Assembly (NCBI GenBank): GCA_038043025.1
Contig: JBBTCW010000006.1
Coordinates: 26,710 to 90,709 of the forward strand
DNA: 64,000 nt
Origin: Pseudomonadota bacterium
Lineage (GTDB): Bacteria; Pseudomonadota; Gammaproteobacteria; UBA12402
Reading direction: 5' to 3'
Shown here: positions 1-64,000 of the stretch, in pieces
How the letters are laid out: each line of letters begins with the position of its first letter
How positions within the stretch are numbered: the first letter of the stretch is position 1
Translations under genes and position numbers: made by a program
The notes under the pieces: model-generated
Database searches by the model: none
What the model was told of the DNA's origin: nothing
The model's input: the letters and a program-made list of their open reading frames with translations, nothing else

Positions 1-2
1 AT

Positions 3-551
3 ACCGATCGGGCGACGATTAAAGGTTGTTTAACCATGAATTTAAATTATATGATAGAGGCGTCGACAGGCTCCTTGGGGCATGGCTTACCGATCGCAGT
101 GGGGATGGCTCAGGCATTTAAAATGCAACGAATGGATAATAAAGTAATTTGCATTGTTGGCGATGGAGAGATGCAAGAAGGGAGTAATTACGAGGCACTT
201 CAGTTGGCCTATCGATTTAAACTGAACAATTTACTTATTATGGTGGATGCTAATAACTTGCAAGCGATGGATAGAGTTGAAGATGTGGCGCTTGATAATA
301 ATAAGCTGTCCAGTATTTTAAAAAATTATGTGAATCCTTGTGCGTTCCTGGATATTGATGGGCATAGCGAAAATGCATTACAGAAATCACTGAAACAGTT
401 TTTTCATTCACAAAACGATTCTTTTTCGATTATTTTTTGTAGAACGGTTAAGGGGAAAGGATTGTCGCTTATAGAAAATTCAATTAAACATCATTTTAGA
501 TGTCCTGTTGAAGATGGTTATCAAATAGAGGAATGTGAAGAAAATGTTTGA
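3..551 (+). CDS. Transketolase N-terminal (ThDP-binding) subunit, 5' end cut by the window edge
   Basis: ORF 36..551 stays open in frame back to base 3 with no stop. The GDGEMQEGSNYEAL ThDP-binding motif and a GSLGHGLP motif fit the transketolase N-terminal half. Confidence 0.7.
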   Translation, partial: TDRATIKGCLTMNLNYMIEASTGSLGHGLPIAVGMAQAFKMQRMDNKVICIVGDGEMQEGSNYEALQLAYRFKLNNLLIMVDANNLQAMDRVEDVALDNNKLSSILKNYVNPCAFLDIDGHSENALQKSLKQFFHSQNDSFSIIFCRTVKGKGLSLIENSIKHHFRCPVEDGYQIEECEENV

Positions 552-1035
552 AGAAACAGCGAGTAAGAACATATTGATGCAATCGCTTTACCCATATTTT
601 AAGTCAGATGAAAAGATGGCATTATTAGTTGGCGACATGGGGTTTGCGGTATTGGATGATTATTTTAATCATCATGCTGAACGAGTATTCAATATTGGGA
701 TTGCTGAGCAGGCGATGGTTAGTATGGCGGCCGGAATGGGGCTGGCCGGATTAAAGCCTATTATATATACACAGATACCGTTTTTGACCATGCGCGCTTT
801 CGAACAAATACGTTACGATATATGCGAACATAAATTGAATGTTAAGATGATTGGTATCGGCGCTGAAAATTATTTTAATGTGTTGGGGCGTAGTCATTGT
901 GTGGATGAAGATGATGTAAAAATTATGTCGATTTTTAAATCTTTATTAATTTTATTACCGACAGCTGCTACGATACAAGATGATTTGAAAAAATGTTTTG
1001 AGTATGATGGTCCGGTTTACATTCGTTGTAAATAA
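535..1035 (+). CDS. Transketolase C-terminal-subunit-like protein (pyrimidine-binding domain only, unusually short at 166 aa)
   Basis: Translation resembles the transketolase central pyrimidine-binding domain (GDMGFAVLDD, IAEQAMVSMAAGMGLAG). It overlaps the upstream tkt N-subunit gene by 17 nt. The gene is too short to include the usual C-terminal domain. Confidence 0.55.
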   Translation: MKKMFEETASKNILMQSLYPYFKSDEKMALLVGDMGFAVLDDYFNHHAERVFNIGIAEQAMVSMAAGMGLAGLKPIIYTQIPFLTMRAFEQIRYDICEHKLNVKMIGIGAENYFNVLGRSHCVDEDDVKIMSIFKSLLILLPTAATIQDDLKKCFEYDGPVYIRCK

Positions 1036-1098
1036 TATCGTGATTTACCAGAGCATCATCGTTTGAAAGATTAACCTTATAATTATCAGGGTGCGTGC

Positions 1099-2229
1099 AT
1101 GAGCAAATTAATGTTAGATGAGGAAAGCGAGTTAATATTAGATGGCTCTAAAATAATCTGGCATCAAGAGCGGTTAGAGCAATGGAAAAGAGGTGAGCGT
1201 TTTGCGCCGATCACTATTGACATGGCGTTGACTCAAGCTTGTCAATATAATTGTGAATTTTGCTATGCAAAATTACAACAAAATAAAGGTCATCGCATTA
1301 CGTTTGAGATCATGAAAAATTTTATCGATGATTGCGCCGAAATTGGGGTCAAAGCAATTAGTTTAGTCAGTGACGGAGAAAGTACCGCTAACCCTATTTA
1401 TCAGGATGTTATTGTTTATGGTCATGAAAAGGGGCTCTCTATGGCGTTAGGGACGCATGGGCATACACTGACGGAAGATGTGCTCGAAAAAATATTACCT
1501 GCGTTGACGTATATTCGTGTGAATTTTACAGCAGGTGAAGCGGATCGATACGCAAAAATACATGGTGTGCCCGAAAGTTATTTCTATGATGTTGTTGAGA
1601 ATATTAAGACAGCCATGCGGTTAAAGAAACAACATGGGTTAGATGTAACGATCGGCATGCAAATGGTGTTGATGCCTGAATATGCAGATCAAATTTTACC
1701 CTTGGCGAAGCTAGGAAAAGAAATTCGTCCGAATTATTTAGTTATTAAGCATTGTTCGGATGATGAAATGGGGTCTCTTGGCGTTAATTATGACGGATAT
1801 GAGCGGCTTTTTAATCTTTTAAAAGAAGCGGAAAGTTATACGGATGATGAATATTTGGTAAAGGTAAAATGGTCTAAGATTAAATCGGCAGGTAAGCGTT
1901 CATATAGTTGTTGTTATGGTCCGCCATTTCATTTGCAAATGTCCGGTTCTGGTTTGATCGCGCCATGCGGTAGTTTCTTTCATCCCCGATATGCAAGATA
2001 TCATATTGCGCATATTGATCAAGGAGACAGACTAAAAGATGTAGTGTTTAGTGATCGATACTGGGATGTCATGAATGAGTTAGCGTCAGAAAAATTTGAT
2101 GCTAAGACGATGTGTGCTGCGCTGTGTTTACAGCATAAGACAAATGAAGTTCTGGACGGCTATAAGAAAAATAAAATTTCCTTGGATAAGCCAACGGGTA
2201 AAAAACCACAACATATTGATTTTATTTGA
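1099..2229 (+). CDS. Radical SAM protein
   Basis: CQYNCEFCYA matches the CX3CX2C radical SAM cluster motif near the N-terminus. 376 aa, with GESTANP nearby. Confidence 0.6.
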   Translation: MSKLMLDEESELILDGSKIIWHQERLEQWKRGERFAPITIDMALTQACQYNCEFCYAKLQQNKGHRITFEIMKNFIDDCAEIGVKAISLVSDGESTANPIYQDVIVYGHEKGLSMALGTHGHTLTEDVLEKILPALTYIRVNFTAGEADRYAKIHGVPESYFYDVVENIKTAMRLKKQHGLDVTIGMQMVLMPEYADQILPLAKLGKEIRPNYLVIKHCSDDEMGSLGVNYDGYERLFNLLKEAESYTDDEYLVKVKWSKIKSAGKRSYSCCYGPPFHLQMSGSGLIAPCGSFFHPRYARYHIAHIDQGDRLKDVVFSDRYWDVMNELASEKFDAKTMCAALCLQHKTNEVLDGYKKNKISLDKPTGKKPQHIDFI

Positions 2230-2240
2230 TAAGGTGATGT

Positions 2241-3722
2241 ATGTTAATTGATAGTTGCGTGAATGTATTAGAAAATATAAAAAGCATCGCGGCTAGCCGA
2301 GATATTATCTTAATTTCGGGTAAATTTAACATATTACACCCCGGGCATATTCGCTTATTAAAATTTGCTAAGAGTTTGGGCGATTTTTTAGTGGTTGCTT
2401 TAGAGCCTGACATTTCCGATAAGACATTGTTGCCCTCGCATTTGCGATTGGAAGCCATTAATGCGACGCATTATGTCGATTATGCTTTTGTATTGCAGTC
2501 AAGCGCAACGGATTTTATTGCGGAATTAAGACCCCATATCGTTGTGAAAGGCAGCGAATTTGAGGCGAGACATAACCCTGAAGAAGCGGTGTTAGCTTCT
2601 TACGGGGGAAAATTGGTTTTTGGTTCGGGCGACATTCGATTTTCCTCCTTGGATTTATTAAAAAAAGAGTTCAGTCAATTTGAATTATCCACCATTGAGA
2701 AACCACTGGATTATCCGCGTCGACATAATTTTAATTTTAATGATTTAACGGCGCTTATTAATAAATTTTCTTCTCTGAATGTACTAGTGATTGGCGATAC
2801 GATTGTGGATGAATATGTGATGTGTGATCCGCTCGGCATGAGTCAAGAAGACCCCACGATTGTGGTCACCCCTATCTCATCGAATAAATTTTTGGGTGGC
2901 GCGGGTATTGTGGCGGCGCATGCGCGTGGATTAGGGGCTCATGTGAGCTTTTATTCGATATTGGGCGATGATCAATTATCTAACTTTGTCGAAGAAAAAA
3001 TGCAGGAATATCGTATTGATGCGCATTTATATACGGATAAAACAAGAGAAACTACGCATAAACAGCGTTTCCGAGCCAATGGCAAGACGTTATTAAGAGT
3101 CAACCGATTAAAACAGCATTATATCGATAATGAGTTGCAGGAAACAATACTTCAAGATATTCGCCATCATTTAGATAAAATAGATTTATTAATTTTTTCT
3201 GATTTTAGTTATGGCTGTTTACCAAAAAAATTGATTGCAAGTATATCGGCGCTTGCGTTAGAACATAATATTATTGTTACCGCAGATAGTCAGTCGTCTT
3301 CACAAATGGGGGATATTTCGCGGTTTAATAACATGTCATTGGTCACCCCGACAGAAAGAGAAATTCGATTGGCGGTGAAAGATTTTGAATCGGGATTAAT
3401 TGTGTTGGCGGATAAGTTGCGGCAGAAAATTCATCCGGCGAATATTGTTATTACGCTAGGCGCAGAAGGGATGATTATTAATGAGATGCGAGATCCCGCC
3501 GCTGACTTATTAACGGATCGATTGCCGGTGTTTAATAAAGCGCCCAAGGATGTCGCTGGCGGTGGCGATGCTTTGCTCGTCGGAACCTCGCTTGGGCTGG
3601 CGGCAGGCGCTGATATTTGGCAAAGCGCTTATGTCGGCGCACTTGTAGCGGCTTGTCAGGTGGGACGATTAGGAAACTTACCCTTGCAGCAAAAAGAAAT
3701 TCTAAAAGAGATCATGAGTTAA
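2241..3722 (+). CDS. Bifunctional cytidylyltransferase-like / pfkB-family sugar kinase (HldE-like domains in reversed order)
   Basis: N-terminus has the nucleotidyltransferase HxGH motif (GKFNILHPGHIRLL). C-terminal half is a pfkB carbohydrate kinase (LVIGDTIVDEY; DVAGGGDALL signature near the C-terminus). Confidence 0.6.
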   Translation: MLIDSCVNVLENIKSIAASRDIILISGKFNILHPGHIRLLKFAKSLGDFLVVALEPDISDKTLLPSHLRLEAINATHYVDYAFVLQSSATDFIAELRPHIVVKGSEFEARHNPEEAVLASYGGKLVFGSGDIRFSSLDLLKKEFSQFELSTIEKPLDYPRRHNFNFNDLTALINKFSSLNVLVIGDTIVDEYVMCDPLGMSQEDPTIVVTPISSNKFLGGAGIVAAHARGLGAHVSFYSILGDDQLSNFVEEKMQEYRIDAHLYTDKTRETTHKQRFRANGKTLLRVNRLKQHYIDNELQETILQDIRHHLDKIDLLIFSDFSYGCLPKKLIASISALALEHNIIVTADSQSSSQMGDISRFNNMSLVTPTEREIRLAVKDFESGLIVLADKLRQKIHPANIVITLGAEGMIINEMRDPAADLLTDRLPVFNKAPKDVAGGGDALLVGTSLGLAAGADIWQSAYVGALVAACQVGRLGNLPLQQKEILKEIMS

Positions 3723-4424
3723 ATGAAAGCGCTATTATTAGCCGCGGGCTTTGGTAATCGATTAAAGCCGATTACAGATTACATGCCAAAATGCTTGGTT
3801 CCTATCAATGGGAAACCATTATTAGCATATTGGATAGAAAATTTAGTCGCTGCGGGCGTTCAAGAAATATTAATTAACCTACATTATAAAGCTGACCAGG
3901 TTCAAGCGTTTGTTGATCATTCTCCCTATAAAACGATTATTAAAACCGTTTATGAAGAAGAATTATTGTTAACGGGCGGAACGTTACATAGGAATAGAAA
4001 TTTTTTTGGTCATGATGATGTGTTAATGGCGCATGCGGATAATCTTTGCATCTGTGATTTTAAAAAATTTATGCAAACTTATTATGACCGCCCAAAAAAT
4101 GTTGATATGACGATGATGACGTTCAACACGGATAATCCGACATCTTGCGGCGTCGTTGAATTAAATAATAATATTGTTGTTGGTTTTTATGAAAAGGTAA
4201 AAAATCCTCCCAGTCATTTAGCCAATGGCGCTGTATATATTCTTTCACAAGAGGTGTTGGGGTTTTTGGAAGGATTGGGCAAGGAAAAAATTGACTTTAG
4301 CACAGAAGTGATTCCTCATTTTCTAAATCGAATCAATACGTTTCATAACAGCATTTACCATCGAGATATTGGTACGCTAGAAAGTTACGCGCTGGCTCAA
4401 CTAGAGGTGGAAAAATTATTATGA
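3723..4424 (+). CDS. Sugar-phosphate nucleotidyltransferase (NTP-transferase family)
   Basis: LLAAGFGNRLKPIT is a GxGxRL pyrophosphorylase motif. 233 aa. Start abuts the upstream stop. Confidence 0.6.
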   Translation: MKALLLAAGFGNRLKPITDYMPKCLVPINGKPLLAYWIENLVAAGVQEILINLHYKADQVQAFVDHSPYKTIIKTVYEEELLLTGGTLHRNRNFFGHDDVLMAHADNLCICDFKKFMQTYYDRPKNVDMTMMTFNTDNPTSCGVVELNNNIVVGFYEKVKNPPSHLANGAVYILSQEVLGFLEGLGKEKIDFSTEVIPHFLNRINTFHNSIYHRDIGTLESYALAQLEVEKLL

Positions 4425-5719
4425 GCAGAAAAAGCTTTATGGTTGTTTTTAATGATGACCTTAATATTGGGAATTTTTCAGAAAACTTACATTATACGTT
4501 ATTTAAAGCTGAGCGATTAAACAAAAAGGTGAAGCTTATAAGAAAGCGCATGTTTTTTGAGAAGTTTTTGAAAAAAGTTTTTAATCGTAAGCAGCTTACG
4601 GGAGTATATCGATTACATGGAGCACTTATTGATTCTCATTATACGCTGATAGATAGAGCGCTAGAGTTATTTTATGGATTTTATTTTTGGAGTAATTTAA
4701 TTAGTCGAGCGATTTTGTGGAAGTTAAAAATTTTACGCAAATTGGAACTAAAAACGATAAGTCGTGGCGAGACAGATATATTTAATATTGAAAATAAAGG
4801 TATTTTTGATGTCGGTTCAATGGGTGCTGTTAATTGGTCATCGCTTTTGGAAAAAAAACAAGATTTATTTTTTTGTTCAAAAGATGAAAAAAAATGTCAG
4901 GAAAATTTACGACAATTAGGGGTTGGAGAAGGTCAATGGTATGTGTGTTTGCATATTAGAACTAGTTTTTATCATAGCAGTTATATGGATGAACATCGAA
5001 ATTCTAGTGTCGAGAATTATTTAGAAGCCATCAATTATATACATTCTTTAGGTGGTGTCGTAATTAGGTTAGGTGATCCCGTGTTCTTGGGCTATGAGGA
5101 CGCTTATATTGACTATCCTAATACCTCTTTTAAATCTGAATTAATGGATTTATTTTTAATAAAAAATTGTAGATTTTTTTGGGGAACAAATTCTGGAATT
5201 TTTGATACGGCTTTATTATTTGGTGTGCCGACACTGGCGGTTAATGTCTCTGATTTTTTGTTTATTCGTCCTTACAAATCGGCGGATAGGATAATCTATA
5301 AACCCATATTGTCGAGAGAAGAAGGGAAGATTATGTCATTTGAAGAGGTTTTTCGCCATACTGACAGCATTATGATGTCTAATATTGGATTGTCAGGCTT
5401 TGAAGCATTTGATAAAGATTACAAAATGGTGGAGAATACATCAGATGAAATCCGGCAAGTTATTGAGGAAATGTGCGTTGGATTTGAAAATGACTTGCCA
5501 GAAACCTATTTTCAACAGGCATTTAAAGCGCAATTAAACATAGCCGCTATTCGATGGGCGACTCAAAAATTTTCTGATCGTCATTTGAATAATGCTTATA
5601 GAATAGCGGCCAAGACATATTTCAGCGGTCGCATTGGTCGGCATTTTGCAGAAAAATATTTATATGGCACGCCGGATTTGCCGCATGACAAAGAGAGGTG
5701 TTATGAAGCTGAACAATAA
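4421..5719 (+). CDS. Hypothetical protein, possible GT-B-like glycosyltransferase of unknown family
   Basis: 432-aa ORF in operon context. C-terminal half (IRLGDP...NCRFFWGTNSGIFDTALLFGVPTLAVN) vaguely resembles GT-B nucleotide-binding domains. No firm motif. Confidence 0.3.
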   Translation: MSRKSFMVVFNDDLNIGNFSENLHYTLFKAERLNKKVKLIRKRMFFEKFLKKVFNRKQLTGVYRLHGALIDSHYTLIDRALELFYGFYFWSNLISRAILWKLKILRKLELKTISRGETDIFNIENKGIFDVGSMGAVNWSSLLEKKQDLFFCSKDEKKCQENLRQLGVGEGQWYVCLHIRTSFYHSSYMDEHRNSSVENYLEAINYIHSLGGVVIRLGDPVFLGYEDAYIDYPNTSFKSELMDLFLIKNCRFFWGTNSGIFDTALLFGVPTLAVNVSDFLFIRPYKSADRIIYKPILSREEGKIMSFEEVFRHTDSIMMSNIGLSGFEAFDKDYKMVENTSDEIRQVIEEMCVGFENDLPETYFQQAFKAQLNIAAIRWATQKFSDRHLNNAYRIAAKTYFSGRIGRHFAEKYLYGTPDLPHDKERCYEAEQ

Positions 5720-6713
5720 GAAAATATTAGTAACCGGTGCCGATGGTTTTATCGGCTCGCATTTAGTGGAACGTCTCATCGCATTAAATTATGATGTGCG
5801 GGCATTTGTTTTATATAATTCTTTTAATAGTTGGGGGTGGTTGGATGCTTTGCCGGCCGCCACTAAAAAGAATTTGGATGTGTTTGTCGGCGATGTGCGT
5901 GACCCAAATGGTGTGCGCCATGCCGTTAAAGATTGTCAAATTATCATGCATTTGGCTGCATTGATTGGTATTCCGTATTCGTATTATTCGCCGGATTCTT
6001 ACGTGGATACCAATATTAAAGGAACGTTAAATGTTTTGCAGGCGGCAAGAGACTCTGGCGTTGAAAAAATTATTCATACGTCAACGAGTGAGGTATATGG
6101 TACGGCGCAGTTCGTGCCGATCACAGAAGATCATCCTCTGCAAGGACAGTCGCCTTATTCTGCGACAAAAATTGGAGCGGATCAATTAGCGCTTTCTTTT
6201 TATAATGCATTTGATACGCCGGTGAGCGTGATTCGCCCTTTTAATACTTATGGGCCGCGTCAATCGGCGCGGGCAGTGATTCCGACGATTATTACGCAAG
6301 TGGCGGCAGGGACGAGTGAGATTAAATTAGGTGCTTTGTCGCCCACGCGAGATTTTAATTATGTGAGCGATACAGTAAATGCGTTTATTGCGATGGCGGA
6401 ATCTGATCGCGTGATGGGCGAAGTGGTGAATATTGGCAGTAATTATGAGATTTCCATTGAAGATCTGGTTAAGTTGATTGCTGCTTGTATGAATAAAAAA
6501 ATCACGTTGAGTGAGGATGCGCAGAGGATGCGGCCAAAAAAGAGTGAGGTAGAGCGATTATGGGCAGATAACGCTAAAGCAAAAGCATTATTAGATTGGA
6601 CACCGGCGTATGCTGGGTTAGAGGGGTTGCAGAAAGGGTTGCAAAGAACCATCGAATGGTTCTCGCATTCAGAAAATCTTAAGCATTATAAGTGTGGGAA
6701 ATATGTCGTTTGA
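5703..6713 (+). CDS. NAD-dependent NDP-sugar 4,6-dehydratase/epimerase (SDR, LegB/PseB-like)
   Basis: Start set at the ATG at 5703 (MKLNNKKILVTGADGFIGSHL, Rossmann GxxGxxG) after a GAGAGG RBS. YSATK catalytic YxxxK is present. Confidence 0.65.
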   Translation: MKLNNKKILVTGADGFIGSHLVERLIALNYDVRAFVLYNSFNSWGWLDALPAATKKNLDVFVGDVRDPNGVRHAVKDCQIIMHLAALIGIPYSYYSPDSYVDTNIKGTLNVLQAARDSGVEKIIHTSTSEVYGTAQFVPITEDHPLQGQSPYSATKIGADQLALSFYNAFDTPVSVIRPFNTYGPRQSARAVIPTIITQVAAGTSEIKLGALSPTRDFNYVSDTVNAFIAMAESDRVMGEVVNIGSNYEISIEDLVKLIAACMNKKITLSEDAQRMRPKKSEVERLWADNAKAKALLDWTPAYAGLEGLQKGLQRTIEWFSHSENLKHYKCGKYVV

Positions 6714-7890
6714 TCCTCGTTTATTTATTACAACGTTAAAAAATTGCTTGCCAAGCGCTCAGGCGAGTATTGCATTGCATGAACCGTTATTTGCTGGCAA
6801 TGAATGGCGTTATGTTAAAGAATGTTTGGATACTGGCTGGGTCTCTTCGGGTGGAAAATTTGTGGATCGATTTGAATATGATTTGGCAGCGTACACTGGC
6901 GCGAAACATTGTGTGGTTGCCGTGAATGGTACTGCGGCGTTGCATATTATTTTTTTGTTGGCGGGCATCAAGCCAAATGATGAAGTATTGGTGCCAGCCT
7001 TGACATTTATTGCCACCTGTAACGCGATCGCCTATTGTGGCGGCGTTTCTCATTTTATTGACAGTGAAGAATCTCATTTAGGCATCGATTTTAAAAAATT
7101 GGAACGTTATTTATCTGACATAACAGAAATCAAAGACAATGTTTGTTACAATAAATTAACTAAGCGGCCGATTCGTGCGTTATGTGTAATGCATACGTTT
7201 GGTCATCCCGTGGATTTAGATGCGGCGATGGCTTTATGTGATCGTTATCATTTGAAGTTGATTGAAGATGCGGCTGAAGCATTGGGTTCTTTTTATAAAG
7301 GTCAGCATGTGGGACATCATGGTTTTGCCGGGGCATTAAGTTTTAATGGAAATAAAATCATTACGACAGGTGGCGGCGGAGCAATCGTCACGGATGATGA
7401 AAGCGTGGCTAAAAAAGCGAAGCATATCACGACAACGGCCAAACTGCCGCATCATTGGAAATATGATTATGATTGCATCGGTTATAATTATCGCTTACCG
7501 AATATTAATGCGGCGCTGGGATGTGCGCAGTTAGAAAAACTACCTGAATTTCTGCAGAAAAAACGCCAACTGACAGAACGATATGAAAAAACATTTAAAC
7601 ATTATGATGGATGCCGGTTTATCGAAGAGCCGAAAGAGGCAAAAAGCAACTGTTGGTTAAATGCGATATTGTTGGACAATTCCAGCCAGCATCTTCGCAA
7701 TGATATTTTAGAATTAGCGATTAAAAATAATATTTTTTTGCGGCCGGTGTGGGAGTTGATGGATACATTGCCGATGTATCAACATTGTCCGCGCATGGAT
7801 TTGTCGGGGGCGAAAAGTATCGCTGCTCGATTAATTAATATTCCGAGCAGTGTTTGTTTAAGTGAGGAGCCGGCGTGCGAAAAATATTAG
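6694..7890 (+). CDS. DegT/DnrJ/EryC1/StrS-family PLP-dependent sugar aminotransferase
   Basis: Family-typical layout with SFNGNKIITTGGGGAIVT (PLP lysine), EDAAEALGS and CVMHTFGHP. Confidence 0.75.
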   Translation: MGNMSFDPRLFITTLKNCLPSAQASIALHEPLFAGNEWRYVKECLDTGWVSSGGKFVDRFEYDLAAYTGAKHCVVAVNGTAALHIIFLLAGIKPNDEVLVPALTFIATCNAIAYCGGVSHFIDSEESHLGIDFKKLERYLSDITEIKDNVCYNKLTKRPIRALCVMHTFGHPVDLDAAMALCDRYHLKLIEDAAEALGSFYKGQHVGHHGFAGALSFNGNKIITTGGGGAIVTDDESVAKKAKHITTTAKLPHHWKYDYDCIGYNYRLPNINAALGCAQLEKLPEFLQKKRQLTERYEKTFKHYDGCRFIEEPKEAKSNCWLNAILLDNSSQHLRNDILELAIKNNIFLRPVWELMDTLPMYQHCPRMDLSGAKSIAARLINIPSSVCLSEEPACEKY

Positions 7891-9023
7891 TCATGACCTG
7901 CGCGCGCTCCGACTACGGGTTGTTGTATGGGTTGATGCGAGAGATACAGCAAGATTCATCGCTGCAATTGCAAATAGTGGTGATGGGGATGCATCTCGAA
8001 GAGAAATTTGGATTGACCTATAAGCAAATTTTAAAAGATGGTTTTAAGATTGATGCCAAAGTGAAAATGAATTTATCCTCTGATAAAGAGGAGACGGTTG
8101 CTAAGGCCGTTAGTTTAGGAGTGGCCGGTTGCGCAAAAGCCTATAAGAAATTAAAGCCCGATATTATTGTATTATTGGGCGATCGATTTGAAACATTTGC
8201 GGCCGCCAGTGCGGCACTGTTTATGCGGATTCCGATTGCGCATATTCATGGTGGCGAAGTCACGGAAGGGGCTTATGATGATGCTGTTCGGCATGCGATT
8301 ACTAAAATGGCGCATTGGCATTTTGTGGCGCATAAACAATATGCGAAGCGCGTTGTTCAATTAGGTGAAAATCCTAATCGAGTATTCTGCGTGGGGGCGG
8401 TGGGCTTGGATTCTATTAAGCGGACAAAACTATTGGACAAAAACGAACTCGAGAGGCAGCTGGGGTTTTCCATTAATAACAATACAGCGTTAGTGACGTA
8501 TCATCCGGTGACGCTAGAAAAGAGTATGGCTGCGCGCCATATTAAGTCTTTATTAAAGGCATTGGAACAATTTAATTTTCAATATATTTTTACGATACCC
8601 AATGCCGATGCCGAGAATACAAAAATTTTTAAAGCATTAAAAAGATTTATGCAGCGACATCCATCGGCGAAAATTTATGCCTCGCTGGGGACTCAGAAAT
8701 ATTTTTCTTTAATGAAATATGCGGGGTTAATGATCGGTAATTCATCGAGTGGCGTGATCGAAGCGCCATCGTTTAAGTTGCCCGTTGTCAATATTGGTTC
8801 GCGACAAATAGGGCGGTTGATGTTTGATAATGTTATTAATTGTTCTGATGATGCAGGTTTGATACAAAGAGCTATTAAAAAAGCACTGTCAATATCTTTT
8901 CGAGAAAAATGTCGGCAGCTTAAAAAAAGTGATTTGGATCAAGGGAGTACGAGTAAGAAAATTAAGAACCTTTTAAAAAGAGTAACATTGAGTGATTTGG
9001 TAAAAGGTTTTTATGACTTATAA
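7875..9023 (+). CDS. UDP-N-acetylglucosamine 2-epimerase (hydrolysing), NeuC/LegG-like
   Basis: N-terminus MRKILVMTCARSDYGLL and LLGDRFE are characteristic of NeuC-type hydrolysing 2-epimerases. Confidence 0.7.
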   Translation: MRKILVMTCARSDYGLLYGLMREIQQDSSLQLQIVVMGMHLEEKFGLTYKQILKDGFKIDAKVKMNLSSDKEETVAKAVSLGVAGCAKAYKKLKPDIIVLLGDRFETFAAASAALFMRIPIAHIHGGEVTEGAYDDAVRHAITKMAHWHFVAHKQYAKRVVQLGENPNRVFCVGAVGLDSIKRTKLLDKNELERQLGFSINNNTALVTYHPVTLEKSMAARHIKSLLKALEQFNFQYIFTIPNADAENTKIFKALKRFMQRHPSAKIYASLGTQKYFSLMKYAGLMIGNSSSGVIEAPSFKLPVVNIGSRQIGRLMFDNVINCSDDAGLIQRAIKKALSISFREKCRQLKKSDLDQGSTSKKIKNLLKRVTLSDLVKGFYDL

Positions 9024-9036
9024 TGGGGGTGCGAAA

Positions 9037-10110
9037 ATGGCCAAGACAATAATTATTGCTGAAGCGGGTGTTAATCATAATGGATCGTTAGATTTGGCTT
9101 TTGAATTGATTGATCAAGCCGTGGCAGTTGGTGCTGATATCGTCAAATTTCAAGCCTTTAATTCTTCTCAGATTGTTACTCAATCTTTATCTAAGGCATC
9201 TTATCAAAAAGTAAATACAGGTGGACAAGATTCGCAGTTGGCCATGTTGAAAAAATTGGAATTAAGTCGCGCGGATCATGAGCGGCTCATCGAGCATTGT
9301 CAAAAAAAATCCATTAAATATTTATCATCAGTTTTTGATCTGCAAAGTTTGAATGATTTGGTTAATTATTTTGGCATTACCGAGGTCAAACTGGGTTCTG
9401 GTGAGATAACGAATGGTCCTTTATTACTAAAAATAGCGCAATTGCAATGTGATGTTATCTTATCAACGGGCATGTGTGATTTGGTAGATATTCAGCGGGC
9501 ATTAAGTATTTTGGCTTTTGGGTATTTGGATAGAAGCGAATATCCAACCAGAGCGACTTTTGAAGCGGCTTTTAATTCCGTAGAGGCACAGAAAATTTTA
9601 AAAGAGAAGGTTGTTTTATTGCATTGCACAACAGCCTATCCTGCGCCCATAAACGATATTAATCTGTATGCGATGGATACTATGCGCAATACTTTTTTGT
9701 TGCCGGTAGGCTATTCAGATCATTCATTGGGGATTAATATAGCTATTGCTGCAGTTGCGCGTGGTGCGATTATGCTTGAAAAACATTTTACGCTAGATAA
9801 AAATTTACCCGGACCCGATCATAAAGCATCGCTTGATCCTCGAGAGTTTGCTCGAATGGTGACGGCTATCAGAGAAGTGGAGGTCGCGTTGGGTAATGCA
9901 GAAAAAAAAGTTACCCCGTCAGAGCTTGATCATTTTGATATTGTGCGCAAGCATTTGGTTGCGGCTCAAACGATCAAGAAAGGTGAAAAATTCACCGAGC
10001 GCAATATTGCAGTTAAGCGTTCGCAAGGGAAAATATCTCCAATATATTTCTGGGAGATTCTGGGAGAGACCGCCGACAAAGATTATGTCATTGATGATGT
10101 TATATCATGA
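9037..10110 (+). CDS. N-acylneuraminate (nonulosonic acid) synthase, NeuB/LegI-like
   Basis: IIIAEAGVNHNGSLDLAFELID is the NeuB-type PEP-condensing TIM-barrel N-terminus. A C-terminal SAF-like domain is present. Start taken at the second ATG, which has a GGGGG RBS; the ORF could start at 9013. Confidence 0.75.
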   Translation: MAKTIIIAEAGVNHNGSLDLAFELIDQAVAVGADIVKFQAFNSSQIVTQSLSKASYQKVNTGGQDSQLAMLKKLELSRADHERLIEHCQKKSIKYLSSVFDLQSLNDLVNYFGITEVKLGSGEITNGPLLLKIAQLQCDVILSTGMCDLVDIQRALSILAFGYLDRSEYPTRATFEAAFNSVEAQKILKEKVVLLHCTTAYPAPINDINLYAMDTMRNTFLLPVGYSDHSLGINIAIAAVARGAIMLEKHFTLDKNLPGPDHKASLDPREFARMVTAIREVEVALGNAEKKVTPSELDHFDIVRKHLVAAQTIKKGEKFTERNIAVKRSQGKISPIYFWEILGETADKDYVIDDVIS

Positions 10111-10935
10111 GTTTTTTGTAAATACTCTAAAGAGTAAGGGTGAATAGTTTCCAATAGCTGGCGGGAATGCCGCATCGAGAAATTTCACAAATTCAGTGTT
10201 TCTGATAGGCGCATTTTCTGGTCGTAGAGATTCATGCAATACTCTTGCCGTAAAATAGTGGGTGGATAAATAATTTTGAGGTATTGAAGTATTTATTTCG
10301 GTAAACCCTGTATTTTTCATTTCATCTATAATAGATTCGCTTAAATAATTATTATGATATGCTGGTTTCATTTCCGTTAGGCATAGTTCTTGCTGTGCTT
10401 TATTTAAGTTGACCAAGGGTTCGATAAAGGATTCTATCATGATGAAGATGCCATCTGTGTTCAAAATAGTATATATTTTTTCAATTGCCGTTATTTGATC
10501 TTCCTTAGAGAGTAGATTGATTAAGACTCTTTCGGAAATCACTATATCAAAAGAATTTGGCTTGAAGTTATCTTTCCTGCAGTCGTCTTGAATGAGTTGA
10601 ACATTTTTTAATGTTCTTTCGCTGGCTAATTTATATAATTCTTTATTGAATTCTAATCCATGAAATTTGAAGTCAGGATATCTTGCGGATAATTGCGACA
10701 AGAGATAGCCATTTCCACAACCCACATCTAATATGGTTAGATTTTTATCTTGTTTTTTATACGTCTTGTCTATTGTGTTAAAAATAAATTCAATTTCTTT
10801 ATCTCGTATAAAAATATCATGCATAGTGGATTCTTTTGAGCTGCCCTTGTTGGTTGCTTCTTTGTTATAATGTGTTTGAATAACATCATGAGGGTTCATA
10901 ATATTCCTTTTGATAAGAGTTTGATGAAAGGACAA
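10105..10935 (-). CDS. Class I SAM-dependent methyltransferase
   Basis: ILDVGCGNGYLLSQL glycine-rich motif I. 276 aa on the minus strand. Confidence 0.6.
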   Translation of the reverse strand: MSFHQTLIKRNIMNPHDVIQTHYNKEATNKGSSKESTMHDIFIRDKEIEFIFNTIDKTYKKQDKNLTILDVGCGNGYLLSQLSARYPDFKFHGLEFNKELYKLASERTLKNVQLIQDDCRKDNFKPNSFDIVISERVLINLLSKEDQITAIEKIYTILNTDGIFIMIESFIEPLVNLNKAQQELCLTEMKPAYHNNYLSESIIDEMKNTGFTEINTSIPQNYLSTHYFTARVLHESLRPENAPIRNTEFVKFLDAAFPPAIGNYSPLLFRVFTKNS

Positions 10936-11059
10936 GATTATTCAGATTATTGTAGCGATTGATATTGCTAATACAAGAAAAATATAGGGCGTTAAGGAGG
11001 GTAAGGGCCGCATTTGTTCATATTTTGAACACGTTATTATTAGTTGTTGCAAATGCTTT

Positions 11060-12190
11060 ATGGTAATATACATCCTCAAATCGGTTGCCATTGCTGGTAG
11101 CGGAGATGGGTCGATTAATATTCTTGTGAGGTTGTTTGTGTACGATGTAGAATGGAAAAAACTTTTAGTTAATCCAGATTGTACATTAGAAAACGCCATT
11201 CGCGTGATTAATCAGGGTGCTTTGGGCACCGTGTTTGTTGTCGATCATGATTTAAAATTATTGGGTGTAGTGACGGATGGCGATGTGCGTCGTGGTTTAT
11301 TGCGACATGTTACGCTGGATCAGCCTGTTTTTTCCGTGATGAATGATCAGCCGAGGATGGCCATGCGCAATATAGATGTTGCCGAATTGATTACCATGAT
11401 GGAAGAACAGTCGATACGTTGTGTGCCGATTGTGGATGAAAATCAATGCATGATTGACGTAGAAATTTCACCGTATTTGCGTCGCGAGGCTAAAAATACG
11501 AATTGGGTGTTTTTAATGGCCGGTGGTTTTGGCACGCGATTAAAGCCATTAACCGACGATTGCCCGAAGCCATTATTGAAAATTGGCGGGCGTCCCGTTT
11601 TAGAAAATATTATTCAACAGTTTAAATTGAATGGGTTTCAGAAATTTTTTATGTCCGTTCATTATAAATTGAATATGGTGAAAAGTTATTTTGGTACGGG
11701 GGAACAGTTTGGCGTTGATATTAAATATCTTGAGGAAGAGGAGCCGTTGGGGACGGGTGGATCATTGGGCTTGTTACCCGAAATATCCCAGCCTTTAATC
11801 GTGATGAATGCCGATGTGTTAACGAAGGTGAATTTTCGTCAATTATTACAGTTTCATCTGGATTCAAAAGCTGCAGTGACGATGTGTGTGCGTGAATATG
11901 GTATGCAGGTGCCTTATGGTACCGTTCAGATCGATGGGCATGTTGTCACAGAAATTATTGAAAAACCCTCGTATCAATTTTTTATTAATGCGGGTATTTA
12001 TGTGTTATCGCCGGATGTCGTTAATGGGATTCAGGGAAAAAATAATTTTGATATGCCAACATTATTTAATCGGTTGATTCAAGAAGGCAAGACCGTAGTG
12101 ACCTTTCCCATACATGAATATTGGTTGGATATGGGCAAGATGGAAGATTTTAAACGTGCGCAAATAGATATTTCACCCTTTGTATCATGA
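11060..12190 (+). CDS. CBS-domain-containing sugar-phosphate nucleotidyltransferase (PtmE-like)
   Basis: N-terminal CBS-pair-like region, then an NTP-transferase domain (MAGGFGTRLKPLT, GxGxRL). This architecture is known from legionaminic acid pathways. Exact start uncertain. Confidence 0.6.
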   Translation: MVIYILKSVAIAGSGDGSINILVRLFVYDVEWKKLLVNPDCTLENAIRVINQGALGTVFVVDHDLKLLGVVTDGDVRRGLLRHVTLDQPVFSVMNDQPRMAMRNIDVAELITMMEEQSIRCVPIVDENQCMIDVEISPYLRREAKNTNWVFLMAGGFGTRLKPLTDDCPKPLLKIGGRPVLENIIQQFKLNGFQKFFMSVHYKLNMVKSYFGTGEQFGVDIKYLEEEEPLGTGGSLGLLPEISQPLIVMNADVLTKVNFRQLLQFHLDSKAAVTMCVREYGMQVPYGTVQIDGHVVTEIIEKPSYQFFINAGIYVLSPDVVNGIQGKNNFDMPTLFNRLIQEGKTVVTFPIHEYWLDMGKMEDFKRAQIDISPFVS

Positions 12191-13197
12191 TAGAAACCAT
12201 ACACAAACCCGTCATATTAGTTGTCGGTCTGGGCAGTATCGGCAAGCGGCATGTGAAAAATCTTCGTGCACTTTTTCCTGATGCGTATATGGTTGTGTGT
12301 CGACATGCGCCGACGGAGCATGATCAAGATTTTGTGACGCAATATATTGATAAAGTTGTGTATGATCTGAATGAAGCGATTGCGTTAAAACCGATGGCAG
12401 CTATTTTGTGCAATCCGGCGGTTTATCATGTTTCGATTGCACTGCAATTGGCAAAAAATGACATTCATCTGTTTATTGAAAAGCCGTTGTCGAATACGTT
12501 AACAGATGTGGAAGCTCTCATTACTCTATGTCGTCAGAAAAAATTAGTGTTCATGGTGGGTTATAATCTTCGCTTTTCAAAGACATTAGATCGCGCGAGG
12601 GAACTCATAAAGCGCGGAGCAATCGGTGATATCCTGTCTGCGCAGGTCAATACAGGGCAATATTTACCGGATTGGAGGCCGGGTGCTGATTATCGAAAAA
12701 CCGTGTCAGCGCAACAGAAAATGGGCGGCGGTGTTTTGTTAGAACTCAGTCATGAGTTAGATTATATGTGTTGGTTATTGGGCAAGCCTGTCGAGGTTTT
12801 TGCGCGATTGACCTCGAGTGGTTCATTGGAGATTGATGTAGAAGATAATGCGGATGTCTTTTTAACGTTTCAAAAGAATTTAATGGTGAGTATTCATCTT
12901 GATATGTTACAGCGTACCGCTTGTCGCCAGTGTAAGGTTGTGGGTGCGTTGGGTACAATAATTTGGGATGGTGTTGAAGATAAACTCATTGTTCAGTCTG
13001 AAAAACAAGAATTTTCGCAGAGTTTTTGCGGGGCAGAGGATAAAAATGAAATGTATAAACGAGAAATAAAACATTTTTTTGATTCTATTCGTAAAGGATC
13101 TCCTGCTATGGTTACAGGGGTTGATGCGTTGGAGAGTTTAAAGATTGTGTTGGCTGCAAGAAAATCAAATCAAACACGAGAAATTGTGCCATTATGA
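12187..13197 (+). CDS. Gfo/Idh/MocA-family NAD(P)-dependent oxidoreductase
   Basis: ILVVGLGSIGKRH Rossmann N-terminus; EKPL motif. Confidence 0.6.
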   Translation: MIETIHKPVILVVGLGSIGKRHVKNLRALFPDAYMVVCRHAPTEHDQDFVTQYIDKVVYDLNEAIALKPMAAILCNPAVYHVSIALQLAKNDIHLFIEKPLSNTLTDVEALITLCRQKKLVFMVGYNLRFSKTLDRARELIKRGAIGDILSAQVNTGQYLPDWRPGADYRKTVSAQQKMGGGVLLELSHELDYMCWLLGKPVEVFARLTSSGSLEIDVEDNADVFLTFQKNLMVSIHLDMLQRTACRQCKVVGALGTIIWDGVEDKLIVQSEKQEFSQSFCGAEDKNEMYKREIKHFFDSIRKGSPAMVTGVDALESLKIVLAARKSNQTREIVPL

Positions 13198-13895
13198 AAG
13201 CGTTGAATTGTTTTGCATTTATTTTTGCGCGAGGAGGCTCGAAAGGCATTCCGCGAAAAAATATTACATTGTTAAATGGCAAACCATTGATTGCATATTC
13301 GATCGAAACCGCGTTAGCCTGTCCATCGATTAGTCGTGTCATAGTGTCGACCGATGACGAGGAGATTGCATTGGTTGCTAGGCAGTATGGCGCAGAAGTG
13401 CCTTTTATGAGACCAAAAGAATTGGCGCAAGATAATAGTTCAGAGTGGCAAGCGTGGCAACATGCGATTCGGTTTATGCAGAAATGCGATGCATTTGATG
13501 TGTTTGTGAGCTTGCCTGCAACGGCGCCTTTGCGAAATGTAGAGGATGTGGAAAAATGTATTAACCTTTTATCACATGCAGATACCGATATTGTCGTGAC
13601 CGTTAAGCCAGCAGAGCGTAATCCCTATTTTAATATGGTGAAGGTTGATCGTGATGGTTTTTCGCATTTGGTTTGCAAAGGAGATGATGTCGTTTATAAT
13701 CGTCAAGTGGCGCCGATGCTTTACGATATGACGACGGTGGCTTATGTGGCAAAGCCGGATTTTATATTGAACGCGACCAGTATATTTGAAGGGCGTGTTC
13801 GTTCGGTCGTTGTTCCCGCCGAAAGAGCCATTGATATTGATACGCCATTTGATTTAAAAATAGCAGACATGTTAATGAAGGAGTCTGTGCAATGA
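13194..13895 (+). CDS. Acylneuraminate cytidylyltransferase (CMP-nonulosonic acid synthetase, NeuA/LegF-like)
   Basis: IFARGGSKGIPRKNI is typical of CMP-NeuAc/CMP-Kdo synthetase-type cytidylyltransferases. 233 aa. Confidence 0.7.
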   Translation: MKALNCFAFIFARGGSKGIPRKNITLLNGKPLIAYSIETALACPSISRVIVSTDDEEIALVARQYGAEVPFMRPKELAQDNSSEWQAWQHAIRFMQKCDAFDVFVSLPATAPLRNVEDVEKCINLLSHADTDIVVTVKPAERNPYFNMVKVDRDGFSHLVCKGDDVVYNRQVAPMLYDMTTVAYVAKPDFILNATSIFEGRVRSVVVPAERAIDIDTPFDLKIADMLMKESVQ

Positions 13896-14689
13896 CGATA
13901 CATGAACAGATGAGTTTAGCCGGTCGTGTGGCATTGATTACGGGTGGTGCGGGACATGTTGGGCGCATGGCCGCCGACATATTAGCAGAGCTAGGTTCAC
14001 ATATTGTTATATTGGATAATGATCGAAAGGCGGCAGAAACGGTTGCGCAAGCCATTCAAGAAAAATATGCTGTGCAAAGCATTCCTATTGTAGTGGATTT
14101 AGAAGAAGATAATTTTGTTTTAAACGTGATGCCGGTGATTCAAAAAAAATTCGGACGTTTAGATATTTTAATTAATAATGCGGCGTTTACGGGCGTTTCT
14201 GGTTTAAAAGGTTGGGCAGTTGGTTTTAAGGAACAGCATGTGGATACTTGGCGTCGTGCATTGGAAGTGAATTTAACAGCGCCATTTGCATTGATCCAGT
14301 CTTGTGTTGATTTGTTAAAAGCGAGCAAAGGTGTTGTCATTAATATGGGTTCAATTTATGGAGTGTTAGGCCCTGATATGAATTTGTATCAAGGAACGAG
14401 CATGGGCAACCCTGCCGCTTATGCAGCCAGCAAAGGTGGATTGCTTCAGTTGACGCATTGGTTAGCCACTGTTTTAGCGCCCGATATTCGTGTTAATATG
14501 ATTTCGCCGGGTGGGATTTTTCGCCATCAGCCGAAAGATTTTTGTGAGCGTTATATCCAAAAGACGCCTTTAAAAAGAATGGCGACGGAAGAAGATTTAA
14601 AAGGAGCCATTGCTTATTTTGCAACGGATTTATCGCTGTATGTGACGGGACAAAATTTATTGGTGGATGGTGGTTGGACAGCTTGGTAA
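13892..14689 (+). CDS. Short-chain dehydrogenase/reductase (SDR)
   Basis: ITGGAGHVGR Rossmann motif, NNAA motif and YAASK catalytic YxxxK. Confidence 0.65.
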   Translation: MTIHEQMSLAGRVALITGGAGHVGRMAADILAELGSHIVILDNDRKAAETVAQAIQEKYAVQSIPIVVDLEEDNFVLNVMPVIQKKFGRLDILINNAAFTGVSGLKGWAVGFKEQHVDTWRRALEVNLTAPFALIQSCVDLLKASKGVVINMGSIYGVLGPDMNLYQGTSMGNPAAYAASKGGLLQLTHWLATVLAPDIRVNMISPGGIFRHQPKDFCERYIQKTPLKRMATEEDLKGAIAYFATDLSLYVTGQNLLVDGGWTAW

Positions 14690-14710
14690 TTATTTATAGA
14701 GCAAGAAAAA

Positions 14711-15898
14711 ATGTTTAATAAAGTTATTTTTTTGGTGTATTCCTATCATCACTCAATCGAGCATGAGCGCTTTGGTGTTTATGAGTTTGAAAAAAATAAT
14801 TTTTCAGTAGAGATTTGGATTTTGGCAAAAATTTTTTTGCCCGATAGGGAAACAAAATATTTATATGAAGAAAATGCCAATACTCAGAATATTAAAGTTT
14901 TTCATAACAAGGCTGAGTACAAAAATGCAATGAGATATTTGGATAAAAAGACTATCGTCATCAGTTATATTCCCTATGCGATCTCTTGTTATTTTATTTA
15001 TAGAGCCTTAACCAAATACCGCGTTACCTACATGTTGAACTCATGTTGTCATGTGCCTTCGTCAGAGGGGAGCCGACAGGTTTATGATAGTTGGTGGCAT
15101 TTTATATCTGCTAAGCTACAAGGTAAATTTTTTTTACGTTGCATGGAATGGGTGTTTCGTAAAATGCCAGGATATTTAATTGGAATTCGGCCGGCCAATG
15201 CCGCCTTGTTGGGAGGAATAAAAACATGGGGTGTGCATCGACCCGTCGGTCATCGCACGTTGCGATGGTATTTGCATGAAGATGATTATGAACGATTTTT
15301 AAAAGAAAATAAAACGCCATGCCAAGTAGATGAATCACTGTGTGTTTTTTTAGATTCGTATATTCCCTATCATCCGGATATGTCGTTTATGGGAGCGAGC
15401 GGGTCTATTGATCCCCAAAAATATTATCGTAAATTATGCTGTTTTTTCGATTATTTAGAACAAACTTATCATTATCATGTGGTCATTGCAGCGCATCCGC
15501 GCTCCAGATATCATGAGCATCCTGATTGTTTTGGTGGACGGGAAGTCATAAAAGGAAAAACAGTTTCATTGGTGAGAGCAAGCGGATTAGTCTTGGGTGA
15601 TGCAAGTGCATCAACAAGTTTTGCTGTCCTTTATAAAAAACCCATTATTTTTTTAATGATGGACATGTTAAAGCCCCACAAAATATATGAAAATTCTAAA
15701 AAATTTGCGGTCGCATTAGGCACGGAAATATTAAACTTGGATAATGATTTTAGTCATTTTGATTTAACGTCGAAGCTGCACATTAATCGAAATGCCTATA
15801 AAAATTATTTGGAAAATTATATTAAGGTTTCGGGTTCACCGGATACTTTATTTTGGGAATCTGTGCTAGACAAGCTCCATGCAGGCGCTTTGGGTTAG
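14711..15898 (+). CDS. Hypothetical protein, possible GT-B-fold glycosyl/nonulosonate transferase
   Basis: 395-aa ORF directly after the CMP-NulO module. C-terminal region (HVVIAAHPRS...LGDASASTSFAVLYKKPIIF) looks like a GT-B nucleotide-binding domain. No firm family call. Confidence 0.3.
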   Translation: MFNKVIFLVYSYHHSIEHERFGVYEFEKNNFSVEIWILAKIFLPDRETKYLYEENANTQNIKVFHNKAEYKNAMRYLDKKTIVISYIPYAISCYFIYRALTKYRVTYMLNSCCHVPSSEGSRQVYDSWWHFISAKLQGKFFLRCMEWVFRKMPGYLIGIRPANAALLGGIKTWGVHRPVGHRTLRWYLHEDDYERFLKENKTPCQVDESLCVFLDSYIPYHPDMSFMGASGSIDPQKYYRKLCCFFDYLEQTYHYHVVIAAHPRSRYHEHPDCFGGREVIKGKTVSLVRASGLVLGDASASTSFAVLYKKPIIFLMMDMLKPHKIYENSKKFAVALGTEILNLDNDFSHFDLTSKLHINRNAYKNYLENYIKVSGSPDTLFWESVLDKLHAGALG

Positions 15899-15919
15899 CG
15901 ACTATAATTATTTGGATGA

Positions 15920-16663
15920 CTATAGATCTGATATTTTCCACACGCCAATTTTTTTATCGGGACGAGAACAATATTTTGGGTCGATATCTTCATTAATATA
16001 TTGTAGCGGCGGGGGAAAACAAAAAGGGGGCTGTAAAAAATTTATCGTATGATGTGATCCAGTAATAATGTCGGTATTTTTTTTTAATTGACTAAACGTA
16101 GATGTGGCGAGATAGGTAGAGCCGCTTTTTTTAATATTGGCCAGACTTTTATAAATATCTTGAAATGAGAAGTGAATAAAAATATCTCGGCAAAAAATTA
16201 AATCGACTTTAGGAAGATTATCAGACAAAATATCGATAACTTGAAATTGTCTTTTTGTGTTTTCATATAACTTTTTATTGGTTTCTATTAATTCTTCTAC
16301 GATATCTGCTCCGATGTAATGATCCAAATTTAAAGGCATCTCATTCATCCAGAGAAAATCACCGCAGGGGATATCCAGCATAGTTTTTATGTTTAATTTT
16401 TTTAGCAATAAGAGCAATTCTGATCGCAGTGTTTTTGTTCTGTTGATGGTTGAGCTGGCGCCCGATATCGATTCACTATCCCCCCATCTATTTTTTTTAT
16501 AATAGGTAGTAAAAATTTGTTTAACGGAGTGATTTTTTAGGGTTGTTTTTAGCTGACGCTCATGCGATAGCTCTGTATAAAAATGTTTGGGGTGCCGCAC
16601 GGTATATAAAAAATGATAGAGCAGAGGAAGTCGATATTTTAGAAATAATCCTGCTTTGCTCAT
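15920..16663 (-). CDS. Class I SAM-dependent methyltransferase
   Basis: MLDIPCGDFLWMNE motif I. Start placed at MSKAGLF. The longer ORF to 16816 runs into a GC-rich palindromic intergenic element and gives an artefactual Arg/Pro-rich extension. Confidence 0.55.
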   Translation of the reverse strand: MSKAGLFLKYRLPLLYHFLYTVRHPKHFYTELSHERQLKTTLKNHSVKQIFTTYYKKNRWGDSESISGASSTINRTKTLRSELLLLLKKLNIKTMLDIPCGDFLWMNEMPLNLDHYIGADIVEELIETNKKLYENTKRQFQVIDILSDNLPKVDLIFCRDIFIHFSFQDIYKSLANIKKSGSTYLATSTFSQLKKNTDIITGSHHTINFLQPPFCFPPPLQYINEDIDPKYCSRPDKKIGVWKISDL

Positions 16664-16709
16664 TATTAAAAATCTCTCAATCAATGGGGTTAGTAAAATG
16701 TGAATATTT

Positions 16710-16880
16710 CCCCGCGGCTTGCCGCGAGGGACATTGCGCCTGGGGATTCTCAAGGGGAGCGGGCGTTCGCTCCCCTTGAGTCGCCGTCCGCGCGGGTTTC
16801 CCGCGCAGGCGATCAATAAAAGAAATAAAAATACCCCGTCCGCTTGCGGCGGGGATTTTTATTAAAAATTTCCGCCGCAA
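16710..16880. repeat. GC-rich cluster of 4 hairpin-forming palindromes
   Basis: Visible inverted repeats: CGCGGcttgCCGCG; a perfect 13-bp stem CTCAAGGGGAGCG-6 nt-CGCTCCCCTTGAG (16749-16780); CCGCGCGGGtttCCCGCGCaGG (16788-16809); CCCCGTCCGCttgCGGCGGGG followed by ATTTTTA (16834-16861). Sits in an AT-rich divergent intergenic region. Confidence 0.6.
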
Positions 16881-17132
16881 ATTGCTTCACATTATATGCT
16901 GTTATTGGTTGCGCAAAAAGAAGTTTTTTGGAAAAGATGGTTAGGGATGCTTTGGTTATCGAGTCGGGCAAATTTTGCCCATTCGCTGATTTTCAAAAAA
17001 TATTGATATTGAAGGCGAAAACCATTTATTTCATCCTGGTTATCATGGATTTTTGTTGGAATCAGTTTATAATTTGGCGATATTTTAAAGAAGATTGATA
17101 AATGTTGGCAGAAATATCGAGGCAGTTTTTTT

Positions 17133-18476
17133 ATGATATCCCCTATCATGCATAAAAAAAAACGTCTGCTCTATTATACGGGTCATTGTGAAATTGTGGG
17201 TGGCGATGTTAAATATCTATTTGAGTTATTGCAACATCTGGATAGCCATCAATTTGATATCACGATTTATGCGGATAAAAACAAAGAGTTTTCCAGAAAA
17301 ATTGCCATTGACTTTCCTGAGTTTGTGTCACAAGTGAAATACTTAGAGACAGCGCCAACATTGTTTCATCAGAACTTTTTGGAGCGCTATTATATTTATT
17401 TATCTCAAAAACAAAATAGTTTTTTGTTTAAAGTGCTTAATTGGAAGGTAAAAGGAAAAAGTTTGTTCCAAGCCGTCAATTTTTTATATACGTGTGCTTC
17501 TTTTAAATATTTAAGAGATCACGTTAGAAACTTTTTTGTGTTTTATCAACTTTTTTCAAACAAATGTAAAGACGTTGATATTGTTCATTTTAATAATGGA
17601 GGCTATCCGGGTAAGCTGGCGGGAGGGATGGCTATTGTTGTGGCACATTTTTTCGGCATTAAAAAGATCATCATGACCGTGCATAATGAACCGGTTGAAC
17701 GTCGATGGTATAGGGTTTCTGATTTTCTGTTGGATTATGGTGTTGCAAAATATTGTGATGATCTGTTAGTGCCTTCTGCTATTATTAAACAACAGTTGAT
17801 TGATTTGCGTGGGTTGCCATCGGATAAAATTCATGTCATTCAGTGTGGATTAAAAGATGAACCATTATATTCCGATCAAATGATTTATTTAAAGCGTCAG
17901 GCGCTGGGATTGATCCCAGAGCATTTGGTGCTGCTTATCGCGGGCAATTATGAAGATCCTCGAAAAGGTCATCATCTACTCTTATTGGCCTTAGCTGAAA
18001 ATATTACAAACTTTCCTACTTTAAAATTATTGATCGTTGGGGATGGATCTTTACAAAGAAAACAGGTATTGGATGATTTAGTTGATCGTTTGGGATTGGA
18101 TGATTATGTGGAGTTTTTGGGTTATCGCACGGATATGCATGCATTAAATTCGATTGCAGATGTCGTTGTCGTGCCGTCTATACAAGGGGAGGCAACACCC
18201 TATACAATCAAAGAAGCCGCGCGAGCGGGACGCCCCGTGATTACCTCAACGGCGGGCGGATGCGCGGAAGCTGTCGAACATAATGTATCCGGCTTGCTTG
18301 TGCCAGCGGGCGATATGAAAGCATTGTCGAGAGCATTAACTGTTTTATTGAAAGATGCGCGTTTGCGAAAAAAAATGGGCGAGCAGGCGAAATCATTATT
18401 TTTAGAGCGTTTTTTATTGCAAGATCGAGTAGAAGATGTTATTCAGTTGTACGCTGAACAAGTGGATGATACATGA
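17133..18476 (+). CDS. Glycosyltransferase family 4 (GT-B, group 1)
   Basis: C-terminal EX7E-type region PSIQGEATPYTIKEAARAGRPVITSTAGGCAEAVEHNVSGLLV. Confidence 0.7.
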   Translation: MISPIMHKKKRLLYYTGHCEIVGGDVKYLFELLQHLDSHQFDITIYADKNKEFSRKIAIDFPEFVSQVKYLETAPTLFHQNFLERYYIYLSQKQNSFLFKVLNWKVKGKSLFQAVNFLYTCASFKYLRDHVRNFFVFYQLFSNKCKDVDIVHFNNGGYPGKLAGGMAIVVAHFFGIKKIIMTVHNEPVERRWYRVSDFLLDYGVAKYCDDLLVPSAIIKQQLIDLRGLPSDKIHVIQCGLKDEPLYSDQMIYLKRQALGLIPEHLVLLIAGNYEDPRKGHHLLLLALAENITNFPTLKLLIVGDGSLQRKQVLDDLVDRLGLDDYVEFLGYRTDMHALNSIADVVVVPSIQGEATPYTIKEAARAGRPVITSTAGGCAEAVEHNVSGLLVPAGDMKALSRALTVLLKDARLRKKMGEQAKSLFLERFLLQDRVEDVIQLYAEQVDDT

Positions 18477-18503
18477 ATTATGTGAAAAAGGGGCTTGTTT
18501 TAT

Positions 18504-19601
18504 ATGTTTAATAATGTGTATAAAAATCGTCGCGTTTTTGTTACGGGTCACACCGGGTTTAAAGGGAGCTGGTTAACGCAGTGGTTGTTAAATTTAGGGG
18601 CGGATATAGCCGGTTATTCTGTCGATATTCCCTCGCAACCCTCTTTGTATGAATTACTTCATTTAAAGGAAAAAATACGACAAGATTATAGGGACGATAT
18701 TAGAGATATTGATCGATTATCCCAGGCGATGGCGGATTTTCAGCCGGAAATTGTTTTTCATTTGGCGGCACAGCCAATTGTGCGTACATCGTTGGCAGAA
18801 CCCAAGTTAACATTTGATGTTAATTTAGGGGGAACAGTTAATATATTAGATGCGATACGTCATATTGATTCTATTGTTGCTGCAGTATTTATTACCAGCG
18901 ATAAATGTTATGAAAATGTAGAATGGGAATATGGTTATCGTGAAACAGATGTGTTGGGAGGAAAAGATCCTTATAGTGCATCGAAGGCGTGTGCTGAAAT
19001 GGCCATTAGTGCTTATGAGCGTTCGTTCTATCAAGATTCAAATCAGGCGCTGGTGTCAGCGCGAGCGGGTAATGTTATTGGCGGAGGAGACTGGGCTAAA
19101 GATCGCATTGTGCCTGATTGCATGCGTGCGTGGGCCAAAGGAGAAACTGTCGAAGTGCGACGACCTACAGCCATTCGACCTTGGCAACATGTGCTAGATC
19201 CATTGGGCGGCTATTTGGATTTGGGTGCGCGGTTGTATGCAAAAGATAAAGATGTGATTGGCGAGGCGTTTAATTTTGGTCCGTTGTCAGAAACGTATTT
19301 AACGGTAGGCGAGTTAGTGAAAAGGTTGAGTAACGTTTGGGGCGAGTCTGCGCATTCAAAATTGTTTAATTGCGAAATGCAAAGTCGTGAGGCAGGTTTA
19401 TTGAAACTATGCTGTGATAAGGCGTTGGCGCGACTTAATTGGTCCGCCACCTTAAGTTTTTCTGAAGCGATCATGTTTACGGGAGAGTGGTATCGTGATT
19501 ATTATCGGTCTTCTAAAGAAAGCATGGTAGACATGACTAATGCTCAAATTGAAAAATATGTACATTTAGCAAAAGAGCGAGGTCGATTTTGGGCGCAATA
19601 G
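18504..19601 (+). CDS. rfbG: CDP-glucose 4,6-dehydratase
   Basis: N-terminus MFNNVYKNRRVFVTGHTGFKGSWLTQWL is diagnostic of CDP-glucose 4,6-dehydratases. YSASK YxxxK present. Start at the second ATG of the ORF. Confidence 0.8.
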   Translation: MFNNVYKNRRVFVTGHTGFKGSWLTQWLLNLGADIAGYSVDIPSQPSLYELLHLKEKIRQDYRDDIRDIDRLSQAMADFQPEIVFHLAAQPIVRTSLAEPKLTFDVNLGGTVNILDAIRHIDSIVAAVFITSDKCYENVEWEYGYRETDVLGGKDPYSASKACAEMAISAYERSFYQDSNQALVSARAGNVIGGGDWAKDRIVPDCMRAWAKGETVEVRRPTAIRPWQHVLDPLGGYLDLGARLYAKDKDVIGEAFNFGPLSETYLTVGELVKRLSNVWGESAHSKLFNCEMQSREAGLLKLCCDKALARLNWSATLSFSEAIMFTGEWYRDYYRSSKESMVDMTNAQIEKYVHLAKERGRFWAQ

Positions 19602-20059
19602 AAATAAATCAGCCCATGATCGATGGGGTCTATGTTACACCGCTTAAAAAATTTACGGATGAGCGGGGGATGGTGATGCATATATTGAGTGATATGCAAT
19701 TATCTACTGTTCGAGAAGTCTATGCATCGCTTATCAAAAGCACGGCGATCAAAGCCTGGAAGCGTCATCATAAGATGGTGCAACATTATGCCGTTCCGAT
19801 TGGTAAAATTAAATTAGTATTATTTGACAATCGTCTGAATTCTTCTACCCATAATAGGGTTCAGGAAATAGTGACAGGCATTGATTATTATGGTCTCATT
19901 CAAATTCCGCCCATGGTTTGGTATGGTTTTGAAAGTTTATCAGATGGAGATTCGTTGATTGTTAATGGCGCTTCTTTGCCACATGACCCAAATGAGGTTG
20001 ATTGCTTAGATAAAAATACTCGGGAAATTCCGTATGTATGGGGTGATAATTTAAATTGA
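19589..20059 (+). CDS. RmlC-like cupin NDP-sugar epimerase/isomerase (dTDP-4-dehydrorhamnose 3,5-epimerase family, short form)
   Basis: YVTPLKKFTDERGMVMHIL resembles the RmlC/FdtA cupin family. 156 aa, overlaps the rfbG stop. Confidence 0.5.
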   Translation: MGAIEINQPMIDGVYVTPLKKFTDERGMVMHILSDMQLSTVREVYASLIKSTAIKAWKRHHKMVQHYAVPIGKIKLVLFDNRLNSSTHNRVQEIVTGIDYYGLIQIPPMVWYGFESLSDGDSLIVNGASLPHDPNEVDCLDKNTREIPYVWGDNLN

Positions 20060-20084
20060 GAAATCTCCGCCGCTTGCGGCCGAG
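20051..20084. repeat. 34-bp dispersed hairpin repeat, copy 1 (TTAAATTGAGAAATCTCCGCCGCTTGCGGCCGAG)
   Basis: Near-identical copy at 50987-51020. Contains the imperfect hairpin CTCCGCCGC-ttg-CGGCcGAG. Begins at the stop codon of the upstream gene. Confidence 0.6.
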
Positions 20085-20195
20085 TTGTTGAAAAAATATA
20101 TCCAAGACCTAAGCTCGTAAATTTTACCGCTTTAAAATCGTGGGTTCCCGCTAGATGCTTGTCGGTGTTAATGGTTATTTGAGGGAGGGGAGTAA

Positions 20196-21884
20196 ATGAA
20201 GAACTGGTTACCTACGTTCCAGATGAACACTCGTAAGGGCGTGTTATTGCCGGTTTTTTATCTGTTTTTGGCGACATTGATATTTCATGGATTGACGCTG
20301 TTCAATAATGGAATTTTTTCGGATGGTTGGATAGGCTATATAATATTTATTGAGCATAATTTTGTTTGGATGAAAGCGGTTGACTCTGCAATGGGATTGC
20401 CCATTGACTATTATATTGATTGGGTTTCAATGTTGTTAGGATATGGGTTCATTATTAATTTGACTGGGTTTTTATCTGTTTTTATCGCTTCTTTATGTGT
20501 TTATTTGTCTTTGAGATTATTCAAGTCAATATCGTCTTCAATTGCCTTATTGGCTGCTTACGTTGTTATTATTTACCCGGGGGCGCTAACGACATTTTTT
20601 GGAGATGTGAATAATAATCATGTTTGTTATATATTGTTTTTTGTGGCGAGCTATTTTGGGCTTAAAAGTCAATCCATTGGTCAGTATAATATTTTTTCTA
20701 TCGCGCTGAGAGTTGGCAGCCTGTTGCTTTTTTTTATTAGTTTTTTCTTAAAATCTTTGCTTTGTTATTATGCTGTTTTTTTTGCGGCGCTGTATTGCTT
20801 GTCAATTCGAGATCAAAAAATCTTGTCGTTTAGAGCAAATATGAAATTTTTACTGCGAACATTAGATTTCTTTATTCTGCCGTTTTTGTTTTTTGTAATA
20901 GTGAGCGTTTTTTTTCCGGCTCATGGTGTTTATGCGGGGTATAATACGATTGCGTTTCCGGGATATTTTCTTTTTATTTATTGGCATTTACACTCGTTTT
21001 TTAATATTATTTTCTTTTCATGGGTTGTTGATTGTCTGTATGTGTTGTTTTTAATAGCGGGCGTTGTATGGGTGCTGCTTAAGCAAATACCCGTTTCGGT
21101 AATAATGAATTTAATGAAAAGACCATTAACCGATAAATGGTTTTTTCCCTACGGCGTGCTTTTGATTGTTGGTTTTGTGGCGTTGTGGATGGCCGTATTT
21201 CCCTATATTATGGTGCATATCGTGGTTGATAGTACGCGGGCAATAGGGACGTCCCATTATTCACTTTTGGTGCCCAGCGCAATGGCGATATTATTTGCAG
21301 GTATTTGGGGGTTGTGGTTTCAAAATAGTGATGGGCGGATTACTTCTGTTGGAAAAATTATATTTGTCGCATTGGCATTAGTATATGGCATTTTTTGGTA
21401 TCGAGGTTATTTACAATTGAGTGCTGAATCTGCCTTACAAAAAACCTTGATAAAACAATTTCAGAAGCATCCCGGCTGGGGAAATTATTCGATTTATTGG
21501 ATTCGGATATATTTTGACGGGGTACAACCCGTCTATAGCGGATATGAGTGGAGCGGTATCTTGAGTTATGTCTATGGCGGACATTCTCGATATGGTGAAT
21601 CATATAAATCGCGACAAACCTATAATTCAGTCTATTGGGACAAAACTTTTACGCCATTGGTTCGACAATTGTATAATATTGAAAAGTGGGATGAAAATGG
21701 CTGTCAAGCAACTATAAAAATTATTCCATTGAGCGAAGGTAAAAATCCCTATGTCATAGGAAGTTTATATTTATACTATAGGCTTTTAGATAAAAAACAA
21801 TTATCATCTTTTTTGGATCATTTGATGCAGGTAGAGGTTCGTCCCTATCAGTCTATAGAGGCAACACATTGTAAAAAAGTATAG
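20196..21884 (+). CDS. Polytopic integral membrane protein (candidate GT-C glycosyltransferase or O-antigen polymerase-like)
   Basis: 562 aa with many hydrophobic helices (FYLFLATLIFHGLTLF..., WVLLKQIPVSVIM...) and a hydrophilic C-terminal domain. No specific motif recognised. Confidence 0.4.
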   Translation: MKNWLPTFQMNTRKGVLLPVFYLFLATLIFHGLTLFNNGIFSDGWIGYIIFIEHNFVWMKAVDSAMGLPIDYYIDWVSMLLGYGFIINLTGFLSVFIASLCVYLSLRLFKSISSSIALLAAYVVIIYPGALTTFFGDVNNNHVCYILFFVASYFGLKSQSIGQYNIFSIALRVGSLLLFFISFFLKSLLCYYAVFFAALYCLSIRDQKILSFRANMKFLLRTLDFFILPFLFFVIVSVFFPAHGVYAGYNTIAFPGYFLFIYWHLHSFFNIIFFSWVVDCLYVLFLIAGVVWVLLKQIPVSVIMNLMKRPLTDKWFFPYGVLLIVGFVALWMAVFPYIMVHIVVDSTRAIGTSHYSLLVPSAMAILFAGIWGLWFQNSDGRITSVGKIIFVALALVYGIFWYRGYLQLSAESALQKTLIKQFQKHPGWGNYSIYWIRIYFDGVQPVYSGYEWSGILSYVYGGHSRYGESYKSRQTYNSVYWDKTFTPLVRQLYNIEKWDENGCQATIKIIPLSEGKNPYVIGSLYLYYRLLDKKQLSSFLDHLMQVEVRPYQSIEATHCKKV

Positions 21885-21909
21885 AGCCAGGTTATTTTGA
21901 GGTAGAATA

Positions 21910-23238
21910 ATGACTAAAGCAGATCAATTAAAACAAGAAATACTCGATAAAGTGGCGGAGTATTATCAGTATGCTTTTAATCAAGCGCCCAAGCAGAATC
22001 GCATCTCTTATGCGGGTCGTGTGTTTGATGAGCGGGAAATGTTGAATTTAGTGGACGCATCGCTAGAGTTTTGGTTGACGGAAGGGCGATACGCGCAAGC
22101 ATTTGAAAAGAAATTCTCTGGCTTTTTAAACGTTAAATATACCGCATTAGTTAATTCAGGTTCTTCGGCTAATTTGCTTGCCTTTGCAACGTTGACATCA
22201 CCTTTGTTAAAGGATCGACAAGTTTTACCAAAGGATGAAATCATTACGATTGCGGCTGGGTTTCCGACAACAGTGACCCCTATTATTCAATATGGCGCGA
22301 CACCTGTTTTTGTCGATGTTGTATTAGCCGATGGGACGTACAATGTTGATTGTGCGCAATTAGAACAGGCGTTGTCAAATAAAACTAAAGCAGTGATGTT
22401 GGCGCATACATTAGGGAATCCATTTGATTTATCAAAAGTATTGGGGTTTTGTCAGAAAAATAATCTATGGTTAATTGAAGATAATTGTGATGCGCTTGGC
22501 TCTAAATATAATGGAAAATATACAGGAACTTTTGGCGATATTGCTACTAGTAGTTTTTATCCGCCGCATCATATTACCATGGGCGAAGGCGGCGCGGTTT
22601 ATACGAATAATCCATTGCTAAATAAGATTATGCGTTCCATGCGTGATTGGGGGCGTGATTGCTATTGTCATTCAGGCAAAGATAATAGCTGTGGAAAGCG
22701 ATTTGGGCAGCAACATGGCGAGTTACCTTATGGGTATGATCATAAATACGTGTATTCACATTTTGGTTATAACCTCAAGGCGACTGATTTGCAGGCAGCG
22801 ATTGGTTGTGCGCAATTAGAAAAATTAGATGGCTTTATAAAACGGCGTCGAGAAAGTTGGCAATATTTGAGAGATGCGCTGTCGATGTTTGATAAATATT
22901 TTATTTTGCCTAATGCAACGCAGAAGAGTGAGCCAAGTTGGTTTGGTTTCTTGATGACGGTTAAAGAAAACGTCGGCTTTTCGCGCGCAGACATGGTGAC
23001 TCATTTAGAAGAACACAATATTCAAACGCGCATGTTGTTTGCAGGGAATTTAATTCGCCATCCTTGTTTTGATCAGCTGAGAGCAAAAGGAGTCGACTAT
23101 CGAGTGATCGGAAATTTAAAAAACACCGATGATATTATGAATAACACTTTCTGGATTGGCGTGTATCCGGGATTAGGTAAAGCGCAGCTGGATTATATGA
23201 TTCAAACGATTTCGCAATTTATCCAATCCATCCAATAG
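21910..23238 (+). CDS. rfbH: CDP-6-deoxy-D-xylo-4-hexulose-3-dehydrase (E1, DegT-fold PMP/[2Fe-2S] enzyme)
   Basis: 442-aa DegT-fold protein with a clustered cysteine motif WGRDCYCHSGKDNSCGKRFG, typical of the E1 iron-sulfur site. Size and N-terminus fit RfbH/DdhC. Confidence 0.7.
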   Translation: MTKADQLKQEILDKVAEYYQYAFNQAPKQNRISYAGRVFDEREMLNLVDASLEFWLTEGRYAQAFEKKFSGFLNVKYTALVNSGSSANLLAFATLTSPLLKDRQVLPKDEIITIAAGFPTTVTPIIQYGATPVFVDVVLADGTYNVDCAQLEQALSNKTKAVMLAHTLGNPFDLSKVLGFCQKNNLWLIEDNCDALGSKYNGKYTGTFGDIATSSFYPPHHITMGEGGAVYTNNPLLNKIMRSMRDWGRDCYCHSGKDNSCGKRFGQQHGELPYGYDHKYVYSHFGYNLKATDLQAAIGCAQLEKLDGFIKRRRESWQYLRDALSMFDKYFILPNATQKSEPSWFGFLMTVKENVGFSRADMVTHLEEHNIQTRMLFAGNLIRHPCFDQLRAKGVDYRVIGNLKNTDDIMNNTFWIGVYPGLGKAQLDYMIQTISQFIQSIQ

Positions 23239-24731
23239 GTCATTTTTGTTTTGCGCTGTTTATTTTCAAGTACTTTTTTATCTTGATAAAAGCTATCATC
23301 AGTATAATGCGTAGTAGATATTTCTTCGAAGATGGCGCCGTTGTTGGATTTAAAGTTATGATCTACGCCACGCTCAACGGTGACCATTTCGCCCGTGCTA
23401 ACTTCTTTGCTCGCGCCATCCAGCTCGACCGCCATATCGCCATAAAGCAGATGAAATGTTTCTTCTTTCTTTTTATGATGATGTACCGGGTGTTTTTGTC
23501 CGGGTAATAAAATAATTAATTTTTTACAGTATTCTCGGTTAATACAATTGATAATGGCGGCGCCATATTCTTCATAGCGATCAATGCCGTAATGGTGCGA
23601 GAGCTCAAGCTCCAGTTGGTTGGGCAAGGCTATTTTGCTGGCCGCCAATATTTTTGTAATTTTTTTGATGATGTTTACAACGGTTGTTCGTGAGTTTTTA
23701 ATAATGAGATCATTGTAAGTGATGGCGGTTTTTTCTGTTACATCATTTTGTAGCGTGTAATCAGTGTATTTTGAAAACTCATTAGAAACAAGTTGCGCGT
23801 CGATATTGGGTATGGCATAAAAGATATTATCGGTTGTTAATTTATCACCTTTTTTTAAGTTGGATTTTGCAAAAACCCCGCGCTTTAAACCGCGTAAATC
23901 ATTGCCTTCTTTTTCCGAGATGGCTCGCCGTTTGTGAGTGACGCCGCATATGTCATAAGTTTCTTTTGCTGCTTGTAGCCATTGCTCGATTTGTTCAGGG
24001 GTTGAAGAATAAGCGTTTAATTCGTAGCGATCTGTGGCTAAACCGACATGGCGTTCAAAAAGTCCAGCGCCTTTTGCAATGGCGATTTTAATGGGGTCGA
24101 AATTATTGGGTGCTTCATGGGTCGAAAAACCAATGGAAATTTTTGAATAACGGTTTCTGAAAAAATCAATTTGGTTGAGCTCTAAATCTTGATTGGGTGT
24201 TGGATAAGCGCCAATGCAATGCATGAGCGCAAATTCTTTTTTTCGATGTTCAAAGAATGAGACAACTTTGTCAATATCTTCAAGTGAGGCGCCGGCGGTT
24301 GATGCAATAATAGGTTTGCTGGTTTGCGCAATTTTTTCTAATAAGGGCCAGTCGGTAAAAGAGCAACTGGCGATTTTAATGATGTCAAAGTCATGTGCTT
24401 CAATTAAGTCCACAGAGTTCTCATCAAACGGCGTGCAAATGGCGGTAAATCCATTATTAACGATTTCATCTTTGAGCGATTTTAAGTCATCGCGGTCTAA
24501 ACGTGTTTCAGAAAATCGTTTAATATATTTAATATCTTGTCGATGTTTGTAGTCAGGATGAATGAAAGTATCGAGGTCGCGGTATTGTAGTTTAAAGCCA
24601 AATTTGAAGGGAAATTTATGTTTAATTTTTCCCAGTTGTTGAATAATGGCTTTTCCATGCGCAACATCACCCATATGGTTGTTGGCCATTTCGAAGATAA
24701 AGAGTTGGTGAAAAATATCTGACGATGACAT
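23202..24731 (-). CDS. NeuB-family PEP-condensing synthase fused to SAF and C-terminal cupin domains
   Basis: N-terminus IFEMANNHMGDVAHGKAIIQQL (NeuB-type); SAF-like FAKSNLKKGDKLTTDNIFYAIP; C-terminus HPVHHHKKKEETFHLLYGDMAVELDG (cupin). 3' end convergently overlaps rfbH by 37 nt. Confidence 0.55.
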   Translation of the reverse strand: MSSSDIFHQLFIFEMANNHMGDVAHGKAIIQQLGKIKHKFPFKFGFKLQYRDLDTFIHPDYKHRQDIKYIKRFSETRLDRDDLKSLKDEIVNNGFTAICTPFDENSVDLIEAHDFDIIKIASCSFTDWPLLEKIAQTSKPIIASTAGASLEDIDKVVSFFEHRKKEFALMHCIGAYPTPNQDLELNQIDFFRNRYSKISIGFSTHEAPNNFDPIKIAIAKGAGLFERHVGLATDRYELNAYSSTPEQIEQWLQAAKETYDICGVTHKRRAISEKEGNDLRGLKRGVFAKSNLKKGDKLTTDNIFYAIPNIDAQLVSNEFSKYTDYTLQNDVTEKTAITYNDLIIKNSRTTVVNIIKKITKILAASKIALPNQLELELSHHYGIDRYEEYGAAIINCINREYCKKLIILLPGQKHPVHHHKKKEETFHLLYGDMAVELDGASKEVSTGEMVTVERGVDHNFKSNNGAIFEEISTTHYTDDSFYQDKKVLENKQRKTKMTYWMDWINCEIV

Positions 24732-24910
24732 ATGAAAGATCTCTTCTGTAGTCGTATTAAAAGAGCCATTTTATATTCTTCCATCAAATAGTCAATTAAG
24801 GAGCGGTTCTGTTCGTTATTCAATTTTGTTTTTTTGTGATTGATATTTAGAACATTGTCTTGACAATGGCGCTATTTTTTTGTCCAATTTTATCTTTCTA
24901 AGGGTTTTTT

Positions 24911-26047
24911 ATGGCGATTACAGAATGCAGGGTTTGTGGTTATGGTTTTTTTGATGAGCCATTGCTGCAATATGCTAATATGCCAAAATCTGCTCAATTT
25001 TTACCCGTTGCGGCTTCTTTGAAAAATGATGAGGGTGTCGATCTAAATGTCTATCAATGCGCAGCTTGTGGTTTAGTGCAGTTGAATAGTCATCCAGTGC
25101 ATTATTACAGGGATGTCATACGTGCAGCCGCCTTTTCAGAGGAAATGAGAAAATTTCGATTGGATCAATTCGCTGGGTTTATCAAGCAGCACAATCTTGT
25201 TCAAAAAAAAGTCATCGAGATTGGGTGTGGGCGAGGGGAGTATTTATCACTTATTCGTGATTGTCATGTGGATGCTTATGGAATAGAAAATTCTGCAGCG
25301 TCAGTGGCATATTGCATTAAACATAAACTTAATGTTTTTCAAGACTTTATTGAGAGCAATGAACAGAAGGTTGCGCATGCTCCATTTGATGCGTTTTTGA
25401 TGTTAAGTTTTTTAGAACATCTGCCTCAGCCCAATGCGATACTTCAAGGAATATGCCGAAATTTGGCTGATGATGCCGTCGGGATTGTGGAAGTGCCAAA
25501 TTTTGATATGATTATTAAAAAGAAGCTTTTTTCTGAATTTATCAGTGATCACCTGTTTTATTTTACGCGAGATACGTTAATTGCGATCCTACAGTTAAAT
25601 GGATTTGACGTATTGGAATGTAAAAATGTGTGGTATGATTACATCCTTTCCGCAGTTGTCAAAAAACGAACACGTATGAGTTTGTCAGTGTTTTATAAAT
25701 CGCAAGAACAGTTGCAACAACGGGTTAGTGATTATCTGGATGGCTTTGGCGATCAAAAGGTAGCCATCTGGGGGGCGGGGCATCAGGCATTAGCGATGAT
25801 GTCTTTGATGCGCTTAGAAGATAGAATCAAATATGTGGTTGATTCTGCGCCGTTTAAGCAGGGCAAATATACCCCTGCCACGCATATCCCTATTGTGTCG
25901 CCTGAAATGTTGAATGTCGATCCTGTTGATGCGGTGATTGTAATGGCAGCCAGTTATTCAAATGAAGTTGTGCAAACATTGCGAAAAAATTTCAATAAAA
26001 ACTTAAATGTTGTTGTGTTAAAAGAGCATGATTTAGTAACAGCGTGA
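24911..26047 (+). CDS. NDP-hexose C-methyltransferase (TylC3-like; Zn-ribbon + SAM MTase + C-methyltransferase C-terminal domain)
   Basis: N-terminal Cys pairs CRVCG...CAACGLVQL typical of the TylC3 family zinc-binding domain. SAM motif VIEIGCGRGEY. C-terminal Rossmann-like IWGAGHQALAMMS. Confidence 0.65.
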   Translation: MAITECRVCGYGFFDEPLLQYANMPKSAQFLPVAASLKNDEGVDLNVYQCAACGLVQLNSHPVHYYRDVIRAAAFSEEMRKFRLDQFAGFIKQHNLVQKKVIEIGCGRGEYLSLIRDCHVDAYGIENSAASVAYCIKHKLNVFQDFIESNEQKVAHAPFDAFLMLSFLEHLPQPNAILQGICRNLADDAVGIVEVPNFDMIIKKKLFSEFISDHLFYFTRDTLIAILQLNGFDVLECKNVWYDYILSAVVKKRTRMSLSVFYKSQEQLQQRVSDYLDGFGDQKVAIWGAGHQALAMMSLMRLEDRIKYVVDSAPFKQGKYTPATHIPIVSPEMLNVDPVDAVIVMAASYSNEVVQTLRKNFNKNLNVVVLKEHDLVTA

Positions 26048-26103
26048 GATTTTTTAAAGAGAGAAATTTTCATTGCGTGTGGTTGAGTTGTTGAAAAATT
26101 AAT

Positions 26104-27216
26104 GTGAGGCATAAAGTGTTAGATCAAAATTTACGTCAGAGTGAAATAGAAAAGCGTAATCAATTACAACATAACAAGCCGCGTGTTTATGAGAAAATTA
26201 CACGGTTTAAAGATAAAGTTGAACGAGGAGAAAGTATTGCTATTATTCAATTTCAATATAATTATCAATGCAATTTTCGTTGTGAGCATTGTTCAATAAA
26301 AGGGTTTCAAGGCAAACAGGACAAGAGAAAATTTACGATAGAAGATGTAAAAAAGCTTTCATATGAGGCGGATGAAATGGGTTTGGCGCATTTGGTGATT
26401 ACGGGGGGGGAGCCGTTAATTTTTAAAGATTATGATGCATTGATAGCGGCTATTGATCCCAGCAAATTTTATATTAGTTCTGATACAAATGGTTGGTTTT
26501 TAGATGCTGAAAGAGCGCGTCATCTTAAAGAGATTGGCGTGGATAAAATTCAATTGAGTCTTGATAGCCTTGATGCGGATTCTCACGATGCGTTTAGAGG
26601 AGCGCCCGGATCACATGCGCGCGCGTTACGTGCGATTGATGCAGCGCAGAATGCTGGCTTAAATATTATTGTACAAACGGTTGTCACAAAGACCCGATTG
26701 CATACGGATGAATTTATTCGTTTTTTAGAGTTTTTAAATGCTAAAAATGTTGGCGTATTTGTGACTTATGCCAAACCTGTAGGCGCGTGGGAAGGGCATT
26801 TTGAAGAATTGGTTGATCTTGATGACATGGCTTATATGCGAGAGCTCGAGAAAAAACATAATGTATTTACGCATTTAACGCCGTCTTATGGATTGGATTT
26901 AGGTTGCTTAGCAGTTAAGCGAATGATTTCTGTTACACAATACGGTGATGTTTTGCCTTGCCCATATATTCATACATCGATAGGGAACGTATTTCAAGAG
27001 TCATTACAAAAGATTATTAATCGAGGGTTAAGTATTAAATATTTTGGCGAATATGTGGAGACTTGTTTGATCGCAGAAGATAGAAAATTTATCCATGATT
27101 ATGTGGTGAAAAAAATATATGGCAAGCCATTACCTGTTCCATATGATGAGGTGTTTGATGCGGAGAGCGATTATATAAAAGATAAGGTTGATGCGGCTTG
27201 GGTAGAGGTAGAGTAG
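26104..27216 (+). CDS. Radical SAM protein with SPASM/twitch-like C-terminal domain
   Basis: CNFRCEHC (CX3CX2C) and GGEPL motifs. C-terminal GDVLPCPY is SPASM-like. Apparent GTG start. Confidence 0.65.
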   Translation: MRHKVLDQNLRQSEIEKRNQLQHNKPRVYEKITRFKDKVERGESIAIIQFQYNYQCNFRCEHCSIKGFQGKQDKRKFTIEDVKKLSYEADEMGLAHLVITGGEPLIFKDYDALIAAIDPSKFYISSDTNGWFLDAERARHLKEIGVDKIQLSLDSLDADSHDAFRGAPGSHARALRAIDAAQNAGLNIIVQTVVTKTRLHTDEFIRFLEFLNAKNVGVFVTYAKPVGAWEGHFEELVDLDDMAYMRELEKKHNVFTHLTPSYGLDLGCLAVKRMISVTQYGDVLPCPYIHTSIGNVFQESLQKIINRGLSIKYFGEYVETCLIAEDRKFIHDYVVKKIYGKPLPVPYDEVFDAESDYIKDKVDAAWVEVE

Positions 27217-28286
27217 TGGAAAATTTAATAACGGTCATCGTTCCTGTTTATAATGCAGAGCAATATTTGCATCAGTGTTTGAGCAGCGTTGTGTGCCAGA
27301 CTTATCGCAATATAGAAGTGGTGCTGGTGGATGATGGATCCACCGATGGTGGCAGCAAAATATACAATGAATATGCGCTTGATGATAATCGAATTAAGAT
27401 AATTCGTACAGAAAATAATGGCCCCGCATCGGCCAGGAATCGGGCAATAAAAATTGCGCGTGGTGAATTTTTGTTTTTTCTTGATGCAGATGATTTTCTT
27501 GAACGAGATTCGCTAGCTGTATTGATTGAGTGGCATAAAGAAACGGGCGCTGATGTGATTATTGGTGGGTTCAATAAAATCAGAAATGACCATAGTGTTG
27601 TGCCTCAGAATATTTATTTAGATAAACAATTATTAGATTTATCGAGTGTTGCGCGGTATGCGATGCAATATTTGGAGAGACCTAATCGATTTTTGCTATT
27701 TGCCTATTCTTGGGGGAGGTTGTTTAAGACATCTATTGTGGAAGATAATAACATATTGTTTGATGCCGCGTTGCATACGTTTGAAGATGTAAAATTTAAT
27801 TTCGCATATTTACAATATGCAAAGAAAGTTTTTTATTCGGATAAGATTGTTTATAACCACTTAGCCCATGATAATTACGCATCGGCCACCATGGCAGTGT
27901 GCGATAATCCAAAAAAATTATTGGGATACCAACAGGCATTGAACGGCATAGAAGATTTCTTGAAAAGTCAGGGCGTTAATGAGGGCGTTAGAAAACAAAA
28001 AATGGGGCATGCATATATTTATTTAACTATTATTCAGTTAGTCCGTCTATGCGGGCAAATTACGACGCATAACCGGGGAAATATTTTTTTGCTGGTCAAG
28101 CAAGTGATTAATGATCCGCTGCTTCAGGTATATTTGCCCTGTTATTCTCCGTCTGGAAAAGATAGTCGAGTGCTTCCTGCATTAATGAAGTTAAAATTGA
28201 CATCGGCAATTATATGGCTTTGCCAATATAAGGCACAGAAAAGATATCAGAAAGCGGGTGTTGTTGGTACATGTGAGCGAAGGTAA
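27198..28286 (+). CDS. Glycosyltransferase family 2
   Basis: VIVPVYNAEQYL...VVLVDDGSTDG and LDADD (DXD) motifs. Confidence 0.7.
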   Translation: MGRGRVVENLITVIVPVYNAEQYLHQCLSSVVCQTYRNIEVVLVDDGSTDGGSKIYNEYALDDNRIKIIRTENNGPASARNRAIKIARGEFLFFLDADDFLERDSLAVLIEWHKETGADVIIGGFNKIRNDHSVVPQNIYLDKQLLDLSSVARYAMQYLERPNRFLLFAYSWGRLFKTSIVEDNNILFDAALHTFEDVKFNFAYLQYAKKVFYSDKIVYNHLAHDNYASATMAVCDNPKKLLGYQQALNGIEDFLKSQGVNEGVRKQKMGHAYIYLTIIQLVRLCGQITTHNRGNIFLLVKQVINDPLLQVYLPCYSPSGKDSRVLPALMKLKLTSAIIWLCQYKAQKRYQKAGVVGTCERR

Positions 28287-28290
28287 GTCG

Positions 28291-29496
28291 ATGTTGCAAT
28301 TTATTGAGGATATTAAAAGTCAAAAACGCCCCGTCGTAATATTTGGTGCAGGTATTGTAGGCGAAGTATTGTTTTGGGCGTGTCAACATTTTAAGTTAGA
28401 GGTGCACTCTTTTTGTGATAATAATGTTAATAAAACAAAAAGCACTTTATGCGGTATTGATGTTATTCTTACATCTGAATTAAGTGCGAAACATAATAAT
28501 CCCATTATCCTGATATCTGCTGCAGACATTCAAGATGTTGTTTTGCAATTACAGGAATTGGGATATGAAGAGTGGTATTCTTGCGCTTCTTTTTTAAGAG
28601 CATTTGATGTCTTTCAATACAAATTTAGTGCGCCATCCGATTTTGCTGACTATGCTGTTGCGACAGCCATCTTGTGTCATGATAGTTATCTAACGCCAGA
28701 CAAGCTTTTTTTGAGAAGCGTTGATATTGTTATCACTGAGCGCTGCTCTTTGAAATGTAGACATTGCTCAAATCTAATGCAATATTATAAGCACCCAAAA
28801 GACTGTAGCATGGAAGAGGTATTGCGGGATATTAATGCTTTTTGCTCAGTTGTGGATGAGGTGAATGAGTTTCGTTTAATAGGTGGTGAGCCTTTTATGA
28901 ATAAGGATTTCCACGTGATATTAGATAGGTTGGTCAATGAGGCAAAAGCAAAAAAGGTGGTTATCTATACGAATGGCACCATTATTCCCCAGACGCATCA
29001 GCTTGAATCTTTAAAGGATAAAAAAGTGCTGGTTATCATTACGGATTATGGAGAATTGTCTAGAAACTTACAGAAATTGCTTGATGTGTTAAAAGTTAAC
29101 ACTATTAATTTTTATTTGCATAAGGTAGAAGGATGGACAGATTGCGCAAGCATCGTGAAACATGCGCGCGCACTCGTGCAGCAAAAAGAACTGTTTAGGA
29201 AATGCTGTGCAAAAAATACGACGACTTTATTGGGAGGAAAATTATATCGCTGTCCTTTCGCTGCCAATATTCATCGGCTTGGGGCAGTGTTGAATTGTAA
29301 GCATGATTATATTGATTTTTTTAAAGAACCTCAGGCTCTTGAGTTTATGAAAAAGAGTATTAAAGAATATTTGTTGCAAAAAGAATTTCTTGAGATATGT
29401 GACTATTGTGATGGGCGATCTTTTGGGGACGCAGAGATCGCGCCGGCGGCACAAATCAAGCAGCCTTTGGTGTGCGATGAAATTGAAACATTTTAA
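28291..29496 (+). CDS. Radical SAM protein with N-terminal Rossmann-like domain and Cys-rich C-terminus
   Basis: VVIFGAGIVGEVL N-terminus; CSLKCRHC (CX3CX2C); IGGEPFMN; additional C-terminal Cys residues (CPFAAN, CDYCDG). Start chosen at an internal ATG with an RBS; the ORF could begin at 28258. Confidence 0.55.
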   Translation: MLQFIEDIKSQKRPVVIFGAGIVGEVLFWACQHFKLEVHSFCDNNVNKTKSTLCGIDVILTSELSAKHNNPIILISAADIQDVVLQLQELGYEEWYSCASFLRAFDVFQYKFSAPSDFADYAVATAILCHDSYLTPDKLFLRSVDIVITERCSLKCRHCSNLMQYYKHPKDCSMEEVLRDINAFCSVVDEVNEFRLIGGEPFMNKDFHVILDRLVNEAKAKKVVIYTNGTIIPQTHQLESLKDKKVLVIITDYGELSRNLQKLLDVLKVNTINFYLHKVEGWTDCASIVKHARALVQQKELFRKCCAKNTTTLLGGKLYRCPFAANIHRLGAVLNCKHDYIDFFKEPQALEFMKKSIKEYLLQKEFLEICDYCDGRSFGDAEIAPAAQIKQPLVCDEIETF

Positions 29497-29514
29497 GATA
29501 GAGGGTTATATAAA

Positions 29515-31227
29515 TTGAATATACTGTTTATTTTTCCGCTTAATGAGCCATATAATAGCATAGTAAATGCGACTCAAACGCCGTGGAAATCCAAATTAAG
29601 CGCATATAAAAACATAAAAAAACTAGATTGCGCCTATCCAACCGGATTATTGTCTATTGCGGCGTATGTTAAAAAAAGTATTCCGGATGTTAATATAAAG
29701 ATTTTAGACATTAATGCGGTGATGGTTCGTGTCGCACAGAGAAAAAATGAGTGCTCGGAGAGCTTTGACGAATATACACGTGAAGATTTGTTAAAAGAAG
29801 CTTTATCTAATCTTGATGGCTTTGCTCCAGATATTATCGGGATTTCTTTGTTGTTTTGTAGTAATTATCGGGATTTGGGCGCGCTGGCATTTTTTTTGCG
29901 AAAAGCATATCAAGAAAGTTTGATTGTTTGTGGTGGGCACCTAGCCTCGGCGAGCTATGATCGTATATATGAGGATGATTTTGAAATTGATGCAATTGTA
30001 TTTGGTGAGGGTGAGCGGCCGTTGCTTGAACTGACACAAGCCAGGCTAGAGGAGAAGCAAGTACAATATTTAGAGGAAAGCCCCTCATGGGTGACAAAAG
30101 AAAAAGCGCAGTCGAAATCGAAGTTTATTCCTGAGAATAAAGTGATTGTTGATTTGGATGAGATTCCTCCTTTTGATTTAAGTATGTTGATATTTTCTGA
30201 TGTCTATTTTAATTCGACAAGATATTTTTTTGTCATTGACTCTCAATCCAATCACAATGAAATGTTTATATTTTCAACACGCGGGTGTCCTTATAAATGT
30301 GTATTTTGTGCGTCTCAAAATGTACACGGCCATAAAGTAAGATCTTATAGTGTAGATAGGATAAAACAAGATATTTTGTATTATCATGAAAAATATAATA
30401 TCGATAGATTTATTTTTTATGATGACCATTTTTTAATTTATAAAAAAAGAGCTATCGAGATATTAAATTTCATTTCACAAAAACATCTTATTGCCGAAGT
30501 TCCTACGCCAGCTTTTTTTTCGATTAATAAAGAAACCGCTGCAGCCATGCGGCAAGCGGGTATAAAAGAAGTGAACATTACGATTGAAAGCGGCAATAGT
30601 GATACGTTAAAAAATATTATACATAAACCGGGGGATTTAAAGAGGGCAGAGGAGGCAGTCGATTGTCTTCATCGAGAAGGCATTGTGGTTGTTTCGAATA
30701 TTTTGATTGGGTTGCCGGGCGAAACAGCGCAATCGATTGATAAGGGATTGGCATATTTAATGACAACCGAGATCGATTGGTTTCAATGTTTTGTTGTTGC
30801 GCCGCTTCCCGGGAGTGAATTATATAAAATCTGCGAAGAAAATGATTATTTGGTTAGGAATTATGATTTATCCACAATGGATTACAAAAAATGTTTAATT
30901 AAAACTAAGGATTTTGATCCAACATATATTGAAAACAAAGCATATGAGATGAATTTAATCCTAAACTTTGTCAATAATTACAATATGCGACAAGGAAAAT
31001 ATGATTTGGCATTGCGACTTTTTGAAAGAGTGATTAATACTGTAATAGATACACATGCCTTTGCATATTATTATGCGGCCATATGTTGTAAACAATTAAG
31101 TTTAGACGATAAATATCTTGTGTATAAAAGGAAATATGAGGAAATGATTGAAAGATTTATATTTTGGAACGCTTATGCTGACAAGTTTAAATTAAAACAA
31201 TTAAGTTCTATTGATGTTTTGATGTGA
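29515..31227 (+). CDS. Cobalamin-binding (class B) radical SAM protein
   Basis: N-terminal B12-binding-like domain followed by STRGCPYKCVFCAS (CX3CX2C... wait: CPYKCVFC). 570 aa. Confidence 0.65.
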   Translation: MNILFIFPLNEPYNSIVNATQTPWKSKLSAYKNIKKLDCAYPTGLLSIAAYVKKSIPDVNIKILDINAVMVRVAQRKNECSESFDEYTREDLLKEALSNLDGFAPDIIGISLLFCSNYRDLGALAFFLRKAYQESLIVCGGHLASASYDRIYEDDFEIDAIVFGEGERPLLELTQARLEEKQVQYLEESPSWVTKEKAQSKSKFIPENKVIVDLDEIPPFDLSMLIFSDVYFNSTRYFFVIDSQSNHNEMFIFSTRGCPYKCVFCASQNVHGHKVRSYSVDRIKQDILYYHEKYNIDRFIFYDDHFLIYKKRAIEILNFISQKHLIAEVPTPAFFSINKETAAAMRQAGIKEVNITIESGNSDTLKNIIHKPGDLKRAEEAVDCLHREGIVVVSNILIGLPGETAQSIDKGLAYLMTTEIDWFQCFVVAPLPGSELYKICEENDYLVRNYDLSTMDYKKCLIKTKDFDPTYIENKAYEMNLILNFVNNYNMRQGKYDLALRLFERVINTVIDTHAFAYYYAAICCKQLSLDDKYLVYKRKYEEMIERFIFWNAYADKFKLKQLSSIDVLM

Positions 31228-31269
31228 AAAGTAATTTAGTTTTTAAAAATTTATAATTAGGAGGGAATC

Positions 31270-32820
31270 ATGCGAATATTGTTTATTAGGAATTCTTGTA
31301 CGCTCATGTCGCATTCTCAGCTAGGCTACGGTATGGGCATCGTGGCGACGATAGCGCATGCGGCCGGACATGAGGTAAAGGCAATAGACAATAATACATT
31401 ATACAAATTTTATAAGAACAAAGATTTTTTTAAGATAATAAAATCATATAAACCAGATATTATTGCCTATGGGCTAACATTGCATAATGCTTATGAGACC
31501 TATCAACAAATTTCAAAACTTAAAATTAAGTTTAAAAATATAACCATTATTGCTGGTGGGATACATATGAGGCATTGTTTTGACGAGGCTTTGCGTCATG
31601 GTGTTGATGTGGTGGTGAATAGGGAGGGGGAAAAAGTTATTGTGCCTCTCTTAGAGCATTTGGAACGGCACGGGGAGGATTATAAAAATGATCTCGATTT
31701 GATTGCTGGAGTTTCCTTTGTGCGCCAGGATGGGCGGTTTCATTTTTCCAAAGAATATCCTGCCGTAGAAAACTTAGATGATGTTCCTGTGGTAAATTAC
31801 GAGTTGTTTAATATTCAGGATTTTATAAAAACGGGGACAGAGGCGGGATTGTTTTATTTTACGGGACAGAGGGGCTGTCCATTTAAATGCACGTTTTGTT
31901 CTGATGCAGTTCATAATTTAGATAAAAGATGTTCTTCTGCGGACTGGTTGTTTAAGAACGTTCGTTATTTGCATGAGAAATATCAAGTGAGTTATTTGCT
32001 TATTGCAGATAATAATTTTACCTTTCCTCGGAAGCGGGCGGTTGAGTTTTGTAGAAAAATGATCGATTCTGGGTTAAGTAAAAAATTGACATTTTCTTGT
32101 CAAACAAACACACGATTTCCATTGGATGAGGAGCTTGTTTGTTTGATGAGGGAGGCAGGGTTCTGTAGAATTAATTTTGGGTTAGAGCGCCTAACGACTT
32201 ATTCATTGCAAAAGATAAACAAAATGCAACCTTTTCAAGGGGTGCACGATGCGTTGACGTTGGTTTCTAAGCATAATATAGACCCGTCAATTTTCATGAT
32301 GATTGGTTTTCCTTTTGAAACTGAAGAGTTATTAGAGCAAGAGAAAGAATTGTTCTTAGATCTCAAAAAATATACGCATCGATTGTTTCTTTCAGTATTA
32401 TGTCCTATGCCTGGCACTATGTATTATGATGGCTCGCCAAAAATTAAAGAGTGGTATTTAAATCGAGATGCATATTTAATGTTTCGGGCATATTTTACGA
32501 ACGTGTTAGATATGCATACATTTAACACTATTGAGAGAAACTTTTTTAACCTATCTAAGCCTGTTCAGCACGCGCTTAAGAATTATTATTTGCTATTTAA
32601 AAAGATAACCCACGGCTCTGTTTTTAATAAAAAAACGCCGCTATTGTCATTATGTTTAAACTTAGATTTTTTGGTTGCTAAAATATCTCAAGCTTGCTTT
32701 TATTTTTCCCCCTCGCTTGAGTTCTTTATTTTCAATCATATAAAATCCTTGAGATATTATGCGGGTAATTATTTTCTTTCCGGCTATATGTTAAAAAAGA
32801 ATCTGGTAGCTGACGAATAA
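31270..32820 (+). CDS. Cobalamin-binding (class B) radical SAM protein
   Basis: GQRGCPFKCTFCSD radical SAM motif after an N-terminal B12-binding-like domain. Paralogous in layout to the upstream gene. Confidence 0.65.
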   Translation: MRILFIRNSCTLMSHSQLGYGMGIVATIAHAAGHEVKAIDNNTLYKFYKNKDFFKIIKSYKPDIIAYGLTLHNAYETYQQISKLKIKFKNITIIAGGIHMRHCFDEALRHGVDVVVNREGEKVIVPLLEHLERHGEDYKNDLDLIAGVSFVRQDGRFHFSKEYPAVENLDDVPVVNYELFNIQDFIKTGTEAGLFYFTGQRGCPFKCTFCSDAVHNLDKRCSSADWLFKNVRYLHEKYQVSYLLIADNNFTFPRKRAVEFCRKMIDSGLSKKLTFSCQTNTRFPLDEELVCLMREAGFCRINFGLERLTTYSLQKINKMQPFQGVHDALTLVSKHNIDPSIFMMIGFPFETEELLEQEKELFLDLKKYTHRLFLSVLCPMPGTMYYDGSPKIKEWYLNRDAYLMFRAYFTNVLDMHTFNTIERNFFNLSKPVQHALKNYYLLFKKITHGSVFNKKTPLLSLCLNLDFLVAKISQACFYFSPSLEFFIFNHIKSLRYYAGNYFLSGYMLKKNLVADE

Positions 32821-32830
32821 CGGAGCGGGT

Positions 32831-33772
32831 ATGTCAAAAAAATTAATTAGCATTATGAGTAATTGTTATAACGAAGAAGAAAATGTTGATGAATTCTATC
32901 AGCAAATTAAAGAAATCATGATGTCCTATCAAGATAAATATGAGTATGATCATCTTTTTATGGATAATTCTTCAACGGATGGAACGGTAAAAAAAATTAA
33001 AGCTATTATTGAAAAAGATAAACATGTGCGACTCATCGTAAATACACGAAATTTTGGACAGATCCGTTCCCCTTATTATGGGATATTGCAAGTAAAGGGA
33101 GATGCTGTTGTGAGCTTGGCAACCGACTTTCAAGATCCTCCGTATTTGATTAGGGAATTTATAGCGAAGTGGGAAGAGGGATATAAAAATGTTATTGGGG
33201 TGAAACATAAAAGCAAAGAAAATAAAATAATGTTTTTTATTAGAAAGTTTTTCTATCGCTTGATAGCGAAAATATCCGAAGTAGATCTGGTTGAAAACTT
33301 TACTGGTTTTGGTCTTTATGACAAACAGTTTATTGATGTTTTACGCGGTCTTGATGATCCTTATCCTTATTTTCGTGGATTGATTGCTGAATTAGGGTTT
33401 AGTCGTGCTGAAATATCATATGCTCAGCCGAAACGAGAGAGAGGGACATCGACTAATAATTGGTATAGTTTATATGATCTTGCTATGCTGGGTTTTGTGA
33501 ATCATTCGAAGTTGCCTCTGCGTTTGTCGAGTTTTTTAGGATTTTTTGTATCATTTGTTTGTGTTGTTATTGCAATAGTTTATTTTATTTATAAGCTGCT
33601 TTTCTGGTCTTCTATTCAGATGGGTATTGCACCACTTATTATTGGTATGTTTTTCTTTGGTGGCGTGCAATTATTTTTTCTTGGTATTATTGGTGAATAT
33701 GTGGGGGCAATATTTACGCAGGTAAAAAATCGTCCGTTGGTTATTGAAAGGGAGCGGGTTAATTTTGATTAA
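32831..33772 (+). CDS. Polyprenyl-phosphate glycosyltransferase (GT2, GtrB/ArnC/DPM1-like) with C-terminal TM helices
   Basis: ISIMSNCYNEEENV...DNSSTDGT GT2 signature. Two C-terminal hydrophobic helices, typical of GtrB-like enzymes. Confidence 0.65.
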   Translation: MSKKLISIMSNCYNEEENVDEFYQQIKEIMMSYQDKYEYDHLFMDNSSTDGTVKKIKAIIEKDKHVRLIVNTRNFGQIRSPYYGILQVKGDAVVSLATDFQDPPYLIREFIAKWEEGYKNVIGVKHKSKENKIMFFIRKFFYRLIAKISEVDLVENFTGFGLYDKQFIDVLRGLDDPYPYFRGLIAELGFSRAEISYAQPKRERGTSTNNWYSLYDLAMLGFVNHSKLPLRLSSFLGFFVSFVCVVIAIVYFIYKLLFWSSIQMGIAPLIIGMFFFGGVQLFFLGIIGEYVGAIFTQVKNRPLVIERERVNFD

Positions 33773-34250
33773 TACAATAAAAAAACATATTTTTAACGAA
33801 CGATTTTCTAAATTCTTTTTAATCGGCATTTGGAACGCGGCATTTGGTGTCGGTGTTTTTTCCTTATTATATTATTGGTTTCATCAATATGTTAATTATA
33901 TGATTTTAGTGATCATCACTAATATTTTAGCCATTACTAATGCATATATCTGTTATAAGTTAGTTGTTTTTAAGACGAAGGGCAACTATGTTAAGGAGTA
34001 TTTAAGGTTTTATATCGTGTACGGTTTTGCATTTGCTGTGAGTTTATTGCTTTTCCCGCTTTTTATGGAAGTGGTCTTTCCTTTTTTGGCAGCGCATATG
34101 CCAAATTATTATGGTATCTTTAATTACAAGGCTTATTTGTCGCAACTTGTCATTACTAGTATCACCATGTTTGTCAGTTATTTTGGGCATCTTAAGGTTT
34201 CTTTTCGTGAGGAAGCCTCTTCAGAGGTGTTGCCCGATGGAGAAGGTTGA
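33744..34250 (+). CDS. GtrA-family small membrane protein
   Basis: 168 aa with about 4 TM helices (FLIGIWNAAFGVGVF...). Positioned after a GtrB-like gene. Confidence 0.55.
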   Translation: MKGSGLILINTIKKHIFNERFSKFFLIGIWNAAFGVGVFSLLYYWFHQYVNYMILVIITNILAITNAYICYKLVVFKTKGNYVKEYLRFYIVYGFAFAVSLLLFPLFMEVVFPFLAAHMPNYYGIFNYKAYLSQLVITSITMFVSYFGHLKVSFREEASSEVLPDGEG

Positions 34251-36055
34251 AAGTTATGATTAAACTATCGGATTATGTTGCAAAATTTATTGTAGATAAA
34301 AAAATAAAAAATTTGTTTTTATTGCCGGGTGGCGGATGTATGCATTTAGTTGATTCATTTGGTTGTCGTTCGGAGATTAAAAAGATTTGTTGTCTTCACG
34401 AGCAGGCGGCAGTCATCGCGGCAGATGCATGTAGTCAATACACCAATGATTTTGGCGTTGCGCTGGTGACAACAGGCCCGGGCGCGACAAATGCGATTAC
34501 AGGTGTTGCAGGGGCTTGGATCGATTCGGTTCCGATGATGGTGATTTCAGGCCAAGTGAAACGGCAAGACATGATGGGTCAGAGCAGATTGCGACAAAAG
34601 GGCGTTCAAGAAGTCGATATTATTACGATGGTGAAATCAATTACTAAATATGCTGTGACCGTGATGGATCCACAGCGCATTCGATATCATTTAGAAAAAG
34701 CCTATTGTTTAGCGCGCACGGGTTGTTCGGGTCCTGTTTGGATTGATATTCCATTGGATGTGCAGGGTGCAATGATCGAGGAGGATGCGTTAGAGCAGTT
34801 TATTCCTGCGCAAATCACTCGGCCGGATTTATCAGATCAAATAGATCATGTAGTCGATTTATTAAATCAGGCTAAACGACCGGTTCTTTTGGTTGGGAAT
34901 GGTGTGCGTTTGTCACATGGCATGTCAGAATTTTATGAATTAATTGACGCATTGAACATTCCTGTGTTAACCACTTGGAAATCAATCGATTTTTTATCGG
35001 AAGACCACCCGTTATTTTTTGGTCGCCCCGGGTCGATTGGACAACGTTATGCGAATTTGATTCAGCAAAATAGTGATTTATTCATAACCATTGGTGCGCG
35101 TCTTGATTTGGCGCAGATTGGTTATAATTATGGATGGGTCGCGCGTGAAGCGAGAAAAGTAGTGGTCGATGTTGATCAAGCGCAAATTGATAAAATGAGT
35201 GACATGCATATTGATGTGAGTGTTTGCGCGGACGCAAAGAATTTTATTAATCATCTGCTGGTAAAACAAAATGTAATCAATCGGTCGGATAGAAAAAAAT
35301 GGTTTGATCAATGCAAGATATGGAAGCAAAAATATCCCGTCATATTGTCAGCTTATTATGATGAGAAAAATTATGTTAATACCTATGTGTTGGTTGATAT
35401 CTTATCTGAACTATTGACAGAAGATGATGTGTTGGTGCCCGGAAGTTCAGGGAGTTGTAGTGAAATATTATCACAAGCATTTAAGGTGAAAAAAGGACAG
35501 CGAATTTTTAATAATCCGGGTTTAGGATCAATGGGATATGGATTGCCGGCGAGCATGGGTGCATGTGTTGCGAGCGGTAAGCGGACGATTACCGTGATTG
35601 GAGATGGTGGTTTGCAGCATAATATTCAAGAGTTGGAGACGATCCATCGATTGCAATTGCCGTTGAAAATATTTATTTTAAATAATAATGGTTATGCGTC
35701 GATTCGAAATATGCAGCGCAATTATTTTGATAAAAATTATATGTGCTGTGATCCATCGTCTGGCTTAACGGTGCCAAATACTTGTGATGTTGCATCGGCG
35801 TATAAAATCGCAACAACCCGAATTTATAATCATGAAAACATGAAAGAAAAAATAATGGCGGTTTTGCAAAGCAAGGGACCGATGATATGCGATGTGATGG
35901 TGAATCCTGATTTAATTACAGCGCCGCGTTTGTCTTCTGAAGTTAATAAAGATGGAAAAATCACATCGAAGCCGCTCGAAGATTTATGGCCATTTTTGGA
36001 TCGAGATGAATTTTTAGCGAATATGTTGGTGCCGGTGCTTGAGGCAAGTGAATGA
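34247..36055 (+). CDS. Thiamine-diphosphate-dependent enzyme of the acetolactate synthase/YerE-like family
   Basis: 602 aa. ThDP motif GDGGLQHNIQELETI...NNNGY. N-terminal TPP_enzyme_N-like TTGPGATNAITG. Confidence 0.7.
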   Translation: MKVMIKLSDYVAKFIVDKKIKNLFLLPGGGCMHLVDSFGCRSEIKKICCLHEQAAVIAADACSQYTNDFGVALVTTGPGATNAITGVAGAWIDSVPMMVISGQVKRQDMMGQSRLRQKGVQEVDIITMVKSITKYAVTVMDPQRIRYHLEKAYCLARTGCSGPVWIDIPLDVQGAMIEEDALEQFIPAQITRPDLSDQIDHVVDLLNQAKRPVLLVGNGVRLSHGMSEFYELIDALNIPVLTTWKSIDFLSEDHPLFFGRPGSIGQRYANLIQQNSDLFITIGARLDLAQIGYNYGWVAREARKVVVDVDQAQIDKMSDMHIDVSVCADAKNFINHLLVKQNVINRSDRKKWFDQCKIWKQKYPVILSAYYDEKNYVNTYVLVDILSELLTEDDVLVPGSSGSCSEILSQAFKVKKGQRIFNNPGLGSMGYGLPASMGACVASGKRTITVIGDGGLQHNIQELETIHRLQLPLKIFILNNNGYASIRNMQRNYFDKNYMCCDPSSGLTVPNTCDVASAYKIATTRIYNHENMKEKIMAVLQSKGPMICDVMVNPDLITAPRLSSEVNKDGKITSKPLEDLWPFLDRDEFLANMLVPVLEASE

Positions 36056-36927
36056 AGATATTGATTACAGGGGGCGCTGGTTTTATTGCAAAAAGTTTGT
36101 TTGATGAGCTTAATCAATTGTACGATGTAATTCTTTGTTCTCGAACAGATCTTGATTTGCTGGAGCCACAAGCCGTTTTTGAATATATTAAACGCTTTCA
36201 GTTTGATGTTGTTATTCATGCGGCGACTTATGATGCCGCGCCAACCTGTTCGATAAAAAATCCAAGCAAAGTATTAGAAAATAATTTGAAAATGTTTTTT
36301 AATATTGTGCGTTGTCAGAATTATTTTGGGAGATTAATTTATTTTGGCTCAGGAGCTGAATATGATCGTAATTATTGGGTGCCTAAAATGAAGGAAAGTT
36401 ATTTCGATCGACATATCCCGACTGATCAATATGGGTTTTCAAAATATATTATGACTAAATATATGCAGCACAGTAAAAATATTTATAATCTCAGGTTGTT
36501 TGGTGTGTTTGGGAAATACGATGATTGGCGCTATCGTTTTATTCCCAATGCTTGTTGCAGAGCTTTATTGGGTCGGCCTATTGTGATCCGTCAAAATAAG
36601 ATGTTTGATTTTATGTATATTGATGATTTAGTGGAAATAGTAAAATGGATTATATTGGCTCAGCCAATAGAAAATATATATAATGTTTGTTCAGGTCGGG
36701 CGCTTGAACTAAAGGCAATAGCCAAAACAATTGTAGAGGTGTCTGGGAAGCAGTCAGAAATCATTTGTTTGGAGTCGCAATTAGCCAGCGAATATAGTGG
36801 AGATAACGCTTTGCTTTTAAGTGAGCTAAAGGATTTTAGATTTTATGGGATAGAACAGGCCATTCAGAATTTGTATGATTGGTATGCAAGTAATGTATCT
36901 TTAATTTGTGAGGATCAATTGTGTTAA
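36052..36927 (+). CDS. NAD-dependent epimerase/dehydratase/reductase (SDR family)
   Basis: ITGGAGFIAKSL Rossmann motif. 291 aa. YxxxK-like YIMTK. Confidence 0.55.
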   Translation: MKILITGGAGFIAKSLFDELNQLYDVILCSRTDLDLLEPQAVFEYIKRFQFDVVIHAATYDAAPTCSIKNPSKVLENNLKMFFNIVRCQNYFGRLIYFGSGAEYDRNYWVPKMKESYFDRHIPTDQYGFSKYIMTKYMQHSKNIYNLRLFGVFGKYDDWRYRFIPNACCRALLGRPIVIRQNKMFDFMYIDDLVEIVKWIILAQPIENIYNVCSGRALELKAIAKTIVEVSGKQSEIICLESQLASEYSGDNALLLSELKDFRFYGIEQAIQNLYDWYASNVSLICEDQLC

Positions 36928-37439
36928 ATAATATTACGATACATGATGCCATTGCGTTTTTGGAACATCAAGTTGTGAATTCGTCCAAAGGGTTGCCGCA
37001 GGAATTATTTTTCTTTGTGACTCGAATGACGCCTATGGTAAATGTTGATTTGTTGGTGAGAGATGAAACAGGGCGAATTTTATTGGCGTGGCGCGATGAC
37101 CAATTTGCTGGAGCAGGTTGGCATGTTCCCGGAGGCATTATTCGGTTTAAAGAAACGATGATGACGCGTTTGTTAAAGATAGCTGACACTGAAATTGGTG
37201 CTGTTGTTGAACTAGATGCAGCGCCCATTGCCATTAATGAAGTTATTTGTGAACATGACACGCGAGGACATTTTATTTCTGTTTTATATCGAGGATATCT
37301 ATCGAGTAAATTTGAACCTAAAAATATGGGTTTGAAAGATACGGATCCTGGTTATCTGGCGTGGCATTCAGTATGTCCTAATAATCTTGTGACGGTGCAT
37401 GAGATGTATAGAATTTATTTGAACAATGAAAAATGTTAG
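36921..37439 (+). CDS. Nudix-hydrolase-like protein (degenerate Nudix box)
   Basis: GGIIRFKETMMTRLLKIADTEIG approximates the Gx5Ex7REUxEExGU Nudix box. Size about 170 aa, similar to GDP-sugar hydrolases. Confidence 0.4.
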   Translation: MLNNITIHDAIAFLEHQVVNSSKGLPQELFFFVTRMTPMVNVDLLVRDETGRILLAWRDDQFAGAGWHVPGGIIRFKETMMTRLLKIADTEIGAVVELDAAPIAINEVICEHDTRGHFISVLYRGYLSSKFEPKNMGLKDTDPGYLAWHSVCPNNLVTVHEMYRIYLNNEKC

Positions 37440-38733
37440 GGTTGTTATAATGCTTAAAAATGCATTGTCTTTTTTCATACCACATAAGCGATTCAATATT
37501 TTTTCGGGGACGAATACTTGGAAAGAGTGGAGGATGTTTTTTTGTTCTTATTTTACATTCGGGTCTTATCAGGATGAGTCTGTAATTGATGATTATGAAA
37601 AAGCGTTTGCAAAAGCATCGGATACTATTCATGCGATTAGTTTTGGCGCGGGTCGCATGGGGTTATATGCTATCTTAGAGGCGTTGGGGTTGCAGATGGG
37701 CGATGAAATTATTCTGCCAGCATTTACTTGCGTGGTCGTGCCCAATGCCATTATCTATCGAGGACTTAAGCCCATTTATGTTGATATTGATCCCGTTACG
37801 TTTAATATAGATGTTTCAAAAATAGAAAAGGCCATTACGTCTCGTACACGTGCGCTATATATTCAACATACGTTTGGTATTATTTGTGATATTGAGAAGG
37901 CGCGAGAAATTGCTGATCGATATAAATTATATCTTGTCGAGGATGCGTGCCATGCGTTGGGCGCTACTTATAAAGGAAAGAAAGCAGGCTCCTTGGCCGA
38001 TGTTGCCTATTTTAGTACGGATCATTCGAAAGTGATCAGTACGGTTTTGGGCGGTATGGTGACAACAAACAATGATGAGTGGGCAACAAAAATACGTGCT
38101 ATTCAGCAATCCTCGCCTTTTTTAACGCGAAAAATGGTTCACAGAGTTATATTAGCTTTTTTAACCGAGTATATGTTGCTTTCTCCTTATGGTGTTTGGT
38201 TGGGACGAAAGTTTTTCGCCGCGCTAGTAAAATTCAAAATGATTTTCTTTTATCATGATGAATTGAAAACAGAGAGGCCGACGGATTATCCTTATCCTTG
38301 TCGGTTGTCGTCGATTCAGGCAAAACTGGGCTTGTCTCAATTGGCTGATTTGGATCGCAATTTAGACTATCGTCGCAAAATAGCATTGTGGTTAGAATCA
38401 AGAATTAAGTGGTATGATGATTTACCTCAAGAATTTTTGCTACAACAAACGTGGATTCGTTATTCTTTTTTAGTGGCGGATAGAAAAAAATTTGAGGCGC
38501 TTTTTTGTCATCATTTTGATTTAGGTATTTGGTTTACGAGTATTTTGCATGGGCGAGTTGATGATTTGGATCAACTGGGTTATATTCAGGGATCATGCCC
38601 GGTGGCAGAATTTGTCGCGCAACATATTGTGAATTTTCCGACACATTTGCGTATTCCTTTAAAATTTTTACAAGATAATTGGTTAGAGTATGAGAAGGTG
38701 GTTTTAACTATGTTGGATAGGACGGTAGTATGA
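37426..38733 (+). CDS. DegT/DnrJ/EryC1-family PLP/PMP-dependent enzyme
   Basis: EDACHALGATYKGK, YFSTDHSKVIS (Lys) and HTFGIICD. Start uncertain; N-terminus atypical. Confidence 0.55.
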   Translation: MKNVRVVIMLKNALSFFIPHKRFNIFSGTNTWKEWRMFFCSYFTFGSYQDESVIDDYEKAFAKASDTIHAISFGAGRMGLYAILEALGLQMGDEIILPAFTCVVVPNAIIYRGLKPIYVDIDPVTFNIDVSKIEKAITSRTRALYIQHTFGIICDIEKAREIADRYKLYLVEDACHALGATYKGKKAGSLADVAYFSTDHSKVISTVLGGMVTTNNDEWATKIRAIQQSSPFLTRKMVHRVILAFLTEYMLLSPYGVWLGRKFFAALVKFKMIFFYHDELKTERPTDYPYPCRLSSIQAKLGLSQLADLDRNLDYRRKIALWLESRIKWYDDLPQEFLLQQTWIRYSFLVADRKKFEALFCHHFDLGIWFTSILHGRVDDLDQLGYIQGSCPVAEFVAQHIVNFPTHLRIPLKFLQDNWLEYEKVVLTMLDRTVV

Positions 38734-39878
38734 TTCGTTTGTCGAAATCTGTTGTGGGAGACCAGGAAGCGATCGCGCTTTCAAAGGTTGTAGCTCATGG
38801 TTATTTAGGGATGGGAGTAGAGGTTCAATTATTTGAGCAAAAATTGCAAGACTATCTGGATTGTTCGGACAGGAAAGTGGTTTGCGTTAATTCCGGGACT
38901 GCGGCATTACATTTAGCGTTACAAGCGTTGGGGCTGGGGGTGGGGGACGAAGTGTTAGTGCCCGCGATGACTTATATCGCTTCTTTTCAAGCGGTTTCTG
39001 CGACAGGTGCAACACCGGTTGCTTGTGATGTACGTTTAGAGAATGGGTTGTTGGATTTGAAAGATGCTCAGAAACGGTTAAGTCCAAAAACCAAAGCACT
39101 CATGTTTGTTCATTATGCGAGTTATTGTGGCGATCTGCAATCTGTTTATGATTTTGCAAAGCAATATAAATTAAGAGTAGTTGAAGATGCAGCACATGCG
39201 TTTGGCTCAATCTATCAAGGCAAAAAAATTGGTAGCTTTGGCGATGTGGTTTGTTTTAGTTTTGATGGGATTAAAAACATTACCTGCGGGGAGGGGGGTG
39301 CCATTGTAAGCGCGGATAGTGCAGTTATTAATAAAGTATTAGATGCACGATTGTTGGGTGTGCATAGAGAGAAGATTGAAAAACTTTCTTCAATGCAATG
39401 CAGTGGTGATTTTGATGTGATGGAGCAGGGATTTCGATATCACATGAGCAACTTAATGGCAGCGATTGGTATCGTGCAATTGAACCGGTTTGAAAAAGAA
39501 TTTAAACCGGCGAGAAGACAGCTGATAAGCTATTATTATGAGCGATTGAAAAATATCCCGGGGATTCAGTTATTGCAAATGGATTTAGATGATATTGTGC
39601 CACATATTATGCCGATGAGGGTTTTGAATGGTCAGCGTGATCGGTTAGGGATATATTTAAAGCAGCATGCAGTCGAGGTTGGAGTTCATTATAAGGCAGC
39701 TCATTTATTGTCCAAATACGGCCATGGTAGACCCCGGTTACCGGCTGCAGAACAATTGGCTGTCGAATTATTGACCTTGCCATTACATCCAGAGCTGAGC
39801 AAGCGGGATATTGATTATATTGTCGATTTAGTGCAGATTTTGTTGTGTGAAAAATCATGTGTTATGAGTGAAAATTGA
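38730..39878 (+). CDS. DegT/DnrJ/EryC1-family sugar aminotransferase
   Basis: SFDGIKNITCGEGGAIV (PLP lysine), EDAAHAFGS and NSGTAALHLAL. Confidence 0.7.
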   Translation: MIRLSKSVVGDQEAIALSKVVAHGYLGMGVEVQLFEQKLQDYLDCSDRKVVCVNSGTAALHLALQALGLGVGDEVLVPAMTYIASFQAVSATGATPVACDVRLENGLLDLKDAQKRLSPKTKALMFVHYASYCGDLQSVYDFAKQYKLRVVEDAAHAFGSIYQGKKIGSFGDVVCFSFDGIKNITCGEGGAIVSADSAVINKVLDARLLGVHREKIEKLSSMQCSGDFDVMEQGFRYHMSNLMAAIGIVQLNRFEKEFKPARRQLISYYYERLKNIPGIQLLQMDLDDIVPHIMPMRVLNGQRDRLGIYLKQHAVEVGVHYKAAHLLSKYGHGRPRLPAAEQLAVELLTLPLHPELSKRDIDYIVDLVQILLCEKSCVMSEN

Positions 39879-39932
39879 CGATGATAGGTTTTTATGGCAT
39901 AGTGGAAACCTTTGAAAAATAGTCATCATTTT

Positions 39933-40049
39933 ATGTTCAATGGCATCTATCAAAATCGTCGCGTGTTGATTACGGGGCATACTGGCTTTAAAGGTAGTTG
40001 GCTCGCGCAATGGTTATTGGATTTAGGCGCTGAATGGGATAAATCATGA
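39933..40049 (+). pseudogene. Remnant of a second CDP-glucose 4,6-dehydratase gene (38-codon N-terminal fragment, then stop)
   Basis: Translates as MFNGIYQNRRVLITGHTGFKGSWLAQWLLDLGAEWDKS*, closely paralleling the N-terminus of the intact rfbG at 18504 (MFNNVYKNRRVFVTGHTGFKGSWLTQWLLNLGAD). Ends at the start of the next GT2 gene. Confidence 0.7.
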
Positions 40050-40969
40050 AGGCTACACCCTCCGTCAGTGTTGTGATGAATTGTTACAATAGCGATCGCT
40101 ATTTAAAAGAAGCGATTGATTCAGTTTATGCGCAAACTTTTTTGGATTGGGAAATTATCTTTTGGGATAATGCGTCAACAGATCATAGCGCAGAGATCGC
40201 AAAATCTTATGATGATAAGTTACTGTATTTTTTAGGGGATCAACATGTTTCGCTCGGAGCGGCTAGAAATTTAGCGTTGAAGCAATGTCATGGAAAATAT
40301 ATTGCTTTTTTGGACTGCGATGATTTATGGTTGCCAACGAAATTAGAGAAACAAGTTGCGTTGTTAGAGCAAAATCCATCATTAGGAATGGTTTATTCGG
40401 ACTCGTATTTTTTTAATGAACGAGGAAATATTCGATGCTTATACCACGACAAAAAAACGCTTTGTGGAAATGTTTTTAAAGAATTGTTTGCCAATTATTT
40501 TTTGGATATTGAAACAGTTATTATTGTGCGATCAATTTTGGATAAATTGCCAGAGTGGTTTGATCCACGCTTACATGTCATGGAAGACGCTGATTTGTTT
40601 TTGAGAATTGCTTATGATTATCCCATTGACTGTGTGAATGAGCCGCTATCGAGATGGCGCGTGCATAAAAACAGTGATACATTTAGGCGGCATGAATTGT
40701 TTGCTAAGGAAAGCAGTCTGATTTTAGATAAATTAATGGCAGTAGATGAGAATTTTAAAGATCAATTTGGCGAAGAAATAAAATCATATCGTCGACATAT
40801 TATATGGTTAGAGGCCTTATCTCTCATACGAGCAGGTCAGTCAAGGCAGGGTCGTTTGCTATTGAGACCCTATTTGCTTAAGAGTAAGTCTTTTTTTCTT
40901 CTATATTGCTTAAGTTTTCTAGGGCAAAAATTATTCTGTTATTTATGGAATAAACGAGTGGGTTTTTAG
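40046..40969 (+). CDS. Glycosyltransferase family 2
   Basis: VSVVMNCYNSDRYL and FLDCDD (DXD) motifs. Confidence 0.7.
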   Translation: MKATPSVSVVMNCYNSDRYLKEAIDSVYAQTFLDWEIIFWDNASTDHSAEIAKSYDDKLLYFLGDQHVSLGAARNLALKQCHGKYIAFLDCDDLWLPTKLEKQVALLEQNPSLGMVYSDSYFFNERGNIRCLYHDKKTLCGNVFKELFANYFLDIETVIIVRSILDKLPEWFDPRLHVMEDADLFLRIAYDYPIDCVNEPLSRWRVHKNSDTFRRHELFAKESSLILDKLMAVDENFKDQFGEEIKSYRRHIIWLEALSLIRAGQSRQGRLLLRPYLLKSKSFFLLYCLSFLGQKLFCYLWNKRVGF

Positions 40970-41607
40970 AATATATAACCCAGGCCTAAACCTACAAATT
41001 TTACTGATTTAAAGTCATGGTTATTCGTGTAATATTGTGCGCTGATGTCGGTATAGAAATTGGGTGAAACATTCCAGTAAAGTCCTGCGCCTATGGTGGG
41101 GACGTAGGTTCCGCCATTTGATTGGCTATTGAGTAAGGTGTTGTTGATGGTGACAGCAACTTCTTTACGATACATATAGGCGATGCCTGGTTTGATAAAC
41201 AGGCCGAATTTTTTGGGCCATACAGGTAAAGAGACTTTGGCGACGAGATCAACAATTTGTTCTCTAAAGCCCGCATCTGTTTTTGAGTTGTTAATATTAT
41301 TAAACATGATCTTGGGTAGATACAGATAACCTGCTTCGATGGCGAGGTAAGGGTTAACATCATAGCCGGCGCCGAAGCGCGCGCTATATCCGGCACGGTC
41401 TGTGCTGGTGACGGATGTGAAGCCGGCTTTGCTCGTGAGCCAATTATTGGAGTAATTGGTGTATGCATAGCCGAGTTGTGCTACGACATGCCACGTTGGA
41501 TAGTTGGTTTGGTTGTCGTTGATTAAATCGTTTGTGGCAGCCAAAAGGACGCCGCTTGTCGTGGTAAGCAAAATGATTAATGTGACTTTTTTCAATAAAT
41601 AATGCAT
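40966..41607 (-). CDS. Outer-membrane beta-barrel protein (OmpA/Opa-like small porin family)
   Basis: Signal peptide MHYLLKKVTLIILLTTTSGVLLAA. Alternating amphipathic strands. C-terminal aromatic end ...GLGYIF. Confidence 0.55.
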   Translation of the reverse strand: MHYLLKKVTLIILLTTTSGVLLAATNDLINDNQTNYPTWHVVAQLGYAYTNYSNNWLTSKAGFTSVTSTDRAGYSARFGAGYDVNPYLAIEAGYLYLPKIMFNNINNSKTDAGFREQIVDLVAKVSLPVWPKKFGLFIKPGIAYMYRKEVAVTINNTLLNSQSNGGTYVPTIGAGLYWNVSPNFYTDISAQYYTNNHDFKSVKFVGLGLGYIF

Positions 41608-41807
41608 ATCGAGCCCCCCGTCTACTGTTTATTGTACCGAGTTGACATAAAAATGCTAGCCGAATATTGAGCCGAATATTGAGGGTTTCGAAGTCGGGTA
41701 ATATTTGCCCAGTCGATTGTGCAGGGGATAGATAATGTTTGCAGGGCTTTTCTTGGCATTTCTCTGTTGATACAGTAAAATGATGCTTTTTTCGCGAGCA
41801 AACTTCT

Positions 41808-42722
41808 ATGTTGATACCTGTCATATTGGCCGGTGGTATAGGCAAGCGTTTATGGCCTTTATCCACGCCGAAACGACCCAAGCAATTTCTGCCGCTGTTG
41901 AGTGACAAAAGCTTATTACAAGAAACGATGGCTCGTATTGCGCATTATCCAGAGATGTCTTTGCCAATGGTGATAGGCAGTTTGTCACATCGCGCTTTGT
42001 TGAACGAGCAATTAATAGGTGCTCAAGCGACTATAATTTTGGAACCATTTGGACGCAATACGGCGCCAGCGATTGCGATTGCTGCTTTAAGAGCGATGGA
42101 AAGTGGGCAAGATCCTATTTTATTTGTATTGCCTTCTGATCATGTGATTCAGAATCCAGATATATTTTATAAAGCGATAGCGATTGCTTGTGCGCACGCA
42201 GAAAAAAATAAATTAGTAACGTTTGGCATTGTGCCTCACGCACCAGAAATAGGTTACGGATATATTGAAGCGGGGGAGCGTTGTGATGATGCCTATGTCA
42301 TTAAACGATTTGTAGAAAAACCCCCGAAACAATTAGCCGAACAATATTTGGCGCAGGGCGGATATTATTGGAACAGTGGGATGTTTGTCTTTCGGGCGTC
42401 ATCGATTTTACAGGCGATTGAAACATATGCGCCAAACATTTACGCGGCTTGTCAGGAGACGTTAAAAAATAGTCGAAAGGATAAGAGGTATATTTATCTC
42501 AATGAAATACAATTTGCGCAATGCCCAAAAGAATCCATCGATTGTGCGGTCATGGAGAAAACAAAGGATGCAGTGGTGGTGCCGTTAGATGCCGGTTGGT
42601 CGGATGTGGGTTCGTGGCATGTGTTATGGTCGTTGATGCGTAAAAATCAACATGGCTACATGAAGCTTGCTACTCTATTTTTGAGAAATATCATGAGTCG
42701 ATTAAAAAAGGATCCTCAATGA
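41808..42722 (+). CDS. Mannose-1-phosphate guanylyltransferase-like nucleotidyltransferase (no C-terminal cupin/PMI domain)
   Basis: N-terminus MLIPVILAGGIGKRLWPLS is classic for ManC/GMP-type enzymes. 304 aa. Confidence 0.65.
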   Translation: MLIPVILAGGIGKRLWPLSTPKRPKQFLPLLSDKSLLQETMARIAHYPEMSLPMVIGSLSHRALLNEQLIGAQATIILEPFGRNTAPAIAIAALRAMESGQDPILFVLPSDHVIQNPDIFYKAIAIACAHAEKNKLVTFGIVPHAPEIGYGYIEAGERCDDAYVIKRFVEKPPKQLAEQYLAQGGYYWNSGMFVFRASSILQAIETYAPNIYAACQETLKNSRKDKRYIYLNEIQFAQCPKESIDCAVMEKTKDAVVVPLDAGWSDVGSWHVLWSLMRKNQHGYMKLATLFLRNIMSRLKKDPQ

Positions 42723-43504
42723 AAACGGTTATTTTATGTGGAGGGCAAGGCACGAGAATTCGCGGAGTTGTGGAGAATATTCCTAAGCCAATGATCCCGG
42801 TGGGTGCTTTCCCCATTCTTTGGCATATCATGAAATACTATGCGTGCTGGCGGCATAAAGAATTTGTGCTGTGTTTAGGATATCAGGCTGATGTAATTAA
42901 GGATTTTTTTCGTAATTACAAAGCACATATGTGTGATTATACTGTTTTTTTAGGGGATTCGAAGCGAGTTGAATATCATGGGAAGCATGATGAAGCGGAT
43001 TGGCAGGTGACGTTGGCAGAAACGGGGTTGAACGCAATGACGGGTGTTCGTATTAAGCGGATTAAAAAATATATCGCGGAGGACGAACATTTTATGCTGA
43101 CCTATGGGGATGGGGTGGGTGATGTTGATTTAGATAAGTTACTCGCGTTTCATTTATCTCACGGAAAAATTTTAACCATGACCGGCGTGCATCCCCCGGG
43201 TCGTTTTGGTGAGTTAATGAGTGACGCCAAGGGATTGGTCACTGAATTTAACGAAAAACCGCAATCCACGGGTGGTTGTATCAATGGCGGTTTCTTTGTC
43301 TGTCGTCGTGAAATATTTGATTATTTAAGTGACGATGAATCTTTAGTGTTTGAGCAAGAACCGATAAAAAAATTAGTCGCTGATCGGCAGATGATGTTGT
43401 ATGAACATGGTGGTTTTTGGCAGCCGATGGATACCTATCGCGAATATTCTTTACTAAATGGATTGTATGATGCGGGTAAAGCGCCTTGGGTCATTTGGAA
43501 ATGA
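42719..43504 (+). CDS. rfbF: Glucose-1-phosphate cytidylyltransferase
   Basis: MKTVILCGGQGTRIRGVVENIPKPMIPVG is diagnostic of RfbF/DdhA. 261 aa. Confidence 0.8.
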   Translation: MKTVILCGGQGTRIRGVVENIPKPMIPVGAFPILWHIMKYYACWRHKEFVLCLGYQADVIKDFFRNYKAHMCDYTVFLGDSKRVEYHGKHDEADWQVTLAETGLNAMTGVRIKRIKKYIAEDEHFMLTYGDGVGDVDLDKLLAFHLSHGKILTMTGVHPPGRFGELMSDAKGLVTEFNEKPQSTGGCINGGFFVCRREIFDYLSDDESLVFEQEPIKKLVADRQMMLYEHGGFWQPMDTYREYSLLNGLYDAGKAPWVIWK

Positions 43505-44484
43505 GCGCTATGGATGCATTATTGCAACATCGGCGTATTTTAATTACAGGAGGCTTGGGCTATGTGGGCGGCAGAGTAGCTCAGTATTTTTCTAAGAATC
43601 ATCCCGAGGTGAATTTGCGTTTAACCACGCATAGACGGGGCGTGCAAAAACCAGATTGGCTCGTCAAGGGCGACGTGGTCGAGATGGATATTGTTAATGA
43701 TGATGATATTGAACGAGCCTGTCAGGACGTCGATGTCATTTTGCATTTAGCTGCATTACATGAAGTCGATTGTGAGAAGGACGCCAAATATGCGGTTAGA
43801 GTGAATGAGCGCGGGACGTTTAAAATACTTGAAAGTGCCAAACGTTGTAAGGTTAGACGATTTATTTATTTTTCTACGGCGCATGTGTATGGAACTCCTT
43901 TGGTGGGTGAAATTAATGAATTAACCGTCACGCAACCGGTAGGGGTATATGCGGTTACGCATAAAGAGGCAGGAAGGCATGTGTTAGTGGCGGCTCAACG
44001 TAAAGAAATAGAAGGGATTGTTGTGCGGCTATCCAATGGGATTGGCGCGCCTGTTTTGGAATCCCGTGGGCGATGGACGCTTGTTGTGAATGATTTATGT
44101 CGACAGGCAGTAATGAATAAGCAATTAACATTGCGGTCAGCAGGATTGCAATATCGAGATTTTATCACATTAACGGATATCAGTAGAGCCGTGTCGCATT
44201 TAGTTGAGTTGCCGAGTGATCAGCTGCGCGATGGCCTTTTTAATTTAGGCGGTGAATGTTCGATGCAAATTAAAGAGATTGCAGAATTAATTCAAAACCG
44301 TTGCGAGATGCTTTTTGGATATAAACCGCCTTTGCGCGTGGGTGTTCAATCGTCGGTGGATAAAACAGACCGACTGACATATAACATTGATAAGTTAAAG
44401 TCGACGGGATTTAAGTTAACACAAAAAATTGATGATGCGATTGATGAAACGCTGTTGTTTTGTGACAAGCAATTGAAGAAGTAA
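43486..44484 (+). CDS. NAD-dependent NDP-sugar epimerase/reductase (SDR)
   Basis: ITGGLGYVGGRVAQYF Rossmann motif. 332 aa. Confidence 0.55.
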   Translation: MGHLEMSAMDALLQHRRILITGGLGYVGGRVAQYFSKNHPEVNLRLTTHRRGVQKPDWLVKGDVVEMDIVNDDDIERACQDVDVILHLAALHEVDCEKDAKYAVRVNERGTFKILESAKRCKVRRFIYFSTAHVYGTPLVGEINELTVTQPVGVYAVTHKEAGRHVLVAAQRKEIEGIVVRLSNGIGAPVLESRGRWTLVVNDLCRQAVMNKQLTLRSAGLQYRDFITLTDISRAVSHLVELPSDQLRDGLFNLGGECSMQIKEIAELIQNRCEMLFGYKPPLRVGVQSSVDKTDRLTYNIDKLKSTGFKLTQKIDDAIDETLLFCDKQLKK

Positions 44485-44492
44485 TTGATAGT

Positions 44493-46253
44493 ATGATAGA
44501 TGATATTTCAGTATCCATTGTTATTCCGACCTATAATCAAGCGCAATATTTGAAAATATGCCTTCAGTCGGTTCTTGAGCAAACGCGAACAGATTGGGAA
44601 GTGATTATCATTAATAATTTTTCGAATGATAATACCGTTGAGATTGTGCAGGCGATGCGGGATGAGCGCTTTACCCTGATTAATTTTGATAATAAAGGGA
44701 TTATCGGTGCGGCTAGAAATGAAGGAGTGCGTCACGCGCGCGCACCGTTAATTGCTTTTTTGGATTCGGATGATGGGTGGGAAAAAAATAAATTAGAGGT
44801 TATTTTAAATTATTTTAACGAACACACTGATGTTGATTTGGTTTGTCACGATGAATGGTTATATGTCGGGAATAAAAAAACAAAGATTTTAAAATACGGC
44901 GCACACTCCGATTATAGGAACTTGTTATTTAAAGGCAATGCTTTATCGACGTCGGCGGTGACGCTTAAAAAAAATAGTTTTTGGCGTGTGAATGGTTTTT
45001 CGGAAGAGTCGTGTTTGGCGGGCGTAGAAGACTATGATTTGTGGCTTCGCTTAGCGCGGAAGGGTTGTAAGATGGCTTTTGTGCGGGATGTTTTAGGATA
45101 TTATAGAACGCACGATGATAGCTTTTCGGCGAAAATTGAAAAACATTGTGCGCATCTCACCTATTTGTTTGATCAGCATTTTAGAGATTGGCAACCGAAA
45201 AACTTATATTATCGTTTTTTGATGAGAGGCTGTTACGCCAATGCCAATAGGATATGCGGAAAAATGCTCATGAAGGGAAAAGGGCAGCGACATAATGCTA
45301 GAAAATATTTGCGCCGTGCGCTTGGATATAATCCGTTGTCATGGAAAGCGTGGGTTCATATGTGCATGTGTTTAGGAGGGTTAATAGGGGAAGCGCTGAT
45401 GCGATTTCGTCATTTACTCGCCTATTCATTGCCTTTTTTGTTGGGGCTTAAGCGGTGCCAGTCAATGGTTAATCCGTTGATGAATAACTCTTTAAGCATT
45501 TTGCTTTATCACGATATTCCAAATCATTTGTTTGATTCTTTCAGGGCGCAAATGCAATTTTTGCAAAAACATTATCAATTTATTACACCGAACGAATTTG
45601 AGCAAATGGCACGAGGAGACAAAATGATCGTCGGGCATCAACTGCTATTAAGCTTTGATGATGGCTTTAAGTCAAATTTTTATGTGGCGAAAGAAATTTT
45701 AACCCCGCTTAACATTAAAGCGCTATTTTTTATATCGCCGGGCTTTGTGGATTGTACTGATCGTGCAACGCAAATAGCTTTTATGCAAAATAGACTACGG
45801 CTTCAGGCGATGGATATTTCGAACAATATGGCACCGATGAACTGGGAGGATTTACACTGGCTTATTCGATCGGGTCATACGATTGGTTCGCATACCCTGA
45901 CGCACGCGTGTTTGTCGAAAATGATATCGCCGGAAGAGTTATTTTCTGAGGTGGTGCAAAGCAAAAAAATACTGGAAGCGCGACTGCAGCAATCGATTAC
46001 GCATTTTGCGTATCCACGGGGGGATATTGATAGCATTGATTCTGCCGCATTATCTTTGGCATTAAAGCATTATCGATATGTTTATTCCGGTGTTCGAGGG
46101 AGCTGTTGTGTGCGATCTCGCGTGTTTTATCGCGAATGTATGGATCTTGGTTCGGGGGTCCATTATGCGCGTTTTTTAATAGAGGGCGGCTTGAGGTTTC
46201 ATTATAAGCGTGCGCGGAAAAAGTTAGATTCGATGGCGGAAAAATCATGTTGA
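44493..46253 (+). CDS. Bifunctional GT2 glycosyltransferase / polysaccharide deacetylase (NodB-homology) protein
   Basis: N-terminus VSIVIPTYNQAQYL...LDSDD (GT2). C-terminal half LLLSFDDGFKSNF...HTLTH (NodB deacetylase motifs). Confidence 0.6.
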   Translation: MIDDISVSIVIPTYNQAQYLKICLQSVLEQTRTDWEVIIINNFSNDNTVEIVQAMRDERFTLINFDNKGIIGAARNEGVRHARAPLIAFLDSDDGWEKNKLEVILNYFNEHTDVDLVCHDEWLYVGNKKTKILKYGAHSDYRNLLFKGNALSTSAVTLKKNSFWRVNGFSEESCLAGVEDYDLWLRLARKGCKMAFVRDVLGYYRTHDDSFSAKIEKHCAHLTYLFDQHFRDWQPKNLYYRFLMRGCYANANRICGKMLMKGKGQRHNARKYLRRALGYNPLSWKAWVHMCMCLGGLIGEALMRFRHLLAYSLPFLLGLKRCQSMVNPLMNNSLSILLYHDIPNHLFDSFRAQMQFLQKHYQFITPNEFEQMARGDKMIVGHQLLLSFDDGFKSNFYVAKEILTPLNIKALFFISPGFVDCTDRATQIAFMQNRLRLQAMDISNNMAPMNWEDLHWLIRSGHTIGSHTLTHACLSKMISPEELFSEVVQSKKILEARLQQSITHFAYPRGDIDSIDSAALSLALKHYRYVYSGVRGSCCVRSRVFYRECMDLGSGVHYARFLIEGGLRFHYKRARKKLDSMAEKSC

Positions 46254-48325
46254 CGCAGGCGCCGCTGCCAAAATTAAAACATTTACTGTTAGCTGTTTTT
46301 AAAAGCGCGCCATCCGATGATCAGTTATCGGCATGTTGGCAAACGCCGGGAGGAAAATCTTTTTGGTTATCACGCTCGAGTTGGGCATTAAAAGCGATTG
46401 TGCTTTGGTGGGAGAAGACGTTTGATCGAGCACCGATTATTTGGTTTCCAGATTATTTTTGTAATGAAGCATTAAGTTTAGTGCGTACCACATCCGCGAC
46501 GATCAAGTTTTATTCTGTCGATAAAAATTTAATGCCCAAATGGGATGTATGTCATGCCTTAGCGAAAACGGCAAAGCCCGATATTTTTGTGTTAGTGCAT
46601 TATTTTGGACAACCATCGGATCTTGTTGGCGCCAAACAATTTTGCGAAGCATATCAATCGTTAATCATTGAGGATGCAGCGCATGTACTTTGTCCAACGG
46701 CTGACATTGGAAGTGTGGGGCATTTTACGCTTTATAGCCCACATAAATTGTTAGCGGTTCCGCATGGTTCGATTTGCGTGATGTCTCCGAAAAAAATTAA
46801 GCGATTATATCCAAGTCCGAGCAACTCGGCAGGGATAATGACTAACGTGATAGAAGGTTTTGGTCATCATGCGCCGGCTGTTTTTCCGTGGATTTTAAAA
46901 CGATTGATTCAGAAAGTTGTCCCTTCATTTTTTATCTATCGTAAAACGCCGGTACAAACATCCGTACAGTGTTGTTCGACCTTGCCTGCCCTGCATCCAT
47001 TTATTAAAAAATTATTGTATATTGAGTTACGAGAAATGAGTGCCGTTGAAAAATGGCGCCGTGAAAATCGGCAATTTTATGATATGTTGATAAATCTTGA
47101 AGGGAATGGTTCTTTAATAGGGGATGACAAACATATTCCGTATTTGGCTGTTTTTACGGGTATTGAGCAGCATGGTTTTAACAAGGCGTTAACATACTTG
47201 ATGCAAAAATGGCCTGATTTGCCGCCAGAAGTGGTACATGAGCCATTGTTACACGCGGATGCGATACAATTTTATTCATCGATGATTGCTTTTCCGGTGC
47301 ATCAGTCATTAACATTATCTCATTATTTTAAGCACTATCTTAAAAAGAATATAAAGTCTAAGTTAAAACGTATTTTACCCCTGTATTCGCTGAGACAGGA
47401 TCATCCGGACGAGTATAAAAAACTGTTTCATCATGTTCCCTATTCTAATTTGTTGCAATCATCGTTGTATGGTGAAGCGAAGCATCATGCAGAAGCGTGG
47501 GACGTGAGTCATTTGATTATATTGAAAAATAAAATGCCATTGGCTATTTGTCAGTTATTGCAAAAAAAGCTGTTTGGTTTTTTTTGCTTGTATCGTATTA
47601 ATCGAGGACCTGTTTGGCTGTCATCAAGCGTGGGGTATTTTGATAAAATAGCCTGTTTATCTTTATTGAAAAAAAGATTTTCTGGTATCTTCAGTAGAAA
47701 AATTTTAAGTATTGCGCCGGAGTTATCTGAGAACATTGATCATTATTATTTATTGTCGCTTTTAGGCTATCATCACGTGAAGAAACAACCCTATTCTTCA
47801 GCGATGATAGATTTATCTCAATCGGAAGATTTTTTGCGTAAACAATTGTCGGGGAAATGGCGAAATCAACTTTGTTCCGCAGAAAAATTAGATATATTGA
47901 TTGAGATTGAATCGGGGATTGATGCCTTAATGTGGCTATTAAAAAAATATCATGAGTTTAAAAAAAGCAAAGATTTTTCGGGCGTTTCAGAAAAGCTTAT
48001 TCATTATATGGCTCAACAATCTTTTGATCCAGAGTGTTTTGTGACATTGCGCGCAAGCTATCAAGATGAATATGTTGCGGGCATCTTGGTGTATCGACAT
48101 GGACAAACGGCAACGTATTTTATTGGCTGGAATGGTGAAGTGGGTCGAAAAATTTATAGTAATAACTTATTATTATGGCGCGCCATATTGGAGTTAAAAT
48201 CTATCCATTGTTCTTATTTTGATTTAGGCGGCATTGATGCGAAAAATACGCAGGCGATTAGCCATTTTAAACAAGGCGTTAGAGGCAAGGATTACTCGTT
48301 GTTAGGGGAGTTCGTTTGTTTATGA
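46247..48325 (+). CDS. Fusion: DegT-like PLP-fold domain (N-terminal) + FemAB/GNAT-type acyltransferase domain (C-terminal)
   Basis: N-terminal half has IIEDAAHVLCP and YSPHKLLAVPHGS, matching DegT-fold positions. C-terminal YFIGWNGEVGRKIYSNNLLLWRAILELK is typical of the FemAB/Acetyltransf_6 family. Confidence 0.45.
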   Translation: MLTQAPLPKLKHLLLAVFKSAPSDDQLSACWQTPGGKSFWLSRSSWALKAIVLWWEKTFDRAPIIWFPDYFCNEALSLVRTTSATIKFYSVDKNLMPKWDVCHALAKTAKPDIFVLVHYFGQPSDLVGAKQFCEAYQSLIIEDAAHVLCPTADIGSVGHFTLYSPHKLLAVPHGSICVMSPKKIKRLYPSPSNSAGIMTNVIEGFGHHAPAVFPWILKRLIQKVVPSFFIYRKTPVQTSVQCCSTLPALHPFIKKLLYIELREMSAVEKWRRENRQFYDMLINLEGNGSLIGDDKHIPYLAVFTGIEQHGFNKALTYLMQKWPDLPPEVVHEPLLHADAIQFYSSMIAFPVHQSLTLSHYFKHYLKKNIKSKLKRILPLYSLRQDHPDEYKKLFHHVPYSNLLQSSLYGEAKHHAEAWDVSHLIILKNKMPLAICQLLQKKLFGFFCLYRINRGPVWLSSSVGYFDKIACLSLLKKRFSGIFSRKILSIAPELSENIDHYYLLSLLGYHHVKKQPYSSAMIDLSQSEDFLRKQLSGKWRNQLCSAEKLDILIEIESGIDALMWLLKKYHEFKKSKDFSGVSEKLIHYMAQQSFDPECFVTLRASYQDEYVAGILVYRHGQTATYFIGWNGEVGRKIYSNNLLLWRAILELKSIHCSYFDLGGIDAKNTQAISHFKQGVRGKDYSLLGEFVCL

Positions 48326-49452
48326 GATTAGGTATTGATGCATCCAATATTCGCAGTGGTGGTGGGGTTGTGCATCTTGTTGAGCTTTTAAATAATTTAG
48401 ATCCTCATTCCTATGGTATAAATAACGTTATCGTTTGGGGAGGAGAGACTTTGTTATCTCAGTTGCCCAAAAAAGATTGGTTGCAGTTGCAGTTCGTACC
48501 GATATTAAATCGACATGTTTTGTATCGCAGTTTATGGCAGCGATTTAGCTTGCCCAAGCTGGCAGAGCAACAGTGCGATATCTTATTTGTGCCAGGCGGC
48601 ATTTGTTATGCGCGACGATTGCCTTACGTTGTTCTATGTCAAAATATGCTGCCGTTTTTATGGAAAGAAATTTTTAGTTATGTAAGATATTTTCGGTTTT
48701 TTCGGTTGTTGTTATTGCGATATGCGCAGATACGATCTTTTAAAAAAGCCAGCGGCGTTATTTTTTTAACGGATTATAGTTTGGAGATTGTACGAAAAAA
48801 AACGCATATTACAATGAATAAATCTTGTGTCATTCCTCATGGAATCAATCCAGATTTTTATGTTGAACCCCGGCATCAAAAACCGATTAAACATTATAAT
48901 GCTGAAAATCCGTTCGAATTATTATATGTTTCAACGATTGATTTTTATAAACAGCAGGATCAGGTGGTGAAGGCCGTTGTTAAATTAAGGAAATGTGGGT
49001 ATCCGGTGATATTGCGTTTAGTGGGTGCCGCATATCCGCCCGCGTTGAGGCGTTTGCAGAAGTTATTAAATAAAGTTGATCCACAGCATAAAACAGTGAT
49101 ATATGAGGAGGGAGGGCAATATCCCCATATCCGAGATTTTTATCGCAGAGCGGATTTATTTATTTTTGCGTCTCGTTGCGAAGCTTTTGGTAATACATTG
49201 TTGGAAGCGGCCGCATCGGGGTTACCGATTGTTTGTTTGAAAGGGCAGCCTATGCAAGAACTCTTGCAGAATGCGTGCGAATACTTTACAGTTGCCGATG
49301 CGGATGAGATTTGCTGTGCGATTAAAAAGTTACTCGACGATGAATCGTTGCGTTTTCAATATGCTCAAAAAGCATATCAACGGGCAAAAAACTATTCTTG
49401 GAATAAAACGGCAGAAAAAACGGGCAGATTTATTAACGCGAGTTTTGGATAG
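48316..49452 (+). CDS. Glycosyltransferase family 4
   Basis: RCEAFGNTLLEAAASGLPIVC EX7E-type motif. Confidence 0.65.
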   Translation: MFMRLGIDASNIRSGGGVVHLVELLNNLDPHSYGINNVIVWGGETLLSQLPKKDWLQLQFVPILNRHVLYRSLWQRFSLPKLAEQQCDILFVPGGICYARRLPYVVLCQNMLPFLWKEIFSYVRYFRFFRLLLLRYAQIRSFKKASGVIFLTDYSLEIVRKKTHITMNKSCVIPHGINPDFYVEPRHQKPIKHYNAENPFELLYVSTIDFYKQQDQVVKAVVKLRKCGYPVILRLVGAAYPPALRRLQKLLNKVDPQHKTVIYEEGGQYPHIRDFYRRADLFIFASRCEAFGNTLLEAAASGLPIVCLKGQPMQELLQNACEYFTVADADEICCAIKKLLDDESLRFQYAQKAYQRAKNYSWNKTAEKTGRFINASFG

Positions 49453-49531
49453 GCGAAAGTCGCTATTAATTGCCTGATTAAAGGTGGCTTTGCCTGGTGA
49501 ATTATCCCAAATAGATAGAGGCAGAAAGATA

Positions 49532-50950
49532 ATGAAACTAACAGAAATCGAAACTCTGGCAAAAAAAGGCGAGTCTGATGCTTTAGAATTTAAAAAATCT
49601 ACTGCGCAGCTGAAAAGTGCGGGTGAAACACTGTGTGCATTTTTGAATAATCATGGCGGGATAATTTTCATTGGCGTTAATGATCATGGTGCAATCATTG
49701 GGCAACAAGTAACAGAGCATACAAAACGAGAAATCGGTAGCATTTTAGCTAAAGTAGCTCCAGAACATAATGTCGATGTTCTATATGTTGATATTAATAA
49801 AACTAAACAGGTCATCGTGTTGCGAGCAACGCCTCACATAGATTTACAGCCATATACATTTGATAGCAAAGCGTATGTTCGCGTTGAATCAAGCACCTAT
49901 CCTATGTCTCGAGATCAATATCAAAGAATGAGTTTAAACTATATGCAACAGCACCGTAGCTGGGAGAATGGGATTATAAAAGATGCTTCAATAGAGGATT
50001 TAGATGCTGAAGAAATTATGAGGACAATAACTGAAGGAATCGCTAATAAAAGAATACCTGCTGATCAAGCGGCCAGCAGTCCTGAAAGGGTGTTAAAACG
50101 ACTTGGGCTGCTCAAGAATAACCAGATAACCAATGCGGCCATTGTATTATTTGCCAAAGAGCCAACCCAGCGGCTTCATCAATGCTCTATTCGTTTAGCC
50201 CGATTTAGAGGGTTAGATAAATCAGAATTTGTGGATAGCAAGGTAGTAGATGGCAATGCTTTTACTTTAATTAATGCTGCCATGTCTTTTGCTGATTTAT
50301 ACTTGCCCGTCAGCAGTAAGTTTGGCTCAGGAAAAATCGAAAGAATTGATGAGCCATTATTTCCGATAGATGCGTTAAGAGAGGTGTTTGCTAATGCGGT
50401 TGGCCATAGAGACTATGCTATGCATACCGCGACGCTCAGTTTTGCGATTTATGAAAATCGACTTGAAATTTGGTCGCCGGGTTTACCGCCCGATGGGGTG
50501 ACTTTCGAGAATATTAAAACCCTGCACGAATCCATACCCAGAAACCGACTGATCACAAAAGTACTTTATTATCGCAAACTTTTTGAGTCATGGGGAAGGG
50601 GAATTCAAAAAATTATAACCCTATGCACGGAAGCCGGCCATCCAGAGCCGGAATTTGTTGAAAGAACCGGTGGGGTATGTGTAATTTTAAAGTCAAAACA
50701 ATCGATAGGCGCGCCAATAATATATGATAAGCAAACAGAAGAAAGAATTAAATTAACTGATAGACAAAAAGAAATTTTATCTATTATTAAGGAAAAGCGT
50801 CAAGCGACATTGCCAGAAATAATTCAAGCTTTAACAGATAAAGCAGCCAAACGCACAGTGCAACGCGAATTAGCTAGACTTAAAGATTTTGGTCTGATTT
50901 CATTGAGGGGAGGAACAAAGGGATCTGTATGGGAAATAATTGCGCCATAA
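49532..50950 (+). CDS. AlbA_2 (Schlafen-like) DNA-binding domain + HATPase_c_4 + C-terminal wHTH protein (putative regulator/ATPase)
   Basis: N-terminus KKGESDALEFKKS...AFLNNHGGIIFIGVNDHG is typical of AlbA_2 'divergent AAA' proteins. C-terminal HTH-like segment. Start at MKLTEIE (RBS GAAAGA). Confidence 0.5.
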   Translation: MKLTEIETLAKKGESDALEFKKSTAQLKSAGETLCAFLNNHGGIIFIGVNDHGAIIGQQVTEHTKREIGSILAKVAPEHNVDVLYVDINKTKQVIVLRATPHIDLQPYTFDSKAYVRVESSTYPMSRDQYQRMSLNYMQQHRSWENGIIKDASIEDLDAEEIMRTITEGIANKRIPADQAASSPERVLKRLGLLKNNQITNAAIVLFAKEPTQRLHQCSIRLARFRGLDKSEFVDSKVVDGNAFTLINAAMSFADLYLPVSSKFGSGKIERIDEPLFPIDALREVFANAVGHRDYAMHTATLSFAIYENRLEIWSPGLPPDGVTFENIKTLHESIPRNRLITKVLYYRKLFESWGRGIQKIITLCTEAGHPEPEFVERTGGVCVILKSKQSIGAPIIYDKQTEERIKLTDRQKEILSIIKEKRQATLPEIIQALTDKAAKRTVQRELARLKDFGLISLRGGTKGSVWEIIAP

Positions 50951-50986
50951 TTGCGCCACATTTACGACACAATTGCGCCATTGTAT

Positions 50987-51020
50987 TTAAATTGAGAAAT
51001 CTCCGCTGCTTGCGGCGGAG
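50987..51020. repeat. 34-bp dispersed hairpin repeat, copy 2 (TTAAATTGAGAAATCTCCGCTGCTTGCGGCGGAG)
   Basis: 32 of 34 positions match the copy at 20051-20084. Preceded by three copies of AATTGCGCCA (50938-50980). Confidence 0.6.
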
Positions 51021-51068
51021 TCAAGGGCGATGGGGAATCAATTAAGGAAACAAAATATTGAGATCATT

Positions 51069-52199
51069 ATGATGAAATTATTAGTTATATTTGGCACGCG
51101 ACCTGAAGCGATTAAACTGGCGCCTGTTATCCATGCGGCTCGTCTCGATGCGCGTTTTGATGTGCAAGTTTGCGTGACGGGTCAACATCGCGAGATGTTG
51201 GATCAGATGTTAGCATTATTTGACATCAAACCCGATTATGATCTCGATATTATGTTGAGTAATCAGCATGTCTTGGATATGACGAGTCGTATTTTATCGG
51301 GGTTGAAGTCAGTTTTGTTTCGCGCACAACCTGATTATATTATTGTGCAAGGTGACACGACCAGTGCGTTTATGGGTGCATTGGCCGGATTTTATTTCAA
51401 AATTCCTGTGGGACATGTGGAAGCAGGATTGCGTACGCACGATTTATATTCGCCTTTTCCGGAAGAAGCGAATCGAACATTGATCACACGATTAGCGCAT
51501 CATCATTTTGCGCCGACTAAAAAAGCGTATGATAACTTGGTGCGAGAAAATATTGCGGTGGATTGTATTACCGTGACAGGAAATACGGTCATTGATGCAT
51601 TGTTATGGGTTTGTAAAAAAAATAAATTAAAAACGGATTGGAGTGATGTTTTTGGCTCAATTTATAAAGTGCTGCAGCCGAAAAAACCCATTATTCTGGT
51701 GACCGGGCATCGTCGAGAGAGTTTTGGACAAGGGTTTTTAAATATTTGTAAAGCATTGGCAACGATTGCTGAAAATCATCCTGATTGGCATATCATTTAT
51801 CCGGTACATTTAAATCCACATGTGCAAGAGCCCGTGCGGGGAATGCTTGATAAATATGATAATGTTCATTTACTTGCGCCATTGGAATATGCGCCTTTTG
51901 TTTATTTGATGCAGCAAGCGCATTTAATTTTGACCGATTCTGGTGGGATACAAGAAGAAGCACCGGCATTAGGCAAGCCGGTGTTGGTGATGCGTGATGT
52001 GACAGAGCGACCCGAAGCCATTGAAGCAGGCACAGCCATTTTGGTGGGAACCGATGCGGCGCGCATTATTGCTGAAGTAGAGGATTTAATGCATAATGCA
52101 GCGCGATATGAAGCAATGGCGCGAATCAATAATCCCTTTGGTGATGGGTGTTCAGCGCGGCGTATTTTAGATAAAATTTTGGAAACATCAGATGAATAA
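51069..52199 (+). CDS. UDP-N-acetylglucosamine 2-epimerase (non-hydrolysing), WecB-like
   Basis: MMKLLVIFGTRPEAIKLAPVI N-terminus is characteristic of WecB/MnaA. Confidence 0.7.
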   Translation: MMKLLVIFGTRPEAIKLAPVIHAARLDARFDVQVCVTGQHREMLDQMLALFDIKPDYDLDIMLSNQHVLDMTSRILSGLKSVLFRAQPDYIIVQGDTTSAFMGALAGFYFKIPVGHVEAGLRTHDLYSPFPEEANRTLITRLAHHHFAPTKKAYDNLVRENIAVDCITVTGNTVIDALLWVCKKNKLKTDWSDVFGSIYKVLQPKKPIILVTGHRRESFGQGFLNICKALATIAENHPDWHIIYPVHLNPHVQEPVRGMLDKYDNVHLLAPLEYAPFVYLMQQAHLILTDSGGIQEEAPALGKPVLVMRDVTERPEAIEAGTAILVGTDAARIIAEVEDLMHNAARYEAMARINNPFGDGCSARRILDKILETSDE

Positions 52200-53439
52200 T
52201 TTTCAGATTAACAAAATTGCAGTGATGGGCTTGGGTTATATCGGATTGCCGACAGCGACCTTGTTTGCAAACCAAGGCATTCCAGTGCTGGGCGTTGATA
52301 TTAACAAGACTATTGTCGATACCGTTAATCAAGGCAAAATTCATATTGTTGAGCCTGATTTAGATAGAATGGTTGAGGCGGTGATTCGAGCAGGTCGGCT
52401 TCGAGCTACAACAGAATGTGAGCCGGCAGATGTTTTTATTATTGCTGTGCCCACGCCATTTAAAGGTGATCATAAGCCTGATCTGTCTTACATTGAATCG
52501 GCCGCAACGATGTTGGCGCCAAAATTAGTCAAGGGAAATTTGGTGATTTTAGAATCTACGTCGCCGGTTGGAACATCCGAGCAGTTGGCGCGTTGGTTAT
52601 CTCAAGATCGTTCGGACCTTTCGTTTCCATTATCATCCGATGATCCGGATATTAATATTTGTTATTGTCCCGAGCGCGTGATTCCGGGAAAAGTGTTGCA
52701 TGAATTAACAATGAATGATCGTATTTTGGGAGGCATGACGCCACGGTGTGCGCAAAAAGCAAAACAAGTCTATGAGCTGTTTGTCAAAGGAGAGTGTTTG
52801 ACGACGGATGCCAAGACAGCAGAATTAGCGAAGCTGACAGAAAATTCTTATCGTGATGTCAACATTGCTTTTGCGAATGAAATGTCATTGGTTTGCGATC
52901 GTTTAGGCGTGGATATATGGGAGTTGATTCGATTAGCGAATCATCATCCGCGTGTGAATATATTGCAACCGGGTGCTGGCGTGGGTGGACATTGTATTGC
53001 GGTGGATCCTTGGTTTATTGTGGATAGCGCGAAGAACATTACGCCGTTGATACAAGCCGCAAGACAAGTCAATAATTTTAAGCCGCAGTATATTCTAAAA
53101 CAGATTGAAAAATTATTAATGCAGCATCCCCATTCGATAGTGGCTTGCTTGGGGTTGTCATACAAACCCGACATTGACGATTTAAGAGAAAGTCCAGCGA
53201 TCAAGATAGTTAACGCATTATCAAAACAAACAGCGATTAAAGAATTATTGGTCGTTGAACCGCATGTTACTGCGTTGCCAGCTTCATTAAAGGGCAAAAT
53301 AGAATTAACCGATGGTCGATCCGCTATTGAACGTGCAAATATTATTGTTGTTTTGGTGCCGCATACGGCATTTAATCAAATCGATCAGACGACATTAAAA
53401 GACAAGCTTCTTATTAATCCAACCCCTCTTTGGCGATAA
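52192..53439 (+). CDS. UDP-N-acetyl-D-mannosamine (UDP-sugar) 6-dehydrogenase, WecC/UDP-glucose dehydrogenase family
   Basis: IAVMGLGYIGLPTATLFANQG Rossmann N-terminus. Catalytic-Cys region GGHCIAVDP. Confidence 0.7.
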   Translation: MNNFQINKIAVMGLGYIGLPTATLFANQGIPVLGVDINKTIVDTVNQGKIHIVEPDLDRMVEAVIRAGRLRATTECEPADVFIIAVPTPFKGDHKPDLSYIESAATMLAPKLVKGNLVILESTSPVGTSEQLARWLSQDRSDLSFPLSSDDPDINICYCPERVIPGKVLHELTMNDRILGGMTPRCAQKAKQVYELFVKGECLTTDAKTAELAKLTENSYRDVNIAFANEMSLVCDRLGVDIWELIRLANHHPRVNILQPGAGVGGHCIAVDPWFIVDSAKNITPLIQAARQVNNFKPQYILKQIEKLLMQHPHSIVACLGLSYKPDIDDLRESPAIKIVNALSKQTAIKELLVVEPHVTALPASLKGKIELTDGRSAIERANIIVVLVPHTAFNQIDQTTLKDKLLINPTPLWR

Positions 53440-53440
53440 T

Positions 53441-55348
53441 ATGTGTGGTATTGCCGGTTTTTCCGGGCATTTCTCACAAGCATTACTGGTTAGCATGATC
53501 GAAACCATTTCGTATCGTGGCCCCGATCACCAGGCTGTCTATTATAATGCATCTTCACAAATTGGATTGGCGCATCGCCGATTATCGATTATTGATGTCT
53601 CCGCAAAGGGCAATCAACCCATGTGGGATGCCAGCCATACCGTTTGTATTGTGTTTAATGGTGAAATCTATAATTTTCAAAAATTGCGCAAAGAATTGGT
53701 CGAAGAAGGGTTTAAATTTAACAATGACACGGATACGGAAGTTATATTAAATTTATATTTACGCGACGGCATTGAATTATTCAAAAAATTAAATGGTATT
53801 TTTGCATTTGCAATTTATGATACGCGAAACCAACAGATTTTGTTGGCGCGCGATCATTTCGGCGTTAAGCCGTTGTATTATGCACAAACTAACGCAGGTT
53901 TTTTATTTGCGAGTGAATTAAAATGTTTGTTAAAAGAATCATCCGTGTCGCGCGAATTAAATCCCATGGCGATTCATAATCATCTACGCTATCTCTGGTC
54001 GCCTTCGCCGGATACGATGTTAAAATCCATCAAAAAATTATTGCCAGGACATGCCTGCTTGATTAAAGCAGGCACCATGCAAAAACAATGGTGCTATTAT
54101 GATTTGCCGTATGATCAGCCGATTAAACCGTATTCGGTAAATGAAGCCGTATCATTATTGCAGACTAAATTAAAACAAGCGGTCGAGCGACAATTGATTT
54201 CGGATGTGCCCGTCGGGGCGTTTTTATCAGGCGGGCTAGATTCAAGCGCCATTGTTGCGATGGTAAAAGAGATTGATCCCGCACGAAAATTGCCTTGTTT
54301 TACGATGCGATTTGCCGATCAGTTTGGTCGCTCTGAAGGAACGGTTGAAGATTTGCCCTACGCCGAAAAAGTGGCAAAGTATTTAAATGTTCCGCTGCAC
54401 GTAATCGATGTTCACGCTGATATGATCGATCAATTGCCGATGATGATTGAGCATTTAGATGAGCCGCAAGCGGATCCTGCCGCACTCAATACATTTTTTA
54501 TTGCGAAATTAGCACGCGATCAGGGAATGAAAGTTTTATTATCGGGCGCGGGCGGCGACGATATTTTTTCAGGGTATCGACGTCATTATGCGCTCATGCA
54601 AGAGCGATACTGGGCATGGTGGCCAAAAGGTATTCGTCGGCAGTTTAGGGTATTGACACAAAAATTTCCCGAAAATAAATTGCGTCGATTTAAAAAAGCA
54701 TTCGCATACGCGGATGTTGATCGCACACAGCGCATCGCCAGTTATTTTTATTGGTTGCAACCTGATATTCAATGTGGTTTGTATAGCAATGATTTGAGTC
54801 GGCAATTAATTTCAGCAGAACAAGACGATGCTCTACTGAATACGTTATGTCAGTTGCCAAAAGAGATGCCCGACTTGAATAAAATGTTATATTTAGAAAC
54901 AAAATATTTTTTAGCGGATCACAATTTAAATTATACTGACAAAATGAGCATGGCGGCGAGTGTTGAGACACGTGTGCCGTTTTTAGATTTGGATTTGGTT
55001 GAATATGCCGCATCATTGCCGATTGCCTTTAAGCAAAACGGGAACGTGGGCAAATGGATATTAAAAAAAGCGATGAAAAACTATTTGCCACAGGATGTTA
55101 TTTATCGCAAAAAAACAGGCTTTGGGGTGCCATTGCGCTTTTGGTTAAAAAATAATTTGCGAGCCATGGTAGTTGATTTGTTGTCCGAGCAGTCGATTAA
55201 TCAGCGGGGGTTGTTTAATGCAGGGGCTGTTAAAAAATTGATAGCCGACAATCAAACCGGAAAAATTGACGCAACCTATCCGATTTTTTCTTTGTTATGT
55301 ATTGAATTGTGGTGTCGCCGTTTTCTTCAATTCTCAGCCCAGAGGTAA
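53441..55348 (+). CDS. Asparagine synthase (glutamine-hydrolysing)-family amidotransferase (WbpS-like)
   Basis: MCGIAGFSG N-terminal nucleophile. SGGLDSS PP-loop. 635 aa. Confidence 0.7.
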   Translation: MCGIAGFSGHFSQALLVSMIETISYRGPDHQAVYYNASSQIGLAHRRLSIIDVSAKGNQPMWDASHTVCIVFNGEIYNFQKLRKELVEEGFKFNNDTDTEVILNLYLRDGIELFKKLNGIFAFAIYDTRNQQILLARDHFGVKPLYYAQTNAGFLFASELKCLLKESSVSRELNPMAIHNHLRYLWSPSPDTMLKSIKKLLPGHACLIKAGTMQKQWCYYDLPYDQPIKPYSVNEAVSLLQTKLKQAVERQLISDVPVGAFLSGGLDSSAIVAMVKEIDPARKLPCFTMRFADQFGRSEGTVEDLPYAEKVAKYLNVPLHVIDVHADMIDQLPMMIEHLDEPQADPAALNTFFIAKLARDQGMKVLLSGAGGDDIFSGYRRHYALMQERYWAWWPKGIRRQFRVLTQKFPENKLRRFKKAFAYADVDRTQRIASYFYWLQPDIQCGLYSNDLSRQLISAEQDDALLNTLCQLPKEMPDLNKMLYLETKYFLADHNLNYTDKMSMAASVETRVPFLDLDLVEYAASLPIAFKQNGNVGKWILKKAMKNYLPQDVIYRKKTGFGVPLRFWLKNNLRAMVVDLLSEQSINQRGLFNAGAVKKLIADNQTGKIDATYPIFSLLCIELWCRRFLQFSAQR

Positions 55349-55454
55349 GCGAAGTGTTCTTCGAATTGAGACTTGGTTATCAGCGAGGCAAGGCATTGAA
55401 CCTGCTTGCCAAAAGCTATATACTGCCAAAGTTGTCTTAAAAGGAGCATGATCT

Positions 55455-56921
55455 GTGAGTATAGCCGGTTTAGATTGTTTATTGGTTTCGCCGTCGACGG
55501 TGTGTCGAGATTCTGGCAATATGTGGAAAGAGATCAACTCGAATTTTCCTCCTTTGGGATTAGCCTCTTTGGCTGGCTATGTGAGAGAGAAAGGTTTTTC
55601 GGTTAAAATCATTGACGGCAATATTCAATGCCCCTTTGAAGAAGATTTCCATCATTTTTTTAAAGAGAATTTTTGCGATAAATTTTCAGATATAAAATTA
55701 ATTGGTTTTACGACGATCACTTGCACCATTAAAAAAGCGTTTAAAATGGCTAAAATGTGCAGGCAGCTTTATCCAAATGCATTAATTGTTTTTGGCGGGG
55801 TACATGCGACGTTTATGACGGATGAAGTTATAAATAATGAATGTGTGGATGTGGTGGTTAAAGGTGAAGGCGAATTAACCATGCATGATTTGCTTTCGGG
55901 CAAGGCATTATCGGACATTCCAGGCATTTGCTATAAGAAACAAGATAAAGTGTTTATGACAAAGCCTCGTGAGCGAATTATTGACTTAGATGCATTGCCG
56001 ATGCCAGCATATGATCTTTTGCCGATTGGGCAATATAGACCCGCAAAAGGTTCTTATAAGCGGTTACCTGCGATGAGTATGATGACCTCTAGGGGCTGTC
56101 CGGGTAGATGTACTTTTTGTAGCAAGACGTTGGGAAATAAATTATTTTTTAAATCAGCTAAACAGATCGTCAAGGAATTAGAATACTTAATAGCTCACTA
56201 TAAGATAAAAGAGATATTGTTTTATGATGATACTTTTACGGTCAACAAAAAAAATGTCATGGAGTTTTGTGATCTTATCATTCAAAAAAACATCGACGTT
56301 ACTTGGACATGTTTTGCGAGAGTCGATTTTATTACCTTAGAAATGTTGAAAAAGATGAAGCGTGCGGGTTGCCATCAAGTCATGTACGGGGTTGAAAACA
56401 TTGATGAGGAAGTGCGGAAAAACATCAAAAAACACATTAATGTTGAACAAGTTGTTCATGCGACACAATGGACTAAACAGGTTGGCATAGAGTGTCGTTT
56501 AGCTTTTATGATAGGGAATCCCGGGGATACCAAAGAAATTATTTTGAAAAACATAGAGTTTATAAATAAGCTCGATCCGGATATTTTGGTGGTCAATATC
56601 ACAACTCCTTTCCCTGGAACTGAAATGTTTGCTTGGGCAAAAGCAAAGGGATTAATTTTAACCTATGACTGGGATGATTACACGTTAGCAAAACCGGTGA
56701 TGCGCTTAGAGAATCTGACAGAGCAAGAGATTCACTCCTTATATAATCTCATGTACAAGCGATTTTATTTGAGACCACGGTTTATATTGAAAAAGGCGTT
56801 ATCTATTAGAAATATAAATGATTTAGGTATATTACTGGGTGGTTTTAAGGCTGTGTTGAGTTTTTTAGGTGGTTCAAAAAAATGTATCAAAGCTGCAGAT
56901 AAAGAGGTTATTTCTAGCTGA
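55455..56921 (+). CDS. Cobalamin-binding (class B) radical SAM protein
   Basis: B12-binding-like N-terminus and SRGCPGRCTFCSK. GTG start after an AAAGGAG RBS. Confidence 0.6.
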   Translation: MSIAGLDCLLVSPSTVCRDSGNMWKEINSNFPPLGLASLAGYVREKGFSVKIIDGNIQCPFEEDFHHFFKENFCDKFSDIKLIGFTTITCTIKKAFKMAKMCRQLYPNALIVFGGVHATFMTDEVINNECVDVVVKGEGELTMHDLLSGKALSDIPGICYKKQDKVFMTKPRERIIDLDALPMPAYDLLPIGQYRPAKGSYKRLPAMSMMTSRGCPGRCTFCSKTLGNKLFFKSAKQIVKELEYLIAHYKIKEILFYDDTFTVNKKNVMEFCDLIIQKNIDVTWTCFARVDFITLEMLKKMKRAGCHQVMYGVENIDEEVRKNIKKHINVEQVVHATQWTKQVGIECRLAFMIGNPGDTKEIILKNIEFINKLDPDILVVNITTPFPGTEMFAWAKAKGLILTYDWDDYTLAKPVMRLENLTEQEIHSLYNLMYKRFYLRPRFILKKALSIRNINDLGILLGGFKAVLSFLGGSKKCIKAADKEVISS

Positions 56922-58009
56922 TGAATAAATATAAATTAACTGTCATTGTGCCCTGTTATAATGAAGAGAAAACCCTGGCGTTTTGTCTTCAGCGAGTATT
57001 AGAAATACAAAGCGACCTGATTTCATTAGAAATTATTATTGTCGATGATTGTTCATCTGATCACAGTATGCGGGTTGCCAAATCACTGTCTGAAAAACAT
57101 CAAGAAATCGTTGTTGTTTCGCATTCAAAAAATCAAGGTAAAGGTGCGGCAATTAGAACGGGGATGCAACATGCTTCAGGGGATTTTGTAGCTGTGCAAG
57201 ATGCTGATCTTGAATATAACCCGATAGAATTGATCAAACTTTTGCAGCCGATCATTAATGATGTTGCAGATGTGGTGTTAGGATCTCGGTTTGTGACGAG
57301 TCAAGAACATCGCGTTTTATATTTTTGGCATAGTCTGGGTAATAAATTTTTAACGTTGCTTTCTAATATGTTCACCGACTTAACTCTTAGTGATATGGAA
57401 ACTTGTTACAAGGTTTTTCGGCGTGATAAAATTCAAGATATTATCATCGAAGAAAATCGTTTTGGATTCGAGCCAGAAATTGTTGCTAAAATAGCACAGA
57501 AAAAATTGCGTATTTATGAAATGGGTATTTCTTATCATGGGCGTACCTATGAAGAAGGGAAGAAGATTGGTTGGAAAGACGGGTTGCGAGCTTTTTATTG
57601 CATTTTTCATTATAACGCTCCACAGTTGCCGGCACCCATGCAGTTTTTTATATATTTTTTTATTGGTGGTTTTTCAGCAATTATCAATATTGCAACGTTC
57701 TCTTTTTTATATGCGATGGGGAGGGGCATTATTTCTTCAGCAATAATATCTTTTTCTATTTCTGCGATAGTGAATTATATCTTATGTGTCAAATGGTTGT
57801 TTAGACACCAGTCAAGATGGCGCGCTTGTTTAGAAATATTATTCTACATCATCTTTGTTGCTCTGATCGGTGTTATAGATGTATCTCTTACCCTTTCATT
57901 GTCAAAAACCTTGCGTCCCGTTTTTGCTATAACAATCGCGAGCACAGTGGTATTTGTTGTGAACTTTTTCACAAGAAAATATTTTATTTTTGGCGAAAAA
58001 AAGAGTTAA
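56921..58009 (+). CDS. Polyprenyl-phosphate glycosyltransferase (GT2, DPM1/ArnC-like) fused to a GtrA-like TM domain
   Basis: LTVIVPCYNEEKTL...IIVDDCSSD, VQDADLE. C-terminal 100 aa hydrophobic (FFIGGFSAIINIATFSFLYAMG). Confidence 0.65.
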   Translation: MNKYKLTVIVPCYNEEKTLAFCLQRVLEIQSDLISLEIIIVDDCSSDHSMRVAKSLSEKHQEIVVVSHSKNQGKGAAIRTGMQHASGDFVAVQDADLEYNPIELIKLLQPIINDVADVVLGSRFVTSQEHRVLYFWHSLGNKFLTLLSNMFTDLTLSDMETCYKVFRRDKIQDIIIEENRFGFEPEIVAKIAQKKLRIYEMGISYHGRTYEEGKKIGWKDGLRAFYCIFHYNAPQLPAPMQFFIYFFIGGFSAIINIATFSFLYAMGRGIISSAIISFSISAIVNYILCVKWLFRHQSRWRACLEILFYIIFVALIGVIDVSLTLSLSKTLRPVFAITIASTVVFVVNFFTRKYFIFGEKKS

Positions 58010-59811
58010 TGGATTAATTTTATCAGATAAAATGTTTGTTGTTGAACCGTATTTCGTATTCGCGAAAAAGATAAGTTTTCAGTATGCGCAAAAATATGTT
58101 TCGCATAATGTTCTTTGATTAAATTATCCAATAGCTTGTCCATGTTTGCACCGCCTGGAATATTGCTCCAATGTTTTTCATAAAAGATATAGTTAATGTT
58201 GAAATTTTTTAAAATTTTAACGAGCTGTTTTGTGTTCGTTATATCTTGCCAATCAATTAATCCCGAGAGATTGGGTTCTGCACTTAAATAAGGACGATCA
58301 AGATAATAAGTTTGACCGGCGCGTAAGATGCATAAAATTTTGGCGTTTTTCGCCGTATGTTGTTTGATCCATTGATAATCACCATAATTCCACGTGTATT
58401 GATGGTATTGATCGAGATTGGGATGGAAATAATATTTGATATAAAAAATAGAATAATAAGGCGCTAAGACTATAAAATAGCTCAGTGTGATGACTAAAAT
58501 TACATTACAGACTAATTTTTCTGATTTGTTTTGCAAGTTATCATAATATTTAATGGCAATCAATAATCCAATGGGTAGCGCGTAGAAAGCAAAACGGATA
58601 TAAAAAGTCGGTTCGACGATCCACCAAAGCATAAAGTAAGTAATTAACCCTAATCGTATTTGTAGTTTTTTGATCCGTGTAAATATTGCGCCAGCGATAA
58701 TTAAGATCCATAATGTGACCGGAATTAAGGGGTCGAGCAGAAATGCTTTAATATCAACAATAATGCTATTTATATTGTGATGACCGCTCACATCACTTGT
58801 GAATTTTTGGGCCATAATTTGTATGCTGTGAGAAGATGATCCAAAAATATTTTGCGCGAGCGGCCAAACAGGATTGCCCAAATTAATATAGTTTCTGATA
58901 TAGCAAGGCGATGCGATAAGCGTCATCAGTATCAGCGCATTGATGAGGGGTGTCTTTTTTTCTTTTTCTAATTGTGTATAAGCCAGTATGATATACCAAG
59001 GGATAAACAAGATGCTTTGGTATTTTACGCCTAGAGCAAAGCCAAGCGCAGCAAATGCGATATAGATACTGCTTTTTTTATGCGAGTCGGTTGTTAAAAA
59101 CAGAAAACCGATCAAACTATAAAATATAACTATCCAGTCATTGGTGACAATATGTGCTTCGTGATAAGCGAGCGGCGTTAGAAATAGGATAATAAAAAAT
59201 AATCGCGTATGCTTTAGGTTAACTCGAGCTGCTAAGTATTGTAGAATGAGCAGTGAAAATAAAAAATATAAACAAACGGCCAATTCCACACCTACTCCGC
59301 CAAATAAAATAAAGGAAGGCAAAAACATCAGATGAAAAAAAATCGGGAAGTTATAATGTATATAGGGTCTGAAGACAAAGCCGTGATTTAATACGATATC
59401 TTTCATTTGAGCTAAATGGTAACGCATGGCATCAGCGGATCGCTCTGGCGTGTATGCCAATAAAATAATCCATACAATTAAAAAAATGAGTGTGCCTATA
59501 AAATATACGCTCCACCGATCCTGTTTGATTAAATGTTCTCTTAAAAAGCAGCCAATGGATTTTAGTGTCGTCCATAATGTTTTTATATAAAATGATGCGA
59601 TAATCAGCGAGAGCAGGGTGAAACCTAAAATATATCCGGGGGTTGCGAGCATCCATTCTGTCACGAAGAACAGATAAAATGCGGTGATGATAGAGCCAAA
59701 CAGAAAGCCGGCAATGAGCTTTTGAAAGGGATCGCATTTTAATCGTGCCGCGAGCGGCATTCCCAACCCACAGATGGTTAAAAAATATACTAAATTAAAA
59801 ATGAGTGCCAT
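58006..59811 (-). CDS. GT-C-fold membrane glycosyltransferase (ArnT/PMT-like, GT39/GT83-type)
   Basis: 601 aa, more than 10 TM helices, convergent with and adjacent to the polyprenyl-P GT2 gene. ArnT/PMT-like topology with a periplasmic C-terminal domain. Confidence 0.5.
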   Translation of the reverse strand: MALIFNLVYFLTICGLGMPLAARLKCDPFQKLIAGFLFGSIITAFYLFFVTEWMLATPGYILGFTLLSLIIASFYIKTLWTTLKSIGCFLREHLIKQDRWSVYFIGTLIFLIVWIILLAYTPERSADAMRYHLAQMKDIVLNHGFVFRPYIHYNFPIFFHLMFLPSFILFGGVGVELAVCLYFLFSLLILQYLAARVNLKHTRLFFIILFLTPLAYHEAHIVTNDWIVIFYSLIGFLFLTTDSHKKSSIYIAFAALGFALGVKYQSILFIPWYIILAYTQLEKEKKTPLINALILMTLIASPCYIRNYINLGNPVWPLAQNIFGSSSHSIQIMAQKFTSDVSGHHNINSIIVDIKAFLLDPLIPVTLWILIIAGAIFTRIKKLQIRLGLITYFMLWWIVEPTFYIRFAFYALPIGLLIAIKYYDNLQNKSEKLVCNVILVITLSYFIVLAPYYSIFYIKYYFHPNLDQYHQYTWNYGDYQWIKQHTAKNAKILCILRAGQTYYLDRPYLSAEPNLSGLIDWQDITNTKQLVKILKNFNINYIFYEKHWSNIPGGANMDKLLDNLIKEHYAKHIFAHTENLSFSRIRNTVQQQTFYLIKLIH

Positions 59812-59871
59812 AGATCTGCTCTTTTTTGAGAGAGGTTAGAATAGCGTAAATGAGGTTGATTTTCTATATAT

Positions 59872-59883
59872 CTTGATATCAAG
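59872..59883. promoter_or_regulatory. Perfect 12-bp palindrome CTTGATATCAAG in divergent promoter region
   Basis: Seen directly. Lies between the divergently transcribed genes ending at 59811 (-) and starting at 60005 (+). Confidence 0.3.
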
Positions 59884-60004
59884 TAGGAGGTGGATCACAT
59901 AGAACTGGTTCTGTAAAAAGCAAAAAGAATGTTTACTTCTCCAAAACAGCGGGCTATACTGGTTCAGTGGAATCGTTTTTTGTAATTGACAGAACAGAGA
60001 CGTT

Positions 60005-61432
60005 ATGACGAAATTCATTGGGCGCGAGAAAGAATTGAGCCTTTTAAACCGATTTTCTAAAAAGCGATCAGCGTCTTTTCTGATTGTGCGAGGTCGTCGC
60101 AGAATCGGAAAAAGTCGTCTAATTGAGGAATTTGCAAAACCATATAAGTTTTATACCTTTTCAGGTATTGTTCCGACAGAAAAAACCACAGCACAATCAC
60201 AGCGAGACGAATTCGCAAGTCAACTCAGTCAGCAAGACTTTCCAAAAGTGAAAGCGCAGGACTGGAATGATTTGTTTTGGCTTTTGGCGGATAAGGTGAA
60301 AAAGGGTAAGGTCGTTATTTTGTTGGATGAAATATCTTGGATGGGCGACAAAGATCCTGATTTTTTGGGCAAACTCAAAAATGTTTGGGAGCAGCATTTT
60401 AAAAAAAACAACCAGCTCATTCTCATTGTCTGTGGATCGGCATCATCCTGGATAGAAAAAAATGTTTTAAGTAGCACAGGGTTTGTGGGTCGCATTTCGT
60501 TTGTATTAACCTTAGAGGAGTTGCCGTTAAAGGATTGTCAAGATTTTTGGCGTCAAGCAGCTGCACATATTTCTGCAATGGAAAAATTAAAGATGTTATC
60601 GGTGACCGGTGGAGTACCACGGTATTTAGAGGAAATTGACCCGGCATTAAGCGCAGAAGCCAATATTAAAAATATGTGTTTTACCAAGGGTGCTTTTTTA
60701 GTTGACGAATTTGAGAGAATTTTTTCAAATCTTTTTTTAAGAGACAGCGAGGCCTATAAAAAAATAATAGAGGTGTTGGCGACGGGGAGTAAAGAATTCA
60801 AGGAAGTGAGCCAATTGCTGGGTACTGATATGTCGGGTAGAACATCAGATTATCTGGACGAGCTAATATTGGCAGGATTTGTCAACCGAGATTATACGTG
60901 GCATTTAAAAGATGGCAAAGATGCCAAGCTGAGCAAATTCAGGCTGAGGGATAACTATTTGCGTTTCTATTTAAAATATATCCAAAAATATAAAACAAAA
61001 ATAGAACGAAATGCATTTGATTTTAAGTCTCTTTACGCTTTGCCCGGCTGGGATGCAATCATTGCGTTACAGTTTGAGAATTTAGTTTTAAACAATCGGC
61101 ATTTTTTATGGGAAAAACTTTCAATCAGATCCGAAGATATTTTGTCAGAAAATCCATTTTTTCAACATAAAACAGCCACACAATTGGGTTGCCAAATAGA
61201 TTATTTAATTCAAACACGTTTTGGCACGGCGTATATTTGTGAAATCAAATTTTCTAAAAACAAAATCACTGAACGCGTCATAGAGGAAGTGCAAGAAAAG
61301 ATCTTAAGGTTAAAACGCCCTAAAGGCATGTCGTGTCGATCGGTGTTGATTCACGTGAATGGTGTTGAAAATAATTTAATTGAACAGGAATATTTTTCAG
61401 ATATCATTGATTTTAGCGAAATCCTGAAATAA
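60005..61432 (+). CDS. AAA+ ATPase (Arch_ATPase-type) with DUF234-like C-terminal domain
   Basis: MTKFIGREKELSLLNRF...LIVRGRRRIGKSRLIEEF is typical of the archaeal-type ATPase/DUF234 family. Confidence 0.55.
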   Translation: MTKFIGREKELSLLNRFSKKRSASFLIVRGRRRIGKSRLIEEFAKPYKFYTFSGIVPTEKTTAQSQRDEFASQLSQQDFPKVKAQDWNDLFWLLADKVKKGKVVILLDEISWMGDKDPDFLGKLKNVWEQHFKKNNQLILIVCGSASSWIEKNVLSSTGFVGRISFVLTLEELPLKDCQDFWRQAAAHISAMEKLKMLSVTGGVPRYLEEIDPALSAEANIKNMCFTKGAFLVDEFERIFSNLFLRDSEAYKKIIEVLATGSKEFKEVSQLLGTDMSGRTSDYLDELILAGFVNRDYTWHLKDGKDAKLSKFRLRDNYLRFYLKYIQKYKTKIERNAFDFKSLYALPGWDAIIALQFENLVLNNRHFLWEKLSIRSEDILSENPFFQHKTATQLGCQIDYLIQTRFGTAYICEIKFSKNKITERVIEEVQEKILRLKRPKGMSCRSVLIHVNGVENNLIEQEYFSDIIDFSEILK

Positions 61433-61446
61433 AAATTCACTTATTC

Positions 61447-61461
61447 TGTGACAGACCCTTA
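61447..61461. repeat. Left arm of a 15-bp inverted repeat (TGTGACAGACCCTTA) flanking the 61600-62541 gene
   Basis: Exact reverse complement (TAAGGGTCTGTCACA) occurs at 62545-62559. Confidence 0.6.
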
Positions 61462-61599
61462 GCAAGCTGCAGGGCATTATCCGATTCTGTTCAAAACTTA
61501 AGCAATTAAAAATTTTAGTCTTAGCTTGTTCGGAGCTCGCGTTTTAAGAATAGATTCTGATAATATGTCCCATTGTTTTTGACCAAAGGTTGTTTATTT

Positions 61600-62541
61600 A
61601 TGAGGCGAATTTTAGTAACAGGTGGCGCAGGTTTTTTAGGTTCTCATTTATGTCGGCGTCTGTTGACGGAAGGTCATGATGTGTTATGTGTCGATAATTT
61701 TTATACCGGCACAAGAAATAATATTTTGCCTTTGCTATCCAATCCACATTTTGAAGTATTGCGACATAATATAACCGAGCCGCTTAAAGTAGAAGTGGAC
61801 GAGATTTATAATTTAGCGTCACCCGCTTCGCCGGTGCATTATCAAAATCGTCCGGTGCAAACAACGATTACGAATGTGCATGGATCGATTAATGTTTTAG
61901 ATTTAGCGGTGCGTTTAGGGAAGGTAAAAGTTTTTCAAGCGTCGACCAGTGAGGTTTATGGTGATCCTGCCATTCACCCGCAAGTCGAAGATTATTGGGG
62001 AAATGTAAACCCGATTGGTCCGCGCGCTTGTTATGACGAAGGCAAGCGGTGCGCTGAAACATTATTTTTTGATTATTGGCGGCAATATGAATTGCCCATC
62101 AAAGTGGCTCGTATTTTTAATACCTACGGCCCCAATATGTGTTTAAATGATGGGCGTGTGGTATCTAATTTTATTGTGCAAGCTTTAAAAGGCGAGCCGA
62201 TTACGATTTACGGTGATGGATCGCAAACGCGCTCTTTTTGTTACGTCGATGATTTGATTGAGGGCTTTATTAGAATGATGGCAACGGATCGCGATGTTAC
62301 CGGTCCGATTAATTTGGGAAATCCGAATGAAATTACGATTAAAGAGCTAGCGCAGAAAATCATAGAAATGACCGGTGCCAAATCGCAATTAATTTGTAAG
62401 TCGTTGCCCGCTGATGATCCAAAACAGCGCAAGCCCGACATTACAAAGGCCAAACATGTTTTAAATTGGGCGCCCAAGGTTTCGATTGAGGATGGACTCA
62501 CAAAAACCATTCATTATTTTGAAAAAATATTGGAGATGTAG
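61600..62541 (+). CDS. UDP-glucuronate decarboxylase-like SDR (UDP-xylose synthase/ArnA C-terminal family)
   Basis: [22 protein letters not shown]...[10 protein letters not shown] (the DNFFTG-type motif of UXS enzymes). YDEGKR YxxxK. Start at the ATG at 61600. Confidence 0.7.
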
Positions 62542-62544
62542 ATT

Positions 62545-62559
62545 AAGGGTCTGTCACAT
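62545..62559. repeat. Right arm of the 15-bp inverted repeat
   Basis: Reverse complement of 61447-61461. Confidence 0.6.
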
Positions 62560-62695
62560 GGGATAGATTGTAGTAGCCCAGCCCAACCTACGTGCATTTC
62601 GAATCCCGCCAAAGGCGTGACCGTTCTTTTTTTTCTGATAATCATTTCGAACGCCATCCCTGGGATTGTCCTCTGAGCTGAGGATCATATAAAGT

Positions 62696-62738
62696 ATCCG
62701 TGTGATTTTATCCTTTAATATATAAAATTACACGGATA
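62696..62738. promoter_or_regulatory. Imperfect 16-bp inverted repeat (ATCCGTGTGATTTTAT...ATAAAATTACACGGAT) upstream of the ygiQ-like gene
   Basis: Arms match at 15 of 16 positions with an 11-nt AT-rich spacer. Located 36 nt upstream of the ATG at 62774. Candidate operator or terminator. Confidence 0.35.
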
Positions 62739-62773
62739 ATGACAGTCCACGGTCTTTCCCGTAAACTTCCGGT

Positions 62774-64000
62774 ATGACTAAATTATTTTCCTATCGACCT
62801 TATTGGGCGAAGCGGTTTGGCGTTGCGCCGGAATTGCCGATGTCGCGTGCGGAAATGGAAAGTTTAGGCTGGGACAGTTGCGATATCATTATTGTGACGG
62901 GTGATGCGTATGTGGATCATCCGAGTTTTGGGATGGCGCTTATTGGTCGGCTTCTTGAAGCGCAAGGCTTTCGTGTGGGCATTATTAGCCAGCCGGATTG
63001 GCAAAGCGCTTCGCCGTTTCAAATATTAGGTGAACCGAATTTATTTTTTGGCATTACATCCGGCAATATGGATTCGATGGTGAATCACTATACGGCCGAT
63101 CGCAAAGTGCGTTCGGATGATGCCTATACGCCAAATGCAGAACCGCATAAACGTCCTGATCGTGCTGTATTAGTTTATTCACAACGTTGTCGAGAAGCAT
63201 ACCCAAAAACACCGATTATTATTGGTGGCATGGAAAGCTCATTGCGTCGCGCTGCGCATTATGATTATTGGTCGGACAAAATGCGCCGCTCAATTTTGAT
63301 CGATTCAAAAGCGGATATGTTGATTTATGGAAATGCAGAGCGTGCGATCGTAGCGATTGCGCATCGACTAGGAAAAAAAGAAAACATTGCGGATATCACA
63401 GATTTGCGTGGCACGGTTGTGATTAAAAAAGAGTTGAGCGGTGACGCCGTTTCATTGCCCTCATTTGAAAAAGTAAAAGCATCGCCGTTGTTATATGCGG
63501 AATCAGTGCGTGCACTGCAATTAGAAACTAATCCGGGCAATGCAAAATCTCTCGTGCAGCAGCATGGCGATCGATTTGTTTGGATGAATCCACCGCCATT
63601 GCCGTTAGAGACGCCAGAGCTCGATGCGCTTTATGCGCTGCCTTATACACGTCGACCACATTCTTCGTATGGTGATGCCAATATTCCGGCATATGAAATG
63701 ATTCGGTTTTCGATTAATATTATGCGTGGGTGTTTCGGAGGATGTACGTTCTGCTCGATTGCCGCGCACGAGGGACGTATTATTCAAAGCCGTTCGGAAG
63801 AATCGGTGTTGCATGAAATCGAAGACATTCGCGATAAAACGCCAGGTTTTACCGGTATTATTTCTGATCTGGGCGGTCCCACCGCTAATATGTATCGATT
63901 AAAATGTAAAGATCCTAAAATCGAATCCCTCTGTCGACGACTTTCTTGTATTTATCCGAAGCTGTGTAAAAACATGAATACGGATCATGGTCCGCTGATT
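62774..64000 (+). CDS. ygiQ: YgiQ-family (UPF0313) radical SAM protein, 3' end cut by the window edge
   Basis: Open frame from the ATG at 62774 to the window end. Translation [53 protein letters not shown] and the later [13 protein letters not shown] are typical of YgiQ. Confidence 0.65.

Follow-up and report, generated by a model that had tools for sequence, protein, structure and literature searches.

The three-step logic of the Kdo pathway, KdsD-KdsA-KdsC, consists of an isomerase, a PEP-dependent synthase and an HAD phosphatase. A second group of PEP-dependent synthases, NeuB, LegI and PseI, is represented by Neisseria meningitidis NeuB (NmNeuB; PDB 1XUU/1XUZ) and Campylobacter jejuni PseI (8H2C), which have a TIM barrel and a SAF/AFP-like domain as a common scaffold. 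The conserved catalytic set of NeuB consists of E25, E134 and E234 together with R314 (PMC8208679).

In the known clusters for acyl-branched sugars, the keto acid is made by a pyruvate aldolase, namely ErwI of P. atrosepticum, MMAR_2331 of M. marinum and MygI of M. gastri (Steitz et al., 2022, PMC9306805). ErwE, a characterized YerE-like enzyme for long branches, does not accept pyruvate, its donors being hydroxylated keto acids (PMC9306805).

The DNA considered here, referred to as the window, is a stretch of 64,000 nucleotides from an uncultured groundwater MAG. It contains a gene for a NeuB-like protein fused to a cupin domain, here called NeuB-cupin, and the features of the locus are collected in Table 1. 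The most likely function of NeuB-cupin is not the synthesis of a sialic acid but that of the long keto acid that forms the side chain of a rare branched sugar on the cell surface.

Table 1. Features of the NeuB-cupin locus, with coordinates in the window.
Feature	Coordinates	Strand	Basis
NeuB-SAF-cupin fusion gene	23202..24731	minus	ATG-to-stop ORF, 509 aa; Pfam NeuB and Cupin_2
N-terminal NeuB-like module, residues 8-339, TIM barrel and SAF/AFP-like domain	23715..24710	minus	phmmer and Foldseek matches to 3G8R
SAF-like part, about residues 273-340	23712-23915	minus	TIGR03569 and structural alignment
D-lyxose/D-mannose-isomerase-like cupin, C-terminal residues 345-509 (165 aa)	23205..23699	minus	AF2 domain model, Foldseek
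rfbH (CDP-6-deoxy-4-hexulose 3-dehydrase, E1 type), pathway partner	21910..23238	plus	NF011936 RfbH, 721.9 bits vs cut-off 423
Convergent 3'-3' overlap of NeuB-cupin gene and rfbH, 37 nt	23202..23238	both	ORF coordinates
Divergent intergenic region between NeuB-cupin and C-methyltransferase genes, 179 nt	24732..24910		promoter-like site on each strand
YerE-like ThDP-dependent carboligase, 602 aa, proposed user of the NeuB-cupin product	34247..36055	plus	TPP_enzyme_N/M/C domains
SDR (Pfam Epimerase; epimerase/reductase family)	36052..36927	plus	overlaps end of ThDP gene
RfbG, CDP-glucose 4,6-dehydratase	18495..19601	plus	TIGR02622, 465.6 bits vs cut-off 278
RfbF, glucose-1-phosphate cytidylyltransferase	42719..43504	plus	TIGR02623, 305.4 bits vs cut-off 300.25
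Sugar C-methyltransferase, frequent cassette member	24911-26047	plus	Pfam
Radical SAM/SPASM enzyme, frequent cassette member	26104-27216	plus	Pfam
GT2 (313 aa) and GtrA pair, directly upstream of ThDP enzyme	32831..34250	plus	Pfam; same pair in related loci
NUDIX hydrolase, frequent cassette member	36921..37439	plus	Pfam
Canonical NeuB	9013-10110		289.6 bits
CTP_transf_3 gene, in legionaminic-acid-type block adjoining canonical NeuB	13194-13895		domain match

The gene and its homologues

The product of the gene is deposited at NCBI as an 'N-acetylneuraminate synthase family protein' (MEK6730696.1) from a Pseudomonadota MAG. The original prediction described it as a minus-strand protein of three domains, NeuB, SAF and cupin, and as the second NeuB of the window; both descriptions hold, the SAF domain as a SAF-like one, and a canonical NeuB is already present. 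The Pfam matches are to NeuB (residues 47-264; 138.5 bits, cut-off 22.1) and to Cupin_2 (residues 406-465, 23337-23516; 39.6 bits, cut-off 27.2), and the SAF-like part is recognized by alignment. The AF2 model of the full-length protein has a mean pLDDT of 90.6.

The best 120 database homologues all carry NeuB and Cupin_2, with lengths of about 490-537 aa and identities of 59-75%. Full-length matches in a single HSP were obtained at 83 loci fetched from archaea and a wide range of bacterial phyla, the hosts including Nitrospirota, Omnitrophota, Patescibacteria, Planctomycetota, Desulfobacterota, Methanoperedens and Mycolicibacterium rhodesiae, among others. With the C-terminal domain as query, 139 clusters (50% identity) were found at E ≤ 1e-30. 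The C-terminus aligns to the end of homologues of about 509 aa, and W503 is invariant. It had been considered that the cupin region might be a mis-predicted extension, with a frameshift separating two genes. This is not supported, since the homologues are full length with both domains unbroken. Judged from these sequence comparisons, the fusion is genuine and under constraint, with no frameshift artefact, and NeuB-cupin is a widespread, uncharacterized family.

The NeuB-like domain

The closest structure to the N-terminal module is PDB 3G8R, a 'probable spore coat polysaccharide biosynthesis protein E' of Chromobacterium violaceum solved by structural genomics. The two are 53% identical over residues 8-339 (phmmer against the PDB, E = 2.7e-118), and Foldseek ranks 3G8R first (TM 0.87), followed by NeuB 1XUU and PseI 8H2C; the alignments cover 335 columns of 3G8R and 344 of the 348-residue 1XUU. 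With 350 aa and no cupin, 3G8R is an unfused relative of NeuB-cupin and the sole solved structure of its sub-clade; to our knowledge, no function has been reported for it. Pfam SAF is not reported at E ≤ 0.01; residues from about 273 to 340 can still be aligned to the C-terminal, SAF/AFP-like part of NeuB, and the TIGR03569 alignment extends to model position 327 of 329.

Identity to NeuB, LegI and PseI is only 20-24%, and the module scores below both equivalog cut-offs, with 136.3 against 399.65 for NeuB (TIGR03569) and 128.5 against 340.25 for PseI (TIGR03586). These scores and the extra C-terminal domain agree with the earlier view that the fusion is not a canonical sialic or legionaminic acid synthase.

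Much of the active site is retained. The family-conserved residues E14, K47, Q49, T100, K119 and S122 correspond to E25, K53, Q55, T110, K129 and S132 of NmNeuB, and S144, Y176, S203, H205, E226 and H228, also conserved in the family, correspond to S154, Y186, S213, H215, E234 and H236. Across 44 sequences there is no variation at H205, H228, K47, Q49, T100, K119, S122, S144 or S203. The pair of metal-binding histidines (H215 and H236 of NmNeuB) and the PEP-binding residues (K53, Q55, T110, K129, S132, S154 and S213) are thus kept, and these, with the equivalents of E25 and E234, are common to NeuB-cupin and the NeuB/LegI/PseI enzymes. In contrast, E134, D247 and R314 of NmNeuB are replaced by S124, N239 and I307, invariantly across the NeuB-cupin family, and 3G8R has matching substitutions (S for E134, N for D247 and F/I for R314). 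The catalytic glutamate triad is therefore incomplete: E14 and E226 are present, but the equivalents of E134 and of R314 in the SAF domain are gone. The suspicion that the NeuB-like region might lack catalytic residues applies to E134, D247 and R314, but not to the metal and PEP sites. The residues replaced are those linked to catalysis and to ManNAc, while those for PEP and the metal are kept, a pattern that fits an acceptor without an N-acetyl group.

The isomerase-like domain

The AF2 model of the cupin domain has a pLDDT of 90.7, and its overall fold is that of a D-lyxose isomerase, a cupin barrel with an N-terminal helix. Its first ten Foldseek matches are all D-lyxose isomerases (2Y0O, 3KMH/3MPB, 7NZO-7NZQ), with L-ribose isomerases next, and the alignments extend over about 166-203 columns with TM scores of 0.55-0.67. 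The chains of 2Y0O and 7NZO-7NZQ have 171-183 residues, of which 166-179 columns are aligned, and the D-lyxose isomerase fold is matched over the full length of the domain (TM 0.66). The relatives include B. subtilis YdaE (2Y0O), Thermofilum TsLI (7NZO-7NZQ) and E. coli Z5688 (3KMH), which are free-standing D-lyxose/D-mannose isomerases, whereas the domain in NeuB-cupin is fused to a synthase. Identity is about 19%, and the domain falls under the curated cut-offs of Lyx_isomer (PF07385; 20.1 against 20.8) and NF051472 (15.8 against 350).

Structure prediction was proposed earlier as a means of finding metal-binding histidines in the cupin. Aligned via 2Y0O, the manganese ligands of TsLI (H75, H77, E88 and H143) coincide with the invariant residues H417, H419, E424 and H458. 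Among the substrate and catalytic residues of TsLI, K62, K86 and E156 are matched by K404, K422 and E470, which are likewise invariant; D163 aligns to T477, with an invariant D479 two alignment positions away. Seven of the eight active-site residues of TsLI are thus matched by family-invariant residues (K404, H417, H419, K422, E424, H458 and E470). The H-x-H...K-x-E...H motif for manganese and substrate, and the lysine and glutamate of the sugar pocket, are common to the D-lyxose isomerases and NeuB-cupin. The suggestion of a bifunctional synthase/isomerase is consistent with the predicted fold and with the conservation of the manganese ligands and of most substrate residues.

Gene neighborhood

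Synteny was counted at those 48 of the 83 fetched loci in which NeuB-cupin has flanks of 6 kb or more on each side. Of these, 46 have a YerE-like ThDP enzyme and 42 an RfbH homologue, the latter usually directly upstream of NeuB-cupin and co-directional with it. RfbF (39/48) and RfbG (37/48) are also common, followed by a radical SAM-SPASM enzyme (31/48), a NUDIX hydrolase (27/48) and a C-methyltransferase (19/48). The usual order, on one strand, is RfbF-RfbG-RfbH-NeuBcupin-(HAD)-ThDP. An HAD phosphatase accompanies NeuB-cupin in 59 of the 83 loci, with another HAD type instead in three more; it is absent from the window, where the NeuB-cupin gene is inverted and lies 9.5 kb from the ThDP enzyme. 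In archaeal loci L007 and L008 and in that of the closest relative (P0001), no ThDP enzyme was found within the sequence available.

Some of these genes also occur fused. NeuB-cupin and HAD_2 form a single ORF of 723 aa (P0285). A fusion of NeuB-cupin to an NT5C-like HAD (P0257) and one of the cupin to a ThDP enzyme (P0254) come from partial metagenomic ORFs and may be sequencing artefacts.

The ThDP enzyme of the window has JanthE (8RPH; PMC12188165) as its best PDB match (402 bits), together with 5AHK, above true AHAS, and its score for the AHAS equivalog is under the cut-off (372 against 538); it is on these grounds considered YerE-like. RfbF, RfbG and RfbH of the window are all above their equivalog cut-offs, the RfbH alignment covering positions 5-438 of a 440-position model. 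The window has a YerE-like carboligase in common with clusters of the yersiniose, erwiniose, caryophyllose and gastriose type (PMC9306805), whose genes for CDP-4-keto-3,6-dideoxyglucose comprise RfbF, RfbG, RfbH/E1 and E3; neither an E3/AscD-type reductase nor a pyruvate aldolase domain was found among the scanned ORFs of the window. The SDR gene that follows the ThDP gene is a candidate for a YerF-like side-chain ketoreductase, by its position and by analogy with the published scheme (PMC9306805). The neighbors of NeuB-cupin are CDP-sugar and ThDP genes, in contrast to the NulO-pathway genes that accompany NeuB, LegI and PseI. This context points to a role in the synthesis of an acyl-branched 3,6-dideoxyhexose, and not of a sialic-acid-like sugar.

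It is unlikely that NeuB-cupin is a stand-alone synthase of a KDN- or Kdo-like ulosonic acid, whose nucleotide-activated product forms a separate residue of the same polysaccharide, so that only a common glycan places it near RfbFGH and the ThDP enzyme. Membership in the NeuB superfamily, with PEP and metal residues kept, is consistent with such a role, as are the resemblance of the isomerase, synthase and HAD phosphatase triad to the Kdo (KdsD/KdsA/KdsC) and KDN pathways and the presence of a CTP_transf_3 gene in the window. That gene, however, belongs to the legionaminic-acid-type block by the canonical NeuB, and a homologue of this CMP-sugar synthetase lies near NeuB-cupin in only one of the 83 loci, although divergent enzymes could be missed by the single tblastn query used. 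In most loci NeuB-cupin is flanked by RfbH on one side and the ThDP enzyme on the other, and the cupin-ThDP single ORF exists.

The convergent overlap with rfbH

The 37-nt overlap of the 3' ends of the NeuB-cupin gene and rfbH is as originally predicted, and the same gene pair with the identical overlap is found in four independent metagenome assemblies. It does not result from over-extended ORFs, because both proteins have the normal length of their families. The overlap contains no terminator-like site and no unusual or stable RNA structure. In the divergent intergenic region, promoter-like sites on the minus strand (24795-24768) and the plus strand (24840-24867) are only suggestive, their number not being above shuffle expectation, and an Rfam search of this region gave no match.

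Antisense or transcriptional interference between the two genes, as had been proposed, is very unlikely. The overlap is real and reproducible across assemblies, no terminator separates the genes, and the minus-strand gene is preceded by a promoter-like site. Against interference, the convergent arrangement occurs in none of the 83 related loci, where the genes are mostly co-directional; promoter-like sites are no commoner than in shuffled sequence; and there is neither a structured RNA nor an Rfam match. Both products are, moreover, predicted to be needed together. Rather than an antagonistic neighbor, rfbH is a co-directional partner in 80+ related loci, alongside the YerE-like ThDP enzyme.

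It is scarcely credible that a rearrangement placed the gene on the wrong strand and left it there as a remnant, decaying or non-functional, even though no other minus-strand gene interrupts the long run of plus-strand genes and the usual HAD neighbor is missing. The 509-aa ORF is intact with every family-invariant catalytic residue present, and its sequence is identical in several assemblies. Its GC3 skew, +0.476 in plus-strand terms, compares with 0.29-0.50 in the neighbors and is equilibrated to the present strand, which indicates long residence under selection. The convergent overlap is a lineage-specific, old rearrangement with no evident function or sign of regulation.

A proposed pathway

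From the computed domain identities, residue conservation and gene association, we infer the substrates, the order of the steps and the donor role. It is, on balance, probable that NeuB-cupin is a bifunctional enzyme, in which isomerization of a ketose to an aldose is followed by condensation of the aldose with PEP, and that the 3-deoxy-2-ulosonic acid so formed is the acyl donor with which the ThDP enzyme branches a CDP-3,6-dideoxy-4-keto-hexose. The C-terminal manganese cupin, of the D-lyxose/D-mannose isomerase type, would convert a free ketose such as D-xylulose or D-fructose to a manno-configured aldose, these substrates being guessed from distant isomerase relatives (about 19% identity). 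The N-terminal NeuB-like domain would then join the aldose to PEP, irreversibly, to give a C8 or C9 ulosonic acid resembling Kdo or KDN. The product of a NeuB-type reaction is a 4-hydroxy-2-oxo acid of just the kind described by Steitz et al. (PMC9306805).

The ulosonic acid would not be activated with CMP. The YerE-like enzyme would decarboxylate it as donor and add the resulting acyl unit to C-4 of the CDP-3,6-dideoxy-4-keto-hexose formed by RfbF, RfbG and RfbH. Ketoreduction by the SDR would follow, with tailoring by methyltransferases, radical SAM enzymes and aminotransferases, and the GT2/GtrA pair would probably transfer the finished sugar to a lipid carrier, polyprenyl phosphate.

Gene association shows a common pathway, not the order of its steps. 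NeuB-cupin might thus act at another step of the same pathway, either extending an aldehyde or keto group on the branched CDP-sugar with PEP, or making a keto acid that serves as acceptor for the ThDP enzyme with pyruvate as donor. AHAS-type enzymes naturally take 2-keto acids as acceptors, and the loss of R314 and E134 indicates a remodeled acceptor site. We nevertheless regard this alternative as quite unlikely; the residues that bind a free sugar are largely intact in the D-lyxose-isomerase-like domain, which argues for a small free ketose or aldose rather than a CDP-sugar, and the donor preference of ErwE (PMC9306805) speaks against pyruvate.

In the favored pathway, with the ulosonic acid as donor, a PEP-dependent synthase fused to an isomerase would replace the pyruvate aldolase as the source of the keto acid. 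The proposed role is that of ErwI, MMAR_2331 and MygI, namely to provide a YerE-like ThDP enzyme with a gamma-hydroxy-alpha-keto acid, in a similar neighborhood for branching CDP-4-keto-3,6-dideoxyglucose. The aldolases differ in having an unrelated fold and in catalyzing a reversible aldol addition, as against the proposed irreversible condensation with PEP coupled to an isomerase.

More tentatively, NeuB-cupin, often with an HAD phosphatase, may constitute an unrecognized Kdo-like three-step module, the product of which is not CMP-activated but grafted by the YerE-like enzyme onto CDP-3,6-dideoxy-4-keto-hexose. The logic is that of KdsD-KdsA-KdsC, with the activities encoded together. The parts, however, are non-homologous or distant, with a SIS isomerase in place of the cupin and a synthase of the DAHP/KDO8P family in place of NeuB, and Kdo passes to a CMP-transferase, whereas the product of NeuB-cupin apparently passes to a ThDP carboligase.

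If this proposal is correct, 'higher-carbon' branched sugars of C13-C15, of the gastriose or caryophyllose type, would extend far beyond the handful of examples now known, to CPR bacteria, Omnitrophota, Nitrospirota, Methanoperedens and mycobacteria, and branched sugars would have in NeuB-cupin a first PEP-dependent route to their acyl donor.

A single-frame fusion of NeuB-like and cupin domains

Pfam matches on the NeuB-cupin protein cover residues 47-264 (NeuB) and 406-465 (Cupin_2). The NCBI entry, MEK6730696.1 from a Pseudomonadota MAG, is labelled "N-acetylneuraminate synthase family protein", and the family as a whole carries generic annotation only. The original prediction of a genuine cupin fusion is confirmed, since both domains are present in all of the best 120 database homologues (~490-537 aa, 59-75% identity) and the full-length protein is encoded in one frame in 83 loci, 80 from a genome scan and three metagenomic. 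A frameshift or mis-predicted extension is thereby ruled out. The AlphaFold2 models are of high confidence, pLDDT reaching 90.6 over the entire protein and 90.7 over the C-terminal domain. Carriers among the 83 loci include Nitrospirota, Omnitrophota, Patescibacteria, Planctomycetota, Desulfobacterota, Chloroflexota, Methanoperedens and a Lachnospiraceae MAG; Mycolicibacterium rhodesiae DSM 44223 is a cultured carrier. When the C-terminal 170 aa were searched against the whole library, 139 clusters (50% identity) were obtained at E<=1e-30, many of them 485-515 aa in length.

Further fusions occur in metagenomic proteins. P0285 is a single ORF of 723 aa containing NeuB, cupin and HAD_2 domains, and two partial sequences join NeuB-cupin to an NT5C-like HAD domain (P0257) and the cupin to the ThDP enzyme (P0254). 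Stand-alone cupin hits in the database are mostly gene fragments on short or indel-ridden long-read contigs (locus L089). The one true unfused relative, in locus L088, lies in an unrelated context away from glycan clusters, and may represent a free-living isomerase lineage ancestral to the fused domain.

Features of the window and of two related loci
Feature	Position	Strand	Remarks
Split transketolase-like genes, then radical SAM gene	36-2229		Transketolase_N 36-551, Transket_pyr 535-1035; window edge
Legionaminic-acid-type block	5634-14689		4,6-dehydratase, DegT aminotransferase, hydrolysing 2-epimerase, CBS-nucleotidyltransferase, GFO/IDH/MocA oxidoreductase, CTP_transf_3 cytidylyltransferase, SDR, NeuB
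Canonical NeuB	9013-10110		290 bits
RfbG	18495-19601		above equivalog cut-off
Multi-pass membrane protein	20196-21884		562 aa, no Pfam match
rfbH	21910-23238	+	RfbH equivalog, 722 bits (cut-off 423)
NeuB-cupin	23202-24731	-	509 aa
Overlap of rfbH and NeuB-cupin	23202-23238		37 nt, tail to tail
Radical SAM genes	28258-32820 and 55455-56921		one with C-methyltransferase-like N-terminus, three B12-binding
B12-radical SAM gene	31270-32820
Separate GT2 and GtrA	32831-34250
ThDP enzyme	34247-36055	+	YerE-like
Mannose-1-phosphate guanylyltransferase	41808-42722		GMP/PMI model positions 1-286 of 467 only
RfbF	42719-43504		above equivalog cut-off
Schlafen AlbA_2/HATPase_c_4 protein and STAND-type ATPase (ATPase_2/AAA_16)	49484-50950 and 60005-61432		amid glycan genes
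GT2-GtrA transmembrane fusion	56921-58009		362 aa
Compact cassette, M. rhodesiae DSM 44223	L087 5754-16257
Stand-alone cupin relative (GCA_900198705.1)	L088 7001-7663		220 aa, 53% identity; amylomaltase gene adjoining

The NeuB-like half

As originally proposed, NeuB-cupin is the second NeuB-family gene of the window; the first, a canonical NeuB, belongs to the legionaminic-acid-type block, which lies apart from the NeuB-cupin cassette. The nearest solved structure to the NeuB-like half is 3G8R (E=3e-118, 53% identity, TM 0.87), an unfused 350-aa protein of C. violaceum for which we know of no reported function. It is followed by NeuB, PseI and SpsE at 20-24% identity, and the curated NeuB and PseI models score NeuB-cupin at about one third of their cut-offs. 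In the numbering of the aligned N. meningitidis NeuB, residues matching E25, K53, Q55, T110, K129, S132, S154, Y186, S213, H215, E234 and H236 are kept family-wide; E134, D247 and R314 are invariantly replaced by Ser, Asn and Ile, respectively, and in 3G8R the R314 position is occupied by Phe. According to a large-scale phylogenetic analysis, the catalytic residues conserved among NulO synthases are E25, E134, E234 and R314 (PMC8208679). Identity as a canonical NeuB, LegI or PseI is ruled out by the model cut-offs and the loss of E134 and R314. The possibility that the region lacks catalytic residues, raised with the original prediction, thus has a divided answer: the metal and PEP residues are retained, and the equivalents of E134, D247 and R314 are gone. 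Our reading of the alignment is that PEP and metal chemistry is probably preserved and the acceptor pocket rebuilt. That NeuB-cupin is a remnant gene is most improbable.

The cupin half

Structure prediction for the cupin, suggested at the outset as a way of looking for metal-binding histidines, gave a D-lyxose isomerase fold; H417, H419 and H458 are invariant in the family. The top Foldseek matches are the D-lyxose isomerases B. subtilis YdaE (2Y0O), E. coli Z5688 and Thermofilum TsLI, with alignments spanning essentially the full length, and L-ribose isomerases rank next. The sequence alignment with YdaE extends beyond generic cupin motifs to YG, YCxK, PGQxxPxHxH, KxETFxxxYG, HxF and ExSxT. 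The active-site residues of TsLI are K62, H75, H77, K86, E88, H143, E156 and D163 (PMC8378251). Matched through the YdaE alignment, the first seven correspond to the family-invariant K404, H417, H419, K422, E424, H458 and E470, and an invariant Asp of the family lies two positions off D163. Because of the fold ranking and these matched invariant residues, it is very probable that the cupin half functions as an Mn-dependent aldose-ketose isomerase acting on free sugars. A generic cupin or one of the nucleotide-sugar epimerase type is ruled out by the fold ranking and the motif-level matches to D-lyxose isomerases.

D-lyxose isomerases yield D-lyxose and D-mannose, which have the same C2-C4 configuration as ManNAc, the substrate of NeuB. 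The loss of residues linked to ManNAc binding would fit non-acetylated acceptors of the D-lyxose or D-mannose type.

Gene neighborhoods

The gene association, like the domain identities and residue conservation, was computed. The proteins of the window were compared by tblastn with the 83 loci, and neighbors were counted in the 48 that have 6 kb or more of flanking sequence on each side. An orthologue of the ThDP enzyme is present in 46 of the 48, RfbH in 42, RfbF in 39, RfbG in 37, a radical SAM/SPASM enzyme in 31 and NUDIX in 27. The commonest order, on a single strand, is RfbF-RfbG-RfbH-NeuBcupin-(~190-aa ORF)-ThDP enzyme. This small ORF, found in 59 of the 83 loci, encodes a phosphatase of the HAD type that contains the motif WDVDDVLN and matches Pfam NT5C; three loci, including that of M. 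rhodesiae, have a HAD_2-type phosphatase in its place. In the compact M. rhodesiae cassette (L087), one strand carries RfbG and RfbH; the other carries RfbF, GT2, NeuB-cupin (L087 9989-11506), the ThDP enzyme, the HAD_2 phosphatase and a pair of methyltransferases. This pair is reminiscent of the branched sugar of M. gastri, which reportedly carries a di-O-methylated C7 side chain.

The top PDB matches of the window's ThDP enzyme are 8RPH and then 5AHK, with true acetolactate synthases lower, and it scores under the AHAS cut-off. We take 5AHK to be the YerE of P. protegens. 8RPH is JanthE (PMC12188165). A GT2/GtrA pair lies immediately 5′ of the ThDP enzyme, with methyltransferases and several radical SAM enzymes farther upstream; SDR, NUDIX hydrolase and two aminotransferase genes follow downstream. 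No HAD phosphatase was found in the window with an HMM of 40-odd neighbors and the M. rhodesiae HAD_2 protein as queries. RfbF, RfbG and RfbH are present; for RfbH, which is of the E1 type, the scanned window ORFs yielded no E3/AscD-type (ferredoxin-NADH reductase) partner. The reductase would have to be encoded elsewhere or be replaced.

A proposed route to the side-chain donor

In the proposal of Steitz et al., the donors, gamma-hydroxy-alpha-keto acids, are products of a neighboring pyruvate aldolase and are joined to CDP-4-keto-3,6-dideoxyglucose, forming erwiniose, caryophyllose and gastriose (PMC9306805). Their surrogate ketone was dihydro-2H-pyran-3(4H)-one. No pyruvate aldolase was found among the scanned ORFs of the window. 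A NeuB-type reaction gives exactly such acids, 4-hydroxy-2-oxo (3-deoxy-2-ulosonic) acids, and NeuB-cupin is therefore proposed as the maker of the donor acid. On balance, we lean toward a fusion protein that would isomerize a ketose to an aldose and condense the aldose with PEP, the resulting C8/C9 acid serving the ThDP enzyme as its acyl donor. In loci having a HAD phosphatase, its step would precede or follow that of the synthase. The substrates, the order of steps and the donor role are those we infer. The logic of NeuB-cupin plus HAD resembles that of the Kdo module KdsD-KdsA-KdsC, but the folds are different.

Such an acid could also be a separate ulosonic acid activated with CMP; a CMP-sugar synthetase homologue occurs in one of the 83 loci, and we consider this unlikely. 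It is quite unlikely that NeuB-cupin acts at another step, or that its product is the acceptor of the ThDP enzyme.

Strand history and the overlap with rfbH

The predicted convergent 3′ overlap with rfbH stands: the ORF coordinates agree, and the same arrangement is present in four independent groundwater metagenome assemblies. Each protein is as long as is usual for its family, and over-extended ORFs are therefore not the cause of the overlap. It was not found in any of the 83 related loci, two of which have a DegT/RfbH-type neighbor on the opposite strand. The closest relative (75% identity) is also divergent from its neighbors and has no adjoining rfbH. The plus-strand GC skew of the window is very strong, approximately +0.2 overall and +0.3 to +0.5 at GC3 (e.g., 18495-36055), and tracks the DNA strand rather than coding direction; each of the five minus-strand genes examined has the opposite skew on its own coding strand. 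In plus-strand terms the GC3 skew of the NeuB-cupin gene is +0.476, and that of its neighbors 0.29-0.50; the gene has therefore been in its present orientation long enough to equilibrate. An assembly artefact behind the inversion and overlap is ruled out by the agreement of the four assemblies and this equilibrated skew.

Neither the overlap nor the 179-nt divergent intergenic region has a terminator-like site, an unusual fold, structured RNA or an Rfam match, and promoter-like sites are not more frequent than chance. Antisense interference between the two genes, put forward originally as a possibility, may occur but is unsupported, and it is very unlikely that the overlap matters chiefly for regulation.

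Other features of the window

In two assemblies (L001 and L003) the multi-pass membrane protein is split into parts of 256-259 aa and 170 aa, and a radical SAM gene of 355 aa stands in place of the B12-radical SAM gene; these differences are strain-level variation within one population. Radical SAM enzymes are unusually dense in the window, which points to several methylations at unactivated sugar carbons. The split transketolase-like genes are a second, different ThDP system in the same glycan locus and could introduce a two-carbon branch. The guanylyltransferase is without the usual C-terminal phosphomannose-isomerase cupin, and the two functions of the GT2-GtrA fusion are also encoded separately. 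The Schlafen AlbA_2 protein and STAND-type ATPase are possible regulators or defence genes.

Significance

Acyl-branched sugars, among them yersiniose, erwiniose, caryophyllose and gastriose, are rare constituents of the cell surface with immunological relevance. To our knowledge, pyruvate aldolases are the only enzymes to which the donors of their side chains have yet been traced. An in-silico survey has covered over 200 YerE-like clusters (Krug et al., 2024, Angew. Chem. e202403535, as cited in PMC12247030). In the open-access literature we found no paper tying NeuB-like or cupin-fused synthases to branched-sugar clusters. NeuB-cupin would be a NeuB-superfamily synthase recruited, with its own putative isomerase, into the acyl-branched-sugar scheme.

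If the proposal is correct, there would be a second kind of donor-forming enzyme, a PEP-dependent synthase that works irreversibly and carries its isomerase as a fused domain, and the polyhydroxy keto-acid synthase and the ThDP carboligase accepting its product would be a new biocatalyst pair for long chiral tertiary alcohols. The annotation of thousands of "N-acetylneuraminate synthase family protein" entries would need correction, as this label would inflate counts of sialic-acid-like biosynthesis in environmental genomes. With M. rhodesiae DSM 44223 as a cultured carrier, the idea is open to direct testing. NeuB-cupin would mark branched-sugar clusters in dozens of mostly uncultured phyla, and would be a simple genomic marker for predicting acyl-branched sugars.

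Follow-up and report, generated by a model that had tools for sequence, protein, structure and literature searches.

The closest described systems are the pathways to yersiniose A (YerE/YerF), erwiniose (ErwE/F/I/J), caryophyllose (MMAR_2331-2333) and gastriose (MyGE/MygI/MygF), in which a ThDP-dependent carboligase attaches a branch to CDP-4-keto-3,6-dideoxy-D-glucose. In the known pathways a keto-acid-making enzyme is encoded beside the YerE-like enzyme, and the donors range from C3 to C8 (PMC9306805); YerE itself favours pyruvate (PMC9306805, PMC12247030).

Here we describe a locus in a 64,000-nucleotide stretch (the window) of a gammaproteobacterial genome that shares with these pathways the genes for CDP-4-keto-3,6-dideoxy-D-glucose, a carboligase whose nearest solved relatives are YerE-like, an adjoining SDR, a keto-acid-forming enzyme encoded beside the ThDP gene and a surface-glycan setting. 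It differs from them in that the neighbouring C-C-forming enzyme belongs to the PEP-dependent NeuB family, where the published pathways use a class II pyruvate aldolase, and in that this enzyme is fused to a cupin here and followed by a phosphatase in other copies. The cassette also has two to five radical SAM (rSAM) enzymes, a Gmm-type Nudix hydrolase and often a C-methyltransferase, none of which we found in published schemes of acyl-branched deoxysugar pathways, and we found no description of the cassette in the literature. It very probably makes an unusual branched surface sugar by way of ThDP, sialic-acid-synthase-like and radical enzymes.

Organisation of the locus

Gene families were assigned by profile searches against Pfam and NCBIfam, nearest solved relatives were taken from sequence matches in the PDB, and comparisons were made with 51 related loci and with 36 related loci that carry the ThDP gene. 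Thirteen genes with short or overlapping junctions run in one direction through positions 24911-39878 (Table 1), and the searches agree with all of the families named there in the original prediction, including rSAM matches for the CX3CX2C ORFs of the block. The four rSAM genes said to be consecutive are indeed four, but their order is rSAM-GT2-rSAM-rSAM-rSAM. Likewise, each of the seven rSAM ORFs counted in the locus has the CX3CX2C motif, but the one at 62774 is a housekeeping YgiQ-type protein (PF08497, 451 bits) outside the glycan locus. Four rSAM genes among five adjoining genes is far above chance by a rough estimate, and such clustering also occurs in unrelated genomes; the number is unusual by the measure of textbook O-antigen loci, as had been noted, but not unique, the block being a copy of a widespread cassette. 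The functional unit exceeds the block and includes at least 18495-24731 and 42719-43504.

Table 1. Features of the locus, with positions in the window.
Feature	Position	Strand	Basis
RfbG, CDP-glucose 4,6-dehydratase, acceptor-sugar supply	18495..19601	+	NCBIfam TIGR02622 466 bits, cut-off 278
Small RmlC-like cupin, possibly CDP-sugar epimerase	19589..20059	+	weak Pfam dTDP_sugar_isom 23.7 bits, below cut-off
Polytopic membrane protein	20196..21884	+	mostly hydrophobic segments
RfbH (E1), CDP-6-deoxy-D-xylo-4-hexulose 3-dehydrase	21910..23238	+	NCBIfam PRK15407 722 bits, cut-off 423
NeuB-family synthase with C-terminal metal cupin (fusion)	23202..24731	-	Pfam NeuB 138 bits; Cupin_2
TylC3/TcaB9-type NDP-sugar C-methyltransferase	24911..26047	+	Pfam Methyltransf_23, Methyltransf_14, weak Methyltransf_13; CxxC...CxxC zinc motif
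rSAM with twitch-like C-terminal domain, core cassette member	26104..27216	+	profile search
GT2 (GT-A), obligate partner of next rSAM	27198..28286	+	PF00535 132.7 bits; DDGS and DADD motifs
Twitch rSAM, anchor gene of cassette	28291..29496	+	N-terminal small Rossmann domain, Pfam C2185-like_N
Class B (B12-binding) rSAM a	29515..31227	+	PF02310 44.7 bits, PF04055 78.4 bits; CPYKCVFC motif
Class B (B12-binding) rSAM b, accessory to window copy	31270..32820	+	PF02310 44.1 bits, PF04055 60 bits; CPFKCTFC motif
GtrB/ArnC/PgfS-like polyprenyl-phosphate glycosyltransferase	32831..33772	+	PF00535; C-terminal TM helices
GtrA-family small membrane protein, flippase-associated	33744..34250	+	PF04138 42.6 bits, cut-off 26.1
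YerE-like ThDP-dependent carboligase, proposed branch-forming	34247..36055	+	three TPP domains (Pfam)
Short SDR, proposed YerF-like reductase of branch carbonyl	36052..36927	+	PF01370 104.7 bits
Gmm-type Nudix, NDP-sugar glycosyl hydrolase family	36921..37439	+	PF00293 24.9 bits
DegT-family PLP enzyme 1, accessory	37426..38733	+	PF01041 210 bits
DegT-family sugar aminotransferase 2, accessory	38730..39878	+	PF01041 302 bits; PseC-like 253 bits, cut-off 423
RfbF, glucose-1-phosphate cytidylyltransferase, acceptor-sugar supply	42719..43504	+	NCBIfam TIGR02623 305 bits, cut-off 300

Acceptor supply and the branch-forming enzymes

The original prediction tied the block to CDP-hexose genes, and RfbF, RfbG and RfbH, which together encode supply of the YerE acceptor, are present in the window as part of the recurring cassette and score above their NCBIfam equivalog cut-offs. 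RfbF is found in 18 and an RfbG homologue in 20 of the 51 loci, and RfbH homologues (at least 45% identity) in 22 of the 36 loci carrying the ThDP gene. Neither the window nor the conserved operons encode an E3 reductase, which E1/RfbH normally requires. The position of the small cupin gene suggests that its product is possibly a CDP-sugar epimerase.

The ThDP enzyme, encoded in 30 of the 51 loci, falls below every acetolactate-synthase cut-off in NCBIfam; the two solved structures closest to it are 8rph (402 bits) and 5ahk (288 bits), the latter of which we take to be PpYerE, and true acetolactate synthases reach at most 251 bits, in keeping with the YerE-like assignment made earlier. 8rph carries the CDG (CDGG) motif, described for JanthE (PMC12247030). 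The SDR gene lies directly downstream of the ThDP gene in the window and in four related loci (L008, L010, L011 and L050), and by analogy with YerF (PMC9306805) we propose that its product reduces the branch carbonyl.

The NeuB-cupin gene sits just left of the block on the opposite strand. Residues 8-339 of its product match PDB 3g8r (399 bits), the NeuB motifs are kept, and the cupin domain weakly matches D-lyxose and L-ribose isomerases in the PDB. With nonulosonic, KDN and Kdo-type synthesis (NeuB/PseI/LegI; KDN-9-P synthase plus HAD phosphatase) the system shares the NeuB TIM barrel and its conserved catalytic motifs, a Nudix NDP-sugar hydrolase and, in other cassette copies, a phosphatase neighbour. 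However, the protein has a metal cupin in place of the C-terminal SAF domain, falls well short of the equivalog cut-offs for NeuB and PseI, and is linked to the ThDP enzyme without a linked CMP-synthetase. In 21 of the 36 loci the ThDP gene has a NeuB-family gene on its own strand no more than 1.2 kb away; in a further seven the NeuB-family gene is elsewhere in the locus. Only 3 of the 51 loci have a homologue of CMP-nonulosonate synthetase along with the cassette, so the NeuB product is probably an intermediate and not a glycosyl donor. In most other copies a HAD phosphatase gene neighbours the NeuB-family gene; it is absent from the window copy. We propose that NeuB-cupin makes the alpha-keto-acid donor.

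The branch had been expected to be a two-carbon unit, but it is probably not a pyruvate-derived unit of that size: most related loci have a NeuB-family synthase gene adjoining that of the ThDP enzyme. This arrangement argues for a longer keto acid, of the sort used for erwiniose, caryophyllose and gastriose (PMC9306805). The alternative is that the YerE-like enzyme adds a pyruvate-derived acetyl (C2) branch to CDP-4-keto-3,6-dideoxyglucose to give a yersiniose-type sugar that the rSAMs and the C-methyltransferase then C-methylate or epimerise, with NeuB-cupin serving a separate nonulosonic pathway. This would fit the preference of YerE for pyruvate (PMC9306805, PMC12247030), the separate, complete-looking legionaminic/neuraminic-type set at 5634-14689 with its own NeuB and CMP-synthetase, and the B12-binding rSAM architecture of known C-methylases. 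We nevertheless regard it as unlikely, because what usually comes after the adjoining NeuB-family gene is a phosphatase gene rather than one for a CMP-synthetase, the most conserved rSAMs do not depend on B12 and include one with a dehydrogenase-like fold, and the B12-rSAMs are accessory. A virenose- or streptose-like product, also suggested earlier, found no specific support.

Radical SAM and other tailoring enzymes

The rSAM at 26104, previously called SPASM-type, scores 25.5 bits with Pfam SPASM (cut-off 21.5); yet no more than three Cys follow its SAM cluster, too few for the seven-Cys SPASM motif, and it is twitch-like instead. The GT2 gene at 27198 has its counterpart directly upstream of the 28291-type rSAM in 44 of the 51 loci, and natural GT2-rSAM fusions in both orders occur in at least eight protein clusters (P0362, P0397, P0439, P0458, P0460, P0442, P0498 and P0482); in a shorter fusion, P0462 (492 aa), the GT2 part is only about 76 residues. 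The fusions show that the two proteins are physically coupled.

The 28291 rSAM folds like the twitch sugar dehydrogenases SpeY (spectinomycin) and BtrN (butirosin), to which it is only about 15% identical. It differs from them in an extra N-terminal Rossmann-like domain (C2185-like_N) resembling NDP-sugar-binding domains and in its obligatory, sometimes fused, GT2 partner, and this family of predicted enzymes is found in envelope-glycan loci of many phyla, not in antibiotic clusters of actinomycetes. Not every rSAM of the block can thus be taken for a methylase or an epimerase.

Two class B cobalamin rSAMs had been predicted, and both proteins have a B12-binding domain, above the PF02310 cut-off of 32.1 bits, together with an rSAM core. 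They share this architecture and a sugar-pathway setting with GenK, GenD1, Fom3, TokK, HpnJ and OxsB but fall below the cut-off of every characterised family; neither they nor the second rSAM matched one. The best NCBIfam model for rSAM a is the Sden_1168 P-methyltransferase (140 bits, cut-off 575), and we therefore assign it no family; the cassettes most like that of the window, L011 and L050, have homologues of it (68-72% identity). For rSAM b the best model is BchE (138 bits, cut-off 481), and no homologue above 28% identity was found in related loci.

The C-methyltransferase best matches 4rv9 (TylC3-type mycarose 3-C-methyltransferase) and TcaB9 in the PDB, which with its Pfam matches bears out the TylC3-like call, and occurs in 14 of the 51 loci (about 51% identity). 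The Nudix protein, present in 28 of them at about 51% identity, has GDP-mannose mannosyl hydrolase as its best NCBIfam and PDB match, the alignment spanning the modified Nudix box. DegT protein 1 is only 25-28% identical to proteins of related loci.

Distribution and modularity of the cassette

The block belongs to a modular cassette, probably spread horizontally, of which many uncultivated bacteria and archaea have copies. The recurring set, found in two lineages of archaea and about nine groups of bacteria with protein identities of 50-76%, also includes CDP-glucose synthase, 4,6-dehydratase, 3-dehydrase, NeuB-cupin and, in most other copies, phosphatase. The operon RfbF-RfbG-RfbH-NeuBcupin-HAD-ThDP-GT2-rSAM-rSAM-Nudix-rSAM-SDR recurs in Desulfobacterota, Nitrospirae and Victivallales, and the same gene set is found in Omnitrophota, Patescibacteria, Nanoarchaeia, Methanoperedens and a Thermodesulfobacterium-like contig. 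Thermodesulfobacterium sp. TA1 and Victivallis vadensis are among the carriers. The B12-rSAMs are missing from many copies.

A GT2-rSAM-rSAM-Nudix module without ThDP, NeuB or Rfb genes occurs in betaproteobacterial loci (Sulfuricella, Dechloromonas, Propionivibrio and Pseudothauera), and so need not act on a branched sugar. Two independent pathways may then travel together, one (RfbF/G/H, NeuB-family, ThDP and SDR) for the branched sugar and the other (the GT2-rSAM pair, second rSAM and Nudix, plus a SPASM rSAM or the C-methyltransferase and B12-rSAMs) for a second sugar in the same glycan; conversely, ThDP and NeuB genes accompany GtrB without the second rSAM or Nudix in Lentisphaerae and Myxococcales. 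We consider such a division possible but rather doubtful, as both modules share one co-directional operon in at least 20 loci across the archaeal and bacterial range above, and their genes are interleaved in the window-like variant.

Proposed pathway

Our preferred, still tentative, reading is that one pathway makes a nucleotide-activated C-4-branched 3,6-dideoxyhexose of the yersiniose/erwiniose/caryophyllose/gastriose class, tailored by oxygen-independent radical enzymes. RfbF, RfbG and RfbH, whose family assignments are firm, would provide CDP-4-keto-3,6-dideoxy-D-glucose, and NeuB-cupin would condense PEP with an aldose from its isomerase-like cupin domain into a 3-deoxy-2-ulosonic acid. 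Counting against this scheme, ulosonic acids exist largely in cyclic form in solution and may be poor ThDP donors; the missing E3 reductase, the lack of a HAD phosphatase gene in the window copy and the opposite strand of its NeuB-cupin gene weigh against it too. Going by its family, its neighbourhood and the published scheme, the ThDP enzyme would decarboxylate the ulosonic acid and join the long acyl-anion equivalent to the CDP-ketosugar at C-4, after which the SDR would act as YerF does. The GT2 protein would function jointly with the twitch rSAM, which most likely oxidises or epimerises a secondary alcohol of a sugar, and the two B12-rSAMs probably C-methylate or rearrange at unactivated carbons; these enzymes, with the second twitch rSAM, the C-methyltransferase and the two DegT proteins, may tailor either the sugar or the aldose feeding NeuB-cupin. 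The Nudix enzyme would free sugar from NDP-sugar.

Several of the enzymes have their nearest solved relatives in antibiotic pathways (SpeY, BtrN, AprD4, TokK, BlsE, TylC3 and TcaB9), as would suit a diffusible secondary metabolite resembling an aminoglycoside or a nucleoside. This is highly improbable: the block lies within about 60 kb of glycan-assembly genes (GT2/GT4, GtrA/GtrB, an OmpA-like porin and the nonulosonic-acid set), genes for an aminocyclitol or scaffold are missing, and the cassette is common in small CPR and DPANN genomes, where genes for glycan export of the ABC or Wzx type lie next to it.

For a surface glycan, GtrB would place the branched sugar on polyprenyl phosphate, and GtrA with a GT-C-like membrane protein would deliver it. 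A GtrB-like glycosyltransferase followed by GtrA is shared with Gtr-type O-antigen modification (GtrA/GtrB/GtrC), but an elaborate branched sugar would be transferred here and glucose is there, and no GtrC is recognised, only two unassigned polytopic membrane proteins (20196-21884 and 58006-59811). The first of these has no match in Pfam or NCBIfam and may be a GT-C-type transferase acting on the polyprenyl-P-sugar that GtrB would make. The GtrB-like protein scores 185 bits with NCBIfam PgfS and 106 bits with ArnC, both below cut-off, and its homologues (48-60% identity) occur in about 14 loci.

A tailoring block within a larger cassette

The window sequence derives from a groundwater metagenome contig (ENA ERZ1292621), is also contained in the MAG GCA_964359675.1, and about 59 kb of it form a single surface-glycan locus. 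The sugar-tailoring block of this locus is real and non-random: its 13 open reading frames (ORFs) are co-directional and run from 24911 to 39878 at the coordinates originally given (see table), and the families named for them were borne out by Pfam and NCBIfam profiles. Parts of that prediction required revision. The four radical SAM (rSAM) genes do not lie in a row but are interrupted by a GT2 gene, and the cassette unit reaches further on both sides. Judging from the gene content of related loci, the unit in the window extends leftwards to at least 18495 and rightwards to the gene for RfbF. The left extension comprises RfbG, a small cupin, a polytopic membrane protein, RfbH and, on the minus strand, a NeuB-cupin fusion. 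A scan of the 23–42 kb region yielded 71 promoter and 13 terminator sites against 70 and 14.2, respectively, in shuffled sequence, and this lack of excess is compatible with, but no proof of, one long operon.

We considered whether the block could instead be a methylthiotransferase or cofactor-maturation operon and rejected this, as no MiaB/RimO, PQQ, heme or molybdopterin equivalog scored and the genes lie amid sugar genes. Nothing specific for a virenose- or streptose-type product, both of which had been proposed, was found beyond the C-methyltransferase. No NCBIfam equivalog was obtained for any rSAM, the ThDP enzyme, the NeuB-cupin protein, the SDR or the GT2s.

Features of the window in positional order, and homologues of cassette genes within 10 kb of a 28291-type rSAM gene in 51 related loci with long flanks. 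Single positions are gene starts; (-), minus strand.
Feature	Position	Loci (of 51)
Split transketolase, rSAM and nucleotidyltransferase-kinase region	36-3722	
rSAM, no family assigned	1099-2229	
Legionaminic/neuraminic-acid-type gene set	5634-14689	
SAM methyltransferase, opposite strand to the preceding set	10105-10935	
RfbG		20
Polytopic membrane protein	20196-21884	
RfbH		25
NeuB-cupin fusion	23202-24731 (-)	22
TylC3/TcaB9-type C-methyltransferase	24911	14
Second rSAM (median identity 66%)	26104	27
GT2	27198	44
rSAM, anchor of the cassette	28291	
B12-binding rSAM 'a'	29515	14
B12-binding rSAM 'b'	31270	
GtrB-like GT2		11
GtrA		
Three-domain ThDP enzyme	34247-36055	30
Short SDR	36052	14
Nudix	36921	28
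Two DegT enzymes		
OmpA-like beta-barrel protein	40966-41607 (-)	
Mannose-1-phosphate guanylyltransferase	41808-42722	
RfbF	42719	18
GT2-deacetylase fusion and 692-aa protein	44493-48325	
Schlafen-type gene and STAND-like ATPase gene	49484-50950 and 60005-61432	
AsnB-type amidotransferase	53441-55348	
Third B12-binding rSAM and GT2-GtrA region	55455-59811	
Polytopic membrane protein	58006-59811	
YgiQ-type rSAM	62774	

Classification of the radical SAM enzymes

The CX3CX2C motif is present in the four block enzymes (26104, 28291, 29515 and 31270), which score 89.5, 50.7, 78.4 and 60.0 bits against PF04055 (cut-off 29.5), and also in the proteins encoded at 1099, 55455 and 62774. The locus had been credited with seven rSAM genes; the motif holds in all seven, but the gene at 62774 lies past the right edge of the glycan locus and encodes a housekeeping protein of the YgiQ type. 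None of the rSAMs of the window reached the cut-off of a characterised NCBIfam family.

The second rSAM (26104) had been described as SPASM-type, and its score against the Pfam SPASM profile is barely over the cut-off (25.5 versus 21.5 bits). Only three further cysteines follow the SAM cluster, invariant among 32 homologues, so that the enzyme lacks the seven-cysteine SPASM motif and is twitch-like; no specific structural match to it was found. The anchor rSAM (28291) combines the core with a twitch domain of the single-auxiliary-cluster type, the same fold as the dehydrogenases SpeY and BtrN, at 15% sequence identity to SpeY. The proposal that all of the rSAMs are methylases or epimerases is not supported by this dehydrogenase-type fold. 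Close relatives of twitch sugar dehydrogenases can be epimerases. The anchor enzyme has more than 1800 homologues, falling into 627 clusters at 50% identity (E ≤ 1e-30), none of which carries a functional name.

Class B architecture was confirmed for 29515 and 31270, whose N-termini match PF02310 at 44.7 and 44.1 bits (cut-off 32.1). Neither is a member of the class B families in NCBIfam, including GenK, Fom3, PhpK, HpnJ, HpnR, BchE and KedN5, the best scores being 140 bits for Sden_1168 (cut-off 575) and 138 bits for BchE (cut-off 481).

A third B12-binding rSAM (55455) lies outside the block, directly upstream of a gene for a GT2-GtrA fusion protein, and its best NCBIfam matches, HpnJ (236 bits) and BchE (215 bits), are both under cut-off. 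This rSAM gene faces one for a 601-aa membrane protein, which weakly resembles the putative glycosyltransferase families LIC_10190 and LA_3751 of Leptospira. This region looks like a second modification module combining a radical enzyme with a lipid carrier.

Coupling of the anchor rSAM to a GT2 protein

The GT2 encoded directly upstream of the anchor rSAM keeps its DxD motifs. Fusions of the two were seen in at least eight independent protein clusters, with either domain first, and a shorter ninth fusion protein has just part of the GT2. These fusions indicate that the GT2 and the rSAM work as one functional unit. The rSAM module is also found in several betaproteobacteria whose loci have no ThDP, NeuB or Rfb genes; it may tailor the branched sugar, prepare the aldose for NeuB, or make a separate sugar.

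Predicted acceptor and donor of the ThDP enzyme

The ThDP enzyme has three TPP domains and falls under every acetolactate-synthase equivalog cut-off. Among PDB chains, it is nearer to solved YerE-like enzymes (8rph, 402 bits; 5ahk, which we take to be PpYerE, 288 bits) than to true acetolactate synthases (at most 251 bits), in agreement with its original assignment as YerE-like. The 8rph chain has CDGG at the position where the window enzyme has GDGG, and a CDG motif is the hallmark reported for JanthE (PMC12247030).

The link drawn earlier to the CDP-hexose genes also stood, with RfbF, RfbG and RfbH all over their NCBIfam equivalog cut-offs. Together these three are predicted to define the route to CDP-4-keto-3,6-dideoxy-D-glucose, the acceptor of YerE. 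RfbH is present in 22 of 36 related loci with a ThDP gene; no E3 reductase was found in the window or the conserved operons. Steitz et al. reported that YerE-like enzymes ligate C3 to C8 keto acids to this acceptor, that a keto-acid-forming aldolase gene adjoins the ThDP gene, and that a YerF-type reductase follows (PMC9306805). By analogy, the SDR encoded immediately after the ThDP gene would correspond to YerF.

The NeuB-cupin protein has the NeuB TIM-barrel, scoring 138.5 bits against PF03102 (cut-off 22.1), and keeps the motifs E-x-x-N-H, KxQ, KIxS, STH and ERH, which we take to be the catalytic motifs of NeuB. It remains under equivalog level (136 versus 400 bits for TIGR03569; 128 versus 340 for TIGR03586), and residues 8–339 match the uncharacterised structure 3g8r at 399 bits. 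Its C-terminus is a cupin with weak likeness to D-lyxose and L-ribose isomerases, and a SAF domain is not there.

The products of NeuB enzymes, 3-deoxy-2-ulosonic acids, are alpha-keto acids. Of the 36 loci with a ThDP gene, 21 have a NeuB-family gene no more than 1.2 kb away on the same strand, and 7 more have one at another place in the locus; of the others, three break off at the ThDP gene. A homologue of CMP-nonulosonate synthetase is found with the cassette in only 3 of 51 loci. On account of this adjacency, the alpha-keto-acid product and the rarity of the synthetase, the NeuB-type enzyme would be the source of the keto-acid donor for the ThDP enzyme. The original prediction of a two-carbon branch is not supported, and the resulting branch would be far longer.

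Methylation, sugar release and export

The C-methyltransferase, first read as TylC3-like, is of the TylC3/TcaB9 type, with a Zn-binding domain at the N-terminus, a SAM-binding domain and an NDP-sugar-binding domain at the C-terminus: Methyltransf_23 (63.9 bits) and Methyltransf_14 (58.1 bits) are both over cut-off, Methyltransf_13 (25.4 bits) is under its cut-off of 31.3 but a CxxC...CxxC pattern is present, and the top PDB matches are 4rv9 and TcaB9. For the Nudix protein, GDP-mannose mannosyl hydrolase (Gmm) is the top family in both NCBIfam and the PDB but at a low score (43 bits versus a cut-off of 146). The alignment with Gmm includes its modified Nudix box (GGx5Ex7Kx4ExG) and suggests that the protein may release free sugar from an NDP-sugar. 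PseG and LegG carry out such a release ahead of NeuB-type synthases.

GtrB-like and GtrA genes lie inside the block. No match to the GtrC family was found, only polytopic membrane proteins without a family assignment, at 20196-21884 and 58006-59811. From these genes, transfer would proceed via a polyprenyl-phosphate intermediate onto glycan outside the membrane.

Distribution of the cassette

Neighbourhoods of 28291 homologues, and 80 loci from species-representative genomes, were compared with all window proteins by BLASTP, and two variants of the cassette emerged. The first is a recurrent operon in Desulfobacterota, Nitrospirae and Victivallales with the order RfbF, RfbG, RfbH, NeuB-cupin, a phosphatase of about 200 aa, ThDP enzyme, GT2, rSAM, rSAM, Nudix, a third rSAM with a true SPASM domain, and SDR. 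The second, to which the window belongs, lacks the third rSAM and has the C-methyltransferase, the short SDR and the B12-binding rSAMs instead; it is common to Omnitrophota, Elusimicrobia, Planctomycetes, Nanoarchaeia, a Pseudomonadota MAG and a Thermodesulfobacterium-like contig. At least 20 loci, spread over two archaeal lineages and about nine groups of bacteria, hold both the ThDP/NeuB part and the rSAM part.

Window proteins are 52–69% identical to those of a Methanoperedens MAG, and the second rSAM shares 68–76% identity with proteins of Firmicutes, Omnitrophota, Pacearchaeota and Nanoarchaeota. These high identities, and the presence of both parts across archaea and bacteria, point to probable horizontal spread. 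A protein search of a plasmid collection returned only remote rSAM relatives, on a 36-kb plasmid of Brachyspira hyodysenteriae (proteins annotated as radical SAM, 22–25% identical to the anchor rSAM) and in Nonomuraea (32%), and no NeuB-cupin.

A proposed route to a branched sugar

Taken together, these data suggest a model in which a CDP-3,6-dideoxyhexose receives a C-4 branch from a NeuB-made keto acid, is tailored by rSAMs and is exported by GtrB/GtrA; we hold it tentatively, at somewhat under an even chance. The closest known systems are the YerE-type pathways for acyl-branched sugars; unlike these, the cassette has a NeuB-type partner and two to five rSAMs, one of them coupled to a GT2. 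To our knowledge, the biosynthesis of long-branched bacterial sugars has been rationalised only recently, so far with aldolase-derived donors only. Krug et al. 2024 reportedly surveyed over 200 clusters of YerE-like type. Aurantose of Spirochaeta aurantia is presumably a 14-carbon branched sugar of YerE-like type. It has been placed among the presumed YerE-like products (PMC12247030). We found no description of the cassette in the literature searched, outside which fell Krug et al. 2024 and Lanza et al. 2024 (JanthE).

A bolder joint reading, which we consider improbable as a whole, is that the cassette encodes an undescribed "super-sugar" route to a product of roughly 13 to 15 carbons with radical tailoring and wide spread. 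A NeuB-made ulosonic acid would be joined to the CDP-ketosugar by ThDP chemistry; a new class of glycosyltransferase-coupled twitch rSAM, with the other rSAMs, would oxidise, methylate or cyclise the product without oxygen; and horizontal transfer among archaea, CPR bacteria and many anaerobic phyla would have made it a common cell-surface decoration.

Coupling of a YerE-like enzyme to a NeuB-type synthase would extend the known scheme and predict new sugar structures. Three large rSAM families in the cassette have no assigned reaction, and one of them is physically coupled to a protein with a glycosyltransferase fold; the cassette would also offer carbohydrate chemistry a source of enzymes that functionalise C-H bonds without oxygen. 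Its carriers range from CPR bacteria and DPANN archaea to Omnitrophota, sulfate reducers and Victivallis of the gut, and the product may therefore be a widespread unrecognised surface determinant of anaerobic and uncultivated microbes.

Other features of the window and of related loci

The left end of the window encodes a transketolase split into N- and C-terminal halves in two ORFs, then the rSAM at 1099, followed by a fused cytidylyl/adenylyltransferase-PfkB kinase (RfaE/HldE-like), and may represent a second branch- or chain-extending sugar route; a split transketolase also lies beside the cassette in one related locus (L058). The complete-looking legionaminic/neuraminic-acid-type set comprises a LegB-like dehydratase, DegT, a NeuC-type hydrolysing 2-epimerase, a canonical NeuB, a CBS-nucleotidyltransferase (PtmE-like), a GFO/IDH/MocA oxidoreductase, a CMP-nonulosonate synthetase and an SDR, with a SAM methyltransferase on the opposite strand.

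A gene for an OmpA-like beta-barrel outer-membrane protein, inserted on the minus strand, separates the tailoring block from the nucleotidyltransferase genes and shows that the host is diderm. The neighbouring mannose-1-phosphate guanylyltransferase matches just the N-terminal half of the bifunctional GMP/PMI model, without the isomerase cupin, and no homologue was found in related loci; the NeuB-family protein carries a C-terminal cupin. Further right are two unusual fusion proteins, one of 586 aa that joins GT2 to a polysaccharide deacetylase and one of 692 aa in which a weakly DegT-like stretch is combined with a C-terminus of FemAB/GNAT type, and an AsnB-type amidotransferase adjoining a UDP-ManNAc-type 2-epimerase and dehydrogenase. 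Within or at the edge of the locus, two genes have no relation to sugar chemistry; they encode a Schlafen AlbA_2/HATPase_c_4 protein and an AAA/STAND-like ATPase (PF01637).

Among the related loci, those from a Methanoperedens MAG (L007, 5746-8916) and an Elusimicrobia MAG (L011) have the same three genes immediately upstream of GT2-rSAM. We read these as encoding a putative cyclase, a 6-phosphogluconate-dehydrogenase-like protein and an FGGY sugar kinase, which hints at a dedicated sugar-phosphate supply. In the cultured Pseudothauera nasutitermitis, the locus with the rSAM module only (L062) also encodes a 629-aa protein with a SPASM-type domain ahead of the rSAM core (3112-4998), and its gene adjoins one for a polysaccharide pyruvyl transferase.

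What the first reader, a model, noticed from the sequence alone, without database searches (positions are those of the whole stretch)
24911..26047. TylC3-type NDP-hexose C-methyltransferase
The Zn-ribbon Cys pairs, class I SAM motif and C-terminal Rossmann domain together are typical of sugar 3-C-methyltransferases such as those in mycarose pathways. A 3-C-methyl-6-deoxyhexose such as virenose (known from Coxiella burnetii phase I LPS) would need exactly this enzyme plus 4,6-dehydratase, epimerase and reductase activities, all of which are present nearby. Organism identity is not established.
Basis: partly seen in the sequence, partly recalled or inferred. Interest (0 to 1): 0.6.

Follow-up and report, generated by a model that had tools for sequence, protein, structure and literature searches.

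The report
Sugar C-methyltransferase in branched-sugar module
The gene is a real sugar C-methyltransferase of the TylC3/TcaB9 type, but it belongs to an unstudied subfamily that travels in many uncultured microbes with genes for building a complex branched 3,6-dideoxy sugar, not the virenose-like sugar first suggested.

Summary
The ORF at 24911-26047 (+, 378 aa) is real. Its only full-length structural relatives are the sugar C-3 methyltransferases KijD1, TcaB9 and MtmC, and both catalytic histidines of TcaB9 are invariant.

It is only about 20-25% identical to those enzymes. Coxiella's virenose candidate CBU_0691 is 42-44% identical to TylCIII. This protein belongs to a separate, unnamed ~378-aa subfamily found in more than 20 phyla, all uncultured.

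In 47 loci from different species it co-occurs with:
- a YerE-like ThDP carboligase (44/47);
- a radical SAM/SPASM enzyme (43/47);
- a NeuB-type synthase (43/47);
- RfbH (37/47);
- glucose-1-phosphate cytidylyltransferase and CDP-glucose 4,6-dehydratase (32/47 each).

The window has no Gmd, RmlA/RmlB or Fcl. The other 4,6-dehydratase nearby is LegB, part of a complete legionaminic acid pathway.

Best reading: a CDP-sugar C-methyltransferase in a variant of the YerE-type acyl-branched 3,6-dideoxyhexose pathway. The methylated carbon is unknown. The fold assignment is supported; the virenose pathway is not.

The parts
24911..26047 (+). The finding: 378-aa Zn-ribbon / class I SAM / Methyltransf_14 putative nucleotide-sugar C-methyltransferase, in a new subfamily of the TcaB9/KijD1/MtmC (TylC3-like) fold
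   Evidence: ORF; Pfam; PDB sequence and profile hits; fold search; subfamily alignment A1
24926..25090 (+). N-terminal Zn-ribbon (residues 6-60) with C6, C9, C50 and C53
   Evidence: All four Cys are invariant in 31 sequences. Methyltransf_13 scores 25.4 bits, below the 31.3 cut-off. The region aligns with the TcaB9/MtmC Zn domain.
25193..25618 (+). Class I SAM-binding methyltransferase core (residues 95-236), including motif I EIGCGRGE, E126, H170 (= TcaB9 H181) and D213-H214 (= TcaB9 E224-H225)
   Evidence: Methyltransf_23, 63.9 bits; invariant columns; residue mapping from the HMMER alignment
25691..26008 (+). C-terminal Rossmann-like 'C-methyltransferase C-terminal domain' (residues 261-366)
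   Evidence: Methyltransf_14, 58.1 bits vs cut-off 23.5; model pLDDT 82-91 in this region
26104..27216 (+). Radical SAM/SPASM enzyme, the methyltransferase's tightest partner; reaction unknown
   Evidence: Radical_SAM + SPASM. Present in 43/47 loci at median 66% identity, directly downstream of the methyltransferase in at least 17 loci. CX3CX2C plus three more invariant Cys. Only generic PDB relatives.
23202..24731 (-). NeuB-type synthase fused to a Cupin_2 domain; proposed supplier of a 3-deoxy-2-keto acid donor. Inverted here relative to the canonical gene order.
   Evidence: NeuB 138.5 bits + Cupin_2 39.6 bits; far below the NeuB/PseI equivalog cut-offs; best PDB hit 3g8r at E 3e-118; orthologue in 33/47 loci, any NeuB-type synthase in 43/47
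34247..36055 (+). YerE-like ThDP-dependent carboligase (acyl-branching enzyme)
   Evidence: TPP_enzyme N/M/C domains. Best PDB hits are JanthE 8rph (E 3e-119) and 5ahk (7e-85), ahead of true acetolactate synthases at 1e-73 or weaker. Below all acetolactate synthase equivalog cut-offs. Present in 44/47 loci.
21910..23238 (+). RfbH / E1, CDP-6-deoxy-D-xylo-4-hexulose 3-dehydrase
   Evidence: NF011936, 721.9 bits vs cut-off 423; 37/47 loci
18495..19601 (+). CDP-glucose 4,6-dehydratase (RfbG/DdhB)
   Evidence: TIGR02622, 465.6 bits vs cut-off 278; 32/47 loci
42719..43504 (+). Glucose-1-phosphate cytidylyltransferase (RfbF/DdhA), displaced about 17 kb downstream in this genome
   Evidence: TIGR02623, 305.4 bits vs cut-off 300.25; 32/47 loci
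36052..36927 (+). RmlD-like SDR directly after the ThDP enzyme (YerF-like branch ketoreductase candidate)
   Evidence: Epimerase/RmlD_sub_bind; 23/47 loci; follows TPP in the canonical order
36921..37439 (+). NUDIX protein resembling GDP-mannose mannosyl hydrolase
   Evidence: NUDIX 24.9 bits vs cut-off 21.1; NF011963 43 bits, below cut-off; 29/47 loci; directly upstream of the methyltransferase in 16 loci
32831..34250 (+). ArnC/PgfS-like polyprenyl-phosphate glycosyltransferase (GT2, 32831-33772) plus GtrA-like membrane protein (33744-34250): proposed export of the finished sugar on a lipid carrier
   Evidence: Pfam; NCBIfam PgfS 184.6 and ArnC 105.7 bits, both below cut-off; GT2 in 24/47 loci; three TM-like segments in GtrA
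27198..32820 (+). Accessory genes found in only some module variants: GT2 (27198-28286), radical SAM with a Methyltransf_14-like N-terminal domain (28258-29496), and two B12-binding radical SAM enzymes (29515-31227, 31270-32820)
   Evidence: found in 4-14 of 47 loci
19589..21884 (+). RmlC-like small ORF (19589-20059; weak, below cut-off) and a 562-aa protein with 11 predicted TM segments (20196-21884; candidate polytopic transferase or polymerase). Both lie within the module region but are not conserved with it.
   Evidence: dTDP_sugar_isom 23.7 bits vs cut-off 27; hydropathy scan; found in 0-2 of 47 loci

Best explanation
The gene encodes a SAM-dependent nucleotide-sugar C-methyltransferase. 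It has the three-domain TcaB9/KijD1/MtmC (TylC3-like) architecture but belongs to a distinct, uncharacterised ~378-aa subfamily.

Inferred mechanism, by homology to TcaB9: the Zn-ribbon and the C-terminal domain hold an NDP-linked keto-sugar. His214 (= TcaB9 His225) removes a proton from the carbon next to a keto group, His170 (= His181) stabilises the enolate, and the carbanion attacks the SAM methyl.

Inferred pathway, from conserved gene context: the substrate is a CDP-linked intermediate of a YerE-type acyl-branched 3,6-dideoxyhexose route.
1. Glucose-1-phosphate is converted to CDP-glucose (RfbF).
2. CDP-glucose becomes CDP-4-keto-6-deoxyglucose (RfbG).
3. RfbH then gives CDP-4-keto-3,6-dideoxyglucose.
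4. A YerE-like ThDP enzyme adds an acyl branch at C-4. The donor is a 3-deoxy-2-keto acid made by the NeuB-cupin protein.
5. An SDR, the radical SAM/SPASM enzyme and this methyltransferase tailor the sugar.
6. An ArnC-like GT2 with GtrA then loads it onto a polyprenyl phosphate for surface display.

Shown here: the architecture, the conserved catalytic histidines, the identities of RfbF, RfbG and RfbH, the YerE-like affinity of the ThDP enzyme, and the co-occurrence statistics. Inferred: the nucleotide (CDP), the order of steps, and the methylated carbon. Candidates for that carbon are ring C-3 (a CH2 after RfbH), ring C-5, or branch C-2' next to the new ketone.
For: - Architecture: three domains by Pfam.
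- Sequence: the only PDB matches below E 1e-17 are sugar C-3 methyltransferases (MtmC 4rv9, TcaB9 3ndi and others, KijD1 5t64/5t6b), aligned over residues 3-354 with the profile.
- Fold: the top 18 hits are the same three enzymes at E 2e-22 to 2e-19. After them comes a gap of about 10 orders of magnitude to generic class I methyltransferases that match only the core.
- Catalytic residues: H170, D213-H214 and the four Zn Cys are invariant across 31 members. They map onto TcaB9 H181, E224-H225 and its Zn site. The PDB titles of 4e2w-4e31 confirm that those residues were the ones probed.
- Fusions: nine of ten long relatives are fused behind an extended-SDR nucleotide-sugar domain.
- Context: RfbF, RfbG and RfbH are equivalog-level calls above cut-off. 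The ThDP enzyme is closest to JanthE and to 5ahk.
- Co-occurrence within +/-10 kb in 47 loci from different species: TPP 44, radical SAM/SPASM 43, any NeuB-type synthase 43, RfbH 37, RfbF 32, RfbG 32, NUDIX 29, GT2 24, SDR 23. No legionaminic acid gene or other island gene has a counterpart at 40% identity or more in over one locus.
- Gene order: a canonical order recurs across phyla.
- Literature: the published scheme for acyl-branched sugars uses the same acceptor, a YerE-like enzyme and an alpha-keto acid donor (PMC9306805; PMC12247030).
Against: - No biochemical data exist for any subfamily member.
- Identity to characterised enzymes is only 19-25%.
- The Methyltransf_13 match is below Pfam's cut-off.
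- Two of the five active-site residues probed in TcaB9 are lost: Tyr76 is Ile70 and Tyr222 is Ile211.
- The model is uncertain in the Zn-ribbon and active-site loops (pLDDT below 50 at residues 19-31, 40-45, 63-75 and 211-216; pTM 0.58).
- No E3 (AscD/DdhD-type) reductase for RfbH was found among window ORFs of 150 aa or more.
- In this genome the module is scattered: RfbF lies 17 kb away and NeuB-cupin is inverted.
- The nucleotide specificity and the carbon attacked are not shown. No locus lacking the ThDP enzyme or NeuB could be found to tell ring methylation from branch methylation.
Confidence: 0.62

Rival explanations
1. The enzyme is a classical TylC3/CBU_0691-type 3-C-methyltransferase acting on a dTDP- or GDP-4-keto-6-deoxyhexose that keeps its 3-OH. 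The product would be a mycarose- or virenose-like 3-C-methyl-6-deoxyhexose for LPS.
For: The fold and catalytic histidines match the C-3 methyltransferases. A mannose-1-phosphate guanylyltransferase-like gene lies at 41808-42722 (366 bits vs cut-off 373). Several SDRs of unassigned specificity are in the window (43486-44484, 61573-62541).
Against: CBU_0691 is 42-44% identical to TylCIII, EryBIII and AviG1, and 30% identical (E 4e-49) to MtmC. This protein reaches only E 7e-22 and about 19-25% identity to MtmC. No Gmd, RmlA, RmlB or Fcl equivalog is in the window. The strongest GDP_Man_Dehyd hit is LegB of the legionaminic acid pathway. Across 47 species the conserved neighbours are the CDP-glucose route with the RfbH 3-dehydrase and a YerE-like enzyme, not a dTDP or GDP 6-deoxyhexose set. 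TcaB9's Tyr76 and Tyr222 are replaced by aliphatic residues.
Confidence: 0.1
2. The enzyme uses the same fold for O- or N-methylation, adding a methyl to a hydroxyl or amino group of the branched sugar or its side chain. The M. gastri branched sugar (as I recall its structure) and the 3-O-methyl R. palustris sugar carry such O-methyl groups.
For: A His general base also suits O-methylation. The R. palustris branched-sugar cluster contains a SAM methyltransferase, and the sugar is 3-O-methylated. Two DegT aminotransferases lie nearby at 37426-39878.
Against: Every characterised or solved full-length relative is a C-methyltransferase. Both the base and the enolate-stabilising histidine are invariant. 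The family of the R. palustris methyltransferase is unknown to me, so it offers no direct support.
Confidence: 0.13
3. The enzyme methylates the free alpha-keto acid donor (the NeuB product) at its C-3 methylene before ThDP-dependent transfer. This would resemble the keto-acid C-methyltransferases I recall from other pathways.
For: C-3 of a 3-deoxy-2-keto acid is acidic and chemically suited to the same enolate mechanism. A NeuB-type synthase accompanies the methyltransferase in 43/47 loci.
Against: The Zn-ribbon and the Methyltransf_14 domain, which accompany NDP-sugar substrates in the solved relatives, are fully retained. Nine of ten fusions are to nucleotide-sugar SDR domains. In operons the closest neighbours are the NUDIX protein and the radical SAM/SPASM enzyme, not NeuB.
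Confidence: 0.1

Closest known systems
TcaB9 (Micromonospora chalcea, D-tetronitrose), KijD1 (Actinomadura kijaniata) and MtmC (Streptomyces argillaceus, D-mycarose): the solved TylC3-like NDP-sugar C-3 methyltransferases
   Same: Three-domain architecture: Zn-ribbon, class I SAM domain and a Rossmann-like C-terminal domain. Full-length sequence and fold matches. The four Zn Cys, TcaB9 His181 and His225 are conserved, and Glu224 is conservatively Asp.
   Different: Only 19-25% identical. About 30-45 residues shorter (378 vs 416-426 aa), with deletions between the core and the C-terminal domain. Tyr76 and Tyr222 are replaced by Ile. Found in surface-glycan islands of uncultured bacteria and archaea, not actinomycete antibiotic clusters. 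The context points to CDP-linked 3,6-dideoxy substrates, not dTDP-linked ones.
Coxiella burnetii CBU_0691 (proposed virenose 3-C-methyltransferase)
   Same: Same Pfam-level family and an LPS context (PMC3539893).
   Different: CBU_0691 is 42-44% identical to TylCIII, EryBIII and AviG1 (E about 1e-120). It is proposed to work with Gmd and a GDP-4-keto-6-deoxymannose epimerase/reductase, or with RmlB. This protein is far more distant from that clade, and the window lacks those partners.
YerE-type acyl-branched sugar pathways (yersiniose A, erwiniose, caryophyllose, 'gastriose')
   Same: The CDP-glucose to CDP-4-keto-3,6-dideoxyglucose genes (RfbF/G/H = DdhA/B/C). A YerE-like ThDP carboligase, with an SDR directly downstream as for YerE-YerF. 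Cell-surface glycan context (PMC9306805, PMC12247030).
   Different: Published clusters make the donor with a pyruvate aldolase, and none is described with a TcaB9-fold methyltransferase or a radical SAM enzyme. This module has a NeuB-type PEP-condensing synthase (usually cupin-fused), a NUDIX protein, this methyltransferase, a radical SAM/SPASM enzyme and an ArnC-like GT2 with GtrA. The survey of more than 200 YerE-like clusters (Krug et al. 2024) could not be read.

Membership tests
TcaB9/KijD1/MtmC/TylC3-type NDP-sugar C-methyltransferases (Methyltransf_13 + class I MT + Methyltransf_14) | N-terminal four-Cys zinc-binding domain | tested here: met
   C6, C9, C50 and C53 are invariant in 31 sequences and align with the Zn domain of TcaB9 and MtmC. 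Caveat: the Pfam Methyltransf_13 score of 25.4 is below the 31.3 cut-off, and zinc binding itself was not tested.
TcaB9/KijD1/MtmC/TylC3-type NDP-sugar C-methyltransferases (Methyltransf_13 + class I MT + Methyltransf_14) | Class I SAM-binding Rossmann core with glycine-rich motif I and an acidic ribose-binding residue | tested here: met
   Methyltransf_23, 63.9 bits. E103, G105, G107, G109 and E126 are invariant.
TcaB9/KijD1/MtmC/TylC3-type NDP-sugar C-methyltransferases (Methyltransf_13 + class I MT + Methyltransf_14) | C-terminal 'C-methyltransferase C-terminal domain' | tested here: met
   Methyltransf_14, 58.1 bits vs cut-off 23.5. The full-length Foldseek alignment to 5t6b, 3ndi and 4rv9 spans 406-431 columns.
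TcaB9/KijD1/MtmC/TylC3-type NDP-sugar C-methyltransferases (Methyltransf_13 + class I MT + Methyltransf_14) | Catalytic His base (TcaB9 His225) and second active-site His (His181) | tested here: met
   H214 and H170 are invariant and aligned to those positions. Glu224 is an invariant Asp213. The roles of these residues in TcaB9 are from my recollection of Bruender & Holden 2012. The PDB titles confirm only that they were mutated.
TcaB9/KijD1/MtmC/TylC3-type NDP-sugar C-methyltransferases (Methyltransf_13 + class I MT + Methyltransf_14) | Active-site tyrosines (TcaB9 Tyr76 and Tyr222) near the hexose | tested here: not met
   These positions align to Ile70 (conserved in at least 90%) and Ile211 (a variable column).
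TcaB9/KijD1/MtmC/TylC3-type NDP-sugar C-methyltransferases (Methyltransf_13 + class I MT + Methyltransf_14) | Orthologue-level similarity to characterised members (CBU_0691 is 42-44% identical to TylCIII) | tested here: not met
   19-22% identity by Foldseek; HMMER E 7e-22 to 1e-17. No NCBIfam equivalog matches.
TcaB9/KijD1/MtmC/TylC3-type NDP-sugar C-methyltransferases (Methyltransf_13 + class I MT + Methyltransf_14) | C-3 methylation of a dTDP-4-keto-6-deoxyhexose | not testable with these tools
   Needs an enzyme assay. The genomic context favours CDP-linked 3,6-dideoxy substrates.
   The best Gmd score in the proteins scanned is 89.6 vs cut-off 415, and the best RmlB score is 168.9 vs 365. 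Both belong to LegB. No RmlA equivalog was found. A Man-1-P guanylyltransferase-like gene is present (366 vs 373).
   Best Fcl score is 70 vs cut-off 500. The SDRs conserved with the methyltransferase are RfbG and an RmlD-like enzyme that follows the ThDP enzyme.
YerE-type acyl-branched 3,6-dideoxyhexose pathway | DdhA/RfbF, DdhB/RfbG and DdhC/RfbH (E1) making CDP-4-keto-3,6-dideoxyglucose | tested here: met
   TIGR02623 305.4 vs 300.25; TIGR02622 465.6 vs 278.45; NF011936 721.9 vs 423. They co-occur with the methyltransferase in 32-37 of 47 loci.
YerE-type acyl-branched 3,6-dideoxyhexose pathway | E3 (DdhD/AscD) reductase partner of E1 | tested here: not met
   No ferredoxin-reductase-type protein was found among the window ORFs of 150 aa or more that were scanned. 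It may be encoded elsewhere in the genome.
YerE-type acyl-branched 3,6-dideoxyhexose pathway | YerE-like ketone-accepting ThDP carboligase | tested here: met
   Met at the homology level. JanthE 8rph (E 3e-119) and 5ahk (7e-85) outrank all acetolactate synthases. JanthE's identity as a YerE-like enzyme comes from PMC12188165. That 5ahk is PpYerE is my recollection. Activity was not tested.
YerE-type acyl-branched 3,6-dideoxyhexose pathway | Aldolase-derived alpha-keto acid donor and a YerF-like reductase | tested here: inconclusive
   No pyruvate aldolase was found. A NeuB-type synthase is present instead, in 43/47 loci. An RmlD-like SDR follows the ThDP enzyme, but its role is unproven.

The most novel reading that the evidence does not exclude
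The methyltransferase and its radical SAM/SPASM partner, together with a NeuB-cupin synthase and a YerE-like ThDP enzyme, make an undescribed sugar: a higher-carbon, C-methylated, C-4-acyl-branched 3,6-dideoxyhexose. The donor chain would come from a PEP-derived ulosonic acid and not from an aldolase product. The sugar would be displayed through a polyprenyl-phosphate carrier on the surfaces of bacteria and archaea in more than 20 mostly uncultured phyla, including CPR and DPANN lineages. In this reading the methyltransferase has a regiochemistry new to its family: a deoxy C-3 methylene, C-5, or the side-chain C-2'.
Probability: 0.35. Interest if true: 0.72.

Novelty: new variant of a known kind. 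Interest (0 to 1): 0.52.

Why it matters
C-methylated and C-branched sugars are rare, and they shape how cell surfaces are recognised by phages, hosts and immune systems. If the model is right, there are three consequences:
- The TcaB9/TylC3 enzyme family extends from actinomycete antibiotic pathways into cell-surface glycans of many uncultured lineages, with a probable new substrate class (CDP-linked, 3-deoxy).
- A NeuB-type synthase becomes a new way to supply donors to YerE-like carboligases, which are of interest as biocatalysts for tertiary alcohols.
- A compact 10-12 gene cassette becomes available for heterologous expression, to discover the sugar and to assign a function to a widespread orphan radical SAM enzyme.

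It also corrects an attractive but unsupported link to Coxiella virenose.

Tried and rejected
- Virenose or mycarose route. Rejected after NCBIfam found no Gmd, RmlA, RmlB or Fcl and identified the nearby dehydratases as LegB and CDP-glucose 4,6-dehydratase.
- "NeuB-less minimal module". L043, L048, L054 and L067 seemed to lack NeuB, but L043 carries a stand-alone NeuB (257 bits) plus a HAD phosphatase. The idea was dropped.
- Modules without the ThDP enzyme, looked for to tell ring methylation from branch methylation. L057's module runs off the locus end, L055's contig leaves only about 3.5 kb upstream, and L078 is ambiguous. Inconclusive.
- Shared Zn-ribbon between the methyltransferase and the 412-aa radical SAM. 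Rejected (BLASTP E 9.3). A resemblance between that enzyme's N-terminus and the methyltransferase's C-terminal domain is not significant pairwise (z = 0.3). It is marginal at profile level (Methyltransf_14 22.6 bits vs cut-off 23.5).
- Cultured or mobile carriers. Plasmid and phage collections hold no subfamily member; the best identities are 29% and 37.5%.
- Partner SDR from fusions. The fused SDR domains have no close counterpart in the window, at most 31% identity.
- Function of the radical SAM/SPASM. Single-sequence and profile searches of the PDB return only generic SPASM/twitch enzymes.
- Literature. No paper in the held library describes this module. The TcaB9 mechanism paper, the JanthE paper and the Krug et al. 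survey are not held.
- R. palustris methyltransferase as a precedent. That sugar is O-methylated, so it does not support C-methylation.
- Correction. I first labelled PDB 4rv9 as TylC3; it is MtmC.
Full report
**1. The observation**

An ORF runs exactly from 24911 to 26047 on the + strand (ATG start, 378 aa). It has an AAGGG Shine-Dalgarno-like sequence about 8 nt upstream, and its homologues align from residues 1-3.

Pfam finds three domains:

| Domain | Residues | Score (bits) | Cut-off (bits) |
|---|---|---|---|
| Methyltransf_13 (Zn-binding) | 6-60 | 25.4 | 31.3 |
| Methyltransf_23 (class I SAM core) | 95-236 | 63.9 | 27 |
| Methyltransf_14 (C-methyltransferase C-terminal domain) | 261-366 | 58.1 | 23.5 |

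The Zn-ribbon score is below Pfam's cut-off. Even so, C6, C9, C50 and C53 are invariant in an alignment of 31 relatives (A1). So are motif I (E103, G105, G107, G109) and the acidic residue E126.

**2. Closest characterised relatives**

By sequence, the only strong PDB matches are the sugar C-3 methyltransferases MtmC (4rv9), TcaB9 (3ndi and its mutants) and KijD1 (5t64, 5t6b). E-values are 7e-22 to 2e-17 for the single sequence and 9e-26 to 4e-22 for the subfamily profile, which aligns over residues 3-354.

An AlphaFold model built on A1 has mean pLDDT 77.6. The core and the C-terminal domain are confident; the Zn-ribbon and active-site loops are weak. Foldseek against the PDB returns the same three enzymes as the top 18 hits (E 2e-22 to 2e-19, 406-431 aligned columns, 19-22% identity). 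After them comes a drop of about 10 orders of magnitude to generic class I methyltransferases that match only the core. TM-scores are low (about 0.43) because the relative placement of the domains in the model is uncertain (pTM 0.58).

The profile alignment maps onto the TcaB9 residues that were mutated in PDB entries 4e2w-4e31 (native numbering is SEQRES minus 2):

| TcaB9 residue | This protein | Conservation in the subfamily |
|---|---|---|
| His181 | His170 | invariant |
| His225 | His214 | invariant |
| Glu224 | Asp213 | invariant |
| Tyr76 | Ile70 | Tyr lost; Ile in 90% or more |
| Tyr222 | Ile211 | Tyr lost; variable column |

As I recall from Bruender & Holden 2012, which I could not read here, His225 is the base and His181 stabilises the enolate. 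The machinery for enolate-type C-methylation next to a ketone therefore appears intact. Two residues that lie near the hexose in TcaB9 have become aliphatic.

**3. A separate subfamily**

The database holds one 100% identical protein, from an NCBI MAG labelled "Pseudomonadota bacterium" and from ENA groundwater assemblies. Below it come more than 100 proteins at 57-64% identity. Nearly all are 375-396 aa, and none has a functional name. No NCBIfam equivalog matches.

A scan of one genome per species found relatives in 259 genomes. The best 80 are all MAGs, spread over more than 20 phyla. These include Patescibacteria, Omnitrophota, Nitrospirota, Planctomycetota, Elusimicrobia, Margulisiibacteriota, Micrarchaeota and Pacearchaeota. 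A census of 1.84 billion cluster representatives gives 555 clusters at E of 1e-30 or better.

For comparison, the Coxiella virenose candidate CBU_0691 is 42-44% identical to TylCIII, EryBIII and AviG1 (E about 1e-120). It is 30% identical (E 4e-49) to the S. argillaceus enzyme MtmC (PMC3539893). The window protein is clearly further from that clade. No member of the subfamily is present in the plasmid or phage collections.

**4. Context in the window**

The whole 64 kb is one glycan-biosynthesis island, almost entirely on the + strand.

The region 5634-14689 is a complete Campylobacter-type legionaminic acid pathway. It holds LegB (524.9 bits vs cut-off 475), a DegT aminotransferase, a hydrolysing 2-epimerase, NeuB, a CBS-nucleotidyltransferase, a GFO/IDH oxidoreductase, a CMP-sugar synthetase and an SDR. 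The most obvious "GDP_Man_Dehyd" gene near the methyltransferase is therefore already accounted for.

NCBIfam names three other genes above their curated cut-offs:

| Window coordinates | Call | Score vs cut-off (bits) |
|---|---|---|
| 42719-43504 | glucose-1-phosphate cytidylyltransferase | 305.4 vs 300.25 |
| 18495-19601 | CDP-glucose 4,6-dehydratase | 465.6 vs 278.45 |
| 21910-23238 | RfbH, the E1 3-dehydrase | 721.9 vs 423 |

No protein approaches the cut-offs for Gmd, RmlA, RmlB or Fcl. The deoxysugar route available to the methyltransferase is CDP-linked and leads to a 3,6-dideoxy-4-keto sugar.

**5. Conserved neighbours across phyla**

Contexts of four homologues from unrelated lineages showed the same neighbours. 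I then compared all window ORFs with the six-frame ORFs of 47 loci of at least 15 kb, each from a different species. A hit had to cover at least 60% of the query.

| Window gene | Loci with a homologue within +/-10 kb (of 47) | Median identity |
|---|---|---|
| ThDP enzyme (34247-36055) | 44 | 54% |
| radical SAM/SPASM (26104-27216) | 43 | 66% |
| RfbH (21910-23238) | 37 | 54% |
| NeuB-cupin (23202-24731) | 33 | 57% |
| cytidylyltransferase (42719-43504) | 32 | 47% |
| CDP-glucose dehydratase (18495-19601) | 32 | 44% |
| 172-aa NUDIX (36921-37439) | 29 | 50% |
| GT2 (32831-33772) | 24 | 57% |
| RmlD-like SDR (36052-36927) | 23 | 56% |

No legionaminic acid gene or other island gene has a counterpart at 40% identity or more in over one locus.

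Loci that seemed to lack NeuB-cupin carry a stand-alone NeuB with a HAD phosphatase. Counting either type, a NeuB-type synthase is present in 43/47 loci. Of the four exceptions, three are cut off at a contig or locus edge and one (L078) is unclear.

A canonical order recurs: RfbF-RfbG-RfbH-NeuBcupin-ThDP-SDR-NUDIX-MT-(B12 rSAM)-rSAM/SPASM-GT2-GtrA. In this window the same genes are present but rearranged. NeuB-cupin is inverted, RfbF lies 17 kb downstream, and extra radical SAM and GT2 genes are inserted.

**6. What the partners are**

- ThDP enzyme. It is closest to JanthE (8rph, E 3e-119) and to 5ahk (E 7e-85), ahead of every true acetolactate synthase (1e-73 or weaker). It falls below all acetolactate synthase equivalog cut-offs. 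JanthE is a characterised YerE-like enzyme that accepts ketones (PMC12188165). That 5ahk is the Pseudomonas protegens YerE is my recollection. The window enzyme has the canonical GDG motif, not JanthE's CDG.
- YerE-like enzymes. They add the decarboxylated chain of an alpha-keto acid to C-4 of CDP-4-keto-3,6-dideoxyglucose. The resulting sugars include yersiniose, erwiniose, caryophyllose and "gastriose". In published clusters the donor comes from a pyruvate aldolase, and a YerF-like reductase follows (PMC9306805; PMC12247030).
- NeuB-type synthase. Enzymes of this family condense PEP with an aldehyde to give a 3-deoxy-2-keto acid, which is itself an alpha-keto acid. I therefore infer that NeuB-cupin replaces the aldolase as the donor supplier.
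- NUDIX protein. It resembles GDP-mannose mannosyl hydrolase and could release a free aldose for the NeuB condensation. This is speculative.
- GT2 and GtrA. The GT2 is ArnC/PgfS-like and sits next to a GtrA-like protein. PMT_2/TPR (GT-C) genes lie near the module in L004, L005 and L043. This pattern suggests transfer to a polyprenyl phosphate followed by attachment outside the membrane.
- Radical SAM/SPASM. It keeps CX3CX2C and three further invariant Cys. It resembles only generic SPASM/twitch enzymes (MoaA, SkfB, BlsE, PqqE, anSME, BtrN), so its reaction is unknown.

**7. Independent link to nucleotide sugars**

Among the 150 best family representatives, ten are much longer than 378 aa. In nine of them the methyltransferase follows an extended-SDR nucleotide-sugar epimerase/dehydratase/reductase domain. 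These SDR domains have no close counterpart in the window. They support the general chemistry of the family but do not point to a specific partner here.

**8. Mechanism and its limits**

The most likely function is SAM-dependent C-methylation of a CDP-linked keto-sugar intermediate of this branched-sugar pathway. His214 would act as the base and His170 would stabilise the enolate.

Three carbons are chemically eligible:
- ring C-3, which is a methylene once RfbH has acted;
- ring C-5;
- side-chain C-2', the PEP-derived methylene next to the ketone left by the ThDP reaction.

The replacement of TcaB9's Tyr76 and Tyr222 by aliphatic residues would suit a substrate with no heteroatom at C-3, but this is only suggestive. 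I found no natural module variant that lacks the ThDP enzyme or NeuB, which could have separated these options. No E3 reductase for RfbH was seen among ORFs of 150 aa or more.

**9. Comparison with what is known, and verdict**

It is not an orthologue of TylC3 or CBU_0691.

The module is a variant of the YerE-type acyl-branched sugar pathway. It differs in having a NeuB-type donor supplier, a TcaB9-fold methyltransferase and a radical SAM/SPASM enzyme. I found no description of this combination in the held literature. I could not read the survey of more than 200 YerE-like clusters by Krug et al. 2024, so the novelty of the module is provisional.

I rate the finding as a new variant of a known kind, of moderate interest.

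Noticed in passing
window 5634-14689: A complete Campylobacter-type legionaminic acid pathway: LegB (525 bits vs cut-off 475), LegC-like DegT, hydrolysing UDP-GlcNAc 2-epimerase, NeuB, CBS-nucleotidyltransferase (PtmE-like), GFO/IDH oxidoreductase, CMP-sugar synthetase and an SDR. An oppositely oriented class I methyltransferase sits at 10105-10935.
   Followed up: partly
window 36-4424; also L065:15529-17424: A split transketolase (N and pyrimidine-binding halves) is followed by a radical SAM, an HldE-like kinase/cytidylyltransferase and a nucleotidyltransferase. Split transketolases are proposed as sugar-branching enzymes (PMC12247030), so this may be a second branched or higher-sugar route. 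A similar TK_N/TK_C pair lies downstream of the methyltransferase in L065.
   Followed up: no
window 28258-29496 (residues 10-97); L006:10205-11425: The 412-aa radical SAM has an N-terminal domain matching Pfam Methyltransf_14, the C-terminal domain of sugar C-methyltransferases. The score is 22.6 bits against a cut-off of 23.5; the L006 orthologue scores 15.6 bits. Pairwise alignment to the methyltransferase's own C-terminal domain is not significant (z = 0.3). It may be a shared NDP-sugar-binding module.
   Followed up: partly
window 29515-31227, 31270-32820, 55455-56921: Three B12-binding radical SAM enzymes lie in one glycan island, with distant similarity to P- and C-methylases. They could methylate unactivated carbons. 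Only the first has homologues in other module loci (14/47, low identity).
   Followed up: partly
L001 and L003 vs window 20196-21884 and 31270-32820: On sister contigs where the methyltransferase is 100% identical, two genes are split. The 562-aa 11-TM ORF becomes 170 + 256-259 aa, and the 516-aa B12 radical SAM becomes 55 + 355 aa. This could be strain-level pseudogenisation or phase variation of the glycan.
   Followed up: no
window 23202-23238: NeuB-cupin is on the minus strand here, although it shares the methyltransferase's strand in nearly all other loci. Its 3' end overlaps the 3' end of RfbH by 37 bp. The 179-bp divergent intergenic region with the methyltransferase has sigma-70-like hexamers on both strands.
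   Followed up: partly
window 49484-50950 and 60005-61432: A Schlafen/AlbA_2 + HATPase_c_4 protein and an ATPase_2/AAA protein sit inside the glycan island. They may be regulatory or defence-related insertions.
   Followed up: no
window 51030-55348: A non-hydrolysing-type UDP-GlcNAc 2-epimerase, a UDP-sugar dehydrogenase and an asparagine-synthase-type amidotransferase lie together. This suggests an amidated ManNAc-uronic acid component.
   Followed up: no
window 44493-48325: A GT2 fused to a polysaccharide deacetylase domain (586 aa) is followed by a 692-aa protein with a C-terminal FemAB/GNAT-like domain.
   Followed up: no
whole window: GC skew is positive in every 2-kb bin (0.10-0.29), and nearly all genes are on the + strand. 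This fits a leading-strand position. GC content is 33-44%.
   Followed up: no
P0121, P0122, P0156, P0180, P0191, P0222, P0228, P0236, P0258: These are natural fusions of an extended-SDR nucleotide-sugar domain to the N-terminus of the methyltransferase. P0258 also has a C-terminal zinc alcohol dehydrogenase domain.
   Followed up: partly
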